In this document: one piece after another, positions 1-64,000 of the stretch
Layout: every line of letters starts with the position of its first letter
Position numbering within the stretch: the stretch's first letter is position 1
Source of the DNA: Hydrolagus colliei
Lineage: Eukaryota
DNA: 64,000 bases
Assembly (NCBI GenBank): GCA_035084275.1
Contig: CM068761.1
Location: forward strand, 8,556,001 to 8,620,000
Reading direction: 5' to 3'
Translations under genes and position numbers: made by a program
The notes under the pieces: generated by a model
Database searches by the model: none
The model's input: only the letters and a program-made list of their open reading frames with translations
What the model was told of the DNA's origin: nothing

Positions 1-279
1 TTTAACATAGTGGATATATAATCTCTTTAAGTAATTGTCAGTACTGGATCTGCTCAAGTAACGTTGGGGATTTGTTGTTAAAAAATGTGATTTTAAGTGA
101 AATACCGTATAGGGTAACCTAAATTACCATAGGCCCTAATGCTATCAACAGGGATTACGTGTCTTGAGTACATGTCTGGTTTTAATTTGCTTACGTTAAT
201 CTTAAATAAAGATAAAAAACAACACCACTAGTATTGAAAATAAAATGTTTAACATTTACTAAACACATCATTGGATAAT

Positions 280-1190
280 AGCAACAAAAGTACATTGATA
301 GGGCGCCTTTCATGTCAGGAGGATGTCCCAAGTCGCTGAACAGAGAGGTCAGGTCTCAATCAGTTATATGGGTGGTGGAGGGATGGAGAATAGGAAAGGG
401 AGGATTATTAGGCAGTGAGGAGAAGGCACGGTCAAAGAGCAAGATGTTGAGACCGACCTAAAAGGAGGAAAGGGAGGAAGGGAGGTGAATGGGTTTTGGA
501 ATGGGGTTCCAGAGTGTGGGGCAGAGTGGCTGAAAGCCGGGCCACTATGATAGGTCAGTTTCGGATGGGGGACATGGTGCAGGAAAGAGCCCGCTGAACA
601 GTAGGGATGGGTAGGCTGATAGGGAGTCAGTAGGGTGGAAAGATAGGCTGGGGCAAGGCCATGAATGCCCTTAAAGTGAGGATGAGGATCTGGAATTTAA
701 CTGTGTGGATGATGGGGAGCCAGTGAAGATGGGCGAGGTTGGGAGTGATGTGGTCGAGGAGCCTAATGCAGGAGAGTCCATGAGCTGCAGAGTTCTGAAT
801 AGTCTTCTGTAGTTGAGCCTATTTGTGATGAAAGAGTGGGTGAGTGTGTCAGCGGCATGGGGGATGGGGTAGTGGCGGAGTCAATCAATGTTGCGGAGTT
901 GTTGGAAGGCTGTACCGGTCATGGAGCGGATTTGTGGGTGGAAGGATACTTTGGGGTTGAACAAGACACCCAGATTCCTGACTGGCTTCAAGAGGTGGAG
1001 AGTGCACCCTTGACTGCCGATGTTGCCAGCACCTGAGCTGTGGAGGCTCTGACGTGAGCGAATCAGGATGGCCTCTGTCTTGTTGATGTTTATTTGGAGA
1101 AAGTTGTTCATTGTCGAGGATTAAATGATGGACACACATGCAGTCAGAATTGCATTAGTCCTGGAGTTGAGGGTGGAATCGGAAAGGTAG
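280..1190 (-). mobile_element. Degenerate L2-type LINE, 3' part (RT C-terminus plus tail)
   Basis: Minus-strand frames give L2 RT C-terminal motifs (FLQININKTEAILI, KPVRNLGVLFNPK). Paralogous to 30170-31070. Confidence 0.7.
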
Positions 1191-1469
1191 AGTTGGGTGT
1201 CTTCAGCATACATATTGGGAATATGCACTGAAACTCATCATCATTGCTGTGATTGGTTTGAAACTGGGATTGGTGGAAGCACGACCAATGCACAACGAAC
1301 GAGAAAGGAATTTAGATGAAATTTCAAAGAGTGAAGGCAGTGCAAGGCAAAGTGAAGGCAGTGCAAGGCAAACAATTTTCCCAAGGAGTATGGCCAAAAC
1401 ATGCTGAAGGCCTTTCCATCACTAGCAATTCGCACCCCCCCAAAAAAAATCCTGCGTACGGCCCTGACC

Positions 1470-2411
1470 CAAGACCTCTTTTAATTCAATAAATACCGGT
1501 GGGGAATCGACTAATCCAACATGTGAGGCGTCCTGTGCCCATATGTCGGGTGATACATAATCAAGAACATGGGTACCTGAGTGATGAATCAGAATAGATT
1601 CCTCCACTCCTTAAACCGCAAAATATTGAATGGAGACCCCGTGGCTGGGGAATTCCTGAATGTTTACGCAGTCTGAGTGAGCCAGTTGAATAGCCTCATA
1701 GACCATTGGGCCTAGTTCGCGAGCTTTATAGGGAGGGGTGGTAGTGATAGTAATATGGGGGCTTGTTGGACCTGTCTGTTTCCAAATATCCTGTGGAATT
1801 GAAACTATTAATGCAACTCCTTTAGTACTCCAAACTTTACCAATTATATATACTAGGTATGATTTACCCAAAAGGGGCTTGTAAAAGTCCTCAAGGGATG
1901 CTGAAGATCCCCCAGAATCATATGCCAATGTAACATGCGCCTTATGAGATTGTAGTTCCAAAGTCCACCATTGAGGGATATTTGTAAGGTACATCATAGG
2001 GGAGGGGGGTGGCAAGATAGAAATCTTCCCGTCATCACACATTAATGAAATGTTAAATGCACACATCAGATCCCTACGCATCAGATTACAACTCATTTGT
2101 TTTGATGATGTCATCACAAACGGATGGTACAGGGAATGGCCCTGCCATGTAACTTTAATGGGTCTAGAAATGGGACAGTTAGTACGTGACCATCCAAATC
2201 CAGCTAATTTTTCCGTACGATTAGATATTGGGATAGCAGGTTGCCTATGAAGGGTTGAGAATGTAGCACCCGAATCCACTAAAAATGGGACTGATTGTCC
2301 CTGTATGTCTAGGACCAGGGTTGGTTCCGATATTAATTTTTGCTCCCCCTCCCCGTGGTCTGGGAGCGGAGAACTTCATGATCCTGGGGAAAAATATTCG
2401 TTCGATTCGCA
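1470..2411 (-). pseudogene. pol: ERV pro-pol 5' part: aspartic protease, putative 2H phosphoesterase, RT N-terminus (truncated)
   Basis: EPTLVLDIQGQSVPFLVDSGA at 2327-2265; NLMRRDLM (GRD motif altered); HVT at 1937 and HIT at 1757; PDIWAQDASHVGLVDSPPVFIELK resembles a class I RT start. In-frame stops at 2376-2378 and 1611-1613. Confidence 0.85.
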
Positions 2412-4331
2412 CTAAGGACCCATTGGGTACTGTCCTGCTCCTTGAGGGTACTGTCCTGCTCCTTGAAGGTACTGTCCTGCTCCTTGAGGACCCTGTGTGG
2501 CGGACTGAGCGTGAGAACCATTATAATGCAAGGGACCAGTGTAACCTCCCCTTGGGACCCATGCCCCTTGTGGTCCCCCTCCTCCCCTTTGTGGACCTCC
2601 TCCTCCCCTTTGTGGACCCCCTCCATAGGAGCCCCCCGAATTGTATGGTTGGGGATAATACGGAGAATAGGAAGGGGGTTGCGGTGGGCCATATGGAACC
2701 TGTCCATAATGATCCTGTGACGGTATATAATTTGGGCATTCATTTTTCCAATGTCCGGGCTGATAACAATTAAAGCAGACCTGCGGTCCTTGAGTTCGAC
2801 TGCCTTTGCCTCTCCTGCTGTACCGACTCCTACCTCTAGTGCCGTTACCGTCCCGTTGTTCGCCATGGTACCCTTGAGGAAACGTAGGCGCGGGATCACC
2901 TATTACTGGAGCCTGAAAGAATTGCTCCTATTTTATCTTGATATTAGGGGCCCGTTCTTCCAAAATGTCCTTCCAGAAATGTTTTACAGCCCTATTAATA
3001 CCCGCCACCGGCAATGTGACCCAATCCAAATCTGTTCTTACCAATGAGGAAACCGAGGACGGCAAACAGTGCATTACAATAGAACAATACTGAGGGGACA
3101 CACCATCACCAGTAAATCCCTGCTCGCCTGAGTGTGTCGAATATACGTCCTTAAATCTATTGAGGAAGTCCTCAGCCGATTCTCCTTTCTTCGGCTTTTG
3201 GTCCAATATTTTACTTATATCAATGCGTTTTTGCAGACATGCAACCAGGGCTCCCCGTATAGCCACTTTTCTGGCTGGATCATCGTTGTTTATCTGGATT
3301 CGTAAGGCTTCGTGATTGTCATGTGCGATCGATTCTTTAAATTTTCTATATTGACCATTTCCCAAACTACTCTGGACAAGACTCCACATATCTCTACTAT
3401 TTCCCCCATACACTTGTTTGACAGACTCAATATGCTCTACGAACCGCGCCGGTTCGGTGTCCTTACTGGGTGCTCCCATTAATAATGACATCATTTCATG
3501 AGGCTTCCAAGGTGAATATACCTCAACTGTGGGATTCTGTCCTTGCTCAGCCTCTCGGGGGTTCGGGACTATCCGCATAGGAGCCATAAGTGGGCATGTC
3601 TCCTCGTCTGACTCGTTCTCCCTCTGATCCCCTTCCTCCACCCTGTCATCATGCTCTTTATTATTATTTTGGCGCTTTTTATCATGTGAACGAGTGCCCT
3701 CCGCCGGGCCCCCTGTATATCTAGTTATCTTTGATTTGGGTTCGACCAATGGGGCTATTGGGGCTGACGGAGATAGTGATTGTATAGTTGAAGGGGGAGC
3801 TACATACGGTGGAGGCACTTCGGGATATATTGGCCGGGGCTGCAGACCCCAGCCGGTCAGTGAATCATCACTGTCGGCACCATCTATGCTCATTTGTGTC
3901 AATTGTGCGCTAAGCATCCTACATTCTAACGCCTTCTGTTCTTCCACCTCTCTCTCTTTCTTCACACATACTTCTTCCCTCAATTTGTCCAGTGGTTTAC
4001 ACACCCCATCACGGGTAATACAAATACCATGTTTCTCCGCGGTGTTCTGCCAACTGGACAATATTTCTTTTGCCTGCTTCTTTTTACTTTCCTCTAACCA
4101 TATTCTCACAATTGGTCGACACTGTTTATATCTGTCTTTCTTCCATACTAACTCGTGTACTCTCGATAACACCGCTACATCATTAGAACCTCCCAGAGGC
4201 CATACAGTTTCTCCTAACTTATTATTTAATTGACCCGAAACTAAACGCAATTCTTTTTGATTCTCCGGCAATAGTTTACACATAGACGTGAGGGGACATG
4301 GCCCCTCAGTTTTATCCACAATATTACCCAT
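2412..4331 (-). pseudogene. gag: ERV Gag polyprotein (~639 codons) with one premature TAG at 2928-2930
   Basis: The ORF 4331-2928 continues in frame past the TAG into CFNCYQPGHWKNEC (CX2CX4HX4C, starting at 2777) and a G/P/Q/Y-rich tail ending at TAG 2414-2412. YPEVPPPY late domain. Confidence 0.9.
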
Positions 4332-4360
4332 ACTTTTTAAATTCTGATACTTTAATAATA

Positions 4361-4464
4361 AAAAATTACAACCTTATGCTTTAAACAAAAATTACAACCT
4401 GATGCTTTAAACAAAAATTACAACCTTATGCTTTAAACTAAAATTACAACCTTATGCTTTAAAC
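4361..4464. repeat. 4 x 26-bp tandem repeat in the ERV 5' leader
   Basis: Unit aaaaattacaaccttatgctttaaac at 4361, 4387, 4413 and 4439; no spacers. Confidence 0.95.
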
Positions 4465-4479
4465 TAAAACTCGTGCACT

Positions 4480-4620
4480 TTTTAACCTGCTGCACCCAGC
4501 TTGTACGCCTTTTTTATTCCGTCGACGGTCCTTACCCCAGTAAGTTTTTAAACCTGCTGCACCCAGCTTGTACGCCTTTTTTATCCCGTTAACGGTCCTT
4601 ACCTCAGTAAGTTTTTAACC
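4480..4620. repeat. 2 x 67-bp tandem repeat in the ERV 5' leader
   Basis: acctgctgcacccagcttgtacgcc recurs at 4485 and 4552. Confidence 0.9.
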
Positions 4621-4836
4621 GAATACACACCCGCCAACCTTTTCTTATCCCGATCTCATTAACGACTATCAGTTACGCATACGGTTGGTGCATCCCCGGA
4701 AGCCTATTACGCAGGTGAAAAACACTGAGAGTATTCAAAAATAGATGATATACTCACTGTGCTGCGCAATTTCACTTAGGCAAAAAAAAAAACAGGGATT
4801 GTCCCGCCGTCTACGCACTTTCTTAATTGTCACGAG

Positions 4837-4854
4837 ATCCCATCCTCGTCGCCA
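4837..4854 (-). other. Primer-binding site, tRNA-Ser(GCU)
   Basis: The + strand reads ATCCCATCCTCGTCGCCA, matching from memory the 3' 18 nt of vertebrate tRNA-Ser(GCT) including CCA; it lies 2 nt from the LTR end. Confidence 0.9.
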
Positions 4855-4856
4855 AA

Positions 4857-5493
4857 TGTGAAACTCCGATTCGTCTCAGTACCTTGGTTGGGGTTTCTGT
4901 TCACAAATATGTGACTCAGGTGTGTGATTCAAACAAGTTTATTCAGCATTCATGAAGCGGTGCACTAGGTTGCTACAGACTCTCGTCCGTCTACTACTAG
5001 TGCACACCAACTAGTAGTATACACACATCTTTATCCAGTTTAAATTCTTTGTCTACCATATATGGGCATGATTATACATTAATTACCTTATTTGGTCAGC
5101 AATATATGGCCTTGCAGTTGTTTTACAGAAACATCATGGCCTAGGAGTTAATGAGATATAGGCCAGCTGCATCTTACAACAAGATAAGCATACAGACATC
5201 ATGGCCTTGGAGTGAATGAGATATAGGCCGGCTACAGCTTACAAGTATAAGATAGCCTAAAAGCAAGATAAGATAACCAAGCCTAGAGCTTTACAATTAT
5301 ATCATAGCCTTGGTGTGCCTGCCAGACACCCTTATGGCCCCTGTTATTCGCATCTTTCTGTAACAGGCGCACAGGTGTCGGCTAGAGGTAAAATCAAAGC
5401 GTACGTACAGGTTTGCAAGTAACTATTATGCGTAGCATAGCAGACGAGCAAATAACCACTATTCGTACATGGCAGACGAGCTGACTTCTCACA
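4857..5493 (-). mobile_element. ERV 5' LTR (637 bp)
   Basis: Termini tgtga...tcaca; minus-strand AATAAA near 4938; internal U3-type direct repeat (acatcatggcc..atgagatataggcc) at ~5131 and ~5197; Ig intron sequence resumes at 5494. Confidence 0.85.
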
Positions 5494-5527
5494 GTGACTT
5501 GTTATCTGTGACTTGTTATTTCTCCAG

Positions 5528-5869
5528 GAACAACCGCAGCTGTTACCCTGACTCAGCCACCGTCCATCTCAACCTCCCCGGGAAACACCGTCAAGATCAC
5601 CTGTACCATGTCCGGAGGCAGCATCGGCAGCTACCACACGAGCTGGTACCAGCAGAAGCCTGGCAGCGCCCCTGTGTTTGTTTGGTATGAGAGCTCCACC
5701 AGAGGTCAGGGGATTCCTGATCGATTCACTGGTTCTGTGGACTCATCGAACATATATTTAACCATCAGCGGTGTGCAGCCGGAGGACGCCGCCGATTATT
5801 ACTGTGGTGCTAAACAAAGCGGCAGCAATCCCCTCATCTTTGGTAAAGGGACCAAGCTGAGTTTGAAAA
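5528..5869 (+). pseudogene. IGLV: Ig lambda/type II germline-joined VJ exon, cluster 1 (open frame; no leader or promoter)
   Basis: Acceptor tttctccag; [44 protein letters not shown]...[24 protein letters not shown]; donor gtaggt; no RSS between V and J. Confidence 0.92.
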
Positions 5870-7984
5870 GTAGGTGATCTTGTTTCAACATTGGATTATT
5901 ATTGTGATCTAATTCTCCTACAGTTTCCACAAAAATAACAAGAACAACGTTGCTCTTGTACAGAGCCTTTCAGGTCAGGAGGACGTCCAAAAATATTCGT
6001 ATGTTTGTCTGTATTCGATATTATTTCACAAGCTATCTGTGATATTCGCACCTGGTTAAAACCCTCGCAATGATAATGTGGAGATCGGAAGTTTTGAAGA
6101 ACCTAAAACACGCCAAACCTGATTTTAATTGAAAATCTGTGAAGAATTTCGACTAATAGTACAGCAAACTAACAAAGGTAAAAAGGTGGAGGCAGGAATG
6201 AAATTATCCAAGAGGAGATAATCGTGGTGATATTTATCTTTAACAGTCTGAAGGACTAAAGATGTCAGATTCACTGTAGCACCGCTTAGAGACCCTGGTA
6301 AAGAATGAGCTACACCAGGGAAAAGAGTTCACACTTCACACCTGAGATTGAAGTTAAATCTCTTTGTGCCAGATTATTTAATTTCTATTTTTACCTGTTA
6401 ACCTCTTTCCCCAGTTTTTCTCCCATCATAAGGAGATCAACAGTATGTTTCCATCTGGTGACTGTCGCTGTTGTATAATGGACCGATTGGTGAGCGGTTC
6501 AATCTCAGAGGGAATCGGATTCCATGAAAATAGTATTCGTCTGTGACTAATTAATCATTTTGAAAAATTAAACTTCTTTGAGAGTGAGGAACATTATATG
6601 TAACTGATAGATGGATGATAGAGTACAACTGTAGGGGACTTTGTTCTCAACATCATTACGCATTCAAATCTAAACCAATATTTTCAGAATAATTCTTATG
6701 TTGCCGTCTGCTCCATGTTATTGCCATAAACAGTTTTTGCATTTTAATATCTGTTTCATTCCAGAGTACTTTTCGAGTTTCTTCAAATATTTTAGTTTCT
6801 CCCCATTACACCCATTACAATACATTTCTATTTTACCATTTATTGCTCACATTTATCTTCAGATTTCCAATTTTACAAACGTATTATTTTCTCCCAATAC
6901 CGTGGTTGATGTCGCTAAGGGCAGCACCATCGGAGAGACTCAATAATACCATGATTGTCATCACAAGTTGTTGCAGTTGGTCAGATGGGAATCATCGTTC
7001 ATTGAAGACAGAGGCTGAGCCCCGGCTCAATCTGGTCAAAATACATTTTCTCTTTGAAAATTAACTTTATTATTTCCCTCAGGCATCATATTAAAGGGAT
7101 TCCGATTTGTGTGTTGTGATTTGTGTATTGTGATTTGTGTATTATGCGCTATTAATTATGAATTAAAATCAGCAAATACGGTGCCAAATAAATTATTGTG
7201 AAATTTGAAATTAATCGGAAGCCCCGCTCAGCAAAGAATCAAAGATTGGATTCTGATTGTGCTCCTGAAGTGTTTTTAAGTGTAGTTGATGAGAAGGAAA
7301 TCATTGATTTTATTCGTATGTTCAGGTTGTTACTCTCAATACAAACCCTATATGATTAATAATGATATTTCACTGTGCTTTCAATCAGCGGCTCCCGCCA
7401 CATACTCCTTGTGTCGCGATGTTTAGTGTCTGGTGTTATTTCTTATGATAGTTGGTATTCATTACTTCAACACAGGACAATTTGTACATGTGTTCACCAC
7501 TGCAAAAAACCATGTAATAAATTGGTCAGTTGAATCCACGAATTCTTGTGGGACAATGCTGTGCGCAATTCGCTGCCGTGTTTCGCCGAAATATGTACAG
7601 ACAATTCACTTCATGGTATATTTTGCGAACATTGAGACGCCGAGAAGACATCAAGAGCACTGTATCAAATGCGAGGATTATTATCATTATTACTGGTAAT
7701 CTCTCATCAGGAAACTATTGATGGTATAATAATGAATGGTGTGTGATGGTGTATGATGACCCCAACACCCATTCTTCCCTCTACATTGCTACACTTTGTC
7801 ACAATTGAAAAGTACCGTCTAAAACGCTGCACAAGAAAACGTTTTACCATTTACAGGAATGTGAAATACTGCATAGCGTTATTTATTGGTGATGCTGAAG
7901 TTTTGTCGTGCTATTGACCAATCGATTGTATATGATATTGGAAAAAAAAAAATTTAAACCTTTGTATCCACATTTTTGTTGCAG

Positions 7985-8307
7985 ACCGACGGGGCCCTTC
8001 GGTGACTATCCTTCCGCCGTCACCAGATCAAATCACAGCAAAGAGCAAGGCGACCCTGGTGTGTCTGGTGAATGATTTTACCCCGGGAGCTGTGGAGGTC
8101 AAGTGGACTGTGGATGGCAGTGCTAGAAGTGAAGGTGTTGAAACGAGTGCGATCAAGCAGGAGATGAACAATACGTACAGTGTGAGCAGTTATCTGACTC
8201 TGCCAGCCTCCGAGTGGGAGTCACACGAGCTGTATTCCTGTCTGGTCAAACACGAGGCTCGGGGGACTCCGCTCGAAAGAACCATCGCCAGATCTAGTTG
8301 TATCTAA
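7985..8307 (+). CDS. IGLC: Ig lambda constant exon, cluster 1 (intact frame, orphaned)
   Basis: Acceptor ttgttgcag; PSVTILPPSPDQITAKSKATLVCLV...YSCLVKHE...RSSCI*; AATAAA at 8612-8617. Confidence 0.93.
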
Positions 8308-9504
8308 ATTAGGAACATATAGAGTAACTTTGGCAATAACATTAAGAATAAGAATTCTGTTAATGATTGTTTGGAAATTAAAGTAATTTTGTCAGCAATG
8401 CCAAAATTGAGAAACAAATTCGATTAAATACCTCCGGTAAATTTCCAACGGATGGAAAGAATCTCTTAAAGTTATAAGTAGGGTATTACAATACGGCAAC
8501 AATAATTTGTCTGTTTGTTGGAATTCAACGGTTGTACTTTACAGTATGTTCACGCTGCAATAATTAAGCCCCCCCTGTGTAACATTACATGAATAAGAAA
8601 TACTATGTTTTAATAAAATGATTATTTCATTGCCCTATGTGCCATGGCTATTGTTCTTCATTTCTTCTTTTCATTTCATTATTATTTTATCTGAAACACG
8701 AATTTGATCTTATCAATTAAACATGCAAGCAGTACTTATATGCGTTTGAAATTTATGTAGTAGAATTTTGGAAACATCTTAATCTTGGTCGCTGCTGGGG
8801 AGCCTTTTCCCGTTGTTAAAAAGAACCATCCGTCAAAGTAAACTCAGCATCAATTAAAGTTAAAGTGAATTCAAGATATCGCACAATATTCAGTGTTAAC
8901 TCATGATTGTTGTTACAAGCTGAGCACGTGTGAAATGCTCTCCCCAACAATGCTATACATCCATCTTGGGTTTGGAAGATAACTCATTGAGATACTTTTG
9001 CCCCTTGCCCCTCCAGCCCGCCGTTCTCTATAGAACTAAATCAAAGTATTACTCAAGTGCTTCACTCGATCATTATGCTGAGCTTTTGTTTTGTCAAAAG
9101 GAGTGACAACCTATTGAAAGGTTATATGACCATCAGATGCAAATGAAACATCAAAATGTACCCACTCCAAAGAGCTCATTGTAGAGTTCCTCCCCTCCCC
9201 ACAACGTGGCCAGTGAGCTCCAAGCCTGCGGTTGAGTACCGTACCAACTTCCGCATTGCAGCCTTTTAACACCCGCAGGTGTCTCTGCAGTTTCCTTCAG
9301 TCGTTTAAGCTGCTGTCAGTTCTAGTCAATATGTTCACTTCATTGGAAAACATTAAATCGGTGCGATGTAACTATCAAATAGGACTGTTCTTTGTTGGTC
9401 GATATCAAAACAAGTTTAATGGTTGAAATGGAACTATAGTAAGAGGTAGCTGGACAACGACTTGTATGGAATATACCAATCGCAGCTGGTACTGATGTCA
9501 TCGA

Positions 9505-9687
9505 AACACAAAATACTACAGAAGCTGGGAATCTGAAACAGAAACAAAAGTTGCTGGGGGAGCTCAGCAGGTCAAACAGCATCCAAAACGTGGCTGTGGA
9601 AACGGGTTTTGGAGAACACACAATCAAACACAATCAAGCAAATTTCTTTTGGATACTGTTTGACCTGCTGAGTTTCCGCAGCATTTT
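9505..9687. mobile_element. ~184-bp short element with internal inverted repeat (copy in cluster 1 flank)
   Basis: ctcagcaggtcaaacagcatcc...ggatactgtttgacctgctgag; left target site tactgatgtcatcga; right copy partly deleted. Confidence 0.75.
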
Positions 9688-10379
9688 TACTGAATTGGGA
9701 GAATTCATTAGTTGGAAGACAATAGTATAATTGATTGAACCAATAAAAACAATAAAATGAATGATACACTGAGCACAACCGGCAGTGAGTGGACTATGTT
9801 CTCCATTCACGTAATATAGTTTGCTGCTCTCCTAGTTTAAGAATTTGCATTTGATAGTGTTTATGAATGGTTAACTCAACCGACCAGGTCGGAGATAGAC
9901 GTTTACACATTCCGACTCATGCGCTAATTTGTGAGTAAAAGCTGTAAGTGTTGATTGTACTTCATGGGGGAGGAGGATTTAAAAATGTTATATTGGTCAT
10001 CGTTCACCACCAGTTTATATTCTATTTGGGTGGGCCTAATGCCTGTAAACACATATTGATACGGCATAAACTTATGTTTAAATATAACGATACTTGGGAA
10101 ATCGCTTTGACATAGTGGAGGTATATCTCTTTAAGTAATTATCAGTACTGGATCTGCCCAAGTAACCTAGGGGATGTGTTCTTAAAAAATGTGATTTTAC
10201 AAGAAATACCATATAGTGAAACCTAAATTACCATAGGCCCCCATACTATCCACAGGAGTTAGGTTCCTTCAGTACATTTCTGGTTTAAATTTTCTTACAC
10301 TAATATTAAATAAAGATCAAAAGCAACACCGCTACTATTGAAAATAAAATAAACGTTTAATGAATATATACATAAGATA

Positions 10380-13130
10380 ACAACAGCAAAATTATTTTGA
10401 TAGAGTGCCTTTCATGTCAGGAGGATGTCGCAAGGCGCTGAACAATTAGATCATGTCCGATCGGGTAAAGGTGTGGGGGGTGTGGGGTGTCGTGGCAAGA
10501 GCGTAGGAAAGGTGGGAGAGTTTGGAGGGGTGGAGAAGGCACGATCGAAGAGGAAGCTGTTGAGACTGGTGTTAAAGGAGGAAAGGGAGGAAGAGAGGCG
10601 AACGGGTTGCAGGATGGAATTCCAGAGTGTGGGACAGAGTGGCTGAAAGCCCGGCCACCGATGGTAGGTCAGTTTTGGGCGGGGGACATGGAGCAGGAAA
10701 GAGTCCGCTAAATGGTGGGGATGGGCAGGCTGATAGGGAAGCAGTAGTTTGGAAAGATAGGTGGGCGCAAGGCCATGAATGGCCTTGAAAGTGAGGGCGA
10801 GGATCTGGAATTTAACCCTATTGAAGATGAGGAGCCAGTGGAGTTGGGCGAGGGTGGGAGTGATGTGGTCACAGAGCCTAGTGCAGGAGAGTCCACGAGC
10901 TGCAGATTTCTGAATAATCTGCCGTAGGGGAGCCTAGATGTGATGAAAGCGTGGATGAGTGTTTCAGCAGCATGGGGGGTGAGGTAGTGGCGGAGAAGGT
11001 GGAAGTCTGTACTGGTCATGGCGCGGATTTGGGGGAGGAAGGATAGTTTGCAGTGGAACAAGCTACCCAGATTGCTGACTGGTTTCAAGAGGTGGAGAGT
11101 GCAGCCTTGAATGCCGATGTTGCCAGCACCTGAGGTGCTGAGGCGCAGACGCCAGTGAATCAGGATGGCCTCTGTTTGTTGATGTTTAGTTGGAGGAATT
11201 TGTCCCTTGACCGGGACTAAATGTTGGACAGACATGCAGTCAGAATGCTATTAATCCTGGAGTTGAGGGTGGAAGCGGAAAGGTAGAGTCGGGTGTCATC
11301 CGCACACATGTGGAAATGTACCACATATCAGAGTATGATGTCACCGAGGGTGAAGGAAGCATGTAGATGGTGAGGAGCAGGGGGCCAAGAACAGTGGATG
11401 CCACATGTGACTGTACAAGGGCTGGAGGAAAAGCCGTTAGGGGAGAAAAACTGAAAGCTGTGTGAGACATGTTGCTGGAACTAATCAAGAACAGACCCTT
11501 GAAAATTGAGGAGGGAAAAGAGGCGGGAGAGGAGAATTGCATGGTCAATGGTGTCAAAGGCAGTGGATAAATTGAGGAGGACGAGGAGGCAGAGGGAGGC
11601 CTGGTCACAGATGGTCAGGTTGTCATTTGTGCCCTTGACCAGAGCAGTTTCCCACCCCGATTGGAGGTGTACGAAAAGTGATTGGGTTGAGTGGAAAGAG
11701 TGGAACTGTGAAGAAACACCTCTTTCGCTGACCTTAGACAGGAAAGGGAGAATGGAGATGGGCAGGTAACTCGAGAGCTGCAACATATTGAGAGACGTTT
11801 TCTTTAGGATGGGGGTGATAGTGGCAGATTTGACGTGAGTAGGAATGGTGCCAGATGAAAGTTGGCAGGTTAATGGTGTCGGCAATTCGTGGGGCTAGAA
11901 GGTGGAGCTGAGTGGTAAGAAGAGGGGTTTGGATGGGGTCAAGGGAGCAGGTGATGTGATTGATGGAGTCGATGGTTTTTGTGATGGAGGATGGGGATAT
12001 GGTATGGAATGCGTGGAAGGAGGGATGGTTAGGAGACAGGATTTGGGGGGAGGTGACAATGGGGTGGAAGTTGGAGGGACGGTGAATCGCAGAGCAGATT
12101 TCCTCAATTTTAGACTCAAGGAAATCCAGCATCTCCTCGCAGCGGGAGTTCGAGGAAAGGATATGTGAGGCAACGTGAGGCAGTGGGCGGGAGGACAGGA
12201 AAACAGTGAGTGGATGGAAGATCTGGTTGTTGTTGGAGAAAAGCATTCAGGGTTTGTACTTCGCCTCCAGGATTATTCTGGAGGAGAAGGACTATTTGGT
12301 GGAGGCTACAGTGGAGTGGTACGATGAAGTGAGGTCCAGCCAGATGTGCCATTGGTCAGTTAGGCGGGATTTGAGCCAGGTGCGTCAGTGGCCCCCATCT
12401 GGCCCTTGAGGAAATGGAGGTGAGTGGTGAACCAGATTGATGTTCGGAAGTAGTAGGCAGTTTGGTAGGTGAGGGGGGCAAGTGCTTTGAATGTGGTGGA
12501 GGGGGTTTTGTGGAGGGGAGTAAGTGCAGAGAATGCGTCAGTGCTGAAGGTGTGCCAGAGGGAGAGGAATTTGGAGGACTCTAAGGTAGCAGAGAAAGTT
12601 TGCGGGGGGATCTTCTTCCATGGGCGGTAGAAGATGGCGGTAGGCTTGGGGGTGGAGTGGAGAGTGCTCGGAGATGGCCTTGTTGGTGATCGTGAAATCA
12701 GAGAAACTGAAGCTCAGGGTGATCACCAAGTTAAACCGGTGGTCGTGAATGTGTGTGGCGGAGTGGATGTAGAGGGAGGGGTTGAGAGAGGAGAGGAGGG
12801 AGGAGATTTCTGAGGAGGTGGAGTAAGTGAGGGTGAAGTGGAGGTTGATGTCGCCGAGGATGATGAGATGAAATGTGACATCCGATCAGAGGAGGATCAG
12901 CGGTAAACTAGGAGTGTGGAGAATTCAGAGGTGAAGGTTTGGGAGGTGACTAAATATAAAAATAAGATAAAAAGGCCATTAAGAAAACACTGACTGGAGT
13001 TGGTTGATGTGGTCATTGCAAACACACTCTGGGGATGCGCACAAGAGGCAGGTAATCCCGCCTCTTCATCTGAATGACTCCGTCCCCTCCCACTCACTGA
13101 TCACATCCACCATCTCCAGTAAGTATTCCC
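10380..13130 (-). mobile_element. Long degenerate L2 LINE (endonuclease + RT)
   Basis: Fragments include LLVLLNLSTAFDTIDHAILLSRL, SATITPILKK, TCSLDPIQTPLL, and EN-like FHLIILGDINLH; 3' tail near 10380. Confidence 0.85.
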
Positions 13131-13369
13131 TTAATAGTATTTAGTATCTTATTTATATATTTACCAAATAACTAATATAAAATTTAGTCAGCTAATATCG
13201 CTTCAATTAATCCAATTGCTAATTATTTTTTCTAGCTATTTATTAATTCGTCAACGACGTATAATCGAAACAACCTATATTGAGACATATAGCGAGGAGT
13301 GCCCGTATATACGTGAGTAAAACAAGGCAGCACGTTACACACAGGTGTAGCACACAAACCGCTGGATTT

Positions 13370-13520
13370 AAATGACTACTTTATGGTTTTTTTAAGGGAT
13401 TGTTAGGTATGTGTTGTAAAAAACTTGCCCAATGTTTCGCCCTTCCTGGAATTGAGTCAAATTCTCTCACTTTTAAGTCATGTGCTCTATCCACTGAGTT
13501 ACTAGACTCCTCAGTTGAAG
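13370..13520 (-). mobile_element. tRNA-derived SINE head
   Basis: Minus strand reads ggagtctagtaactcagtggatagagcac...gactcaattccagg, with A/B-box-like motifs; paralogs near 18890 and 40570. Confidence 0.6.
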
Positions 13521-13769
13521 GGTCCTCAGGCATCCATCAGTATATTTATTATAATGATGATAATAGGATGCGGCGCCAATTCATGCAGATAGATGGATAA
13601 TCTGTAATAAACCAGACATTAGAATACAAAATAGATAGTAAATGTAGCAGAACATGTGTGGCTTTAATATGTGCTGACAACATAAGAAATAAGGAACTAG
13701 GGAAGATGAGGAACCATATCGATCTGGAAATGGAATGTGGAAGACATGTTGCAGTACAAATCAAACATA

Positions 13770-14045
13770 AATCCTATAGTTGAATGTTTAGAGCACTTGC
13801 CACACAAGCAAATGATCCGGTTTCAATTCCAGATAGGGCGCAATCTTGAGCAAGTTTCCATACACCATATGGCTCATCCCTCAAAAGAGGGAATCATAAA
13901 TTGCTCACTTCAATCTGCGACTGTTTGTGGGACACTGGTGATATGTTTCGCCGATATATATTCACTATTTTTTGATAGATATCGGTCATTGTGTAAAGCG
14001 CTTTGAGACGTCTAGAAGATGAAAGGATTGGTATTATTACTTAGG
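13770..14045 (+). mobile_element. tRNA-derived SINE with L2-like tail
   Basis: tRNA-like head, core ctgtttgtgggacactg, tail aagcgctttgagacgtc..gtgaaagg; paralogs at ~19760 and ~41035. Confidence 0.6.
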
Positions 14046-15059
14046 ATTTGTTTTAGTCGTCCATAAATATTTCCAAAGGAATAGCAACAATTTGTTGCGT
14101 TTTGTTTTGGTTTGATGCATCTGCAATCATCTGGAAATCTTTGCATTGACAGCAATATTCTTAGACAATCAGAATAATCCATGTTTGTGATATTCGTGAA
14201 TGTTTGAGTGGAAATGATACCTGTGCCTTTTGAAGTAAAAATTCATAATTCAGTATGAATTTAACAGGGTGACAATTTCGTCAAATTTTAAAATACCACA
14301 ATAATCGGGTACATTTTGCCACATGTTGGATTTCTACCCAAGCTTCTGATAGATCAGATGTGGGAAGATTCAGGCGACGAACACTCAATCTGTGGAGGGC
14401 GCTGTCTCACAATAAATAAATACATAGCTTCACTCTCACTGAGGCAACAATTTTAAATGACTGTCAGTTTGAATTTCATAGCTTATATGAAATCTACTCA
14501 GGTTGTTGCTACTTGTAGTGTCTGTTTTTGTAGCCTAATACAGTGCTTGTTTTGCAGCAGCAAAATCACTCAACAAATGAAAAACAAAAATGGTAAATAA
14601 TCTTATGTACAGTTATTCCTGGCTCCAAGACAAACTTTCTTTCACTTTCCATTCATTAATTCCATGGAAACTCTGATATCCACCTGAGCAATCAACAATT
14701 TCAATTAGCATCATATTGTAAAAATCTAATCTCACAAACTGAAGTGAAGTGATTGCAGTGTTTGCCCTAGATATGCCGATAAAAAGCATGACAGGTGTTC
14801 AATTTTAATTATGATTCTATCAATAATTCATTATAGGTTATCGTAATTGGTGCCTACAGAGTGACTATCAATATTACCACATTCCTGTCTATCACAGAGC
14901 CTGACTTCCAATGTACATCACCATGATGGCAGTGAAATCCTCAGTCCTTGCCTTTGAGAATTGATGTTTGTGATGTTGAGACGGTTCAAGGGCAATGTAC
15001 TTCAGACTATCACATTTAGTTAATTTGATGGAATGTGCTCCACCATAGTACAAGGCAAT

Positions 15060-15780
15060 AATAACGAAAGACAAACGCAAGAACACATTGCAATTATGCA
15101 TCATGTTGCATATTGGGAGTATGCACCAAAACTCGTCATGCTTGCTTTGATTGGATTGAAATTGGGATGGGTGGAAGCATGACCAAGGCACGGTGAAAGA
15201 GAAAGTACTTTAGATGAGATTTCAAGGAGGGAAGGCAGGGCAAGTGAAGTGTTTCCTCGTCAGTGTTCCCAAGGAGTATAGCCAAAACATGTTGAAGGCC
15301 TTTCATGAGGAATGCAAGCATGATATTTCTCGGCAGCGTGAGTGAAGAGGCAATGGCCGTGTTGTTCCATGTAATGGAAGTGTGGGAATGCAGAACTGTG
15401 GGTGGCATCCATATTGGGATAAGGAAAGATCAGCCTCGGGGCTTTGTACAAGCTATGGGCGGTGAAAAATGAATCTGTTAATAGTGTCATTGTCAGTTCG
15501 TTGGGTGAGGAATTGCAGGCTGCCTTTACATTGTCAACTTTAAACTGGAGAAAATTAGCCATTATTCAGGGCTTGATCACTGAAGATGGCAGGAAATACA
15601 TTGAGAGATATGGAGGAACAGCTTGAACACATATTTATTTGTAAACAACAACAACAAAATACAATTTCTATAGCGCCTTTCACATAGGGAGGATGTCCCA
15701 AGGCACTGACCAGTCAGGTAGGGACCAGAGCGGGGAGCAGGGGTCAGGGTAGAAGGAAGAGAATAAGAGAAGTGACTGTA
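15060..15780 (-). mobile_element. Old L2 RT C-terminal fragment plus SINE/LINE tails (part of the spacer unit)
   Basis: NFLQFKVDNVKA...DATHSS..HFH resembles L2 RT-end motifs. Paralogs at 20610-21380, 31070-31860, 42310-42880 and 52390-53000. Confidence 0.6.
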
Positions 15781-15849
15781 TATTTGTGAGCAAAACACAG
15801 CAGCAAAAATTGCGCCCAGCAGTGTCTCACGAATAATCGTGGGATTGGG

Positions 15850-16385
15850 TTTAGGGGAGAAAGGTGGAAAAGAGCATAATTGGGGAGAGGGAGGGAAAGG
15901 TGGGGTGAGGTAACGTCGGGGAGGAAAAGGGTAGGAGAAAGGGGGGTAAGGTGTCGATGGAGGAAAAGGTGGTGGGGGGGTTACAATCAGGGAGAAATGG
16001 GGGAAGTAAGGGGGTTAAGGGGAAATAGGGAGGGAAGGGATAAAATGTGGAGAGGGAAAGAATGGGGGAAAAGGGACCAGTTGGATGGAAGAGGGAGAAG
16101 AGAGGGAGGAAAGATAGGGAAGTAAGGTTGGAAGAGAGGGAGGGGAAAGAAAGTGAAGCGGATAGAGAGGGTAGAGTTGAAAGAGCGAGAGGAAGGAAAG
16201 GGGGGGAAGAGTGGGTGAAAAGAAGGATGAAAGAGAGGCAATGAAAGAGGGAAGTAAAGAGGAGTGGGGTGTAGAACATTGAAATGGCAAAGAAGAGAGG
16301 TAAAAGGGGAGGAGAGAAAGGAGGAAAGGTAGCGAGGGAAGAAAAGGGGTGAAAGTTTAGAGGTCAAAAGAGGGTGATTAATTAA
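15850..16385. repeat. Purine-rich (G/A) low-complexity tract
   Basis: About 0.5 kb almost entirely G/A on +; paralogs at 21400-21920, 31860-32370 and 53300-53800. Confidence 0.9.
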
Positions 16386-16414
16386 TGGCAACAAAAATAA
16401 CAATAACAATAATG

Positions 16415-16560
16415 AAGTCCTTGAGCTCGCCACTACTTGTCCTCGCCATCTGCCTGGACGATGTACGTAAGGTGGAACTGGACGTAGGTGAAGTGGGAGG
16501 AGACGGCCAACAGTGATGCGTTGAACATCTCCTGCTCGGCCTCCAGCCGCTGCAGTTTCT
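16415..16560 (-). pseudogene. RUNDC1: RUNDC1-like N-terminal coding fragment, copy 1
   Basis: EKLQRLEAEQEMFNASLLAVSSHFTYVQFHLTYIVQADGEDK*, recognised from memory of RUNDC1 (EQELLNSSLLALTSHFAQVQFRL). Confidence 0.65.
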
Positions 16561-16607
16561 ATGGGATTTGTCCTAGTGTAGTGACATGCCCCAAACCAAC
16601 CGGCTCC

Positions 16608-16890
16608 TCAGCTGGTGTACTTGGTGATGGCCATGATGCTCTCGGACACGGCATGGTTGGCCAGCTCACCCAGCAGCAGCAGCCTGACCGCCATCTAGAT
16701 CTCCCGCGATGAGATGGTCTGCCACTTGCTATACTAGATCAGGTAATAGGCCTCGCAGGCGATCCACTGAAAGATGTCATTGAAGAACGAGTTCACACAT
16801 TCATGGCCGACGATGGGTGGACCTGTTTCAGCACCTTGTACATGTATGAGGTGTAACTGTGTCCTGCGCTTGCGGTAGTGGCGTCTAACC
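16608..16890 (-). pseudogene. H2B: Divergent histone H2B pseudogene, copy 1
   Basis: [15 protein letters not shown]...[49 protein letters not shown]; stops and indels. Confidence 0.9.
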
Positions 16891-17556
16891 CTGCTGTTTG
16901 TCCGCTGCCAGCGCCTTTTTCAGGGACCATCAAAGTGGTCAGCGGCTTGGGATGTCTTTCTGATGTGAAAGTTGCTCTATAGATGTAATTTTGTTGTTGT
17001 TGTTCAGTCCCATATTTCTATGTTCTGTTGATAAATTTGATGAGTTTAATCAAAATAATGCTAACTATGATAATGATACCTGGGCTAAATCATTTGCTGA
17101 CTTTAAACAAAATCCAATTATGACTACATGTCACATGAAGAAGCAAACGCTTTGTATCCTGTCCAGCAATGACACAAGTAAAATTAGCATTGATTTCAAT
17201 GACCATCATGGCCGAGAAACTGTAAGATATTAAAATGCACAAATTTGCTTCCACATTTACCTAAATAATATACGCAATATATCCAGTAAAGCATCACTTG
17301 AAATGAAAAGTCATCATTAAATGAAAGGTACTTTCTCAAAGGGATTATTATTTATTTCATTTTTAATACACTACAAGTGAGAGGTTTTTTTTATTGATGG
17401 TCACTTTGGATTTCTAAGCATGAGAAAATCACTTGACCTTGATCTGTCAAAAACATGCATTGGATCATCGCATGCGAAGACTTCCATAAAAGTGAGTTTT
17501 CAAATTTGAAGAATTGAGTGTATCACCTTCTGAAATGCACTGGTGTGTATGTCCTA

Positions 17557-18560
17557 TCCAGCATCTCCTCACAGTGGGAGTTAGAGGAAAGGACCTGCGA
17601 GGCAAGGCAAGGTGGTGGGTGGGGGGACGGGGACGACAATGGGGGGATGGAGGATCTGGTTGGTGGTGGAGAAAGGAAGCCGGGGGTTGTACTTCACCTC
17701 CAGGATTATCATAGAGAAGAAGGACAATTTGGTGGAGGCTGGAGAGGAGCCTAGAATGGAGCGGTAGGGCAAAGTGAGGTACAGCCATATATGCCAGTGG
17801 ACCGTTAAGCGGGATTTGAAACAGGTGCTTTCAATGGCCCGCACCTGGCCCTTGAGGGAACGGAGGTTCGTGGTGAACCAGGGTGAGGTTCGGGAGCAGG
17901 AGGCATTCAGTAGGTGAGGGGGACAAGCACGTCATGTGGTGGAGAGGGTATTGTGGAGGAGAGTGAGTGCAGAGGATAGGTCAGTGCTGAGGGTGGCCAG
18001 AGGGAGAGGAGTTTGGAGGCAAGCAGAGAACGTTTATGGGGGGATCCTCTGCCATGGCCGGTAGAAGATGGTGATTTCTTGGGGTGGAGGGGAGAGTGAT
18101 TGGAGATGGCCTTGTTGGTGATAGTGAGATCGGAGACACTGAAGCTCAGTGTGATCACCAAGTTAAACGAGTGGCCGTGAACGTGTGTGGCGGAGTGGAT
18201 GTGGATGGAGAGGTTGAGAGAGGAGAGGAGGGAGGAGAATTCTGAGGAGGTGGAGCAAGCAGCGGTGAAGTAGAGGTTGATGTCGTCGAGGATGATGAGA
18301 TGAAACGTGACATCTGATCGGAGCAGGCGCAGAGGTAAGCTAGGAGTGTGGAGAAGTCAGAGATGAAGGATTGGGAGAGTCAGTGCTGGAGGTGATAAAA
18401 TGTAGAAATAAGATAAAAAGGCAATTAAGAGAACACTGACAGGAGATGGTTGATGTGGTCATTGCAAACACACTTTTGGGATCCGCACAAGAGGCAGGTA
18501 ATCCTGCCTCTTCATCTGAATGACCCCTCCCCTCACTGATCACATCCACCATCTCCAGTA
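17557..18560 (-). mobile_element. Duplicated 5' (endonuclease) part of the L2 at 12124-13130
   Basis: Colinear with 12124-13130; joined at 17556/17557 to spacer sequence. Confidence 0.8.
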
Positions 18561-19217
18561 AGTGTTCCCTTAATAGTATTTATTATCTTATGTATATATT
18601 TACTAAACAACTGATATAAAATTTTAGCAGCTAATATCACTTCAATTAATCCAATTGCTAATTATTGTTTCTAACTATTTATTAATTCGTCAATGACAAA
18701 TAATTGAAACAACGAATATTGAGACATATAGTGAGAAGTGCCCGTATATACGTGAGGAAAACAAGGCAGTACATTACTCACAGGTGTGCTCCACAAACCG
18801 CTGGATTTAAATGACCAATATATTATTGTTTTGTTTGAGGGATTGTTAGGTATGTGGTGTCAGGGAATTTGCCCAATGTTTCACCCTTCGTGGAATTGAG
18901 CCCAATTCTCTCGCTTTTAAGGCACTTGCTGTATCCACTGAGCTCATGGACTGCTCACTTCAAGGGTTTATTATAATGATGATAATAGGAGGCGGCACCA
19001 TTTCATGCAGATAAATGGATAATATGTCTGTTATAAACCACATATTAGAATACAAAAACCAAAAATACATAGTAAATGTAGCAGAACACGTGTGGTGCTC
19101 TGTGTGCTCCAGCACTGACTCTCCCAAACCTTCATATGTGCTGACAACATAAGCAATAAGGAACGAGGGAAGATGAGAAAATATATCGATCTGGAAATGG
19201 AATGGGGACGACATGTT

Positions 19218-19732
19218 CTCACTATATGTCTCCTGGCACCATCCTGGGTACAACGAAGATTTACTAGGATGGTGCCAGGATTGAGGGACTTCAGCTATGA
19301 GGAGAGGCTAGATAGGCTAGGGTTATTCTCTCTGGAGCAGAGAAGATTGAGGGGAGACTTAATAGAGGTTTATAAGATCATGAGGGGTTTCGACAGGGCA
19401 AATAGAGAAAAACTATTTCCACTCGTGGGTGAATCTGCGACTCGTGGTCACAGATTTAAAATAGTTTTAAGGCGCAGTAGAGGGGAGCTGAGGAGAATTT
19501 TTTTCACTCAGCGAGTTGTTCGAATCTGGAATGCATTGCCTGAAAAGGTGGTGGAGGCTGATTCGATAACAACTTTTAAAAGGGAATTAGATCTTTATTT
19601 AGAGAGAACCGGTCTATTAGGCTATGGGGAGCGGGCAGGGCAGTGGGATTGAATCGCTCTTTTCAAAGAGCCGGCACAGACTAGATGGGCCGAATGGCCT
19701 CCTTTTGTGCCGTAAAATTCTATGATTCTATG
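19218..19732 (+). mobile_element. 5'-truncated CR1 LINE with TSD ATGTT
   Basis: Open CR1 ORF2 C-terminus (RRFTRMVPGLRDFSYEERLDRLGLFSLEQRRLRGDLIEVYKIM...FFTQRVVRIWNALP), (ATTCTATG)n tail; ATGTT at 19213-19217 and 19733-19737; empty paralogous site at ~13746. Confidence 0.93.
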
Positions 19733-21957
19733 ATGTTGCAGTACAAATCAAACATAAATCCTATAGTTCAATGTTTAGAGCACTCGTCACACAAGCAAGT
19801 GACCTGGATTCAATTCTAGACAGGGCAAAATCTTGAGCAAGTTTTCATACACAATATGCCTAATCCATCAAAAGTGGTAATAATAAATTGCTAACTTAAA
19901 TCTGCTACTGTTTGTGGGCACTGCTGACATGTTTCGCCCACATTCATTCACTTTTTGTTTGAGAGACCTTGTGTGAAGCGCTTTGAGACGTCTAGAAGAT
20001 GAAAGGATTGGTATTATAATTTAGGATTTGTTTTATTCATCCATAAATAGTTCCAAAGGAATAGAAACACGTTCTTGTGTTTTGTTTTGGCTTGATGCGT
20101 CTTGTGTGCAATCATCTGCAATCATCTGGAAGTATTTGCATTGACAGCAATATTCTTAGAGAAACAAAATAATCCATGTTTGTGATATACGTGAATGTGT
20201 GAATGGAAATGATACCTGTGCCTATTGAAATAGAGACAGAGCTTCTGATGGTTCAGTATGAATTTAACAGGGTGACAATTTCTTCAAACTTTAAAATACA
20301 ACATTAATCGGGTACTTTTAGTCACACCTTGGATTTCTACCCAAGCTTCTGATACGTCAGATGTGGGCAGATTCAGGCGAGGAACACTCATTCTGTGAAT
20401 GGCGCTATCTCACAATAAATAAAAACGTTTCCTCACTCTCACTGAGGCAACAATTTTGAATGAGTGTCCGTTTGAATTTCACAGCTTATATGAAATCTAC
20501 TCAGGTTATTGCTACTTGTAATGTCTGCGTTTGTAGCCAAACACAGTGCTTGTTTTGCAGCAGCAATATCACTCAACAAATGAACAACAAACATTGTAAA
20601 TAATCTTATGTATAGACAAATGCAAGAACACATTGCATTTATGCAGCATGTTGCCAAAACTCGTCATCCGTGCTGTGATTGGATTGAAATTGGGATGGGT
20701 GGAAGCATGACTAAGGCACGGTGAAAGAGAAAGGAATTTAGATGCGATTTCAAAGAGGGAAGGCAGTACAAGGCAAAGTGTTTCCAAGACAATTTTCCCA
20801 AGGAATATGGCTAAAACATGATGAAGGCCTTTTGCGATGAATGCAAGAATGATTGGCTCTGCAGCGTCAGTGGAGAGACAGTGGCAGTGTTGTTCAGTGT
20901 AGTGGAAGTGCGGGAATACAGAACTGTGGGTGGCATCCATATTGGGATAAAGAAAGATGAGCATCCAAGAGAATACTGACGCTTTGTGAAAGCACTTGCT
21001 GGTGAAAAACGAATCTGTTAATAGTGTCGTTGTCAGTTCTTTGGGTTAGGAACTCCAGACAGGAGCCAAATAAGGCGGCCTTCACCTTGTCAACTTTAAG
21101 CTGGAAAAAAGTAGCCATTATTAAGGGCTTGATCCGTGAAAATGGCAGGAAACACATTGAGAAATATGGAGGAACAGCTTGAATACAGGTTTATTTATAA
21201 ACAACAACAACAAAATTACATTTCTATAGCGCCTTTCACATTGGGCGGACGTCCCATGGCGCTGAACTGTCAGGTGTGTACCTGAGCAGGGGTCGGTGTA
21301 GGGGGAAGGAGAGTAAGAGAATTGACGGTATATTTGTGGGTGAAACACGGCAACCAAACTGCGCACAGCAGTGTCCCACAAATAGTCGTGGGAGTGGGGT
21401 TAGGGGAGAAAGGGGGAAAAGAGCATAAGGAGGATAGGGAGGGAAAGGTGAGGTGAGGTACATTCGGCAGGATAAGTGTAGGAGAAAGCGGGTAAGGTGG
21501 AGAGGAAGGTAAAGGTGAGGGGTTCAAATCTGGGAGAAATGGGAGAAATGGGGTTAAAGGGAAACAGGGAAGGAAGGGAGAAAAGGGGTAGAGGGAAAGA
21601 ATGGGGGAAAAGGGAGCAGAAGGAAGAATGAGGGAGAAGAGTGGGGAGGGAAAAGAGGGAAGAAAGGAGGGAAGATAGGGAGGGGAAGCAAAGGGAAGTG
21701 GACAGAGAGGGTAGGGGTGAAAGAGCGAGAGGAAAGAAAGGGTGGCGGGGGGGGAGGGAAAGATGGAGTGAAGAGAGAAGAGCAAAGAGAAGCAATGAAA
21801 GAGGGAAGTAAAGAGCGGATTAGAGATAGGCAAATAAGGGAGGTAAAAAGGGAGGAGAGAAAGGGGGAAAGGGAGCAAGGGAAGAAAATTGGGGAAAGGT
21901 TAAGGTGGAAAAGGGGGGTATTAATCAATGCCAACAAAAATAACAACAATAACAATA

Positions 21958-22112
21958 ATGAAGACCTTGAGCTCACAACTCCTTTTCCTCACCATCTGCC
22001 TGGACGATCTGTTTGAGGTGGAACTGGAATTGGGTGTAGTGGGAGGTGAGGGCCAACAGTGATGAGTTGAACACTCCTGCTCGGACTCCAGCCGCTGCAG
22101 TTCCTCGGCCAT
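21958..22112 (-). pseudogene. RUNDC1: RUNDC1-like fragment, copy 2
   Basis: MAEELQRLESEQE then a frameshift, FNSSLLALTSHYTQFQFHLKQIVQADGEEKE...ELKVF. Confidence 0.65.
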
Positions 22113-22179
22113 GATGGTCAGGGCCAGGGATTGGGCCTAGTGTGGTGACAATAGTGTGGCCCCAAAACTGACTGGCTCT

Positions 22180-22460
22180 TCAGCTGGTGTACTTGGTGAT
22201 GGCCTTGATGCTCTCAGACACGGCATGTTTGGCCAGCTCACCCGGCAGCAGCAGCCTGACCGCCATCTGGATCTCCCACGATGCCACTTGCTATACTGGA
22301 TCAGGTAATGGGTCTCGCAGGCGATCCACTCAACGATGTCGTTGACGAACTAGTTCACCACATTCATGGCCGACGATGAGATGCCCGTGTTCTTGTGGAC
22401 CTGCTTCAGCACCTTGTACATGTATGAGGTGTAACTCTGCGTCCTGCGCGTGCGGCGTCT
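22180..22460 (-). pseudogene. H2B: Divergent histone H2B pseudogene, copy 2
   Basis: [33 protein letters not shown]...[31 protein letters not shown]; frameshifts. Confidence 0.9.
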
Positions 22461-24714
22461 AACTCAGCTGCCCGTCTGCCACCGTCGCATTTTTCAGGTA
22501 CCACCAAACTGGTCAGCGGCTTATGATGTCTTTCCAATGTGAAAGGTGCTCCATAAATGTAATTTTGTTGTTGTTGTTCAGTCCCATATTTCTATGTTCT
22601 GTTAATAAGTTTGATCAGTTTAATTAAAATAATCCTAACTATGATAATGATAACTGGATACCTGGGATAAATCATCTGCTCCAATGACTTTAAACAAAAT
22701 TCAATTATGACCACATGTCACAATGCACACGAAGAAGAAAACACTTTGTATCCTATCCAGCGATGACACAATTAAAATGAGCATTGACTTCAATAACCAT
22801 TATGGCTGAGAAACTGTAAGATATTAATATGCACAAATTGGCATCCACATCTACCTAAATAATATACGCCAGTGAAGCATCACCTGAAACGAAAAGTCAT
22901 CATTAAATGAAAGGTACTTTCTCAACGGTATTATTATTTATTTCTTTTTTAATACACTACAAGTGTGAGTTTTTTTATTGAAGGCCATTTTGGATTTCTA
23001 TGCATGAGCAAATCATTTGATCTTGACCTGTCAAAAATGTGCATGGAATGATCGCATGCTTCCATACAAGCGAGTTTTCAAATTTGAAGACTTGAGTAGA
23101 TCACTTTCTGAAATGCACTGGTGTGTATGTCCTACACTGGTGGAGGTGCCATCCTTTGGATTACACTTGAAACCAAATACCATTTTCTTGTTAATTTGGA
23201 AGTTAAGGATCCCATGTCACAATGGAAATGGGGAACAAAGCGTTTGGTGTCCTGGCCAACAATTGCCCCAAGTAAAACTATCATTCATTTCAAGGCTGTT
23301 TGTGAAACATCACCATACACTGATTTGCTGCTTCATTTTTCCAAACAGCATGCACAGGATATTCCGCGAAGCATCGTGACAGGTCCTCTTGCTATGAAAC
23401 GTGCTTTGTCAAAAGTGTTATCTATTTATTTCATTTAAAAGTACATGTATTATGGAAGTGTTGAGTTTAAAAATGAATGCAGTGTTGGGTTTTCTACGCA
23501 TGTGCAAGTTACTTTGACGTGTCCTAAATGTGCATGGGATCAGCGCATGGTCAGAAATGAATACACGTGAGAGGGAACTCTGGGGGAATCTTCACTTGAG
23601 GACTGTTCTTTTAGCGGGTTGTGTAACATTAATCTGCTTTTACGCTTCCCGTTCCAGTCTATAGCACAATTTCTATGTCAATGACATGTCCAGAAGATGG
23701 GACGTATGTCTTTGTATATTGATGCCATTATATCTCTGTTCCCTGGAAGGAAAAGTAGATTAACAGCCGTTAATGTTTTATCAGAAAAAGCAATGGCTGC
23801 AAATTAATTCACTGTGGCACTGATCTGGCTGTGATTCGCACAGGATGACTCCAGTCTCTGTTAAAGGGAACGTAACCGAAAAATGTGTGGACAACCTGTG
23901 TGTGGATTTTATTTGGTATTTTGTTTTGAATTGATGTCATAACAAATATATTGATAACTAAATACATGTTTGCAAACATCTTAATCCCTTCTTTTTTGGT
24001 ACCACGACTGTCTCCAGGTAAATCCCTTCGATCGAATAAGAAATAACTATCAAAAAGTCAAAACAAACCCAAATATGTCTATATGTGTGTGTGAGGGACG
24101 GGTAATAGCAAATGACAGTCGCCCCTCACGATTAATGTGTTGTTGTTCCCCAGGCTGGTTGATCAAGAGAGCCGGCACTGTATTCATTGTATATAACTTT
24201 GCCTGAAAGAAACGTTCTTTTATCATTGGGAAATGTGAATCGCGCTATCATTCTGCTGTTAAATATATTACATCTGCAGTGAGGCATGGTGCAGTAAAGG
24301 GAATCCTAGCGTGAGGGCAGGGCTGGTACCTGCCAAAAGGTGAATTGTAAAAAAGTATTTCAGAAATAGATAAACCGTATTTGTGAGGATCCCTGTCACC
24401 GGCTGTGAAGTGTGACGTGCACGGCAGGGTCTGTGTCAGTTCAGGTGTGGCTTGTCAGTGTGTAAACTGTAACTGAATGAAAATATGAAACTTTCCCAAC
24501 TACAAATTATCTTTCATCGGAACAAGCTTCACAAGTGAATAAATCTCCTTGTACCTGGGCAAGCGAATATTGCAGGATTCACACACTGCAAAGCGGTGAA
24601 CTACATGAATATTTAATAGAATAAGACCACGACACTGTCAATAATTGAAGTTTGTGCTATTTAAAAAAAGCTCTGTTTCACACTGCAATTGAAAACTAAC
24701 ATCATTTTCTGATG

Positions 24715-24985
24715 TCTTGTAGGTCAGTTTAGAACACTTGCCTTACAATCGAGTGACCTGGGTTTGATTCGTCAGGGCGAAACCTTGGGTAAATTACCTT
24801 ACCCCACACGCCCGATAATAATCCCTAAAACCCCCATTAATAAATTGATCATTTCACGACTGTTTGTTGGAAACAACTTTGCGTAATTGGCTGCCCCTTT
24901 CGCTCACGTATACACATTATATTCTGTGATGCGCTATCAGACGTCTAGAAGACGTGGAAAGCACCATTTTTAAATGAAGGATTAT
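24715..24985 (+). mobile_element. tRNA-derived SINE upstream of the Ig promoter (paralogs 46400-46690, 56455-56730)
   Basis: tRNA-like head, core tgcgtaattggctgcc, tail cagacgtctagaagacgtggaaagc and (tta)n. Confidence 0.65.
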
Positions 24986-25087
24986 TATTACTTTATCAAG
25001 GTCTTCAGGTTGACACAATAGTCAATGTTACCATGAACCAAATTTTGAAATCCGGGCAGTAAATTGGTTCAAATTTGCAAGATGCTA

Positions 25088-25200
25088 CATCTGCTGTTCA
25101 GAACAATGATTCCTATTGGACGATGGAAGCCGGAGGAGAATTTGCATAAATTGTGAATTCAACTGGACTTGCATCACCTGATGGTTCTTAAGGACAAGTC
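25088..25200 (+). promoter_or_regulatory. Ig V promoter, cluster 2: E-box CATCTG, ATTGG (CCAAT), octamer ATTTGCAT (25140-25147), E-box CACCTG
   Basis: Perfect Ig octamer ~125 bp upstream of the ATG; same motif order in clusters 4 and 5. Confidence 0.85.
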
Positions 25201-25272
25201 TACAATCGAGGCAGTAAAGTGGCTTTTGTCTGTGAATCACTGATTTCTCTGATGTTCATCAAACTGTTCACA

Positions 25273-25321
25273 ATGGGCGATTGGCTCCGAGTTCTGGCCA
25301 CTTTGCTCCTGTGTCTGCATG
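25273..25321 (+). CDS. IGLV: Ig leader exon, cluster 2
   Basis: MGDWLRVLATLLLCLH-G, donor gtaag. Confidence 0.92.
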
Positions 25322-25375
25322 GTAAGCGTTGCGGAATCCGCACTGATCTCAATTAGCTTCACTTTGTACAGTTAG

Positions 25376-25445
25376 TTCTACAGTGTGACCTATCTACAGT
25401 GTGACCTATCTACAGTGTGACTTATCTACAGTGTGACTTATCTGT
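25376..25445. repeat. 16-bp VNTR in the leader-V intron
   Basis: Unit tctacagtgtgac(c/t)ta; about 4 copies here, 3 in cluster 3, 2 in cluster 4, 4 in cluster 5. Confidence 0.85.
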
Positions 25446-25463
25446 GACTTGTTATTTCTTCAG

Positions 25464-25820
25464 GAACAACCGCAGCTGTTACGCTGACTCAGCCACCGTC
25501 CATCTCAACCTCCCCGGGAAACACCGTCAAGATCACCTGTACCATGTCCGGAGGCAGCATCGGCAGCTACTACACGAGCTGGTACCAGCAGAAGCCTGGC
25601 AGCGCCCCTGTGTTTGTTTGGTATGAGTACAGTAGTAGCTCCATCAGAGGTCAGGGGATTCCTGATCGATTCACTGGTTCTGTGGACTCATCGAGCAACG
25701 CCATGCATTTAACCATCAGCGGTGTGCAACCGGAGGACGCCGCCGATTACGACTGTGGTGTCTGGTATAGCACCAGCTATCCCTTCATCTTTGGTACAAG
25801 GACCAAGCTGATTTTGAAAA
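25464..25820 (+). CDS. IGLV: Germline-joined VJ exon, cluster 2
   Basis: 357-nt open exon; CDR3 [13 protein letters not shown]; atypical YDC and FGTRT. Confidence 0.92.
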
Positions 25821-27845
25821 GTAAGTAATCTTGTTTCGACTTTAGATGATAATTGTGATCACGTCAGGAGGACGTCCAAATATAATTGTATGTTTGTCTG
25901 TATTCGATATTGTTTCACACGCTTTCTGTGATAGTTACATCTGGTTTCCTAATGGTAAACCTTTTATGTGGAAATCGGAATTTTTAAAGAATCAAACACA
26001 CGATACCTGATGTTAACTGAAATTCTGTGAACAATTTGGACGGATATTACAGCCAACTAACAATGGTAAAAAGGTGGAGAAGGACTGACATAAGCGAAGA
26101 TGAGATCATCGTGGTGATATTTATACTTAACATTCTGAAGGCTTGAAGATGTCAGATTCACTGAAGCACCGCTTAGAGATCCTGATAAAGAATGAGCTAC
26201 ACCAGGGAAATTAGTTCACACTTCACGCCTGAGATTGAAGTTAAATCTCTTTGTGCCAGATTATTTAATTTCTATGTTTACTTGTTAACCTCTTTCCCCA
26301 GTTTGTCAGCACGAAGTGATGTTTAAAAGAATCTCCATAAGGAGATCAACAGTATATTTCCATCTGGTGACTGTCGCTGGGGTCTAATGGACCGATTGGT
26401 GAGCGGTTCAATCTCAGAGGGAACCAGATACCCTGAAAATAGTGTTCGTCCGTGACTAACTGATCATTTTGAAAATTTAAACTTCTTTGAGACTGAGTAA
26501 CATTATATGTAACCAATATATGGATGATATAGAATAACTCTTGCCCAGTTTGTTCTCAGCATTAGTACGCATTCAAATCTAATCAATTCGTTTTAGAATA
26601 ATTCAAATGTTATAATCTGCTCCGTGTTATTGCCATGAACAGTCTTTGCATTTTAACATTTTTCTATTCCAGAGTTCTATTCGGAGTTGTTCAAATATTT
26701 TAATTTCTCCCCATTACCCCGATTAAAATACATTTCTATTTTACCATTTATTGAACGCATTTATCTTCAGATTTCTAATTTTACAAACGTATTATTTTCT
26801 CCCAATTCCGTGGTTGATGTCGCTAAGGGCAGCACCATTGGAGAGACTCAATAATATCATGGTTTTCACCACAAGTTGCTGCAGTTGGTCAGATGGGAAT
26901 CATTCCTCATTAAAGACAGAGGCTGAGCGCCGGCTCAATCTGGTCAAAATACATTTTCTTCCTTGAAAATTAACTTTATTGTTGCCCTCAGGCATCATAT
27001 GAAAGGGATTCCCATTTGCGTATTGTGTATTGTGATTTGTGTATTGTTAATTGTGACTTGTGTATTGTGCGCTGTTAATTATGAATTAAAATCAGCAAAT
27101 ACGGTGCCAAATAAATTATTGTGAAATCGGAAGCCCCTTTCTGTAACCAATCAAACATTGGATTCTGATTGTGCTCTTAAATAGTTTTTCAGTGCAGAGT
27201 GTTTGGACAAAAGGACAACGTTTATTTTCGTCCTATTTTCAGGATCTTACTCTTTTTACAAACTCTATCGAATTAATAATGATGTTTCACTGCGCTTTCA
27301 CTCAGCGCCTCCCGCCACATAATCCTTGTGACGCGACGTTTAGTGTCCAGTGTTATTTCTTCTGATTGTATTTACTAATTAGGTGAATTGAGGAAAATTT
27401 TAACGATTGCCCACCACTGCAAAAAAACCCTATAATAAATTGGTCATTTCAATCCACGACATTTTGTGAGACACTGCCTTGCGCAATTGGTTTGTACAGT
27501 ATATTTTGAGAAATTTAAGACGCCAAGAGCACTATATCAAATGCGAGGATTATTATGATTATTGTTGAGCTCTCAGCAGCAAACTATTGATAGTATAATA
27601 ATGAACGGTGTGTGATGGTGTATGATGACCCCCAACACTCATTGTTCCCTTTATATTGTTACACTTGAACATTACCGTCTAAAACTCTACACAAGAAAAT
27701 ATTTTACCATATACAGGAATATGAACTACTGTATAGGATTATTTATTGGTGATCCTGAAGTTTTGTCGTGCTATTCAACAGGCCGATTGTAACTTAAAAT
27801 GTTAAAAAATGAATTAAAACTTTTTGATCCACATTTTTGTTCCAG

Positions 27846-28168
27846 ACCCACGGGCCCCCTCGGTGACGGTCCTTCCGCCGTCACCAGATCAAATCACAGC
27901 TAATTGCAAGGCGACCCTGGTGTGTCTGGTGAATGATTTTAACCCGGGAGCTGTGGAGGTCAAGTGGACTGTGGATGGCAGTGCCAGAAGTGAAAGTGTT
28001 GAAACGAGTGCGATCAATCAGGAGGTGGACAACACTTACAGTGTGAGCAGTTATCTGACTCTGCCAGCCTCCGAGTGGGAGTCACACGAGCTGTATTCCT
28101 GTCTGGTCACACACGAGACTCGGGGGACTCCGCTCGAAAAAACCATCGCCAGATCCAGTTGTATCTAA
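27846..28168 (+). CDS. IGLC: Constant exon, cluster 2
   Basis: Acceptor gttccag; open frame to RSSCI*; extra Cys (ITANCK); AATAAA at 28481. Confidence 0.93.
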
Positions 28169-30169
28169 ATTAGAAGCATACAGAGCTAGTAGAATTTGTC
28201 TTTGGCAATCTACATTAATAATAAGAACTGTGTTAATAAGTGTTTGGAAATTAAAGTAATTAGGTCAGGAATGCCTAAATTGAAAAATAAATTCGCTTAA
28301 ATACCTCCAATAAATTTCCAACTAAAGAAAGAAGCTGTTAGATTTTTAAGTAGAGTGTTACAATACGGCAATAATAATTTTTCTGTTTCCTGGAATTAAA
28401 TAGTTGTACTTTATAGTTGTTCACGATGCAAGAATCAAACGCCCTGTGCAACATTACAGAAATAAGAAATACTACAGTTTAATAAAATAACTCTTTCATT
28501 TCCATCTGTGCCATGGCTATTTTTCTTCCATTTCTGCTCTAATTTCATTATTATTTTGTCTAAAACACGACGTTGATCTGATCAATTAAACATACATGCA
28601 GTATTTATATGCCTTTGAAATTTATCGAGCAGAATTTTGGAAACATCTTAATCTTGGTCGCTAATTGGGATCCTTTTCATGTTGTTGTTAAAAAGAACCA
28701 TCCTTCAAAGTAAACCCAATATCAATTAAAATTAAAGTGAATTCAAATTATTGCACAATGTTCAGTGTTAAGTCATGATTGTTGTTACAGGCTGAGTACG
28801 TGTGAAATGCTCTCCCCAACAATACGGTACATCCACCTTGGGTTTGGAAGATAATTAATTTAGATACTTTTGCCCCCTGCCTCTCCAGCCCGCCAATCTC
28901 TATAGAACTAAATCAAAGTATTACTCAAGTGCTTCACTCGATCATTATGCTGAGCTTTTGTGTTGTCAGAAGGAGTCACAACCTATTGAAAGGTTATATG
29001 ACCATCAGATGCAAATGAAATATCAAAATGTACCCACTCCGAAGAGCTCATTGTAGAGTTCCTCCCCTCCCCACCCCGTGTTCAGTGAGCTCCAAACCTG
29101 CCTTAAAGATACCAACTTCCGCATTGCAGCATTGCACAGACCTTTTAACACACGCAGTTGTCCCTGGAGTTTCTTTCAATACTTTAATCTGCTGTCCATT
29201 CTAGTCAATGTTTTCACTTTGTTGCAAACAATTAAATCAGTACATTTTAACCACTAAATAGATCTGTTCTTTGTGGGTCGATATCAAAACAAGTATAAAA
29301 CATTGAAATGGAACTATGGTAATAGGAAGCTGGACAACTACGTGTCTGAAATATTCGAATTGCAGCTGGTACGTATGTAATCGAGATGTTCACATAACTC
29401 ATATGGAATGAATCCGAAGCTCTGGCTAATGTAACAATATAATAGCATATAGTTATGGTTGAATTGAGAGAATTGATTATTTGGAAGCGAATAGTATAAT
29501 TGATTGAACCAATAAAAACAATGAAATAGTAAAATGAATGAAACACTCAACACAACCGACAGTGTGCGGGCCATGTTCGGCATTCACATAATATAGTTTG
29601 CTTGTCTCCTAGTCTATGAATTTGCATTTGTTAATGCTTATGAATGCTTATCACAACCAACCAGGTCCGAGATCCACGTTGACGTATTCTGACTCATGCG
29701 CTAATTTGTGAGTAAAAATTGTAAGTGTTGATTGTACTTCATGGGGGAGGAGGATTCAAAAATGTTATTTTGGTCATCGTTCACCACCATTTTATATTCT
29801 GTTTTGGTGGGCCTAATGCCGGAAAACACCTATTGATACGGCATAAACGTGTGCTTAATGACAACGATACTTAAGAAATCTTTTTAACGTAGTGGATATA
29901 TAATCTCTTTAAGTAATTATCAATACTGGATCTGCTCAAGTAACGTTGGGGATTTGTTGTTAAAAATGTGATTTTAAGTGAAATACCGTATAGGGAAACC
30001 TAAATGACCATAGCCCCTAATGCAATCAACAGGGATTATGCGTCTTGAGCACATTTCTGGTTCACATTTTCTGACACTAATATTGAATAAAGTTCAAAAA
30101 GAACACCACTAGTATTGAAAATAAAAATTAAATAAAAGTTTAAAGTTTAATAAGCACTTAAATTGGATA

Positions 30170-31070
30170 ATAACAACAAAAGTACATTGATAGAGCGCCT
30201 TTCATGTCAGGAGTATATCCCAAGTCGTTGAACAGACAGATCAGGTCTCGATCAGTTAAATGGGGGGTGGGGGGACGGAGAATAGGAAAGGGGGGAGTGT
30301 TAGGCAGTGAGGAGAAGGCACGGTCAAAGAGCAAGATGTTGAGACCGACCTAAAAGGAGGAAAGGGAGGAACAGAGGTGAACGGGTTGTAGAATGGAGTT
30401 CCAGAGTGTGGGGCAGTGTGGCTGAAAGCCGGGTCACTATGATAGGTCAGTTTCGGATGGGGAACATGGAGCAGGAAAGAGCCCGCTGAACAGTGGGGAT
30501 GGGCACGCTGATAGGGAGTCAGTAGGTTGGAAAGATAGGCCGAGAGAAGGCAATGGATGGCCTTGAAAGTGAGGATCAGGATCTGGAATTTAACCATGTG
30601 GATGATGGGGAGCCAGTGGAGATGTGCGAGGTTGGGAGTGATGTGGTCGCGGAGCCTAATGCAGGAGAGTCCATGAGCTGCAGAGTTCTGAATAGTCTTC
30701 TTTATTTGAGCCTAGATGTGATGAAAGCGTGGATGAGTTTTTCAGCAGCATGGGGGATGAGGTAGTGGCGGAGTCTATCAATGCTGCGGAGTTATTGGAA
30801 GGCTGTACTGGTCATGGAGCGGATTTATGGGTGGAAGGATACTTTGGGGTTGAACAAGACACCCAGATTCCTGACTGGCTTCAAGAGGTGGAGAGTGCAC
30901 CCTTGAATGCCGATGTTGCCCGCACCTGAGCTGTGGAGTCTCTGGCGTGAGTGAATCAGGATGGCCTCTGTCTTGTTGATGTTTAGTTGGCGAATGTTGT
31001 CCATTGTCGAGGATTAAATGATGGACAGACATGCAGTCAGAATTGCATTAGTCCTGGAGTTGAGGGTGGA
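30170..31070 (-). mobile_element. L2 3' fragment (paralog of 280-1190)
   Basis: Near-colinear with the window start. Confidence 0.75.
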
Positions 31071-32865
31071 AGCGGAAAGGTAGAGTTGGGTGTCTTCCGC
31101 TTAAATATCGGGAGTATGCACCAAAACTCATCATCCGTGCTGTGATTGGTTTGCAATTGTGATGGGTGGATGCACGACCAATGTACGATGAACGAGAAAG
31201 GACTTGAGATGAGATTTCAAAGAGTGAAGGCAGTGCAAGGCAAAGTGTTTCCAAGACACTTTTCCCAAGAAGTATGGCCAAAACATGATGAAGGCCTTTC
31301 GTGTTGAATGCAAGAATGATTGCCTCTGCAGCATAAGTGGAGAGGCAGTGGCAGTGTTCTTCAACGCTGTGGAAGTGCTGGAATACAGAACTGTGGGTGG
31401 CATCCACATTGGAAAAAAAAAGATTTGCATCCAAGAGAATATTGACAATTTGTAGAAGCTCTGGGCAGTGAAAAATGAAACTGTGAATAGTGCTGTTGTC
31501 AGTTCTTTGGGTGAGGAATTGGAAACAGGAGCCAAATGTGATGGCCTTCACCTTGTCAACTTTAAACTGGAGACAATTAGCCATTATTCAGGGCTTGCTG
31601 CCTGAAAATGGCAGGAAACACATTGAGAAATATGGAGGAACAGCTTGAGCACATGTTTATTTGTAAACAACAACAACAAAATACAATTTCTGTAGCGCCT
31701 TTCACATTGGGAGGACGTCCCAAGGCACTGATCAGAGAGGTAGGGACCAGAGCGGCGGGCAGGGGTCAGGGTACGAGGAAGGAGAGTAAGAGAAGTGACG
31801 GTATATTTGTGAGCTAAACACGGCAGCCAAAAATTGCGCACAGCAGTGTCCCACGGGCTAGGGGAGAAAGGTGGAAAAGAGCATAAGAGGGGAGAGGGTG
31901 GGAAAGATGGGGTGAGGTAACGTCGGGGAGGAAAAGGGTTGGAGAAAGGCGAGTAAGGTGTCGAGGGAGGGAAAGGTGATGGTGGGATTAAAATCAGGGT
32001 GAAATGGGGGAGTAAAGGGGTTAAGGGGGAACAGGGAGGGAAGGGATAAAAGTGGGAGAGGGAAAGAATGGGGGACAAGCGAGCAGTTGGATGGAAGAGG
32101 GAGAAGAGTGGGGGTGAAGAAAGGTAAGAAAGGTGGGAAGAGAGGGAGAGGAAAGAAAAGGAAGGGGATAGAGAGGGTAGAGTTGAAAGAGCGAGAGGAA
32201 GGAAAGGGGTAGGAGGTGGTGGGGAAGAGAGAGGATGAAAGAGAGGCAATGAAAGAGGGAAGTGAAGAGGAGTGGGGGGTAGAGATAGGCAAATAAGAGA
32301 GGTAAAATGGGAGGAGAGAAAGGAGGAATGGTAGCGAGGGAAGAAAAGTGGGGAAAGGTTAGAGGGAAAATTGGGGTGATTAATGAATGGCAACAAAAAA
32401 ACAACAATAACAATAATGAAGTCCTTGAGCTCGCTTTGGATGTTAGATTTCTAAGTATGAGAAAATCACTTGACCTTGACCTGTCAAAAACATGCATTGG
32501 ATAATTGCATGCGAAGACTTCCATACAAGTGAGTTTTCAAATTTGAAGAATTGAGTGTATCAGCTTCTGAAATGCTCTGATGTGTATGTCCTACACTGTT
32601 GGAGGTGCCATCCTTTGGATTACACTTGAAACCAAATACCATTTTCTTGTTAATATGGATGCTAAATATCCCATGTCACAATGCAAATGGGGAACAAAGC
32701 GTTTGGTGTCCTGGCCAACAATTGCCCCAATAAAATTATCATTCATTTCAAGGCTGTTTGTGAAACATCACCACACACTAATTGGCTGCTACATTTTTCT
32801 AAACAGCATCTACAGTGTTCTGTGAAGCATCGTGACTGGTCCTCTTGATATGAAAGGTTCTTTGT

Positions 32866-33220
32866 GAACAACAGCTTTAGTTTATATTCATATATGGTGC
32901 CCAACACGATGGAGGGCATCTCAGAGCTCTTCACAATAGCGGATCCCGGGATCGAGCCAGGGGCAGGGGTAGAAAGCTGAGAAAAGGCGGGGTCGAAGAG
33001 AAAGGTCTTGAACTGCGACCTGAAACTGAGAAGAGAGGGGGCGAGGTGAAGGGAGTGAAGAATGGAGTTCCAGAGGCTTGGGGCATAGTGGTTGAAGGCA
33101 CAGCCACTGTGGGTGGAGCGGAGGATTCGGGGGACATGGAGGAGGCCAGACCCGGTGGAGCGTAATCGGGAGCTGGTTTGGGGAGATCAGACAGATAGGG
33201 ATTTGCAGAGGAGTGGAGGG
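32866..33220 (-). mobile_element. Short L2 3' insertion
   Basis: Interrupts the spacer motif gctttgt|caaaag; same family as 44429-45113. Confidence 0.75.
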
Positions 33221-34589
33221 TCAAAAGTATTATCTATCTGTTCATTTAATTTAACCGTCAATGTATTATGGAAGTATTCAGTTTAAAAATGAATGCAGCG
33301 CTGGATTTTCCACGCATGTGCAAGTTATTTGACTTTGACTTGTCCTAAACGTGCATGGGATCAGCTCATGGACAAAATTGAATACACGTGAGTGGGAACT
33401 CTGGGGGAAATCTTCACTTGAGGACTGTTCTTCTTTTAGCGTATTGTGTAACATAACTCTATTCTTACACTCCCCGTTCCAATCTATATCACAATTTAGA
33501 TGTCAGAGACATGTCCAGAAGATGGGACTTGTGTGTTCTTTTTTCATAAGACGGAAAAGTAGATTCACAGCTGTTAATGTTTTATCAGAAAAAGCAGCCG
33601 CTGTAATTCACTGTGGCACTGATCTGGCTGTGATTCACACAGGGGCGACTGCCGACTGTTTTAAAGGGAATGAAACCGAAAAAAATGTGTGGACAACCTA
33701 TGCATGGATTTTCTTTCGTATTCTGTTTTGAATTGGTGTCATAACAAATATATGTATAAATATATATATTCAAAAATATTAAGCCTATCTTTTTTCCTAC
33801 CACGACTGTCTCCAGGTAAATTCCTTCGATCGAATCAGAAATAACTAGCATGAAGTCAAAACAAACCCAAATATGTCCATCTGTGTGTGAGGGATGGGTA
33901 ACAGCCAATGACACGGGATTTGCCATTTGTGGGGTTGCGGTGGCGATGCCTTGACTGTGGAGGCCAAACACTGTATGTGATAACCCCCTGTCTCTAAAGT
34001 GTTGCTGTTCCCCTGGCTGGCTGATCAAGTGAGAGGTCACTGTATTCAATGTTTGTAACGTTGCCTGAAAGAAACGTTCGTTTATCATCGGTAATGCGAG
34101 GCATTGGGCCGTGTCTGAGAGAATCCTAGCGTGATGGCAAAGTTGGTACCTGCCTGAATGTGAATTGGTGAAGTTGTTTCAGAAAACAGTATATACAATT
34201 CGAGGAACCTTGTCACCGGCTGTAAATTGTGATTTTCACAGCTGGGTCTCTGTATCGATTCAAGTGTGGCTTGTCAGTGTGTAAACTGTAACTGAATGAA
34301 ACGTTGAAACACATCTTTCATCGGAACAAGCTTCACAAGTGTATAATACTCTTTGTACCTGGGCAAGCGAATCTTGCAGGATTGACACACCGCAAAACCG
34401 TGAACTACATGAACCACATACATATTTAATAGAACAAGATTTTTCCACGATGCTGCAAATTGTTGATATTTGTGCTGCTTTAAAAAAATACTGTTTCATA
34501 CTGTAAATGAAAACTAGCATCATTATCTGATGTCCTGTAGCACAGTGGTTGGAGCACTCGTCTGAGAAACGAGAGACTTGGGTTCGAAC

Positions 34590-34629
34590 TGGCTCCGAGT
34601 TCTGGCCGCTTTGCTCCTGTGTCTGCATG
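34590..34629 (+). pseudogene. IGLV: Leader-exon remnant, cluster 3 (ATG and promoter deleted, fused to a SINE head)
   Basis: tggctccgag...ctgcatg|gtaag is preceded directly by a tRNA-SINE head (34531-34589); in-frame TGA at 34563, no in-frame ATG. Confidence 0.9.
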
Positions 34630-34755
34630 GTAAGCGCTGCGGAATCCGCACTGATCTCAATTAGCTTCACTTTGTACAGTTAGTTCTACAGTGTGACTTA
34701 TTTACAGTGTGACCCATCTACAGAGTGACTTTTCTGTGACTTGTTATTTCTCCAG

Positions 34756-35100
34756 GAACAACCGCAGCTGTTACCCTGACTCAGCCACCGTCCATCTCAA
34801 CATCCCCGGGAAACACCGTCAAGATCACCTGTACCATGTCCGGAGGCAGGATCGGCAGCTACTACACGAGCTGGTACCAGCAGAAGCCTGGCAGCGCCCA
34901 TGTGTTTGTTTGGCGTGATTATGACTCCACCAGAGGTCAGGGGATTCCTGATCGATTCACTGGTTCCGTGGACTCATCGAGCAACGCCATGCATTTAACC
35001 ATCAGCGGTGTGCAGCCGGAGCACGCTGCCGATTACTACTGTGGTGGGTGGGATAGCAACAGCTTCACCTTTGGTAAAGGGACCAAGCTGAGTTTGAAAA
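34756..35100 (+). pseudogene. IGLV: Germline-joined VJ exon, cluster 3
   Basis: Open 345-nt exon; CDR3 CGGWDSNSFTF. Confidence 0.92.
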
Positions 35101-35364
35101 GTAAGTGATCTTCTTTCAACATTCCATGATGATTGTGATCTAATTCTCTTACAGTTTTCACAATAATAGCAAAAATATCAACGACAAAATTGCTCTTGTA
35201 TAGAACGTTTCACCTCAGGAGGATGTCCGATTATATTTGTATGTTTGTCTGTATTCGATATTGTTTCAGACGCTTTCTGCAAGTTTCGCACCTGGTTAAA
35301 AGCTTCGCAATGATAAACCGTTCATGTGGGAACCCGAATTTTTAAACAATAAAACAAATTACGC

Positions 35365-35605
35365 TATTCACGTTGGGAGGACGTCCGAAGGCGCCTAACA
35401 GTTAGGTCAGGAAGCGAGCAGAGGGTGGAAGGGTCGGGGTAGGGGAAGGGGACGGGGAGTAGGGAAGGGGGAGAGTTAGGACGGCAGAAGAAGGCTCTGT
35501 AGAATAGGATGTTTTTGAGTCCGGCCTTGAAGGACGAAGCAAGACGAAGGGAATGCGGGATGGAGTTCCAGAGAGTGGGGGCAGAGAACCAAACACCCGA
35601 ACCCT
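35365..35605 (-). mobile_element. L2 3' fragment in the cluster 3 J-C intron
   Basis: Minus strand: ccccactctctggaactccatccc...gccttcggacgtcctcccaacgtgaa tail. Confidence 0.65.
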
Positions 35606-35829
35606 GATCTAAATTGATAGTCTGTGAATAATTTCGACGGATAAAACAGAATAATAAGAAAATGTAGAAATCTGGAGGAAGGAATGAAATTAGACAAGAG
35701 GAGTTAATCGTGGTGATATTTATATTGAACAGTCTGAAGGACTTAAAATGTCAGATTCACCGTAGCATCGTTTAGAGATCCTGGTGAAGAATGAGCTACA
35801 CCAGGGAAATTGGTTAACACTTCACACCT

Positions 35830-36042
35830 GAGTTCAAGTGGACTGTGGATGGCAGTCCCAGAAGTGAAGGTGTTGAAACGAGTGCGATCAAGCAGGAGGT
35901 GGACAACACGTACAGTGTGAGCAGTTATCTGACTCTGCCAGCCTCCGAGTGGGAGTCACACGAATTGTATTCCTGTCTGGTCAAACACGAGACTCGGGGG
36001 ACTCCGCTGGAAAAAACCATCGCCAGATCCAGTTGTATCTAA
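35830..36042 (+). pseudogene. IGLC: 5'-truncated constant exon, cluster 3
   Basis: Intron acacctGAG is joined to GAG-ttcaagtggactgtg; acceptor and the first C-domain Cys are lost. Confidence 0.92.
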
Positions 36043-36227
36043 CTTAGGAGCATACAGAGCTCGTTGAATGTAACTTTGGCAATCTACATTAATAAGAAGC
36101 ATTGTATTAATACTTGTTTGGAAATTCAAGCAATTTTGTCAGGAACGCCCAAATTAAGAAACAAATTCGTTTAAATACCTTTGGTAAATTTCCAACGGAT
36201 GGAAATAAGCTCTTAGATTTTGAAGTA

Positions 36228-36376
36228 CTACTAATAATAATAATAATTCTTGCATTTGATGTAGCGCTTTCCACATTTGTATCAACGTCCCAAAGCGCTT
36301 GACAGAATATACTGTGAAGTGAATTGACTGTATATATTTGTGAGCGAATCGCGGCAGCCAATTGCGCACAGCAGTG
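36228..36376 (-). mobile_element. SINE 3' half inserted in the cluster 3 3' UTR
   Basis: (taa)n + cttgcatttg...gcagccaattgcgcacagcag; absent at the same position in the other clusters. Confidence 0.75.
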
Positions 36377-37735
36377 TACAATGCGGCAACAAGAATTTGT
36401 CTGTTTGCTGGAATTGAATGGTTGTATTTTACAGTGTGTTCACGTTGCAATAATCAAGCGCTCTATGTAACATTACAGAAATAAGAAATACTGCAGTTTA
36501 ATAAAATGACTCTTTCATTGCCCTCTGTGCTGCGGCTATTTTCTTCCATTTCTTCTCTTGATTTCATTATTATTTTGACTAAAACATGAATTGGATCTAA
36601 GGAGTTAAACATGCACCTAGTATATATATTCGTTTCAAATTTATCGAGCAGAATTTTGCTAAAACCTTAATGCAGTCACTAATTGGGAGCCTTTTCATGT
36701 TGTTGTTAATTAAAAAGCACAACCCTTAAAAGTAAACTCAACATCAATTAAAATTAAAGTGAAATCAAGATATCGCACAATATTCAGTGTTAAGTCATGA
36801 TTGTTGTTACAGGCTGAGCACGTGTGAAATGCTCTCCCCAACAATGCTGTACATCCACCTTGCGTTTGGAAGATAACTAATTGAGGTACTTTTGCCCCCT
36901 GCCTCCCCAGCCCGCCAATCTCTATAGAACTTCATCAAAGTATTACTCAAGTACTTCACTTATCATTATGCTGAGCTTTTGTGTTGCCAAAAGGAGTGAT
37001 AACCTATTGAAAGGTTATTTGACCATCAGGTGCAAATGAAACATCAAAATGTACCCACTCTGAAGAGCTCAATGTAGAGTTACTCCCCTCCCCACCCCGT
37101 GGCCAGTGAGCTTCAAGCCTGGGTTAAAGTAAGATACCAACTTCCGCATTGCAACATTGCACAGACCTTTTAACACACGCAGGTGTCCCTGGAGTTTCTT
37201 TATATCGTTTAACCTGCTGTCCATTCATGTCAATGTTTTCACTTTATTGGAAACCATTGAATTGGTACGTTTTAACCACTAAATAAAATTATTCTTTGTG
37301 GGGCGATATCGAAAGAAGTATTAAAAATATTGTATTATAGAAATGTAACTATAGTAAGAGAAAGGTAGACAACAGCTTTTCTGGAATATACCAATCACAG
37401 CAGGTAATGACGTAATCAAAATGTTTGCACTTATTTTCAATAACGTTCTAAACTCGTATGAAGCATATTTCATATGGAATGAATCCCAAGTTTGGGACAA
37501 TAAAGCAGTCCATATTGATGTTTAAATCGGGAGAATTGATTAGTTAGAATAGTATATTTGATTGAACCAGCAAAAACAATACATGAATGAAACACTCAAC
37601 ACAATGGACATAAAGCAGACCATTTTCTCCATTGACAAGATATATTTTGCTCCTCTCATAATCCAAGAAATTGCGTATGTTAATGTTAATGAATGGTAAT
37701 CAGAACCAACGAGGTACGGCATCCATGTTGATGCA

Positions 37736-37933
37736 ACAACAACAACAACAACAACTTCGATTTATATAGCGCCCTCCAGGCTGGACGGCGTCTCAGAGCG
37801 CTTTACAATGGCAGATCCCGAGACCGAGCCAGGGTCAGGGGCAGAAAGGTGACCAAAAGCACGGTTGAAAAGAAAGGTCTTCAGCTGTCACCTGAAACTG
37901 GGAAGAGAGGAGCAGCAAAGGGAGTGAGGAAGG
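37736..37933 (-). mobile_element. Short L2 3' insertion with TSD GATGCA
   Basis: (caa)n tail; GATGCA at 37730-37735 and 37934-37939. Confidence 0.8.
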
Positions 37934-39073
37934 GATGCATTCTGAATCATACGCTAATTTTTGTGTCAAAGCTGCAAGTTTTGGTTGTATTTGATGGGGA
38001 GGAGGATTCAAAAATGTTATTATCTTAATTTTCCAGCAACAATCATTAGTCTATTTTAGTGTTCACAATAATAATCCTTGCATTTGATATCGCTTTACAC
38101 ATCTTATCAACGTCTCAAAGCACTTCACAGAATATACTGTAAAGTTGAATTGACTGTATATTTTGTGGGTGAAATGCAACAGCGAACTGCGCACAGCAGT
38201 GTCCTACAAACAGTCGTGGATTGAAAGACACATTTTTATTTTCGTGTTAATTTGTGTTTCCTTGAGGCAAGGATTATTGTTTGGTGTGTAGAAAGGAAAC
38301 TTGCCTTGGTTTTGCCCTGATCTGCCTGGATTCGTACACAGGTGTCATGCTCGTAAGTCGAGTGCTCTAACCAGTTCAGGAGCACCTGTTCAGACCCAAG
38401 CTGGGGTCAAAAATGGGGAAGGCGGAGGGAAAGTAGGGATTTAGAGAAGGGACCGTCGAGGAGGAGGGTCTTGAGTGCTGACTTCAAGGAGGCCAGCAAG
38501 GGGGGTGAGGCGGAGGGACCACAAGATGGAATTCCAGAGGTTAGTAGAAAGTCAAGCTTGACTGGCAATGGTGGACTTGGTGGGTTGGGGGACATGCAGC
38601 AGGCTGGATCCTGCTGAGCAGAAGGGGCGGTTGGGTTGGTAGTATACTAGGATGTAGCAGATGTCGGTGGGACGAGGCCATGGGGGGCTTTGAATCTGAG
38701 GACCGGGATCTTGAATTGAAACCTCTTGGTAATGGGGAGCCAACGGATTTGGGCGAGAATGCGGGAGATGGGATCATGGAAATTGGAGCGGTGAAGGACA
38801 GAGTTCTGGATTATCTGCAGGCGACGGAGCGAAAAATTTGGAAGGCTGACAAGCAGCCCTTTACTGTCTCAAAATAGCCCAATAAACAATGCCTGAAACC
38901 AATGGAAAACACATTTTGGTATGACATAAACATTTGTTTCAAGATAACGATACTTAGGAAATCACTTTAATGAAATGGAGGAATATCCATTTAGGTAATT
39001 ATCAGTATTTCCTTTGAAATCGGCATCATGGTACAAGCTTCATCTGATGACAGATGTATGACATCATACGGCC

Positions 39074-40332
39074 TAACCGCCTAACCCCTTTGCCTCCTCG
39101 TCCTCCTTGTCCTGTCTGCTGCGTTCGACACAGTCGATCACACCATCCTCCTCCAACGTCTTTCCTCCCACCTCAACCTTCAAGGCACAGTCCTTGACTG
39201 GTTCCATTCCTACTTGACCCACCGTTTACACTTTGTATCGTTCAATGGTTTTTCCTCAAACCCCCGCATAGTTTTTCACGGCGTCCCTCAGGGCTCTGTC
39301 CTCAGCCCCCTCCTTTTCACCCTTTACACGCTCCCTCTGGTTGATGTCATCCGCAAACATGGGGTAAATTTCCACATGTATGCAGACGACACCCAGTTGT
39401 ACCTTTCTGCTTCATCCCTCAATACCCAGACCATCGCCGTTCTGACAGCATGTCTGTCCGACATCGAGTCCTGGACGAGGGAAAACTTCCTGCAATTGAA
39501 CGTGAGTAAGACCGAGGCCCTCCTGATCGGCTCATGCCAGCGCCTCCGCACATCGAGCACTGCCAGCCTAAACATCCAAGGCTGTACTCTCCACCTCACA
39601 AAGCCAGTCAGGAACCTCAGCATCACGTTCGACCAAAAATTCTACTCCCTCCCCCACATCCGTGCCTTGACCGGCACCGCTTACTTCCACCTGCGCACCA
39701 TTGCCAGGCTTCGCAATTATCTTACCCCCCACGCTGCCGAAACACTCGTGCACGCGTACATCACCTCAAGGCTGGACTACGGAAACTGTCTCCTCGTCGG
39801 CGTCCCCAGTTCCTCCATTGAAGGCTGCAGGTCATCCAAAACTCTGCAGCCCGTGTATTACCCTCGCCCGTCTCTACTGGCTCCCCATCCTCCAGACGAT
39901 CGAGTTCAAGATCCTCGTCCTCACCTTCAAGGCCTTACATGGCCTTGCCCCACCTTATTTAACCAATTTACTCTCCCGCTACAAGCCCACCCAGACCCTC
40001 CGTTCAGCAGGACTTGGCCTGCTCCAAGCTCCCCGCCCGAACCGCCCCACCATCGGAGGCCGGGCCTTCAGTTTCCCTGTTCCGACCCTATGGAATTCCA
40101 TTCCCCCAATCCCTCCGTCTCGTTTCTTCCCTTTCCTCTTTCAAGGTCGGTTTGAAGACTTTCCTCTTCGACAGTGCCTTTTGTTCCACACCGAATTTTT
40201 CGACCTCCCCTACGTGTTGCATCCCTCCCCATACACTCCCCTCCCAGTTCGGGTCACAAGCCTCCTGTGCAGCGCCTTGGACGTCCTCCCGACGTGAAAG
40301 GCGCTTTATAAGTGTAATTTGTTGTTGTTGTT
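39074..40332 (+). mobile_element. 5'-truncated L2 LINE (RT domain and 3' tail)
   Basis: [47 protein letters not shown]; (ttg)n tail. Confidence 0.9.
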
Positions 40333-43300
40333 GTCAATAATAGTAATAGTAATAATACTTGCACTTGATCTAGCCCTTTCCATGTCTTCCAGACGTCTCA
40401 AAATGCTCGACAGAACATATTGTAATGTGAATTGACTCTATATGTGAGCGAAAGGCAACAGCGCATTGTACACAGCATTATCCCACAGACATTCCTAGAT
40501 GGAAATTATCAATATATTATTTTTAGTTGGGAATTGTTAGGTGTGTGTAATAAGAAAATTTGCCTGCCTGGAATGGAGGCCAATTCTCTATCCAGCAAGC
40601 GACCGGACTGGGACTCCATCAATATACTTATAATAATGATGATAATAGGATGCGTCACCAGTTCATACAGATTGATGGACAATCTGTTACAAAACTCTCC
40701 TCCTTGACGGTCCCATGGACAACTTAATCCCTCACTTCCCTCCCCATCCTATCCCCAGATTGGGTCTGACCTGTGACTGTCCAGCACTTTGGGACGTCCT
40801 TCTTACATGAAAGGAGCGATATCAGCGTAATTTCTTTAGTTGTTGTATCAGAAAAATGAAGCAAAAATAGAATGTAAATTTAGCACAACACATGTGGCTT
40901 TACCATGTGCTGACAACATAAGCAATAAGGAAATTGAGAAGATCACGAAACATATCAATCTGGAAATTGAACGAGGAAGACATTTTGCAGTATAAATCAA
41001 ACATAAATCCTACAAATTAATAACCCAATTTGGAGTCCTGTAGCACAGTATTTGGAGCACTCACCTAATCTTTAATTAGGTGACCTGGTTTCACTTCCAC
41101 GCAGAGCAAGTTTGGACAAGTTTCCATACTAATAATTATGCCTAATTATTATCCCTCAAAAGAAGCAATAATAAATTGATAAACTGTTTGTGGGACACTT
41201 CTGTGTGTGTTGGGATGATGCATGTCACCCACTCGTATATAGAGAGTTCACTTTACAGTATGTACCATCAAGCATTTAAGACATCGAGAAGACGTAAGAA
41301 GTGCTATATCAAATGCAAGGATTGGCATTATTATTTAGGATTAGATTTAATATTTATCTTCCATAAATATTTGTAATGCAATAGGAAAATATTGTGTTGT
41401 GTTATTTTGGCTTTATGCATCTCATGTGCAATCATCTGGAAATATTTGCATTGACAGCAATATTTTTGGAGAAACAAAAGAATCCATGTTGGTGTTCTTC
41501 GTGAATGTTTGAGGGTAAATTGCACCAGTGCCTGTTGAACAGAGGTTCTCACATTTCAATATGAATGTAACAGTGTGACAATTTCTGCAATCTTTAAATA
41601 TTTTGTTAATATGTACATTTTGTCACACCTTGTATTTCTACTCAAGTATTCGTAGCGTCTGATAGTTGAGATATGGGCAGATTCAGGGAAGGAATACTCA
41701 ATGGGCACAGGCACGGAGGCAACAATTTTGAATGAGTGTCAGTTTGAATTTCATAGCTTATATGAAATCGACTCAGGTTGTTGCTGCTTGTAGTGTCTGT
41801 TTTTGTAGCCATACACAGTGATTGTTTGCAGCAGCAATATCACTCAACAAATCGATTTAAAAAAATGGTAATTCATCTTAAGTATACTTGTTCAGGGTTT
41901 CAAGACAAACTTTCTTTACTTTCCAATTAATTTCGCATAAATGCTGATATCTACCTGAGGAAACAGCAATGTCAATTAGCATCCTATTGCAAAAACGTAA
42001 ACTCATAAATGATGGGTTTGCCGTAGATATGCTGATAAAAATCATGACGCGTGTTCAATTTCAATTGAGGTTGCATCATCATTATCCTAGTTGGTGCCAC
42101 CAGAGGAGCTATGAATGTTAATATATTTGTACGCTATCATTCTGCCTGGCTTCCATTGTACATCACAACCAAGGCAGCAAAAGTCCTTGTCTTTGAGAAT
42201 TGATGTTAGTGATGGTGAGATGGCTCAAGGGCGATGTACTTCAAACTATCACATTTAGGTTAATTTTATGGCATGTGCTCCAGCATAGTACAAGGCAATA
42301 ATAAGGACAGAGAACTGCAAGAACACATTGAATTTATGCAGCAAGTTCCATATTAGGAGTATCTACGAAAACTTTAGATAAATATTCGTGCTATGATTGG
42401 AATTAAATCAGGGTGGGGTGGAATTCTGAACGAGTCACGGTAAAAGAGAAAGGATTTGAGATAAGTCCTAAAGGAGGGAGGGAAGGACAAGACAAAGTAT
42501 TTCCTGACAATGTTCCCAAGGTGTGTGGCCAAAAATGCTGAAGGCCTTTCACGATGAATGCAAGAATGGTGGTCTTGGCAGCATGAGTGGAGAGGCAGTA
42601 GCAGTGTTATTCAATGTAGTGGTTGTGCGGAAATGCAGAACTGTGGGTGGCATCCATATTGGGATAAGGAAAGATCAGCGTCCACGACTATACCGAATCT
42701 AAGTACAAGGTCTGGGTGGTGAAAAATGCATCAGTTAATAGTGCCATTGTCAGATGTTTGGGAGAAGAATTGCATACAGGCGCCAAATACGGCGGCCTTC
42801 ACGTTGTCAACTTTCAACATTCAAGGCTTGATCACTGGAAACTGAAGGAAAGCATTGGGAAATATAAAGGAAGAACTTGAACACATGTTTATTTGTAAAA
42901 GAATTGCCTGGAACATAAGTGTCTAAATCGGATAGGCTGAATGGGAAACTTCTTACCCTTGAGTCACACATTTCAAAGGACTGAAAAAAAATGCAAGTTT
43001 GATCAATCCCCCAAATAATGCTAACTATAATGATGATAACCCGATACCTGGGTAAAATAATCTGCTGCATTACAATCATGGGGATGTCCTGCATCGTTGC
43101 CAATCTTTCGATGGGACTTGAAACAATATAAAATTTTCCTGTTGATGTGGATATGAAGGAGAAATTAAGAAGAAATCACTTGGTATCTTGTCCAGTAATG
43201 ACCCGAGTAAAATTAGCATTGACTTCAAGGCTGTTCGTAAGCCATTACTTTGCACAAATTGGCTTTCACGTTTGCCTGAACAATATATCCTGTGACGTAT

Positions 43301-43418
43301 CACAAGAAATGAAAAGTCATCATCAAATGAACGAACTTTCTCAAAGGTAATATCATTTATTTCATTTTTAGCACTCTGCATGTGTGAGTGTTTATTACAG
43401 GCTGCTCTGGGTTTCTAT

Positions 43419-44067
43419 TGTTAGGATTTCTGATCCCGAGCGTTCAAAATAATAACCCATCAATCCTTGATAAAGGTATAGTGATTTAATGATTATAACC
43501 AATTTTAGAATGATGGAATAAAAGAATCATACTACCAGTTCTGTGTAGAATACAGTGCTGGATTCGGGCTATTACACCATAGGTCAGGTTCAGGCTTCTC
43601 ACAATACTCACTCCTTCTAACTTTTCTTCTCTAACTGACCCTTCTCTGCCAGTAAAACAAAATAACTGGAACCATGACAAGATCCAGTAGTTCTGGACAA
43701 CAATGGCAGGCTGGAGTTCCCGGTTTATCCTGAGACACTCCCCAACTGTTGTAATGAGCCACTCTTTCTCTACTACCTATATACTTCTCCACCATAACTA
43801 TCTCAGCCAGTTGATCACTTGGACATTCAGAAGCAATGCCAAAACCAGACTATCTGATGGCCAAAGGTGCAGGGAGTTGTTTGCCTCCCTTCATTCCCAG
43901 ACGTTGAGATGACTCTCTGTACCTGGTGTTTTGTGCAGACAAGTTGTTCCTCTCCCTTTTGCTCATGGTTGCTGACCATGCCTGTGTTGTGGATAGATTG
44001 GTTTAATTGGTGCCAGATTAGAACCAACTGTAATAATTTTTTAATACAGTACCTCCAATTCCCAAAA
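43419..44067. mobile_element. Probable solo LTR (649 bp) with 4-bp TSD CTAT
   Basis: Unique insert absent from the paralogous site (~55027); CTAT on both sides; starts tgttagga, ends tcccaaaa (2 mismatches from the inverted terminus). Confidence 0.65.
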
Positions 44068-44428
44068 CTATGCATGTGCAAATCATTTGACCTTGACCTG
44101 TCACAAACGCACATTGGATGGTCGCATATGCAGTATTCAATACAGGCGAGTTTTAAAATCTGAGGCCCTGAGTAGATCACCTTCGGAAATGCAATGATAT
44201 GTATGTCCTGCACTGTTGGAGGTGCTATTCTTTGGATTATACCTTAAACCAACTCCCATTGTCCTGTTAATATGGATGATAAGGATCCTATGCCACAATG
44301 CAATGGAGAAGAAAGTGTTTGGAGTCTTGGCCAGCTATTCCCTAACCTAAAATTACAATTGATTCGAAGGCTGTTTGTGAAACATCACCATACACAAACT
44401 GGCTGCTACACTTTTCCAAACAGCATGT

Positions 44429-45113
44429 GACAACAACAACAACAACTTCGATTTATATAGCGCCCTCCACGCCAGAAGGCGTCTCAGAGCGCTTCACAGT
44501 TACGGGTCCCGGGACCGAGCCAGGAGCAGGGGCAGGAAGGTGACCAAAATCTCGGTCGAAGAGAAAGGTCTTCAACTGTGACCTGAAACTAGGAAGAGAG
44601 GAGTCGAGGTGAAGCGAGTGAGGAAGGGAGTTCCAGAGCCTCGGGGCGAAGTGGCTCAAGGCACGGCCGCCGAGGGTGGAGCGGAGGACTCGGGGGACAT
44701 GGAGGAGGCCAGACCCGGAGGAACGAAGGCAGCGGGTGCTGGGTTGTCGGGAGAGGAGATCAGACAGATAGGGGGTTGCAGAGGAGTGGAGGGATTTGAA
44801 AACAAGGGTGAGGATCTTGAAGTCGATCCTCTCTGGGACAGGGAGCCAGTGAAGTCTAGCAAGGATTGGGGTCATTGGGGAGCGAGGCTTAGAGCGGGTG
44901 AGTATGCGGGCGGCAGAATTCTGGATAAGATGGATTTTGTGGATTGTGGTGGAGGGGAGACAAGCGAGGAGGGCGTTGCAGTAGTCCAGCCAAGAGGTGA
45001 CAAAGGCGTGGACGAAGGTTTCGGCGGCTTTTAAGGTGAGGTATTGCCGGTGACGGGCGATCCGTCGGAGGTGGTAGAAGGCAGTGCTGGTGACGGACCG
45101 GATGTGGGGGAGG
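44429..45113 (-). mobile_element. L2 3' insertion with TSD ATGT
   Basis: MTPILARLHWLPVPERIDFKIL...; (caa)n tail; ATGT at 44425-44428 and 45114-45117. Confidence 0.88.
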
Positions 45114-45267
45114 ATGTACAGTATATTCTGCGAAGCTTCTTAATATGAAAGATGCTTTCTCACCTAAAGTATAATCGATTTACTTAATTTGCAACAGTCA
45201 ATGTATTATGGAAGTATTCAGTTTAAAAATGAATGCAGCGCTGGGTTTTCTACGCATGTGCAAGTTA

Positions 45268-45500
45268 TTTTGGAAATTTTATGTGCAGAAATTTACCTCA
45301 GTGTATATGGATATGTTATCAGGAGTGAGCCTGCAATTGAGGAGAGAACCCCCCCCCCCCCTCACCTGTCTCCCCCCCCTCTGGGGGGGACAGGTGAGGG
45401 GGGGGGGGGGGGGGGGGGGTTCTCTCCTCAATTGCAGGCTCACTCCTGATAACATATCCATATACACTGAGGTAAATTTCTGCACATAAAATTTCCAAAA
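45268..45500. repeat. 233-bp near-perfect palindrome with poly-C/poly-G near the centre
   Basis: ttttggaaattttatgtgcag...gagagaacC(n)...G(n)ttctctc...ctgcacataaaatttccaaaa; mirrored ORFs on both strands. Confidence 0.95.
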
Positions 45501-46800
45501 GTATTTTCTTCACCTCCACCACATTGCCTACCTCTGTCTCTATCTCATACCAAATGCCTCAGAAATCCTCATTCATGCCTTGTCATCTCCCATCTAGAAT
45601 TTTCAAATGCATTTCCTCTCAGTCTCCTTAACCACCTAATTTCCAATTTACCCAAACATCACCCACATCCTCACCTGCATGAAACTTGGCACATCCATCT
45701 ACAGTCAAGGCATGGCCACGGGATTTGCCATTCCTGGGGTTGCGGTGGCGATGCCTTGACTGTAGAGGCCAAACACTGTATGTGATAACCCCCTGTCTCT
45801 AAATTGTTGCTAATCCCCAGGCTGGCTGATCAAGAGAGAGGTCACCTTATTCATTATTTATAACTTTGCCTGAAAGAAATGTTCGTTTATCATCGGGGAA
45901 TGTGAATCGCGCTATTATCCTGCTGTTAAACATATCACATCTGCAGTGAGGCATGGTGCAGTAAAGGGAACCCTAACGTGAGGGCAGGGCTGGTACCTGC
46001 CGCAAGGTGAATTGGAGAATTTATTTCAGAAATCGAGAAATCGTACAAATAATTGGAGGAACCCTGACACTAGCTGTAAAATGTGACTTGCACGGCAAGG
46101 TCTGTATCAGTTCAGGTGTGGCTTGTCAGTGTGTAAACTGTAACTGAATGAAAAAATGAAACTTTCCCAACTACAAATTATCTTTCATCGGAACAAGCTT
46201 CACCAAAGTATGATCCTCTTTGAACCTAGGCAAGCGAATCTTGCAGGATTCACACTGTGGAAAACCGTGAACTATATGAATATTTATAAGGATAAGACTT
46301 GTCCAATATACTGTAAATAATTTAAGTTTGTGCAATTTAAACAAAGTACTCTTTTTTATACCACAAATGAAAACTAACATGATTTTCTGATATACTTTAC
46401 CTCAGTGTTTAGAGCTCCAAGCGGGAAACATGGATTCGATTCCAGGCAGGGTGAAACTTTGGGCAAGTTTCCTTACTCCACACGCCTGATAATAATCGCG
46501 AAAAAAAAATTGGTGATTTCACTTCATGACTGTTTGCTGCACACTGCTTTGCGCAATTGGCTGCAGTGTTTTGTCCACATATATACACAGTCAATTAACT
46601 TTACATTATATACCGTGAAGCGCTGTGAGACGCCGAGGAGGCGTGAAAAACGCCATGATAAATGAATTATTATTATTATTATTATTATTTATTATTATCA
46701 TTATTTAATCAAACTCTCAAGGGTGAAACATTATGCAGTATGATCATGAAATACCTTTTGAAATCCGGGCGGTAAATTGGTTCAAATCTGTATGATGTTC

Positions 46801-46910
46801 CATCTGCTGTTCAGAACAAGGATTCCTATTGGACGATGGGAGCCGGAGGATAATTTGCATAATTTATGATTTCAACTGGACTTGCATCACCTGATGGTTC
46901 TTAAGGAGAA
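46801..46910 (+). promoter_or_regulatory. Ig V promoter, cluster 4 (octamer 46853-46860)
   Basis: CATCTG, ATTGG, ATTTGCAT, CACCTG in conserved order. Confidence 0.85.
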
Positions 46911-46984
46911 GTTTACAATCGAGCAGTAAAGTGGCTTTTGTCTGTGAATCACTAATTTCTCTGATGTTCATCAAACTGTTCACA

Positions 46985-47033
46985 ATGGGCGATTGGCTCC
47001 GAGTTCTGGCCGCTTTGCTCCTGTGTCTGCATG
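46985..47033 (+). CDS. IGLV: Ig leader exon, cluster 4
   Basis: MGDWLRVLAALLLCLH-G, donor gtaag. Confidence 0.93.
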
Positions 47034-47140
47034 GTAAGCGCTGCGGAATCGGCACTGATCTCAATTATCTTCACTTTGTACAGTTAGTTCAGTGTGACCT
47101 ATCTACAGTGTGACTTATCTGTGACTTGTTATTTCTCCAG

Positions 47141-47488
47141 GAACAACCGCAGCTGTTACCCTGACTCAGCCACCGTCCATCTCAACCTCCTCGGGAAACA
47201 CCGTCAAGATCACCTGTACCATTTCCGGAGGCAGCATCGGCAGCTACACGAGCTGGTACCAGCAGAAGCCTGGCAGCGCCCCTGTGCTTGTTTGGTATCA
47301 CTATGGTAGTAGCTCCGCCAGAGGTCAGGGGATTCCTAATCGATTCACTGGTTCTGTGGACTCATCGAGCAACGCCATGCATTTAACCATCAGCGGTGTG
47401 CAGCCGGAGGACGCCGTCGATTACTACTGTGGTGGCTGGTATAGCAGCAGCTTCATCTTTGGTAAAGGGACCAAGCTGAGCTTGAAAA
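47141..47488 (+). CDS. IGLV: Germline-joined VJ exon, cluster 4 (likely functional)
   Basis: Open 348-nt exon with both Cys, Trp and FGKGT; CDR3 CGGWYSSSFIF. Confidence 0.93.
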
Positions 47489-49050
47489 GTAAGTGATCTT
47501 GTTTCAACATTGGACGGTTATTGTGATCTAATTCTCCTGCAGTTTTCACAATAATAATAACAGCAATATTGCTCTTGTATAGCGATTTTCAAGTCGGGAG
47601 GACGTCCAAATATATTTGTATGTTTGGCTGTAGTCGATATCATTTCACACGCTTTCTGTGATATTGTCACCTGCTTAAAATCTTCGCAAGATAAATCATT
47701 TACGTGGAAATCGGACATTTTAAAGAAACAAACACGCAAAACCTGATCTTAATCGAAAATCTGTGAAGAATTTCGATGGATAGTACAGCAAACTAACAAA
47801 ATGTAACAGGGTGGAGGAAGGAATGACATTATCCAAGAGGAGTTAATCATAGTGATATTTATAGTGAACAGTCTGAAGGACTGAAGATGTCAGATCCACT
47901 GTAGCACCGCTTAGAGATCCTGGTAAAGAATGAGCTACACCAGGGAAATGAGTTAACACTTCACACCTGAAATTGAAGTTAAATCTCTTTGTGCCAGATT
48001 ATTTAATTTCTATGTTTGCCTGCTAACCTCTGTCCCCAATTTGTCAGCACGAAGAGATGTTTAAAAGAATCTCCATCATAAGGAGATGCAGAATTTGCTG
48101 CAGTTTATCAGATGGGAATCATCGCTCATTAAAGACAGAGGCTGAGCGCCGGCTCAAACTGGTCAAAATACATTTTCTCACTTGAAACTTCACTTTATTA
48201 TTTCCCTCAGGCATCAGATTAAAGAGATTCCGATTTGAGTGTTGTGTACTGTGATTTTGTATTGTGCGCTATTAATTATTAACTGAAATCAGCAAATACG
48301 GTGCCAAATAATTGTGAAATCGGAAGCTCCTCTCTGCAACAAATCAAAGATTGGATTCTGATTGTGCTCATGAACTGTTTTTCAGTGCAGAGTGTTTGGT
48401 CAAAAGGAAAACATTTATTTTCTTCCTATATTCAGCTTCTTACTCTCTATACAAACTCTATACAATTAATAATGATGTTTCACTGAGCTTTCAATCAGCA
48501 GCTCCCGCCACATACTCTCTGTGACGCGATATTTAGTGTCTCGTGTTATTTCTTATGATAGTTGGTATTCATTAGTTCAACACAGGACAATTTGAACGCG
48601 TGTTCCCCACTGCCAAAAACCCTATCATAAATTGATAATTTCAATCCACGACTGTTTGTGAGACACTGCTGTGCGCAATTGGCTGCCTACAGTATATTTT
48701 GAGAAATTTGAGACGTCAAGAGCACTATATCAAATTCAAGGATTATTATCCTTATTATTATTGAGCTCTCAGCAGCAAACTATTGATAGTATAATAATGA
48801 ATGGTGTGTGATGCTGTTTGATGACCCCAACACTCATTGTTCCCTTTACATTGTTACACTTTGTCATACTTAAAAAGTACGTTCTAAAGCTCTATACAAG
48901 AAAATGTTTTACCGTTTACAGGAATGTGAAATACTGTATAGGATTATTCACTGGTGATCCTGAAGTTTTGCCCAGCTATTCAACAGGTCGATTGTAACTT
49001 AAAATGTTAAAACATGAATTTAAATTTTTGTATCCATATTTTTCTTCCAG

Positions 49051-49373
49051 ACCCACGGGCCCCCTCGGTGACTGTCCTGCCGCCGTCACCAGATCAAATC
49101 ACAGCAAAGAGCAAGGCGACCCTGGTGTGTCTGGTGAATGATTTTACCCCGGGAGCTGTGGAGGTCAAGTGGACTGTGGATGGCAGTGCCAGAAGTGAAG
49201 GTGTCGAAACGAGTGCGATCAAGGAGGAGGTGGACAACACGTACAGTGTGAGCAGTTATCTGACTCTGCCAGCCTCCGAGTGGGAGTCACACGAGCTGTA
49301 TTCCTGTCTGGTCAAACACGAGACTCGGGGGACTCCGCTCGAAGGAACCATCGCCAGATCTAGTTGTATCTAA
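49051..49373 (+). CDS. IGLC: Constant exon, cluster 4
   Basis: Acceptor tcttccag; NPRAPSVTVLPPS...RSSCI*; AATAAA at 49682. Confidence 0.94.
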
Positions 49374-50576
49374 ATTAGGAACATATAGAGCTAGTAGAAT
49401 TTATCTTTGGTAATCTACATTAAGAATTGTGTCAATGATTTTTTGGAAATTAAATTAATTTTGTCAGGAACGCCCAAATTGAGAAACAAATTCGATTAAA
49501 TACCTGCGGTAAATTTCCATCAGAAGGAATGAAGCTGTTATATTTTTAAGTAGAGTATTACAATACGGCAACAATAATTTGTCTGTTTGCTGGAATTGAA
49601 TGGTTGTACTGTACAGTGTGCGAACGCTGCAATAATGAAGCCCCCTGTGTAACATTACATGAATAAGAAATACTATAGTTTAATAAAATGACTGTTTCAC
49701 TGCCCTCTGTGCCCTGGCTATTTTTCTTCATTTCTTCTTTTCATTACCTAATTATTTTATCTGAAACACGAATTTGATCTGATTAATTAAACATGCAAGC
49801 AGTACTTATATGCGTTTGAAATTTGAGTAGTAGAATTTTGGAAACATCTTAATCTTGGTCGCTACTTGGGAGTCTTTTCATTTTGTTGTTAAAAAGAACC
49901 ATCGTTCAAAGTAAACTTAACATCAAATAAATTAAAGTGAATTTAAAATAGCGCAAAATGTTCAATGTTAAATCATAATTGTTGTTACAAGCTGAGCACG
50001 TGTGAAATGCTCTCCCCAACAATGCTGTACATCCACCTTGTGTTTGGAAGATAATTCATTTAGATACTTTTGCCCCCGGCCTCTCCAGCCCGCCAATCTC
50101 TAGAGAACTAAATCAAAGTATTACTCAAGTGCTTCACTCGATCATTATGCTGATCTTTCGTGTTGCCAAAAGGAGTCACAACCTATTGAAAGGTTATATC
50201 AGCATCAGATGCAAATGAAACATCAAAATGTACCCACTCAGAAGAGCTCATTGTAGAGTTACTCCCCTCCCCACCCCGTGGCCAGTGAGCTCCAAGCCTG
50301 CGGTTGAGTAACGTACCAACTTCCGCATTGCAGCCTTTTAACACCCGCAGGTGTCTCTGCAGTTTCCTTCAGTCGTTTAAGCTGCTGTCAATTCTAGTCA
50401 ATATTTTCACTTTATTGCAAACCATTAAATCGGTACGATATAACCATCAAATAGAATTGTTCTTTGTTTGTCGATATAAAAACAAGTTTAATGATTGAAA
50501 TGGAACTATGGTAAGAGGAAGCTGGACAACGACTTGTCTGGAATATACCAATCGCAGCTGGTACTGATGTCATCGA

Positions 50577-50760
50577 AACACAAAATACTACAGATGCTGG
50601 GAATCTGAAACAAAAACAGAAATTACTGGGGAACCTCAGCAGGTCAAACAGCATCCAGAATGCGGCTGTGGAAAAGGGGTTTGGTGAACACACAATCAAA
50701 CACAATGAAGCAAATTTCTTTTGGATGCTGTTTGACCTGCTGAGTTTCCGCAGCATCATT
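50577..50760. mobile_element. 184-bp element with 15-bp TSD and a perfect 22-bp internal inverted repeat
   Basis: TSD tactgatgt(c/a)atcga at 50562-50576 and 50761-50775; IR at 50635-50656 and 50723-50744. Confidence 0.85.
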
Positions 50761-51559
50761 TACTGATGTAATCGAGATGTTTATGTAACTCATATGGAAT
50801 GAATCCCAAGCTCTGGCTAATGTAATAATATAATAGCCTATAGTTATCTTTGAATTGGGATAATTGATTATTATAAAGAGAATAGTATAATTGATTGAAC
50901 CAATAAAAACAATAAAATGAATGATACACTGAGCACAACCGGCAGTGAGCGGACCATATTCTCCATTCACGTAATATAGTTTGCTGCTCTCCTAGTCTAA
51001 GAATTTGCATCTGTTAATGTTGATGAATGGTTAGCTCAACCAATCAGGCCCGAGATCCACGTTTACACATTCTGACTCGTGCGCTAATTTGTGAATAAAA
51101 ACTGAAAGTGTTGATTGTACTTCATGGGGGAGGAGGATTAAAAAATGTTATTTTGGTCATCGTTCACCACCATTTTATATTCTATTTTAGTGGGCCTAAT
51201 GCCGGAAAACACATATTGATACGGGATAAACTTGTGTTTAAATATAACGATACTTGGGAAATCGCTTCAACATAGTGGAGGTATATTTCTTTAAGTAATT
51301 ACCAGTACTGGATCTGCCCAAGTAACGTTGGGCATGTGTTCTTGAAAAATGCGATTTTAAGTGAACTACCATATTGCGAAACCTAAATTACCAAAGCCCC
51401 CATACTATCCACAGGGGTTACTTTCCTTCAGTACATTTTTGGTTGAAATTGTCTTACACTAATATTAAATAAAGACCAAAGGCAACACATCTAGTTTTGA
51501 AAATAAAATAAAAGTTTAAAGTTTAATAAATATGTACGTAATATAACAACAGCAAAATT

Positions 51560-52100
51560 ACATTGATAGAGCGCCTTTCATGTCAGGAGGATGTCCCAAG
51601 GCGCTGAACAGTCAGGTCAGGTGTCGATTGTGTACAGGGCGACGGGTTCGGGGGCAGGAGAGTAGGAAAGGGGGGAGAGTTTGGAGGGGTGGAGAAGGCA
51701 CGGTCCAAGAGGAAGGTGTTGAGACTGGCATTAAAGGAGGAAAGGGAGGAAGAGAGGTGAACGGGATGCAGGGTGGAGTTCCAGAGTGTTGGACATAATG
51801 GCTGAAAGCCCGGCCACTGATGGTTGGTCAGTTTTGGGCAGGGTATATGGAGCAGGATAGAGCCCACTGAATGGCGGGAATGGGCAGTCTGATAGGGAGT
51901 CAGTAGGTTGGAAAGATAGGTGGGGGCAAGGCCATGGATGGCCTTCAAAGTGAGAACGAGGATCTGTAATTGAACCCTAGTGAAGATGGGGAGCCATTGG
52001 AGATGAGCAAGGGTGCGATTGATGTGGTTGCAGTGCCTAGTGCAGGAGGATCCATGAGCTGCAGAGTTCTGAATAATCTGCTATAGACGAGCCGAGATGT
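51560..52100 (-). mobile_element. L2 3' fragment (same family as 10380 and 62085)
   Basis: Tail aaaattacattgatagagcgcc; colinear with 10385-10950. Confidence 0.75.
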
Positions 52101-53837
52101 GATGAAAATCATGATAGATGTGCAATGTAAATCGAGATTGTATCATCAATTCATTGTAAGTTATCCTTGTTGTTGCCTCCACAACCACTATCAATGTCAT
52201 TACATTTGTGCTCTATCCTACTGCCTGGCTTCCTGTACATCACCACAAAGGCAGCAAAATCCCATGTCTTTGAGAATTGATGTTAGTGATGGTGAGACGG
52301 TTCAAGGGCAATATACTATCAAGACTATCACATTTAGGTTAATTTTGTGGCATGTTCTCCACCATAGTAAAAGGCAATAATAATGACAGACAAATGCAAG
52401 AACACATTGCATTTATGCAGCAAGTGCATATTGGGAGTATGTACCAAAACTAGTCATCTGTGCTGTGATTGGATTGAAATTGGGAAGTGTGGAAGCATGA
52501 CCGAGACATGGTGAAAGAGAAAGGACTTTAGATGAGATTTCAAGGAGGGAAGACAGGGCAAGGCAAAGTGTTTCTGAGACAGTTTTCCCAAGGGATGTGA
52601 CCAAAGCATGTTGAAGGCCTTTCGTGATGAAAGCAAGAATGATGTTTTTGGCAGCATGAGTGGAGAGACAGTGGCAGTGTTGTTCAATGTAGTGGAAGTG
52701 CGGGAATGGAAAAATGTGGGTGGCATCCATATTGGGATAAGGAAAGATCCGCATCCAAGAGAATACCGAGGCTTTGTACAAGCTCTGGGTGGTGAAAAAT
52801 GAATCTGTTAATAGTGTCGTTGTCAGATCTTTGGGTGAAGAATTGCAGAAAGGATCCAAATAAAGCGGCCTTCGCCTCAACAACTTTAAACTGGAGAATA
52901 TTAGCCAATATTCAGGGCTTGTTCCCTGAAAATGGCAGGAAACACATTGAGAAATATGGAGGAACAGCTTGAATATATGTTTATTTGGAAAAGAATGGCC
53001 CTTCAAAATAAGTGCCTGAATTCAATAGGCCAAGTGATACACTTCTTACCCTTCATTCATATATTTTAAAGGTCTAAGAATATGTGCATGTTTAATCAGT
53101 TCTCAACGACAAAATTAATTTATATAGCACCTTTCATGTTGGGAGGATGTTCCAAGGCGCTGTACAGTCAGGTAGGAAACAGAGCAGGTGGGGAGGGATT
53201 GAGTGAAGGAGAGTAGGAGAATTGACTGTAGATTGAGGGCAAAGCATGGCAGCCAAATTGTGCACAGCAGCATCCCACAAACAGTAGTGGAAGTGGGATT
53301 AGGGGATAAAGTGTTATAAGAGGGTAATGGGTGAGAGGGAGGGAAAGGTGGGGTGTGGTAAAGTCAGGGAGGAAAAGGGGGGGGAGAAAGGTGGCTAGGG
53401 GTGGAGAGGGAGTGAAAGGTGGGGGGGGTTACAATCACAGAGAAATGGGTGAGAAAACAGGATGAGGGGGAAGAGAGAGTGAAGAGGGAAGAATGGGGGG
53501 AAAGGGAGCAGATGGAAGGAAGAGGGAGAAGAGGGGGCATAAGAGATGGAAGAAAAGGGGGAAGAGAGGGAGGCAAGAGGAAGGGAAGGGGATATAGAGG
53601 GTAGGGGTGAAAGAACAAGAGGAAGGAAAGGTGGGGAACGAAGCGGGGAAGAGAAAGGAGGGAAGAGGGGGAACGAAAGAGGGAAATAAAGAGGAAGCCA
53701 GGGAGAGGCAAAGAAAGGAGGGAAAAGTGGGGGAGATAAAAGGGCAAAGGAGGGAGGGAAGAAAAGGGGGGAAAGGTTAGAGAGCAAAAAGGTGGGGGGA
53801 TTAATGATCAGCAATAAAAAAATCAACAATAACAACA

Positions 53838-54063
53838 ATGAAATCCTTGAGCTCGTCCAGCAGCTGCTCCCTGTCCTCACCATCTGCCTTGATGATAAAA
53901 TTGAGGTGGAACTGGACCTGCGTGAAGTGCAAAGTGAGGGCCAAAAGTGATGAGTTGAGCAGTTCCTGCTCGGCCTTCAGCCGCTAACAACAACAACAAC
54001 CTCAACAAATTACATTTATAGTGCGCCTTTCACGTCGGGAGGACGTCCCAGTTTCTCAGCCAT
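53838..54063 (-). pseudogene. RUNDC1: RUNDC1-like fragment, copy 3 (split by a ~65-bp LINE tail)
   Basis: MAEKL | RLKAEQELLNSSLLALTLHFTQVQFHLNFIIKADGEDREQLLDELKDFI. Confidence 0.7.
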
Positions 54064-54127
54064 GATGGTCAAGACGGCGGCAGGGATTGGGCCTAGTGTG
54101 GTGACAGGCCACCAAACAACCGGATCC

Positions 54128-54430
54128 TCAGCTGGTGTACTTGGTGATGGCTTCGGTGCGTTATGTATTTGGCCGGCACACCCGGCAGCAGAGGCCTGAC
54201 CGCCGTCTGGATCTCGCATGATGAGATGATCTGCCGCTTGCTGTACTCGATCAGGTAATAGGCCTCGCAGGCGATCCGCTTGAAGATGTCACTGATGAAC
54301 GAGTTCATAATGTTCATGGCTGATGATGAATTGCCTGTGTTCAGGTGGACCCGCTTCAGCACCTTGTACACGTATGAGATTTAACTCGGCATCCTGCGCT
54401 TGCGGCCGCTGTGGCGGGGGCGCCATCTAA
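54128..54430 (-). pseudogene. H2B: Divergent histone H2B pseudogene, copy 3
   Basis: [74 protein letters not shown]...AITKYTS*. Confidence 0.9.
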
Positions 54431-55420
54431 CCCTGCTGCTCCTCCGCCGCCACCATTTTTGGATCCTGACTGAAGTGTTCACTGCCTTGCGATGTCTTCC
54501 TAATATGAAAGGTGCTCCTTAAATGTAATTTTATTGTTGTTGTTCAGTCATATATTTCTATGTTATGTGAATAAGTTTGATCATTTCCCAAATAATGCAA
54601 CTACAATAATGATAACTGGATACCTGGGGTAAATCATCTTCTGCAATGCAATCATGGGGATGTCCTGCATTGTTGGAGTGGCCAACCTTTCGATGTGACT
54701 TTCAGCTAAATCCAATTTTACTGTTGATATTAATACCAATGACCACATGCCATAATGCACATGAAGAAGAATACACTTGATACCCTGTCCAGCAATGACC
54801 CAAGTAACATTAGCATTGACTTCAAGGCTGCTTGTAAGACATTAATGTGCACAAATTGGCATCCACATTTGCCTGAAGAATATATGTCATATATCCAGTG
54901 AAGCATCATGTGAAACGAAAAGTTATGATTAAATGAAAGGTACTTTCTAAAAGGTGTTAGTATTTATCTCTTTTTTAACACACTGCACAGGTGAGTTTGT
55001 TTTTTTGAAGTCTGTTCTGGGTTTCTGTGCATGTGCAAATTATTTGACCTTGACCTGCCACAAACGTGCACTCAATTCTCAGTTGAGAAGAGTTCAATAC
55101 AAGCAATCTTTCAAATCTGAAGACCTGAGTATATCACCTTCTGAAATGCACTGATGAGTATGTGCTATGCTGTTGGAGGTGCCATCCTTTGGATTACACT
55201 TGAAACCAAATATTATTTTCTTGTTAATATGGACGCTAAGCATCCCATGGCACAATACAAATGCGGAACAAAGCATTTGAAGTCCTGGCCAACAATTCCC
55301 CAAATAAAAGTATCATTCATTTCAAGGCTGTTTATGAAACATCACCATGTACAAATAGGCTGCTACATTTTTCTGAACAGCATGTACAGTATATTCTGCG
55401 AGTATCGTGACAGGTCCTCT

Positions 55421-55572
55421 TCACAGCTAAAGACCATTCTTTTCGACCGTGCCTTTGGTCACCTTTCTACCGCTGCCCTGGTTTGGTCACGGGAACCGCT
55501 TCTGTGAAGTGCTTTGAGATGCCGCCTGGTATGGAAGGCGCCATATAAATCGAAGTTGTTGTTGTTGTTGTT
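55421..55572 (+). mobile_element. Short L2 3' insertion
   Basis: Interrupts gtcctctt|gatatg; ends aatcgaag(ttg)n. Confidence 0.8.
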
Positions 55573-56825
55573 GATATGAAACGTGCTTTGTCAAAAGTAT
55601 TATCTATTTAATTCATTTAACCGTCAATGTATTATGGAAGTATTCAGTTAGAAAATGAATGCAGGGCTGGGTTTTCCACGCATGTGCAAGTTATTTGACT
55701 TTGACTTGTCCCAAACGTGCATGGGATCAGCGCATGGACAGAATTGAATTCACGTGAGTGGGAACTCTGGGGGAAATCTTCACTTGAGGACTGGTTTTTT
55801 TTAGCAGGTTGTGTAACATTAATCTGCTTTTACACTCACCGTTCCAGTCCTTATCACAATTTAGATGTCAGTCACATATTCAGAAGATGGGATTTATGTA
55901 TTTGTGTATTGATGCCCTGAAAGGAAAAGTAGATTAACAGCTGTAAATATTTTATCACACAAAGTAGCCGCTGCAATTCATTGTGGCTCTATTGTATCAC
56001 ATCTGCAGTGAGGCATGGTGCAGTAAAGGGAATCCTAGCGTGAGGGCAGGGCTGGTACTTGCCACAAGGTGAATTGGAAAAAGTATTTCAGAAAAAGATA
56101 AACCGTACATGTGAGGAACCCTGTCACGTGATGTAAAGTGTGACTTTAACTGTATCAGTTCAGGTGTGGTTGTCGGTGTGTAAAGTGTAACAGAATGAAA
56201 GGATTAAACTTTCCCAACTACAAATTATCTTTCATCGGAACAAGCATCACAAGGGAATAAACATATCAGCGCTTTGTATCTGGGCAAGCGAATCTTGCAG
56301 GATTCACACATTGCAAAGCCGTGAACTATATGAATATTTAATTGGATTAAGACTTTTTAACGATACTGTAAATATTTGAAGTTTGTGCTACTTAAAAAAC
56401 TGCAAATGAAACTGTTTCACACTGCAAATGAAAACTAGCATCACTTTCTGATATCCTGTAGCTCCGTGTTTAGAGCACTTGCCTTACAATCAAGAGATCT
56501 GGGCTTGAAGCCAGTCAGGGCGAAACCTTGCGTAAATTTCCTTACTCCACGCCTGATAATAATCCCGAAAATACCCAATATAAATTGGTCATTTCATGAC
56601 TGTTGTTGGAAACTGGTTTGCGCAATCGGCTCACCCTTTCGCCCACGAACATACAGAATATTCTGTGAAGCGCTATCAGACGTCTAGAAGACGTGAAAAG
56701 CGCCATATCAAATGAAGGATTATTAATATTTTATCAAGCTCTTCATAATAAAACACTATTCAATGTTACTATGAAACATCTTTTCAAATCCGAGCAGTAA
56801 ATTGGTTCAAATCTGCATGATGTTC

Positions 56826-56935
56826 CATCTGCTGTTCAGAACAAGGATTCCTATTGGACGATGGGAGCCGGAGGATAATTTGCATGAATTGTGAATTCAA
56901 CTGGACTTGCATCACCTGATGGTTCTTAAGGAGAA
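56826..56935 (+). promoter_or_regulatory. Ig V promoter, cluster 5 (octamer 56878-56885)
   Basis: CATCTG, ATTGG, ATTTGCAT, CACCTG. Confidence 0.85.
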
Positions 56936-57009
56936 GTTTACAATCGAGCAGTAAAGTGGCTTTTGTCTGTGAATCACTAATTGCTCAGATCTTCGTCAAA
57001 CTGTTCACA

Positions 57010-57058
57010 ATGGGCGATTGGCTCCGAGTACTGGCCGCTTTGCTCCTGTGTCTGCATG
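57010..57058 (+). CDS. IGLV: Ig leader exon, cluster 5
   Basis: MGDWLRVLAALLLCLH-G, donor gtaag. Confidence 0.93.
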
Positions 57059-57200
57059 GTAAGCGCTGCGGAATCCGCACTGATCTCAATTACCTTCACT
57101 TTGTACAGTTAGTTCTACAGTGTGACCTGTCTACAGTGTGACCTCTCTACAGTGTGACCTATCTACAGTGTGACTTATCTGTGACTTGTTATTTCTCCAG

Positions 57201-57539
57201 GAACAACCGCAGCTGTTACCCTGACTCAGCCACCGTCCATCTCAACCTCCCCGGGAAACACCGTCAAGATCACCTGTACCATGTCCGGAGGCAGCATCGG
57301 CAGCTACACGAGCTGGTACCAGCAGAAGCCTGGCAGCGCCGCTGTGTTTGTTTGGCGTGATTATGGCTCCAGCAGAGGTCAGGGGATTCCTGATCGATTC
57401 ACTGGTTCTGTGGACTCATCGAGCAACGCCATGCACTTAACCATCAGCGGTGTGCAGCCGGAGGACGCTGCCGATTATTACTGTTTTTCCGGGTATAGCA
57501 GCTTCATCTTTGGTAAAGGGACCAAACTGAGTTTGAAAA
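57201..57539 (+). CDS. IGLV: Germline-joined VJ exon, cluster 5 (likely functional)
   Basis: Open 339-nt exon; CDR3 [10 protein letters not shown]. Confidence 0.93.
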
Positions 57540-59607
57540 GTAAGTGATCTTGTTTCGACTTTCAATGATTATTGTGATCTAATTCTCCAAAAGTTTCCAC
57601 AATAATAATAACAACAGCGTTGCTCTTGTACATAGCCTTTCGGGTCAGGAGAACGTCCAAATATTTTGTATGTTTGTCTATATTCAATATTATTTCACAC
57701 GGTTTCTGTGATAGTCGCACCTGGTGAAAATCTTCGGAATGATAAACCTTTTTTTTGGTAATCGCAAATTTTAAACCAAAACTGACCTCAACTGAAAATC
57801 TGTGAAGAATTTCGACGAATATTACAGCAAACTAACCGAGGTAAAAAGGTGGAGAAAGGAAAGAAATTAGCCAAGCGGGGTTAACCGTGGTGATATTTAT
57901 ATTTAACAGTCAGCAGGACTGAAGATGTCAGATTCACTGAAGCACCGCTTAGAGATCCTGGTAAAGAATGAGCCACACCAGGGAAATGAGTTAACACTTC
58001 ACACCTGAGATTGAAGTTAAATCTATTTGTGTCAGATTATTTAATTTCTATATTTACCTGTTAACCTCTTTCCCCAATTTGTCAGCACGAAGTGATATTT
58101 AAAAGAATCTCCATCATAAGGAGATCAACAGCATCTTTCCATCTGATGACTGTCGCTGGGGTCTAATGGACCGATTGCTGAGCGGTTCAATCTCAGAGGG
58201 AACCGGATACCCTGAAAATAGTGTTCGTCCGTGACTAACCGATCATTTTGAAAATTTAAATTTTGTTTGAGAGTGAGGAACACTATGTGTAACTGATATA
58301 TCGATGATAGAGAAGAACTGTAGGGGAGTTTGTTCTAAGCATCATTACGCATTCAAATCGAATCCATTATTGTCAGAATAATTCAAATGTTATAATCTGC
58401 TCCGTGTTATTGCCATAAACAATCTTTGCATTTTAACATTTTTCTATTCCAGATTTCTATTCGGATTTCCTGAAATGTTTTATTTTCTGCCACTAACCCT
58501 TTAAAATAAGTTTATATTTTACCATTTATTGCGCGCATTTATCTTCAGATTTCTAACTTTATAAACGCATTATTTTCTCCCAATTCCGTGGTTGATGTCG
58601 CTAAGGGCAGCACCATTGGAGAGACTCAATAATATCATGGTTTTCACCACAAGTTGCTGCAGTTGGTCACATGGGAATCATCGCTCATTAAAGACAGAGG
58701 CTGAGCGCCGGCTCAATCTGGTCAAAATACATTTTCTCCTTTGAAAATTTACTTTATTATTTCCCTCAGGCATCATATTAAAGGGATTCCGATTTGTGTA
58801 TTGTGATTTGTGTATTGTGCGCTATTAATTATGAATTAAAATCAGCAAATACGGTGCCAAATAAATTATTGTGAAATCGGAAGCTCCTCTATGTAACAAA
58901 TCAAAGATTGGATTCTGATTGTGCTCCTGAATTGGTTTTCAGTGCAGAGTGTTTGGTTAAAAGGAAAACATTTATTTCCTTCCTAGTTTCAGGTTGTTAA
59001 TCTCAATACAAACTCAATACAATTAATAATGATGTTTCACTGAGCTTTCAACAGCAGCTCCCGCCACATACTCCTAGAGACGCGGTATTTAGTGTCTCGT
59101 GTTAGTTCTTATGATAGTAGGTATTAATTACTTCAATACATCACAATATGAACGCGTGTTCCCCACTGCCAAAAACCCTAAAATAAATTGGTCATTTCAA
59201 TCCACGACTGTTTGTGAGACACTGCTGTGCGCAATTGGCTACCTACAGTATATTTTGAGAAATTTGAGACATCAAGAGCACTATATCAAATGCGAGGATT
59301 ATTATCCTTATTATTGTTGAGCTCTGAGCAGCAAACTATTGATAGTATAATAATGAACCGTGTGTGGTGGTGTATGATGACCCCCAACACTTATTGTTCC
59401 CTTCACATTGTTACACTTTGTCACAGTTGAAAAGTACCGTCTAAAACTCTGCACAAGAAAATGTTTTACCATTTTCAGGAATGTGAAATACTGTATAGGA
59501 TTATTTATTGGTGATCCTGAAGTTTTGTGGTGCTATTCAACAGGTCGATTGTAACTTAAAATGTTAAAAAATGAATTTCAATTTTTTTATCTACATTTTT
59601 GTTCCAG

Positions 59608-59930
59608 ACCCACGGGCCCCCTCGGTGACTGTCCTTCCGCCGTCACCAGATCAAATCACAGCAAAGAGCAAGGCGACCCTGGTGTGTCTGGTGAATGATT
59701 TTACCCCGGGAGCTGTGGAGGTCAAGTGGACTGTGGATGGCAGTGCCAGAAGTGAAGGTGTTGAAACCAGTGCGATCAAGCAGGAGGTGGACAACACGTA
59801 CAGTGTGAGCAGTTATCTGACTCTGCCAGCCTCCGAGTGGGAGTCACACGAGCTGTATTCCTGTCTGGTCAAACACGAGACTCGGGGGACTCCGCTGGAA
59901 AAAACCATCGCCAGATCCAGTTGTTCCTAA
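59608..59930 (+). CDS. IGLC: Constant exon, cluster 5
   Basis: Acceptor gttccag; ends RSSCS*; AATAAA at 60246. Confidence 0.94.
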
Positions 59931-61122
59931 TCAGGAATATAGCGTTCGAATGTAACGAATTTATCTTTGGCAATCCACATTAACGATAAGAATTGTGTTA
60001 TTTGTTCTTTGGAAATTAAAGTAATTTTGTCAGGAATGCCCAAATTCAGAAACAAATTCGCTTAAATACATTCTGTAAATTTCCAGCAGAAGGAAATAAG
60101 CTCTTAGATTTTTAAGTAGAGTGTTACAATATGGCAACAATAGTTTGTCTGTTTACTGGAATTGAATGGTTGTATTTTCCAGTGTGTTCACGCTGCAATA
60201 ATCAAGCCACTGTGCAACATTACAGAAATAAGAAAGATGCGGTTTAATAAAATGACTCTTTCATTGCCCTCTGTGCCATGGCTATTTTTCTTCAATTTCA
60301 TCTTTTGATTTTATTATTTTATCTGAAACACGAATTTGATGTTATTAACTAAACATGCACCCAGTACTGATATGCGCAGAATTTTGGAAACATCTCAATC
60401 TTGGTCGCTATTTGGGAGCCTTTTCATGTTCTTGTTAAAAGGAACCATCCTTCAAAGTAAACTCAACGTCAATTACAATTAAAGTGAATTCAAATTATCG
60501 CTTAATATTCAGTGTTAAGTCATGATTGTTGTTACAGGCTGAGCACGTGTGAAATGCTCCCCCCAACAATGCTGTATATCCACCTTGGGTTTGGAAGATA
60601 ATTCATTGAGATACCTTTCCCCCTGCCTCTCCAGCCCGCCAATCTCTATAGAACTAAATCAAAGTATTACTCAAGTGCTTCACTCGATCATTATGCTGAG
60701 CTTTTTTGTTGTCAAAAGGAGTGACAACCTATTGAAAGGTTATATGACCATCAGATGCAAATTAAACATCAAAATGTACCCACTCCGAAGAGCTCATTGT
60801 AGAGTTACTCCCCTCCCCACCCCGTGGCCAGTGAGCTCCAAGCCTGCGGTTGAGTAACGTACCAACTTCCGCATTGCAGCCTTTTAACACCCGCAGGTGT
60901 CTCTGCAGTTTCCTTCAGTCGTTTTCGCTGCTGTCAATTCTAGTCAATATTTTCACTTTATTGCAAACCATTAAATCGGTACGATATAACCATCAAATAG
61001 AACTATTCTTTGTTGGTCGATATCAAAACAAGTTTAATGATTGAAATGGAACTATGGTAAGAGGAAGCTGGACAACGACTTGTCTGGAATATACCAGTCG
61101 CAGCTGGTACTGATGTCATCGA

Positions 61123-61305
61123 AACACAAAATACTACAGATGCTGGGAATCTGAAACAAAAACAAAAGTTGCTGGAGAAGCTCAGCAGGTCAAACAGCAT
61201 TCAAAATATGGCTATGGAAACGGGGTTTGGTGAACACACAATCAAACACAATCAAGCAAATTTCTTTTGGATGCTGTTTGACCTGCTGAGTTCCCCAACA
61301 ACTTT
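61123..61305. mobile_element. ~184-bp IR element with 15-bp TSD (cluster 5 copy)
   Basis: TSD at 61108-61122 and 61306-61320. Confidence 0.82.
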
Positions 61306-62084
61306 TACTGATGTAATCGAGATGTTTACGTAACTCTATGGAATGAATCCCAAGCTGTGGCTAATGTAATAATATAATAGCCTATAGTTATGTTTGAATT
61401 GGGAGAATCACGTGGACGGTTATAGTATAATTGATTGAAGCAATAAAAACAATAAAATGAATGATACGCTGAGCACAACCGGCAGTGAGCGGACCATGTT
61501 CTTCATTCACATAATATAGTTTGCTGCTCTCCTAATGGAAGAATTTGCAATTGTTAATATTTATGAATGGTTATCGCAACCAATCAGGTCCAAGATCGAC
61601 GTTTAGACATTCTGACTCATGCGCTAATTTGTGAGTAAAAACTGTAAGTGTTGATTGTACTTCATGGGGGAGGAGGATTAGGAAATGTGATTTTAGTCAT
61701 CGTTAGTCACCATTTTATATTCTATTTTGGTGGGCATAATGCTGGTAAACACATATTGATACGGCATAAACTTGTTTTTAAATATAACGATACTTGGGAA
61801 ATCGCTTTAACATAGTGGAGTTATATCTCTTTAAGTAATTATCAGTACTGGATCTGCCCAAGTAACGTAGGGGATGTGTTCTTAACAAATGCGATTTTAC
61901 GTGAAAACCATATAGCGAAACCTAAATTACCATAGACCCCCATACTATCAACAGGGGTTAGGCACCTTCAGTACATTTCTGGTTTAATTTTGTTGCACTA
62001 ATATTGAATAGAAGCAACACCACTAGTATTGAAAATAAAATTAAAATTTAATGAATATATACATAAGATAACAACAGCAAAATT

Positions 62085-64000
62085 ATACTGATAGAGCGCC
62101 TTTCATGTCAGGAGGATGTTGCAAGGCGCTGAAGAATTAGATCATATCCGATCGGGTAAAGTGGTGGGGGGGTGGGGGCAAGAGAGTAGGAAAGGTGGGA
62201 TAGTTTGGAGAGTTGGAGAAGGCACGGTCGAAGAGGAAGCTGTTGAGACTGGTCTTAAAGGAGGAAAGGGAGGAAGAGAGGCGAACGAGTTGCAGGATGG
62301 AGTTCCAGAGTGTGGGACAGAGTGGCTGAAAGCCCGGCCACCGATGGTAGGTCAGTTTTGGGCGGGGGACATGGAGCATGAATGGCCTTGAAAGTGAGGA
62401 CGAGGATCTGGAATTTAACTCTATTGAAGATGATGAGCCAGTGGAGATGGGCAGAGCCTAGTGCAGGAGATTCCACGAGCTGCAGAGTTCTGAATAATCT
62501 GCCGTAGTCGAGCCTAGATGTGATGAAAGCGTGGATGAGTGTTTCAGCAGCATGGGGGGTGAGGTAGTGGCGGAGGAGGTGGAAGGCTGTACCGGGCATG
62601 GCGTGGATTTGGGGGAGGAAGGATAGTTTGCGGTTGAACAAGCTACCCAGATTGCTGACTGGCTTCAAGAGGTGGAGAGTGCATCCTTGAATGCTGATGT
62701 TGCCAGCACCTGAGGTGCTGAGGCGCTGACGCCAGTGAATCAGGATGGCCTCTGTTTGTTGATGTTTAGTTGGAGTCAGTTGTCCCTTGTCCGGGACTAA
62801 ATGTTGGACAGACATGCAGTCAGAATGCCATTAGTCCAGGAGTTGAGTGTGGAAGCGGAAAGGTAGAGTTGGGTGGCATTCGCACACATGTGGAAATTTA
62901 CCACCTTTCAGGTGATGATTTCACCGAGGGGAAGCACGTAGATGGTGAGGAGCAGGGAGCCAAGAACAAAGAATGCCACATGTGACTGTATGAGGGCTGG
63001 AGGAAAAACCGTTAGGGGAGACAAACTGAAAGCTGTGTGAGACATATGGCTGGTACTAGTCAAGACCCTAGAAGATTGAGGAGGGAGGAGATGCGGGAGA
63101 GGAGAATTGCATGGTCAATGGTATCAAAGGCAGTGGATAAATTGAGGAGGACGAGGAGGCAGAGGGAGGCCAGGTCACGGATTGTCAGGATGTCATTTGG
63201 GACTTTGAACAGAGCAGTTTCCCACCCCAATTGGAGGGGTTCGAAAAGTGAGTGGGTTGAGTGGAAAGAGTGGAACTGTGAAGAAACACATCTTTCGCTG
63301 ACCTTAGACAGGAAAGGGAGAATGGAGATGGGCGGGTAACTTGAGAGCTGCAACACATTGAGGGAAGGTTTCTTTAGCATGGGGGTGATAGTGGCAGATT
63401 TGAGGTGAGTAGGAATGGTGCCAGATGAAAGGTGGCAGGTTAGTGGAGTCGGCAATTAGTGGAGCTAGAAGGTGGAGCTGGGTGGTAAGAAGAGGGGTTT
63501 GGATGGGGTCAAGGGAGCAGGTGATGTGCTTGATGGAGTCGATGGTTTTTGTGATGGAGGATGGGGAGATGGTATGGAATGCGTGGAAGGAGGGATGGTT
63601 AGGAGACAGGATTTGTGGGGAAGATGACAAGGGGGTGGAAGTTGGAGGGACGGTGAATCGCAGAGCAGCTATCCTCGATTTTGGACTCAAGTAAATCCAG
63701 CATCTCCTCGCAGCGGGCGTTGGAGGAAAGGATATGTGAGGCAACGTGAGGCAGTGGGCGGGAGGACAGGACAACAATGGGGGGATGGAAGACCTGGTTG
63801 GTGTTAGAGAAAAGCATTCAGGATTTGTACTTCGCCTCCAGGATTATTCTGGAGTAGAAGGACTATTTGGTGGAGGCTAGAGTGGAGCAGTACGATGAAG
63901 TGAGGTCCAGCCAGATATGCCATTGGACAGTTAGGCGGGAATTGAGCCACGTGCGTCAGTGGCCCACATCTGGCTCTTGAGGAAATGGAGGTGAGTGGTG
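62085..64000 (-). mobile_element. Long L2 LINE, paralog of 10380-13130 (runs off the window)
   Basis: Colinear with 10385-12430, with small deletions. Confidence 0.85.

Follow-up and report, generated by a model that had tools for sequence, protein, structure and literature searches.

An epsilon-like provirus beside an immunoglobulin light-chain exon

The window, a 64,000-nucleotide stretch of the Hydrolagus colliei genome, carries on its minus strand a truncated endogenous retrovirus whose surviving parts read in retroviral order (all coordinates below are window positions). The 5′ LTR (TG...CA; 4857–5493) aligns at about 94–95% with each of the two LTRs of a sister provirus (L032/L044, G000:C265). 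Those two LTRs differ from each other at 1 of 530 sites, and the family of the window's provirus therefore integrated recently. The primer-binding site follows at 4837–4854 as an 18-nt exact complement of the 3′ end of the host tRNA-Ser(GCT), for which a search of the host genome returned two genes. The gag gene, with one CCHC zinc knuckle, starts at 4331 and ends at 2376, where a TGA (2378–2376) marks the gag/pro boundary. Beyond it, the open reading frame 2375–1611 encodes a retroviral aspartyl protease with a DSG motif (2046–2327; Pfam RVP over residues 17–110, E = 1.4e-5), followed in the same frame by both H-x-T motifs of a predicted CNPase-type 2H phosphoesterase domain (1578–1985). The first ~30 codons of reverse transcriptase (RT) occupy 1467–1562, and there the provirus is cut off: similarity to the sister provirus ends at 1467, and nothing remains of env, the 3′ LTR or the more distal part of pol.

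Premature TAG stops interrupt gag at 2930–2928 and 2414–2412, and a TAA at 1613–1611 lies inside the 2H domain. With these three premature stops, the copy is a dead remnant that makes nothing. Several other family copies in the genome have kept long open frames. The window LTR is also about 105 bases longer than that of the sister provirus, and short tandem duplications are present in the 5′ leader (4560–4380, minus strand) and in the U3 part of the LTR (5280–5100, minus strand).

The provirus is a fish-type, epsilon-like endogenous retrovirus (ERV) of the WDSV/SSSV/ZFERV kind. Its gag and pro-pol share one frame, a read-through-type stop separates them, and Gag carries a single CCHC knuckle; an MLV-like integrase C-terminus and a TLV-type env are seen in the sister copy only. 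The sister copy also preserves the complete order of protease (RVP, residues 17–110), 2H domain, RT (RVT_1, residues 350–516), RNase H, integrase and env. The initial annotation had placed a putative 2H domain between protease and RT, an order that the sister copy bears out and that the window itself, being almost devoid of RT, displays only in part.

The UGA stop (UGAAGU) together with a predicted GC-rich hairpin on its 3′ side (2320–2378, minus strand) forms a candidate Gag-Pro-Pol read-through signal. All displayed family-1 copies, namely the window and 13 others, have TGA at the gag/pro boundary, and the stop context in the second subfamily is UGAGGC. The hairpin has a fold z of −2.6, and equally good folds arose in 5 of 200 shuffles. 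The accessible part of PMC13517186 attributes UGA read-through sites to SSSV, ZFERV and a frog ERV (this one likewise in the context UGAAGU) and describes epsilonretroviral read-through as never put to the test. The conserved stop and the predicted hairpin thus likely constitute the read-through signal for Gag-Pro-Pol.

The 5′ LTR lies directly beside a host gene segment that is not viral, a germline-joined V-J immunoglobulin light-chain exon (5512–5877, plus strand) in a tandem immunoglobulin cluster, with some 30 bases between the LTR and the splice acceptor (the provirus and the acceptor region together span window 1467–5525). At least six such light-chain clusters, all germline-joined V-J and differing in their CDR3s, are arranged in tandem (5548, 25484, 34776, 47161 and 57221 on the plus strand, and L031:5550–5930), an organization that suggests a cartilaginous fish. 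The V exon beside the provirus shows no octamer within 700 bases upstream, and an octamer is found at three of the four other V exons in the window; the V at 34776 is the other one without a nearby octamer. The viral 3′ half and the host promoter/leader region may have been lost in one deletion, and a single deletion of this kind would leave the immunoglobulin cluster beside the provirus silent.

Extent and conservation of the 2H domain

The domain comprises approximately 136–140 amino acids on the minus strand. Two predicted catalytic motifs stand 60 residues apart, as initially annotated: H-V-T-L-A-Y (1920–1937), with its CAT codon at 1937–1935 in the setting KAHVTLAY, and H-I-T-I (1746–1757), with its CAT codon at 1757–1755 in the setting SPHITITT. 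The stretch KARELGPMV, also recorded at the outset as following the second motif, forms the start of a predicted helix (1683–1724) equivalent to CNPase helix alpha7. The insert had been put at ~110 amino acids with an end at 1680; in fact it measures ~140, with a folded core reaching to ~1578. The last predicted strand (residues 127–136) lies beyond the TAA, and the window's open reading frame therefore lacks part of the domain. Both motifs are present, in keeping with the original description of them as intact, but the premature stops in gag and in the domain leave this copy defective and unable to make the domain.

Paired motifs of this type are not rare. When the domain was shuffled 20,000 times, an H-x-[TS]-hydrophobic pair 55–110 residues apart arose in 3.2% of cases, and the motif pair alone is consequently modest evidence. 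The case for a 2H domain is carried by conservation and fold.

To survey the domain within the host, we searched its own genome and obtained 35 matches among 50 scored candidates, the best 30 of which were compared. These 30 copies fall into two ERV families, one with 77–100% and the other with ~40% identity to the window's domain. The first H-x-T/S motif is present in 29 of 30 copies, the second in 29 of 30 and both in 28, the spacing being always 60 residues; 23 copies carry the domain free of stops. Conservation of the motifs among related ERV copies, on which the initial annotation had made its proposal depend, is thus evident. The insert also occurs in the second family (L020–L030), at ~40% domain identity and with the motifs likewise 60 residues apart.

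Pairwise Nei-Gojobori estimates for nine sister-copy pairs, which are non-independent, gave a domain dN/dS of 0.12–0.21 (0.12–0.14 in the six pairs between subfamilies, 0.16–0.21 in the three within). Corresponding values were 0.07–0.17 for the protease and 0.03–0.12 for the start of RT, the latter after omission of two pairs, L004/L010 (stops and lost register) and L001/L002 (truncation); the window-versus-sister pair held too few changes to be used. This similarity indicates that the domain was under purifying selection like the protease.

Beyond the host genome, a HMMER profile search of 1.84 billion proteins returned 73 matches at E ≤ 0.001, some of them partial. Pfam protease, RT or RNase H domains accompany the match in 23, eight of which have both protease and RT; 48 show no Pfam family at E 1e-4, and P0057 is a clear tRNA_lig_CPD (PF08302) protein of non-retroviral nature. 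Another of the 73, P0062, was set aside as a spurious match to Ig-like repeats. Word-indexed homologue searches gave no match at E ≤ 0.001 among 181 candidates and none among 74, a limit of their sensitivity given the 73 matches from HMMER. The order protease–2H–RT recurs in many homologues, and the domain is widespread in related retroviral Pol proteins. One match, P0010 (892 amino acids), joins a partial 2H domain and RT to a C2H2 zinc-finger array, and is possibly a gene-prediction chimera or a co-opted Pol.

A 56-row alignment was assembled from seven rows of the host's own genome and, of the 73 profile matches, the 49 shorter ones. The first His is found in 48 of 48 ungapped rows and the second in 53 of 56. 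This bears on the proposal that the domain is non-catalytic and serves as an RNA-binding module, as a processing spacer between protease and RT, or as a decoy against host CNPase. In its favor, CNPase of primates blocks lentivirus assembly by binding Gag, and inhibition of HIV-1 assembly by host CNP is cited in the accessible parts of PMC5434554 and PMC7471995; moreover, the second His is lost in 3 of 56 rows. Yet 28 of 30 copies, from two families only ~40% identical, have both His and both Thr/Ser residues, and the His pair recurs across distant Pol proteins, as an active enzyme would lead one to expect. We therefore regard a purely non-catalytic role as very unlikely.

Predicted fold and branch of the 2H superfamily

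To characterize the fold, we predicted the structure of the domain with X at the stop position, which yielded a model of high confidence (mean pLDDT 94.2, pTM 0.86). The model has strands at residues 5–11, 17–23, 42–53, 56–62, 77–82, 117–121 and 127–136 and helices at 29–38 and 88–101. H17 opens the strand 17–23 and H77 the strand 77–82, as is characteristic of the 2H superfamily. Compared with 48,161 representative chains, the model matched mouse CNPase with a Z of 13.9 (rmsd 3.1, 135 aligned residues), followed by drCPDase (6.9), rotavirus VP3 (6.4), plant CPDase (6.2), Acb1 (6.0) and MHV NS2 (5.4); the lowest values given were those of the penguinpox cGAMP phosphodiesterase (PDE) and AKAP18 (4.7 each). 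By their titles, all 12 chains at Z ≥ 5 are 2H proteins, with a topoisomerase at rank 13 printed at 5.0, which is consistent with the two-lobed 2H fold. From the full-length superposition on CNPase, the two His residues would be expected to lie side by side in one active site.

Foldseek placed the model in the same neighborhood: among the 42 matches listed, all were CNPase/RICH except a fungal RNA kinase (6u05; rank 3, E = 2.6e-5). Together with the CNPase superposition, this agrees with the 2H fold that the initial annotation had predicted a structure search would find. Among viral models, the first three ranks went to WEHV1 Q9WHI8 (E = 2.5e-7), Q2VF30_1 and WDSV A4GTG3 (E = 6.2e-6), and the best Acb1 match reached E = 8.4e-3.

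Sequence-level comparisons were fainter and leaned in the same direction. Against PDB sequences, a single-sequence search gave no match and a 14-row profile two chance matches; a further profile search gave 18 weak matches, 17 of them to CNPase/RICH (E = 0.17–1.6). With hhalign, the score was 71% for the host CNPase exon versus 2.4% for a host AKAP7-family protein; host CNPase was recovered as one sequence in two exons. Atlas neighbors at 0.96 include tRNA_lig_CPD clusters, with a recognition score of 2257 that falls slightly below threshold. Pfam matches across the 56 rows were nearly all weak and spread over 2_5_RNA_ligase2 (nine rows), tRNA_lig_CPD (six), LigT (five), CNPase (two of 56, best E = 2.7e-4) and Acb1 (two), and the window protein itself gave a weak tRNA_lig_CPD (PF08302) match (E = 0.23) and no PF05881 match. 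The minimal CNPase-type fold is also shared by stand-alone proteins of ~155 amino acids (BFVD A0A516LHL6 and A0A516LSI7, and Atlas clusters), some clusters of which are mostly annotated as Uroviricota; these may represent a little-studied phage branch.

According to the accessible sections of PMC3290555 and PMC4643303, what chiefly sets CNPase/RICH apart from other 2H enzymes is a helix, alpha7, that comes after the second motif. In CNPase it lines one edge of the active site, holds the nucleophilic water in position and keeps large substrates from entering there; AKAP18 and LigT-like enzymes are without it (PMC3290555, same sections). In our model, the helix 88–101 follows the strand 77–82 and corresponds to alpha7. 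Two further residues shared with host CNPase accompany it. An aromatic residue (Tyr/Phe) at His1+5, the counterpart of the base-stacking Phe235 of mouse CNPase and a Tyr in the window, occurs in 50 of 56 rows. Gly at His2+15 (Gly324 in CNPase; codon 1712–1710 in the window) occurs in 54 of 56, and the exceptions, P0057 and P0072, are the two non-retroviral-looking rows. These features, with the fold comparison, place the domain by prediction in the CNPase/tRNA-ligase-CPD branch of the 2H fold. It is nevertheless not a CNPase gene: protease and RT flank it, there is no N-terminal domain, and PF05881 gives no match. Two residues of the CNPase pocket are not kept: in 44 of 56 rows Lys/Arg takes the place of Val321 (His2+12), and Arg307 (His2−2) mostly gives way to Ala, Val or Ser. 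The substrate may accordingly differ from that of CNPase.

This branch assignment weighs most heavily on the idea that the domain antagonizes second messengers, cutting 2-5A (OAS-RNase L) or 2′,3′-cGAMP (cGAS-STING) after being re-tuned from a CNPase-type ancestor. Retroviral cDNA is a trigger of cGAS, which counts in favor of such a role. The superfamily and the catalytic pair are common to NS2, VP3, Acb1 and the avian poxvirus PDEs, and the basic residue replacing the Val of the CNPase base pocket could bind a further phosphate. Approximately five OAS1_C-bearing genes form a tandem cluster in the host (G000:C28:1.81–1.84 Mb, L035–L038), with one additional match on C1. 2H PDEs have also been recruited against immunity repeatedly (PMC11410667 and PMC10835031, as far as their accessible text goes).

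Against antagonism, the known antagonists and AKAP18 align far less well than CNPase (VP3 6.4, Acb1 6.0, NS2 5.4, penguinpox PDE 4.7 and AKAP18 4.7 versus 13.9), and membership of Pol would imply low amounts of enzyme. Teleosts, which also harbor domain-bearing retroviruses, are not known to have OAS-RNase L. An exon-wise search of the host for the RNase L family, with 14 candidates scored and by an approach that could overlook RNase L, led to two loci, both IRE1; of the OAS/RNase L pathway to which the initial annotation had pointed, the host offers an OAS cluster, and the RNase L side of this search returned only IRE1. In addition, alpha7 blocks large substrates on one side in CNPase (PMC3290555, accessible sections). 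The fold of the CNPase branch and the predicted alpha7 make the 2-5A reading weak, and the initial lean toward an innate-immunity (2-5A/RNase L) antagonist is not supported. The window's copy, moreover, cannot be expressed. We consider antagonism of second messengers unlikely.

Proposed function and comparison with known systems

By analogy with CNPase, we propose that the domain probably hydrolyzes 2′,3′-cyclic phosphates on RNA ends to 3′-OH/2′-phosphate ends through His-water/His-acid chemistry, a reading that we favor with moderate confidence. The second His would activate water and the first would protonate the leaving 3′-oxygen, while the Tyr at His+5 would stack on the base, the product being an RNA end with 3′-OH and 2′-phosphate. 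The domain would be made by UGA read-through as part of Gag-Pro-Pol and packaged into particles, where the protease would probably cut it free. In the particle, the substrates to be "healed" could be packaged RNAs that RNases have left with cyclic-phosphate ends, such as a nicked genome or a clipped primer tRNA. Since replication proceeds in most retroviruses without any domain of this kind, priming cannot in general depend on it. Alternatively, the enzyme might remove cyclic-phosphate ends as danger marks; such RNA ends are described as immune triggers in the accessible part of PMC8406329. Substrates cannot be deduced from a common fold, and evolution has re-tuned that of the 2H enzymes on many occasions (PMC11410667, in its accessible part).

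The same structural evidence would also suit an enzyme that acts, within the infected cell, on free small 2′,3′-cyclic nucleotides (2′,3′-cAMP and kin) or on further metabolites bearing a cyclic phosphate; turnover of 2′,3′-cyclic nucleotides is the activity measured in vitro for vertebrate CNPase (PMC4643303 and PMC3290555, accessible sections). Packaging as a Pol precursor and kinship to tRNA-healing CPDs would instead favor an RNA-end substrate, and the host possesses a CNPase gene of its own, so that we judge free nucleotides an improbable target.

There is also a bolder proposal. The domain would be a fifth Pol enzyme of fish-type retroviruses, derived from a single capture of a vertebrate CNPase ancestor and kept in viruses of cartilaginous and bony fish, where it would erase an immune signal, either cyclic-phosphate RNA ends or cDNA-triggered 2′,3′-cGAMP, with the basic residue in place of Val321. 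We hold this to be unlikely; if true, it would amount to a retroviral nuclease directed against nucleotide-based innate sensing and would make the CNPase type a second 2H branch so recruited, besides the AKAP7/LigT-like one.

The structure narrows the working guess from a "2-5A antagonist" to a predicted cyclic phosphodiesterase of the CNPase type whose pocket is altered. What emerges is a small (~140 amino acids), well-folding predicted enzyme that is under purifying selection in the Pol of many fish retrovirus lineages and whose activity would also be informative about what vertebrate CNPase acts on in nature.

The domain is already in print for fish retroviruses and is not a new kind of discovery; its range now includes two ERV families of Hydrolagus colliei. 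The accessible text of PMC9503650, citing Mazumder 2002, places 2H domains in certain retroviruses, naming a fish retrovirus and WDSV, and that of PMC4977317, citing Basta 2009, counts a CNPase among the proteins that epsilon-like ERVs of ray-finned fish can encode. With the matching WEHV1 and WDSV folds, these reviews support the initial statement that similar inserts occur in fish retroviruses. The domain goes unmentioned in the first part of the elephant-shark ERV paper (PMC4422223), the zebrafish ERV survey (PMC8672886) contains none of the domain terms, and the word "retrovir" is absent from three papers on viral anti-immune PDEs (PMC10835031, PMC11410667 and PMC8406329). A literature search with most subscription journals outside its reach found no assay of a retroviral 2H domain.

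Among known systems, the closest in context are the domains of WDSV and WEHV1, which share the predicted fold but differ by an identity of only ~16% and by the defective state of the window copy. Their source proteins, WEHV1 Q9WHI8 (1317 amino acids) and WDSV A4GTG3 (1159 amino acids), are labelled "envelope polyprotein", and their lengths would fit Pol. In the other homologues, the motifs are mostly 63 residues apart, compared with 60 in the window.

CNPase and goldfish RICH (PDB 2xmi, 1woj and 2i3e; PF05881) resemble the domain in alpha7, the aromatic residue at His1+5, the Gly at His2+15 and the strand pattern between the motifs, whereas they are larger (~216 versus ~140 amino acids), space their motifs more widely (79 versus 60 residues) and share only ~14% identity. 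The CPD of fungal Trl1 and small stand-alone relatives (PF08302; PDB 6u05) are linked to the domain by the Foldseek match, the weak Pfam match and the Atlas neighbors; unlike Trl1, the viral domain has no ligase or kinase partner, and P0057 and P0072 lack the viral-type Gly at His2+15. MHV NS2, the C-terminal domain of VP3 (VP3-CTD), AKAP7, Acb1 and the avian poxvirus PDE belong to the same 2H superfamily with paired His-x-Thr/Ser motifs, and NS2, VP3-CTD, Acb1 and the avian poxvirus PDE are likewise virus-encoded. With Z values of 4.7–6.4, however, MHV NS2, VP3, AKAP18, Acb1 and the poxvirus PDE represent a different branch of the superfamily.

What the first reader, a model, noticed from the sequence alone, without database searches (positions are those of the whole stretch)
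5600..57540. CDR1, CDR2 and CDR3 group the five germline V genes in conflicting ways
Seen: frameworks are nearly identical while CDRs differ, with codon-multiple indels. The short CDR1 (GSYTS) is shared by clusters 4+5. CDR2 WRDY.S. is shared by 3+5, and WY.Y.SSS. by 2+4. CDR3 CGGW.S.SF.F is shared by 3+4, and a longer Pro-containing CDR3 by 1+2. CDRs are rich in AGC/AGT/TAC codons (AID hotspot-type). Inference: a hard-wired repertoire diversified in the germline by segmental exchange (gene conversion or unequal crossover) plus positive selection, replacing RAG junctional diversity.
Basis: partly seen in the sequence, partly recalled or inferred. Interest (0 to 1): 0.7.

Follow-up and report, generated by a model that had tools for sequence, protein, structure and literature searches.

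The report
Pre-joined chimaera lambda light-chain gene array
The window holds five tandem antibody lambda light-chain gene clusters of a chimaera (ratfish relative) whose V and J parts are already fused in the germline, a known shark-type arrangement. The clashing CDR similarities are real, but within these five genes they cannot be told apart statistically from shared ancestry plus recurrent mutation.

Summary
Five + strand VJ exons (5528-5869, 25464-25820, 34756-35100, 47141-47488, 57201-57539) have near-identical frameworks.

The locus is a holocephalan Ig lambda (type II) array of germline-joined L-VJ-C clusters, which is a known kind. Only c4 and c5 are intact. c2 carries damaging replacements, and c1 and c3 are truncated pseudogene clusters.

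- At kb scale the ~10-kb units are clearly mosaic (3SEQ-like p<3e-4; singleton heterogeneity p=8e-13).
- Inside the V exons the conflict is not significant (PHI 0.015-0.10; 3SEQ-like and GENECONV-like tests not significant).
- Two of the five groupings (1+2 in CDR3, 2+4 in CDR2) are retained ancestral states.
- The 4+5 grouping rests on one slippage-prone TAC deletion, and 3+4 on one exon nucleotide plus three intron sites.
- CDR dN/dS is 1.0-1.35 (not significantly above 1) against 0.53 in frameworks.
- Inter-cluster differences are not enriched at AID hotspots.

The orthologous Callorhinchus milii locus does show CDR-scale exchange. One CDR2 tract is shared by otherwise divergent genes (p=1e-5). 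A recently diverged pair differs only by six replacement changes, all in CDRs.

The parts
5528..5869 (+). c1 germline-joined VJ exon. Open frame, short FR3 (SSN--IYL), CDR3 [11 protein letters not shown]. No leader exon and no octamer promoter: homology to the other units starts at 5502.
7985..8307 (+). c1 C-lambda exon (open, C1-set)
25140..25147 (+). c2 octamer ATTTGCAT, 133 nt upstream of the ATG
25273..25321 (+). c2 leader exon
25464..25820 (+). c2 VJ exon. Open, but YYC is changed to YDC and the J motif FGKG to FGTR, so the domain is probably impaired. Long ancestral-type CDR3 [11 protein letters not shown].
27846..28168 (+). c2 C exon (open; several replacements, including an extra Cys)
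34590..34629 (+). c3 leader remnant. The first ~10 nt including the ATG are replaced by unrelated sequence, and no octamer lies upstream.
34756..35100 (+). c3 VJ exon (open frame; conserved Asp of PEDAADYYC changed to His)
35821..36042 (+). c3 C exon remnant. The 5' ~30 codons and most of the J-C intron are deleted, so the cluster is a pseudogene.
46853..46860 (+). c4 octamer ATTTGCAT, 132 nt upstream of the ATG
46985..47033 (+). c4 leader exon
47141..47488 (+). c4 VJ exon (intact)
49051..49373 (+). c4 C exon (intact)
56878..56885 (+). c5 octamer ATTTGCAT, 132 nt upstream of the ATG
57010..57058 (+). c5 leader exon
57201..57539 (+). c5 VJ exon (intact; closest to the family consensus)
59608..59930 (+). 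c5 C exon (intact)
56896..57341 (+). Low-divergence tract in c5 coordinates: promoter, leader, leader intron and FR1-CDR1-FR2. Variable sites among c2/c4/c5 are 0-8% per 50 bp here against 25-30% upstream and ~20-28% in the J-C intron.

Best explanation
The window is part of the immunoglobulin lambda (type II) light-chain locus of a chimaera (Holocephali). It holds five tandem ~10-kb clusters, each built as leader - VJ exon - C exon, with V and J already fused in the germline. No RAG joining is therefore needed, and each cluster encodes one fixed CDR3.

Shown:
- Clusters c4 and c5 are complete, with an octamer promoter, leader, VJ exon and C exon.
- c2 is complete but carries replacements at conserved positions.
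- c1 has lost its leader and promoter. c3 has lost its leader ATG and half of its C exon.
- The repeat units have exchanged sequence with one another at kb scale, so no single tree describes them.

Inferred:
- The clashing CDR groupings have three sources. Some are retained ancestral states (the long S-x-Y-P CDR3 and the longer CDR2). Some are recurrent small changes in repeat-rich CDR codons (the TAC-TAC deletion, AGY runs). Some are probably old short-tract gene conversion or unequal crossing-over that moved CDR-sized pieces between clusters, as is directly visible in the orthologous elephant-shark locus.
- The frameworks, promoter and leader intron are held nearly constant by purifying constraint, perhaps with some homogenisation. 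The CDRs drift at about the neutral rate.
- In B cells, further diversity presumably comes from somatic hypermutation aimed at the hotspot-rich CDRs.
For: Identity:
- Pfam gives V-set (E=8e-16) and C1-set (E=2e-27).
- The best protein hits are Hydrolagus colliei (85%) and Callorhinchus milii (82%) Ig light chains, followed by shark and ray 'lambda-1 light chain-like' proteins.
- The reading frame runs continuously through the J motif to a GT donor.
- C. milii has the same joined clusters in tandem.

Gene integrity.

Unit-level mosaicism:
- 764 singletons against 76 informative sites, split 32/29/15 over the three possible quartets.
- Lineage-specific singletons are heterogeneous along the unit (chi2=137, df=39, p=8e-13; the first of the 14 bins includes c1 sequence upstream of its homology start, which inflates c1's count there).
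- A 3SEQ-like test gives p<3e-4 for several triplets.

Polarisation with C. milii:
- C. milii genes carry AGC ACC AGT CCG TAT CCC TTC, close to the c2 CDR3, and a 7-residue CDR2 like that of c1.
- The same TAC/CAC CDR1 difference separates c1 from c2 and also Cm07 from Cm09, so the change recurs.

CDR-scale exchange in the sister locus:
- Cm04 and Cm10 are identical at 28 consecutive polymorphic sites over codons 48-64, yet differ at 51 of 87 sites elsewhere. The permutation p is 1e-5, about 9e-4 after correcting for 91 pairs.
- Cm10 and Cm12 share a ~2% divergent background with clustered patches of difference, one of them in CDR3.
- Cm07 and Cm09 differ at 6 nt, all replacements and all in CDRs.

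Constraint: the promoter, leader and leader intron are conserved across species, whereas the J-C intron is 25-50% divergent. Framework omega is 0.53 and CDR omega 1.0-1.35.
Against: - Inside the window's V exons no exchange tract is statistically demonstrable. PHI gives p=0.015-0.10 depending on window size. The lowest 3SEQ-like p is 0.10 and the lowest GENECONV-like p, with indels coded, is 0.18.
- The number of informative sites is only about twice what parallel hits on a star tree would give (my estimate from branch lengths).
- The low 5' divergence, which first looked like a conversion tract, is largely matched by cross-species conservation of the same region. Homogenisation is therefore not required. 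Only a modest contrast remains: variable sites are 9 in the window against 38 in C. milii for the 5' half, and 12 against 12 in FR3 (p=0.012).
- The evidence from C. milii shows what this locus type can do. It does not show what happened to these five genes.
- Expression, and use of somatic hypermutation, were not and could not be tested.
Confidence: 0.6

Rival explanations
1. Pure divergence after tandem duplication, with no exchange inside the V exons. The five genes radiated almost at once (a star tree). The clashing CDR similarities are retained ancestral states plus parallel mutation and replication slippage in a small, repeat-rich CDR alphabet (Ser AGY, Tyr TAY, Gly).
For: - The units are star-like, with 764 singletons against 76 informative sites.
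- The local tests are not significant.
- The 1+2 and 2+4 groupings are ancestral states.
- The 4+5 grouping is one deletion within a TAC TAC repeat.
- The identical TAC-to-CAC change recurs in C. milii between near-identical genes.
- CDR omega is about 1.
Against: - The 3+5 grouping rests on a complex character: CGT GAT instead of TAT GAG, a 6-nt indel and a synonymous FR3 site. That is six sites where about one is expected per pair.
- It clashes with four to five 3+4 sites running from CDR3 into the intron.
- PHI is borderline.
- The same units are demonstrably mosaic at kb scale.
- The sister locus shows CDR-sized exchange.
Confidence: 0.28
2. The different CDR3s are fossil junctions. Each cluster, or each small group of clusters, was joined separately by RAG activity in germ cells, as proposed for nurse-shark NS4 genes. 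CDR3 length and sequence differences would then be frozen junctional diversity rather than later exchange.
For: - Germ-cell RAG joining is the accepted origin of joined shark Ig genes (PMC2193156).
- CDR3 differences include codon-multiple length changes at the V-J border, namely the presence or absence of TAT CCC / AAT CCC.
Against: - The junction sequence TAT CCC TTC of c2 is shared with C. milii Cm12, and c1 has AAT CCC CTC. The join therefore predates the split of the two chimaera lineages.
- All 12 C. milii genes sampled and all five window genes are joined, with homologous sequence immediately 3' of J.
- CDR1 and CDR2 conflicts cannot come from V-J joining.
Confidence: 0.06
3. Assembly artefact: the tandem ~10-kb repeats were mis-joined or collapsed, creating chimeric units.
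For: Tandem repeats that are 80-90% identical are hard to assemble, and mosaic relationships are what chimeric joins would produce.
Against: - The window has no N runs.
- No two units share long identical stretches that switch abruptly. Divergence between any two units is 8-20% almost everywhere outside the conserved blocks, i.e. the promoter-to-FR2 tract and the C exons.
- The same organisation is seen in an independent species' assembly.
Confidence: 0.03

Closest known systems
Germline-joined lambda (type II / NS3) light-chain clusters of cartilaginous fishes (sandbar shark, skate, horned shark, ratfish, nurse shark)
   Same: Same L-VJ-C cluster unit, with V fused to J in the germline and multiple tandem clusters. 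Proteins are 65-85% identical. Reviews state that all lambda genes are joined in every species studied (PMC5192425, PMC4279169).
   Different: This is another holocephalan species: the best hit is 85% identical and no identical protein is in the database. Two of the five clusters are truncated pseudogenes. The cluster-to-cluster CDR mosaic is not discussed in the papers I could read.
Nurse-shark NS4 (kappa-like) germline-joined genes made by RAG activity in germ cells (Lee et al. 2000, PMC2193156)
   Same: VJ fused in the germline; some copies are pseudogenes; RAG-independent expression is possible.
   Different: NS4 joined genes are a ~10% minority among split genes and look recently joined, with junction footprints. 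Here every copy is joined and the junction is shared with C. milii, so the joining is ancient.
Chicken and rabbit Ig diversification by gene conversion from pseudo-V donors
   Same: One framework with diversity concentrated in CDRs. There are promoter-less, leader-less V copies (c1, c3) with open frames next to functional genes, and templated CDR-sized patches are seen in the C. milii germline.
   Different: The avian process is somatic and AID-driven and acts on one rearranged gene. Here only evolutionary (germline) exchange is inferred. The pseudo-copies still carry C-exon remnants, so they look like decayed clusters rather than a dedicated donor pool. Nothing somatic could be tested.
Germline V-gene family evolution: birth-and-death with elevated CDR replacement rates (Tanaka and Nei 1989, from memory); gene conversion in the mouse T15 VH family (PMC2187977, known to me only from its title and abstract start); AGY/hotspot codon bias in CDRs (PMC5118421)
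   Same: Frameworks are constrained, CDR pN is four times framework pN, and AGY Ser and WRCY hotspots are concentrated in CDRs.
   Different: CDR3 is germline-encoded here and takes part in the pattern. Omega>1 is not reached in the window.

Membership tests
Cartilaginous-fish Ig lambda (type II) germline-joined light-chain cluster | Cluster unit of leader exon, V(J) exon and a single C exon within a few kb, repeated in tandem | tested here: met
   Five units with ~10-20 kb spacing. L, VJ and C are found by tblastn in order. Units are 80-90% identical to each other.
Cartilaginous-fish Ig lambda (type II) germline-joined light-chain cluster | V and J contiguous in germline DNA, with no intervening sequence or RSS | tested here: met
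   A single open frame runs from FR1 through FG.G..L.LK to a GT donor in all five.
Cartilaginous-fish Ig lambda (type II) germline-joined light-chain cluster | Sequence homology to lambda/type II chains rather than kappa, sigma or sigma-2 | tested here: met
   The top 120 hits are chondrichthyan light chains named lambda, including sandbar-shark lambda. Pfam gives V-set and C1-set. No explicit tree against kappa or sigma was built.
Cartilaginous-fish Ig lambda (type II) germline-joined light-chain cluster | Transcribed and paired with heavy chain in B cells | not testable with these tools
   No expression data are available for this species. C. milii and H. colliei cDNAs of the family exist.
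Germline gene conversion / unequal crossing-over among tandem paralogues | Relationships among copies change along the sequence, with spatial clustering | tested here: met
   This holds at whole-unit scale: chi2=137, p=8e-13; 3SEQ-like p<3e-4; adjacency of like splits p=0.026.
   PHI p=0.015-0.10. 3SEQ-like minimum p=0.10. GENECONV-like with indels, minimum p=0.18.
Germline gene conversion / unequal crossing-over among tandem paralogues | A tract identical between otherwise divergent copies | tested here: not met
   None is found among c1-c5. It is met in the orthologous C. milii locus: the Cm04/Cm10 CDR2 tract, p=1e-5.
Diversifying (positive) selection on germline CDRs | dN significantly greater than dS in CDRs, with dN<dS in frameworks | tested here: inconclusive
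   Window: CDR omega 1.35 pairwise and 1.03 event-based, bootstrap P=0.22; framework omega 0.53. C. milii: CDR2 omega 3.4 (P=0.009; 0.06 without near-duplicates) and all CDRs together 0.97. Cm07/Cm09: 6 replacement and 0 silent changes, all in CDRs.
AID-hotspot / AGY codon bias of Ig V-gene CDRs | WRCY/RGYW and AGY Ser codons enriched in CDRs relative to frameworks | tested here: met
   Hotspot density 0.16 against 0.08. AGY is 32/43 Ser codons in CDRs against 18/49 in frameworks. The paralogues are not independent, so the p-values are inflated.
   With hotspots defined on the consensus: frameworks OR 2.0-2.1, p=0.23-0.26; CDRs OR 1.1-1.2, p=0.76-1.0. The apparent enrichment was an ascertainment artefact.
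Avian-type pseudo-V donor gene conversion system | Somatic, AID-dependent templated replacement of a functional V from pseudo-V donors | not testable with these tools
   c1 and c3 are promoter-less open VJ copies, but no somatic sequences are available.

The most novel reading that the evidence does not exclude
In holocephalans the RAG-independent lambda clusters may be diversified over evolutionary time by templated exchange of CDR-sized cassettes between clusters. Decayed clusters such as c1 and c3, which have no promoter yet keep open VJ frames, would serve as sequence reservoirs. This would be a germline counterpart, or forerunner, of avian pseudo-V gene conversion. It would also explain why synonymous divergence is two to three times higher in CDRs than in frameworks in both species.
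Probability: 0.15. Interest if true: 0.7.

Novelty: new member of a known kind. Interest (0 to 1): 0.38.

Why it matters
Germline-joined lambda genes are the clearest natural case of antibody chains made without V(J) recombination. How such a fixed set of binding sites stays diverse is a fair question. If CDR-sized pieces are shuffled between clusters in the germline, as the elephant-shark CDR2 tract suggests, a family with one framework and many CDRs could be maintained by recombination plus selection long before birds evolved somatic gene conversion. For this window, though, the result is mostly a careful annotation of a known locus type, and a caution that CDR similarity among a handful of paralogues is weak evidence of exchange.

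Tried and rejected
1. Search for same-species paralogues with the VJ open frame as a protein query. It returned no close hits, so the species is not in the protein collection and the search was wasted.
2. Enrichment of inter-cluster differences at AID hotspots. One search looked strongly positive (OR 6, p=7e-5). That was an ascertainment bias, because a variable site has more chances to be a hotspot in at least one gene. With consensus-defined hotspots the effect disappears.
3. A '5' conversion tract' in the window. Promoter, leader, intron and FR1-FR2 are 2-6% divergent against 12-16% in the flanks, with pS 0.021 against 0.109. I first read this as homogenisation. The cross-species alignment shows the same region, intron included, is conserved between chimaera lineages. 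Constraint therefore explains much of it, and only a modest contrast remains (p=0.012).
4. c4+c5 as sister units on the basis of low pairwise distance. Rejected: the 12|45 split is the least supported quartet (15 of 76 sites). The low distance only reflects the shorter branches of c4 and c5.
5. Linking c1 to the C. milii short-FR3 lineage (TCG AAC ------ AT is identical) as proof of exchange. This is suggestive only. Both FR3 lengths are ancient, and CDR3 'types' are too fluid to score reliably.
6. tRNA and Rfam scans of the window found nothing.
7. Older primary papers. Anderson 1995 and Hinds-Frey 1993 are held only as abstract and references. Hohman 1993 is not held. Rast 1994 was not available.

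Full report
WHAT IS THERE

The window has no N runs. Six-frame translation finds five open V-like frames on the + strand that run straight through a J motif. A self-comparison shows they sit in tandem repeat units of about 10 kb that are 80-90% identical.

Each unit contains the following elements:
- A 49-nt leader exon, ATGGGCGATTGGCTCCGAG....
- A short leader intron with a 17-nt minisatellite.
- A VJ exon ending ...[10 protein letters not shown] followed by a GT donor.
- A ~2-kb intron.
- One C exon.

Pfam assigns V-set and C1-set domains. The spliced protein is 85% identical to a Hydrolagus colliei light chain and 82% to Callorhinchus milii light chains. Next come shark and ray proteins named lambda. 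No identical protein is in the collection. The source is therefore a holocephalan other than C. milii, and on the C-terminal residues probably not H. colliei either.

Reviews state that lambda (type II) genes are germline-joined in every cartilaginous fish examined (PMC5192425, PMC4279169). The basic object is thus a known kind.

GENE INTEGRITY

- c4 and c5 have the octamer ATTTGCAT at -132, a leader, a VJ exon and a C exon.
- c2 has all of these parts. However, YYC has become YDC and FGKG has become FGTR, and its C exon carries several replacements.
- c1 is homologous to the other units only from 26 nt before its V exon. Upstream lie retroelement ORFs, and the window contains no leader or octamer for it.
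- c3 has lost the first ~10 nt of its leader, including the ATG, as well as its promoter and the 5' ~30 codons of its C exon.
- tblastn finds no other V or C fragments.

THE OBSERVATION

Indels are codon multiples, frameworks are nearly identical, and CDRs are rich in AGC/AGT/TAC.

IS THE CONFLICT MORE THAN CHANCE?

Whole-unit scale (c1, c2, c4, c5; 4275 ungapped columns). There are 764 singletons and only 76 informative sites, split 32/29/15 among the three quartets. That describes a star-like family with no dominant tree. The mosaic structure is nevertheless real at this scale:
- Lineage-specific singletons are very unevenly distributed along the unit (chi2=137, df=39, p=8e-13). The first bin is inflated by non-homologous c1 sequence.
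- A 3SEQ-like maximum-descent test gives p<3e-4 for several triplets.

The L-VJ-flank region (about 620 columns). There are 18 informative sites and half of all site pairs are incompatible. Formal tests are weak:
- PHI gives p=0.10, 0.05 and 0.015 for windows of 3, 5 and 8 sites.
- No triplet is significant in the 3SEQ-like test (minimum p=0.10).
- A GENECONV-like run test that codes the seven indels gives a minimum p of 0.18.

POLARISING WITH C. MILII

I fetched seven stretches of the C. milii locus. They hold 12 VJ genes, all germline-joined. Nine are intact, one has a SINE inside the V exon, and two are frameshifted.

C. milii genes have the long CDR1, a 7-residue CDR2 like c1, and CDR3s such as AGC ACC AGT CCG TAT CCC TTC, which is almost the c2 CDR3. 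The derived states therefore nest as follows: {2,3,4,5} share the CDR2 insertion, and {3,4,5} share loss of TAT CCC in CDR3.

They carry no grouping signal.

The true conflict is confined to c3, c4 and c5:
- {4,5} rests on one deletion within TAC TAC.
- {3,5} rests on CGT GAT in place of TAT GAG, a 6-nt indel and a synonymous FR3 site.
- {3,4} rests on one CDR3 nucleotide plus three sites in the first 90 nt of the intron.

The {3,5} signal (six sites) exceeds my rough expectation of about one parallel site per pair. The others are borderline.

The same TAC/CAC difference in CDR1 separates c1 from c2 and also separates the near-identical C. milii genes Cm07 and Cm09. Recurrent change at CDR positions is therefore demonstrable.

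SELECTION

Results use the Nei-Gojobori method on a codon alignment with a parsimonious CDR2 alignment.

| Region | pS | pN | omega |
|---|---|---|---|
| Frameworks | 0.067 | 0.036 | 0.53 |
| CDRs | 0.110 | 0.144 | 1.35 |

Counting unique events gives 33 replacement to 8 silent changes in CDRs (omega 1.03) and 16 to 9 in frameworks. A codon bootstrap gives P(pN-pS<=0)=0.22 for the CDRs.

CDRs thus change four times faster than frameworks at replacement sites. That rate is about the same as introns (12-16%). This is what relaxed constraint alone would give.

In C. milii the overall CDR omega is 0.97, with CDR2 at 3.4 (P=0.009; 0.06 after dropping near-duplicates). In both species synonymous divergence is also two to three times higher in CDRs than in frameworks. 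This could reflect older CDR lineages, higher mutability or alignment error.

HOTSPOTS

WRCY/RGYW density is twice as high in CDRs as in frameworks, and AGY Ser codons dominate the CDRs. Both are generic to Ig V genes from sharks to humans (PMC5118421). Inter-cluster differences are not enriched at hotspots once the bias is removed.

THE CONSERVED 5' BLOCK

From about -115 to the end of FR2, the three clusters that have promoters show 0-8% variable sites per 50 bp. Upstream the figure is 25-30%, and in the J-C intron ~20-28%. Synonymous pS is 0.021 in FR1-FR2 against 0.109 in FR3+FR4.

This looked like homogenisation. However, the promoter, leader and even the leader intron are conserved between this species and C. 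milii, whereas the J-C intron is 25-50% divergent or cannot be aligned. Constraint therefore explains much of it.

A residual contrast remains. The 5' half has 9 variable sites in the window against 38 among three C. milii genes, while FR3 has 12 against 12 (p=0.012).

WHAT THE SISTER LOCUS SHOWS

1. Cm04 and Cm10/Cm12 lie about 130-150 kb apart. They are identical at 28 consecutive polymorphic sites covering the end of FR2, all of CDR2 and the start of FR3. Elsewhere they differ at 51 of 87 sites. Within the tract Cm04 differs from its framework relatives Cm03 and Cm01 at 8-10 sites. The permutation p is 1e-5 (N=100,000), about 9e-4 after correcting for 91 pairs. This is a CDR2-sized exchange.
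2. Cm10 and Cm12 share a background of about 2% divergence, with patches of clustered differences. One patch lies exactly in CDR3: CTGG to GGAA, C to T, and GACAT to --CC. Three of the four bases in the first of these changes match Cm04.
3. Cm07 and Cm09 differ at six nucleotides in 349. All six are replacements and all lie in CDR1, CDR2 or CDR3. The flanks differ by about 1.4%. By my own calculation the chance that all six fall in the 27% of the exon that is CDR is about 4e-4.

VERDICT

- Observation: confirmed.
- Interpretation: partly supported.
- Kind: a further member of the known germline-joined lambda cluster family. It has ordinary Ig codon-bias features and a mosaic history best shown at kb scale.
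- Independent germline joining is disfavoured, because the V-J junction is shared across species.
- An assembly artefact is unlikely.

Noticed in passing
window 9137-9144(-), 29009-29016(-), 50209-50216(-), 60755-60762(-); also 9843, 29620, 51003 (+): An octamer ATTTGCAT recurs at the same place about 0.8 kb downstream of the C exon in c1, c2, c4 and c5, and a second one about 1.5 kb downstream in c1, c2 and c4. The first lies in a block that is 91-95% identical between units (c5 60556-60805). This may be a 3' enhancer of each cluster.
   Followed up: partly
window 57110-57190 (c5 leader intron) and equivalents in c2, c3, c4: The leader intron holds a 17-nt minisatellite (CTACAGTGTGACCTATC) with about 4 copies in c2 and c5, about 3 in c3 and about 2 in c4. 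C. milii has a single copy.
   Followed up: partly
window 1614-4373 (-): Retroelement ORFs, including a retroviral aspartyl protease domain (RVP) and a 481-aa ORF with no Pfam hit, lie directly upstream of c1 where its promoter and leader should be. The element probably displaced or deleted them.
   Followed up: partly
window 39085-40152 (+): A reverse-transcriptase ORF (RVT_1), apparently a LINE-like element, lies between c3 and c4.
   Followed up: no
window 12124-17556 vs 17556-23134: A ~5.5-kb internal tandem duplication (82-86% identical) in the c1-c2 spacer explains why that gap is 20 kb rather than 10 kb. The inter-cluster spacers have strong positive GC skew (0.3-0.45) and low-complexity Pro/Ser-rich ORFs on the - strand, so they look like repeat-element debris.
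   Followed up: no
window 34540-34595: The sequence replacing the start of the c3 leader contains a tRNA-like GGTTCGAA box (…GTAGCACAGTGGTTGGAGCAC…GGGTTCGAAC). It may be a tRNA-derived SINE head. ARAGORN and Rfam give no hit.
   Followed up: partly
L002 10226-10487 (C. milii MU249839.1): One C. milii lambda V exon is split between CDR1 and FR2 by a ~260-nt SINE-like insert. The NCBI gene model treats the insert as an intron, giving a full-length predicted protein (P0012).
   Followed up: partly
FR3 of all window and C. milii V genes (e.g. window 57386-57487): FR3 nucleotide sequence is almost as similar between species as between paralogues within a species. c2 differs from Cm01 and Cm02 by 4.9%, against 3.9-6.2% from the other window genes. 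There are no fixed differences between the species anywhere in FR1-FR3. This points to very slow evolution or to trans-species V lineages.
   Followed up: partly
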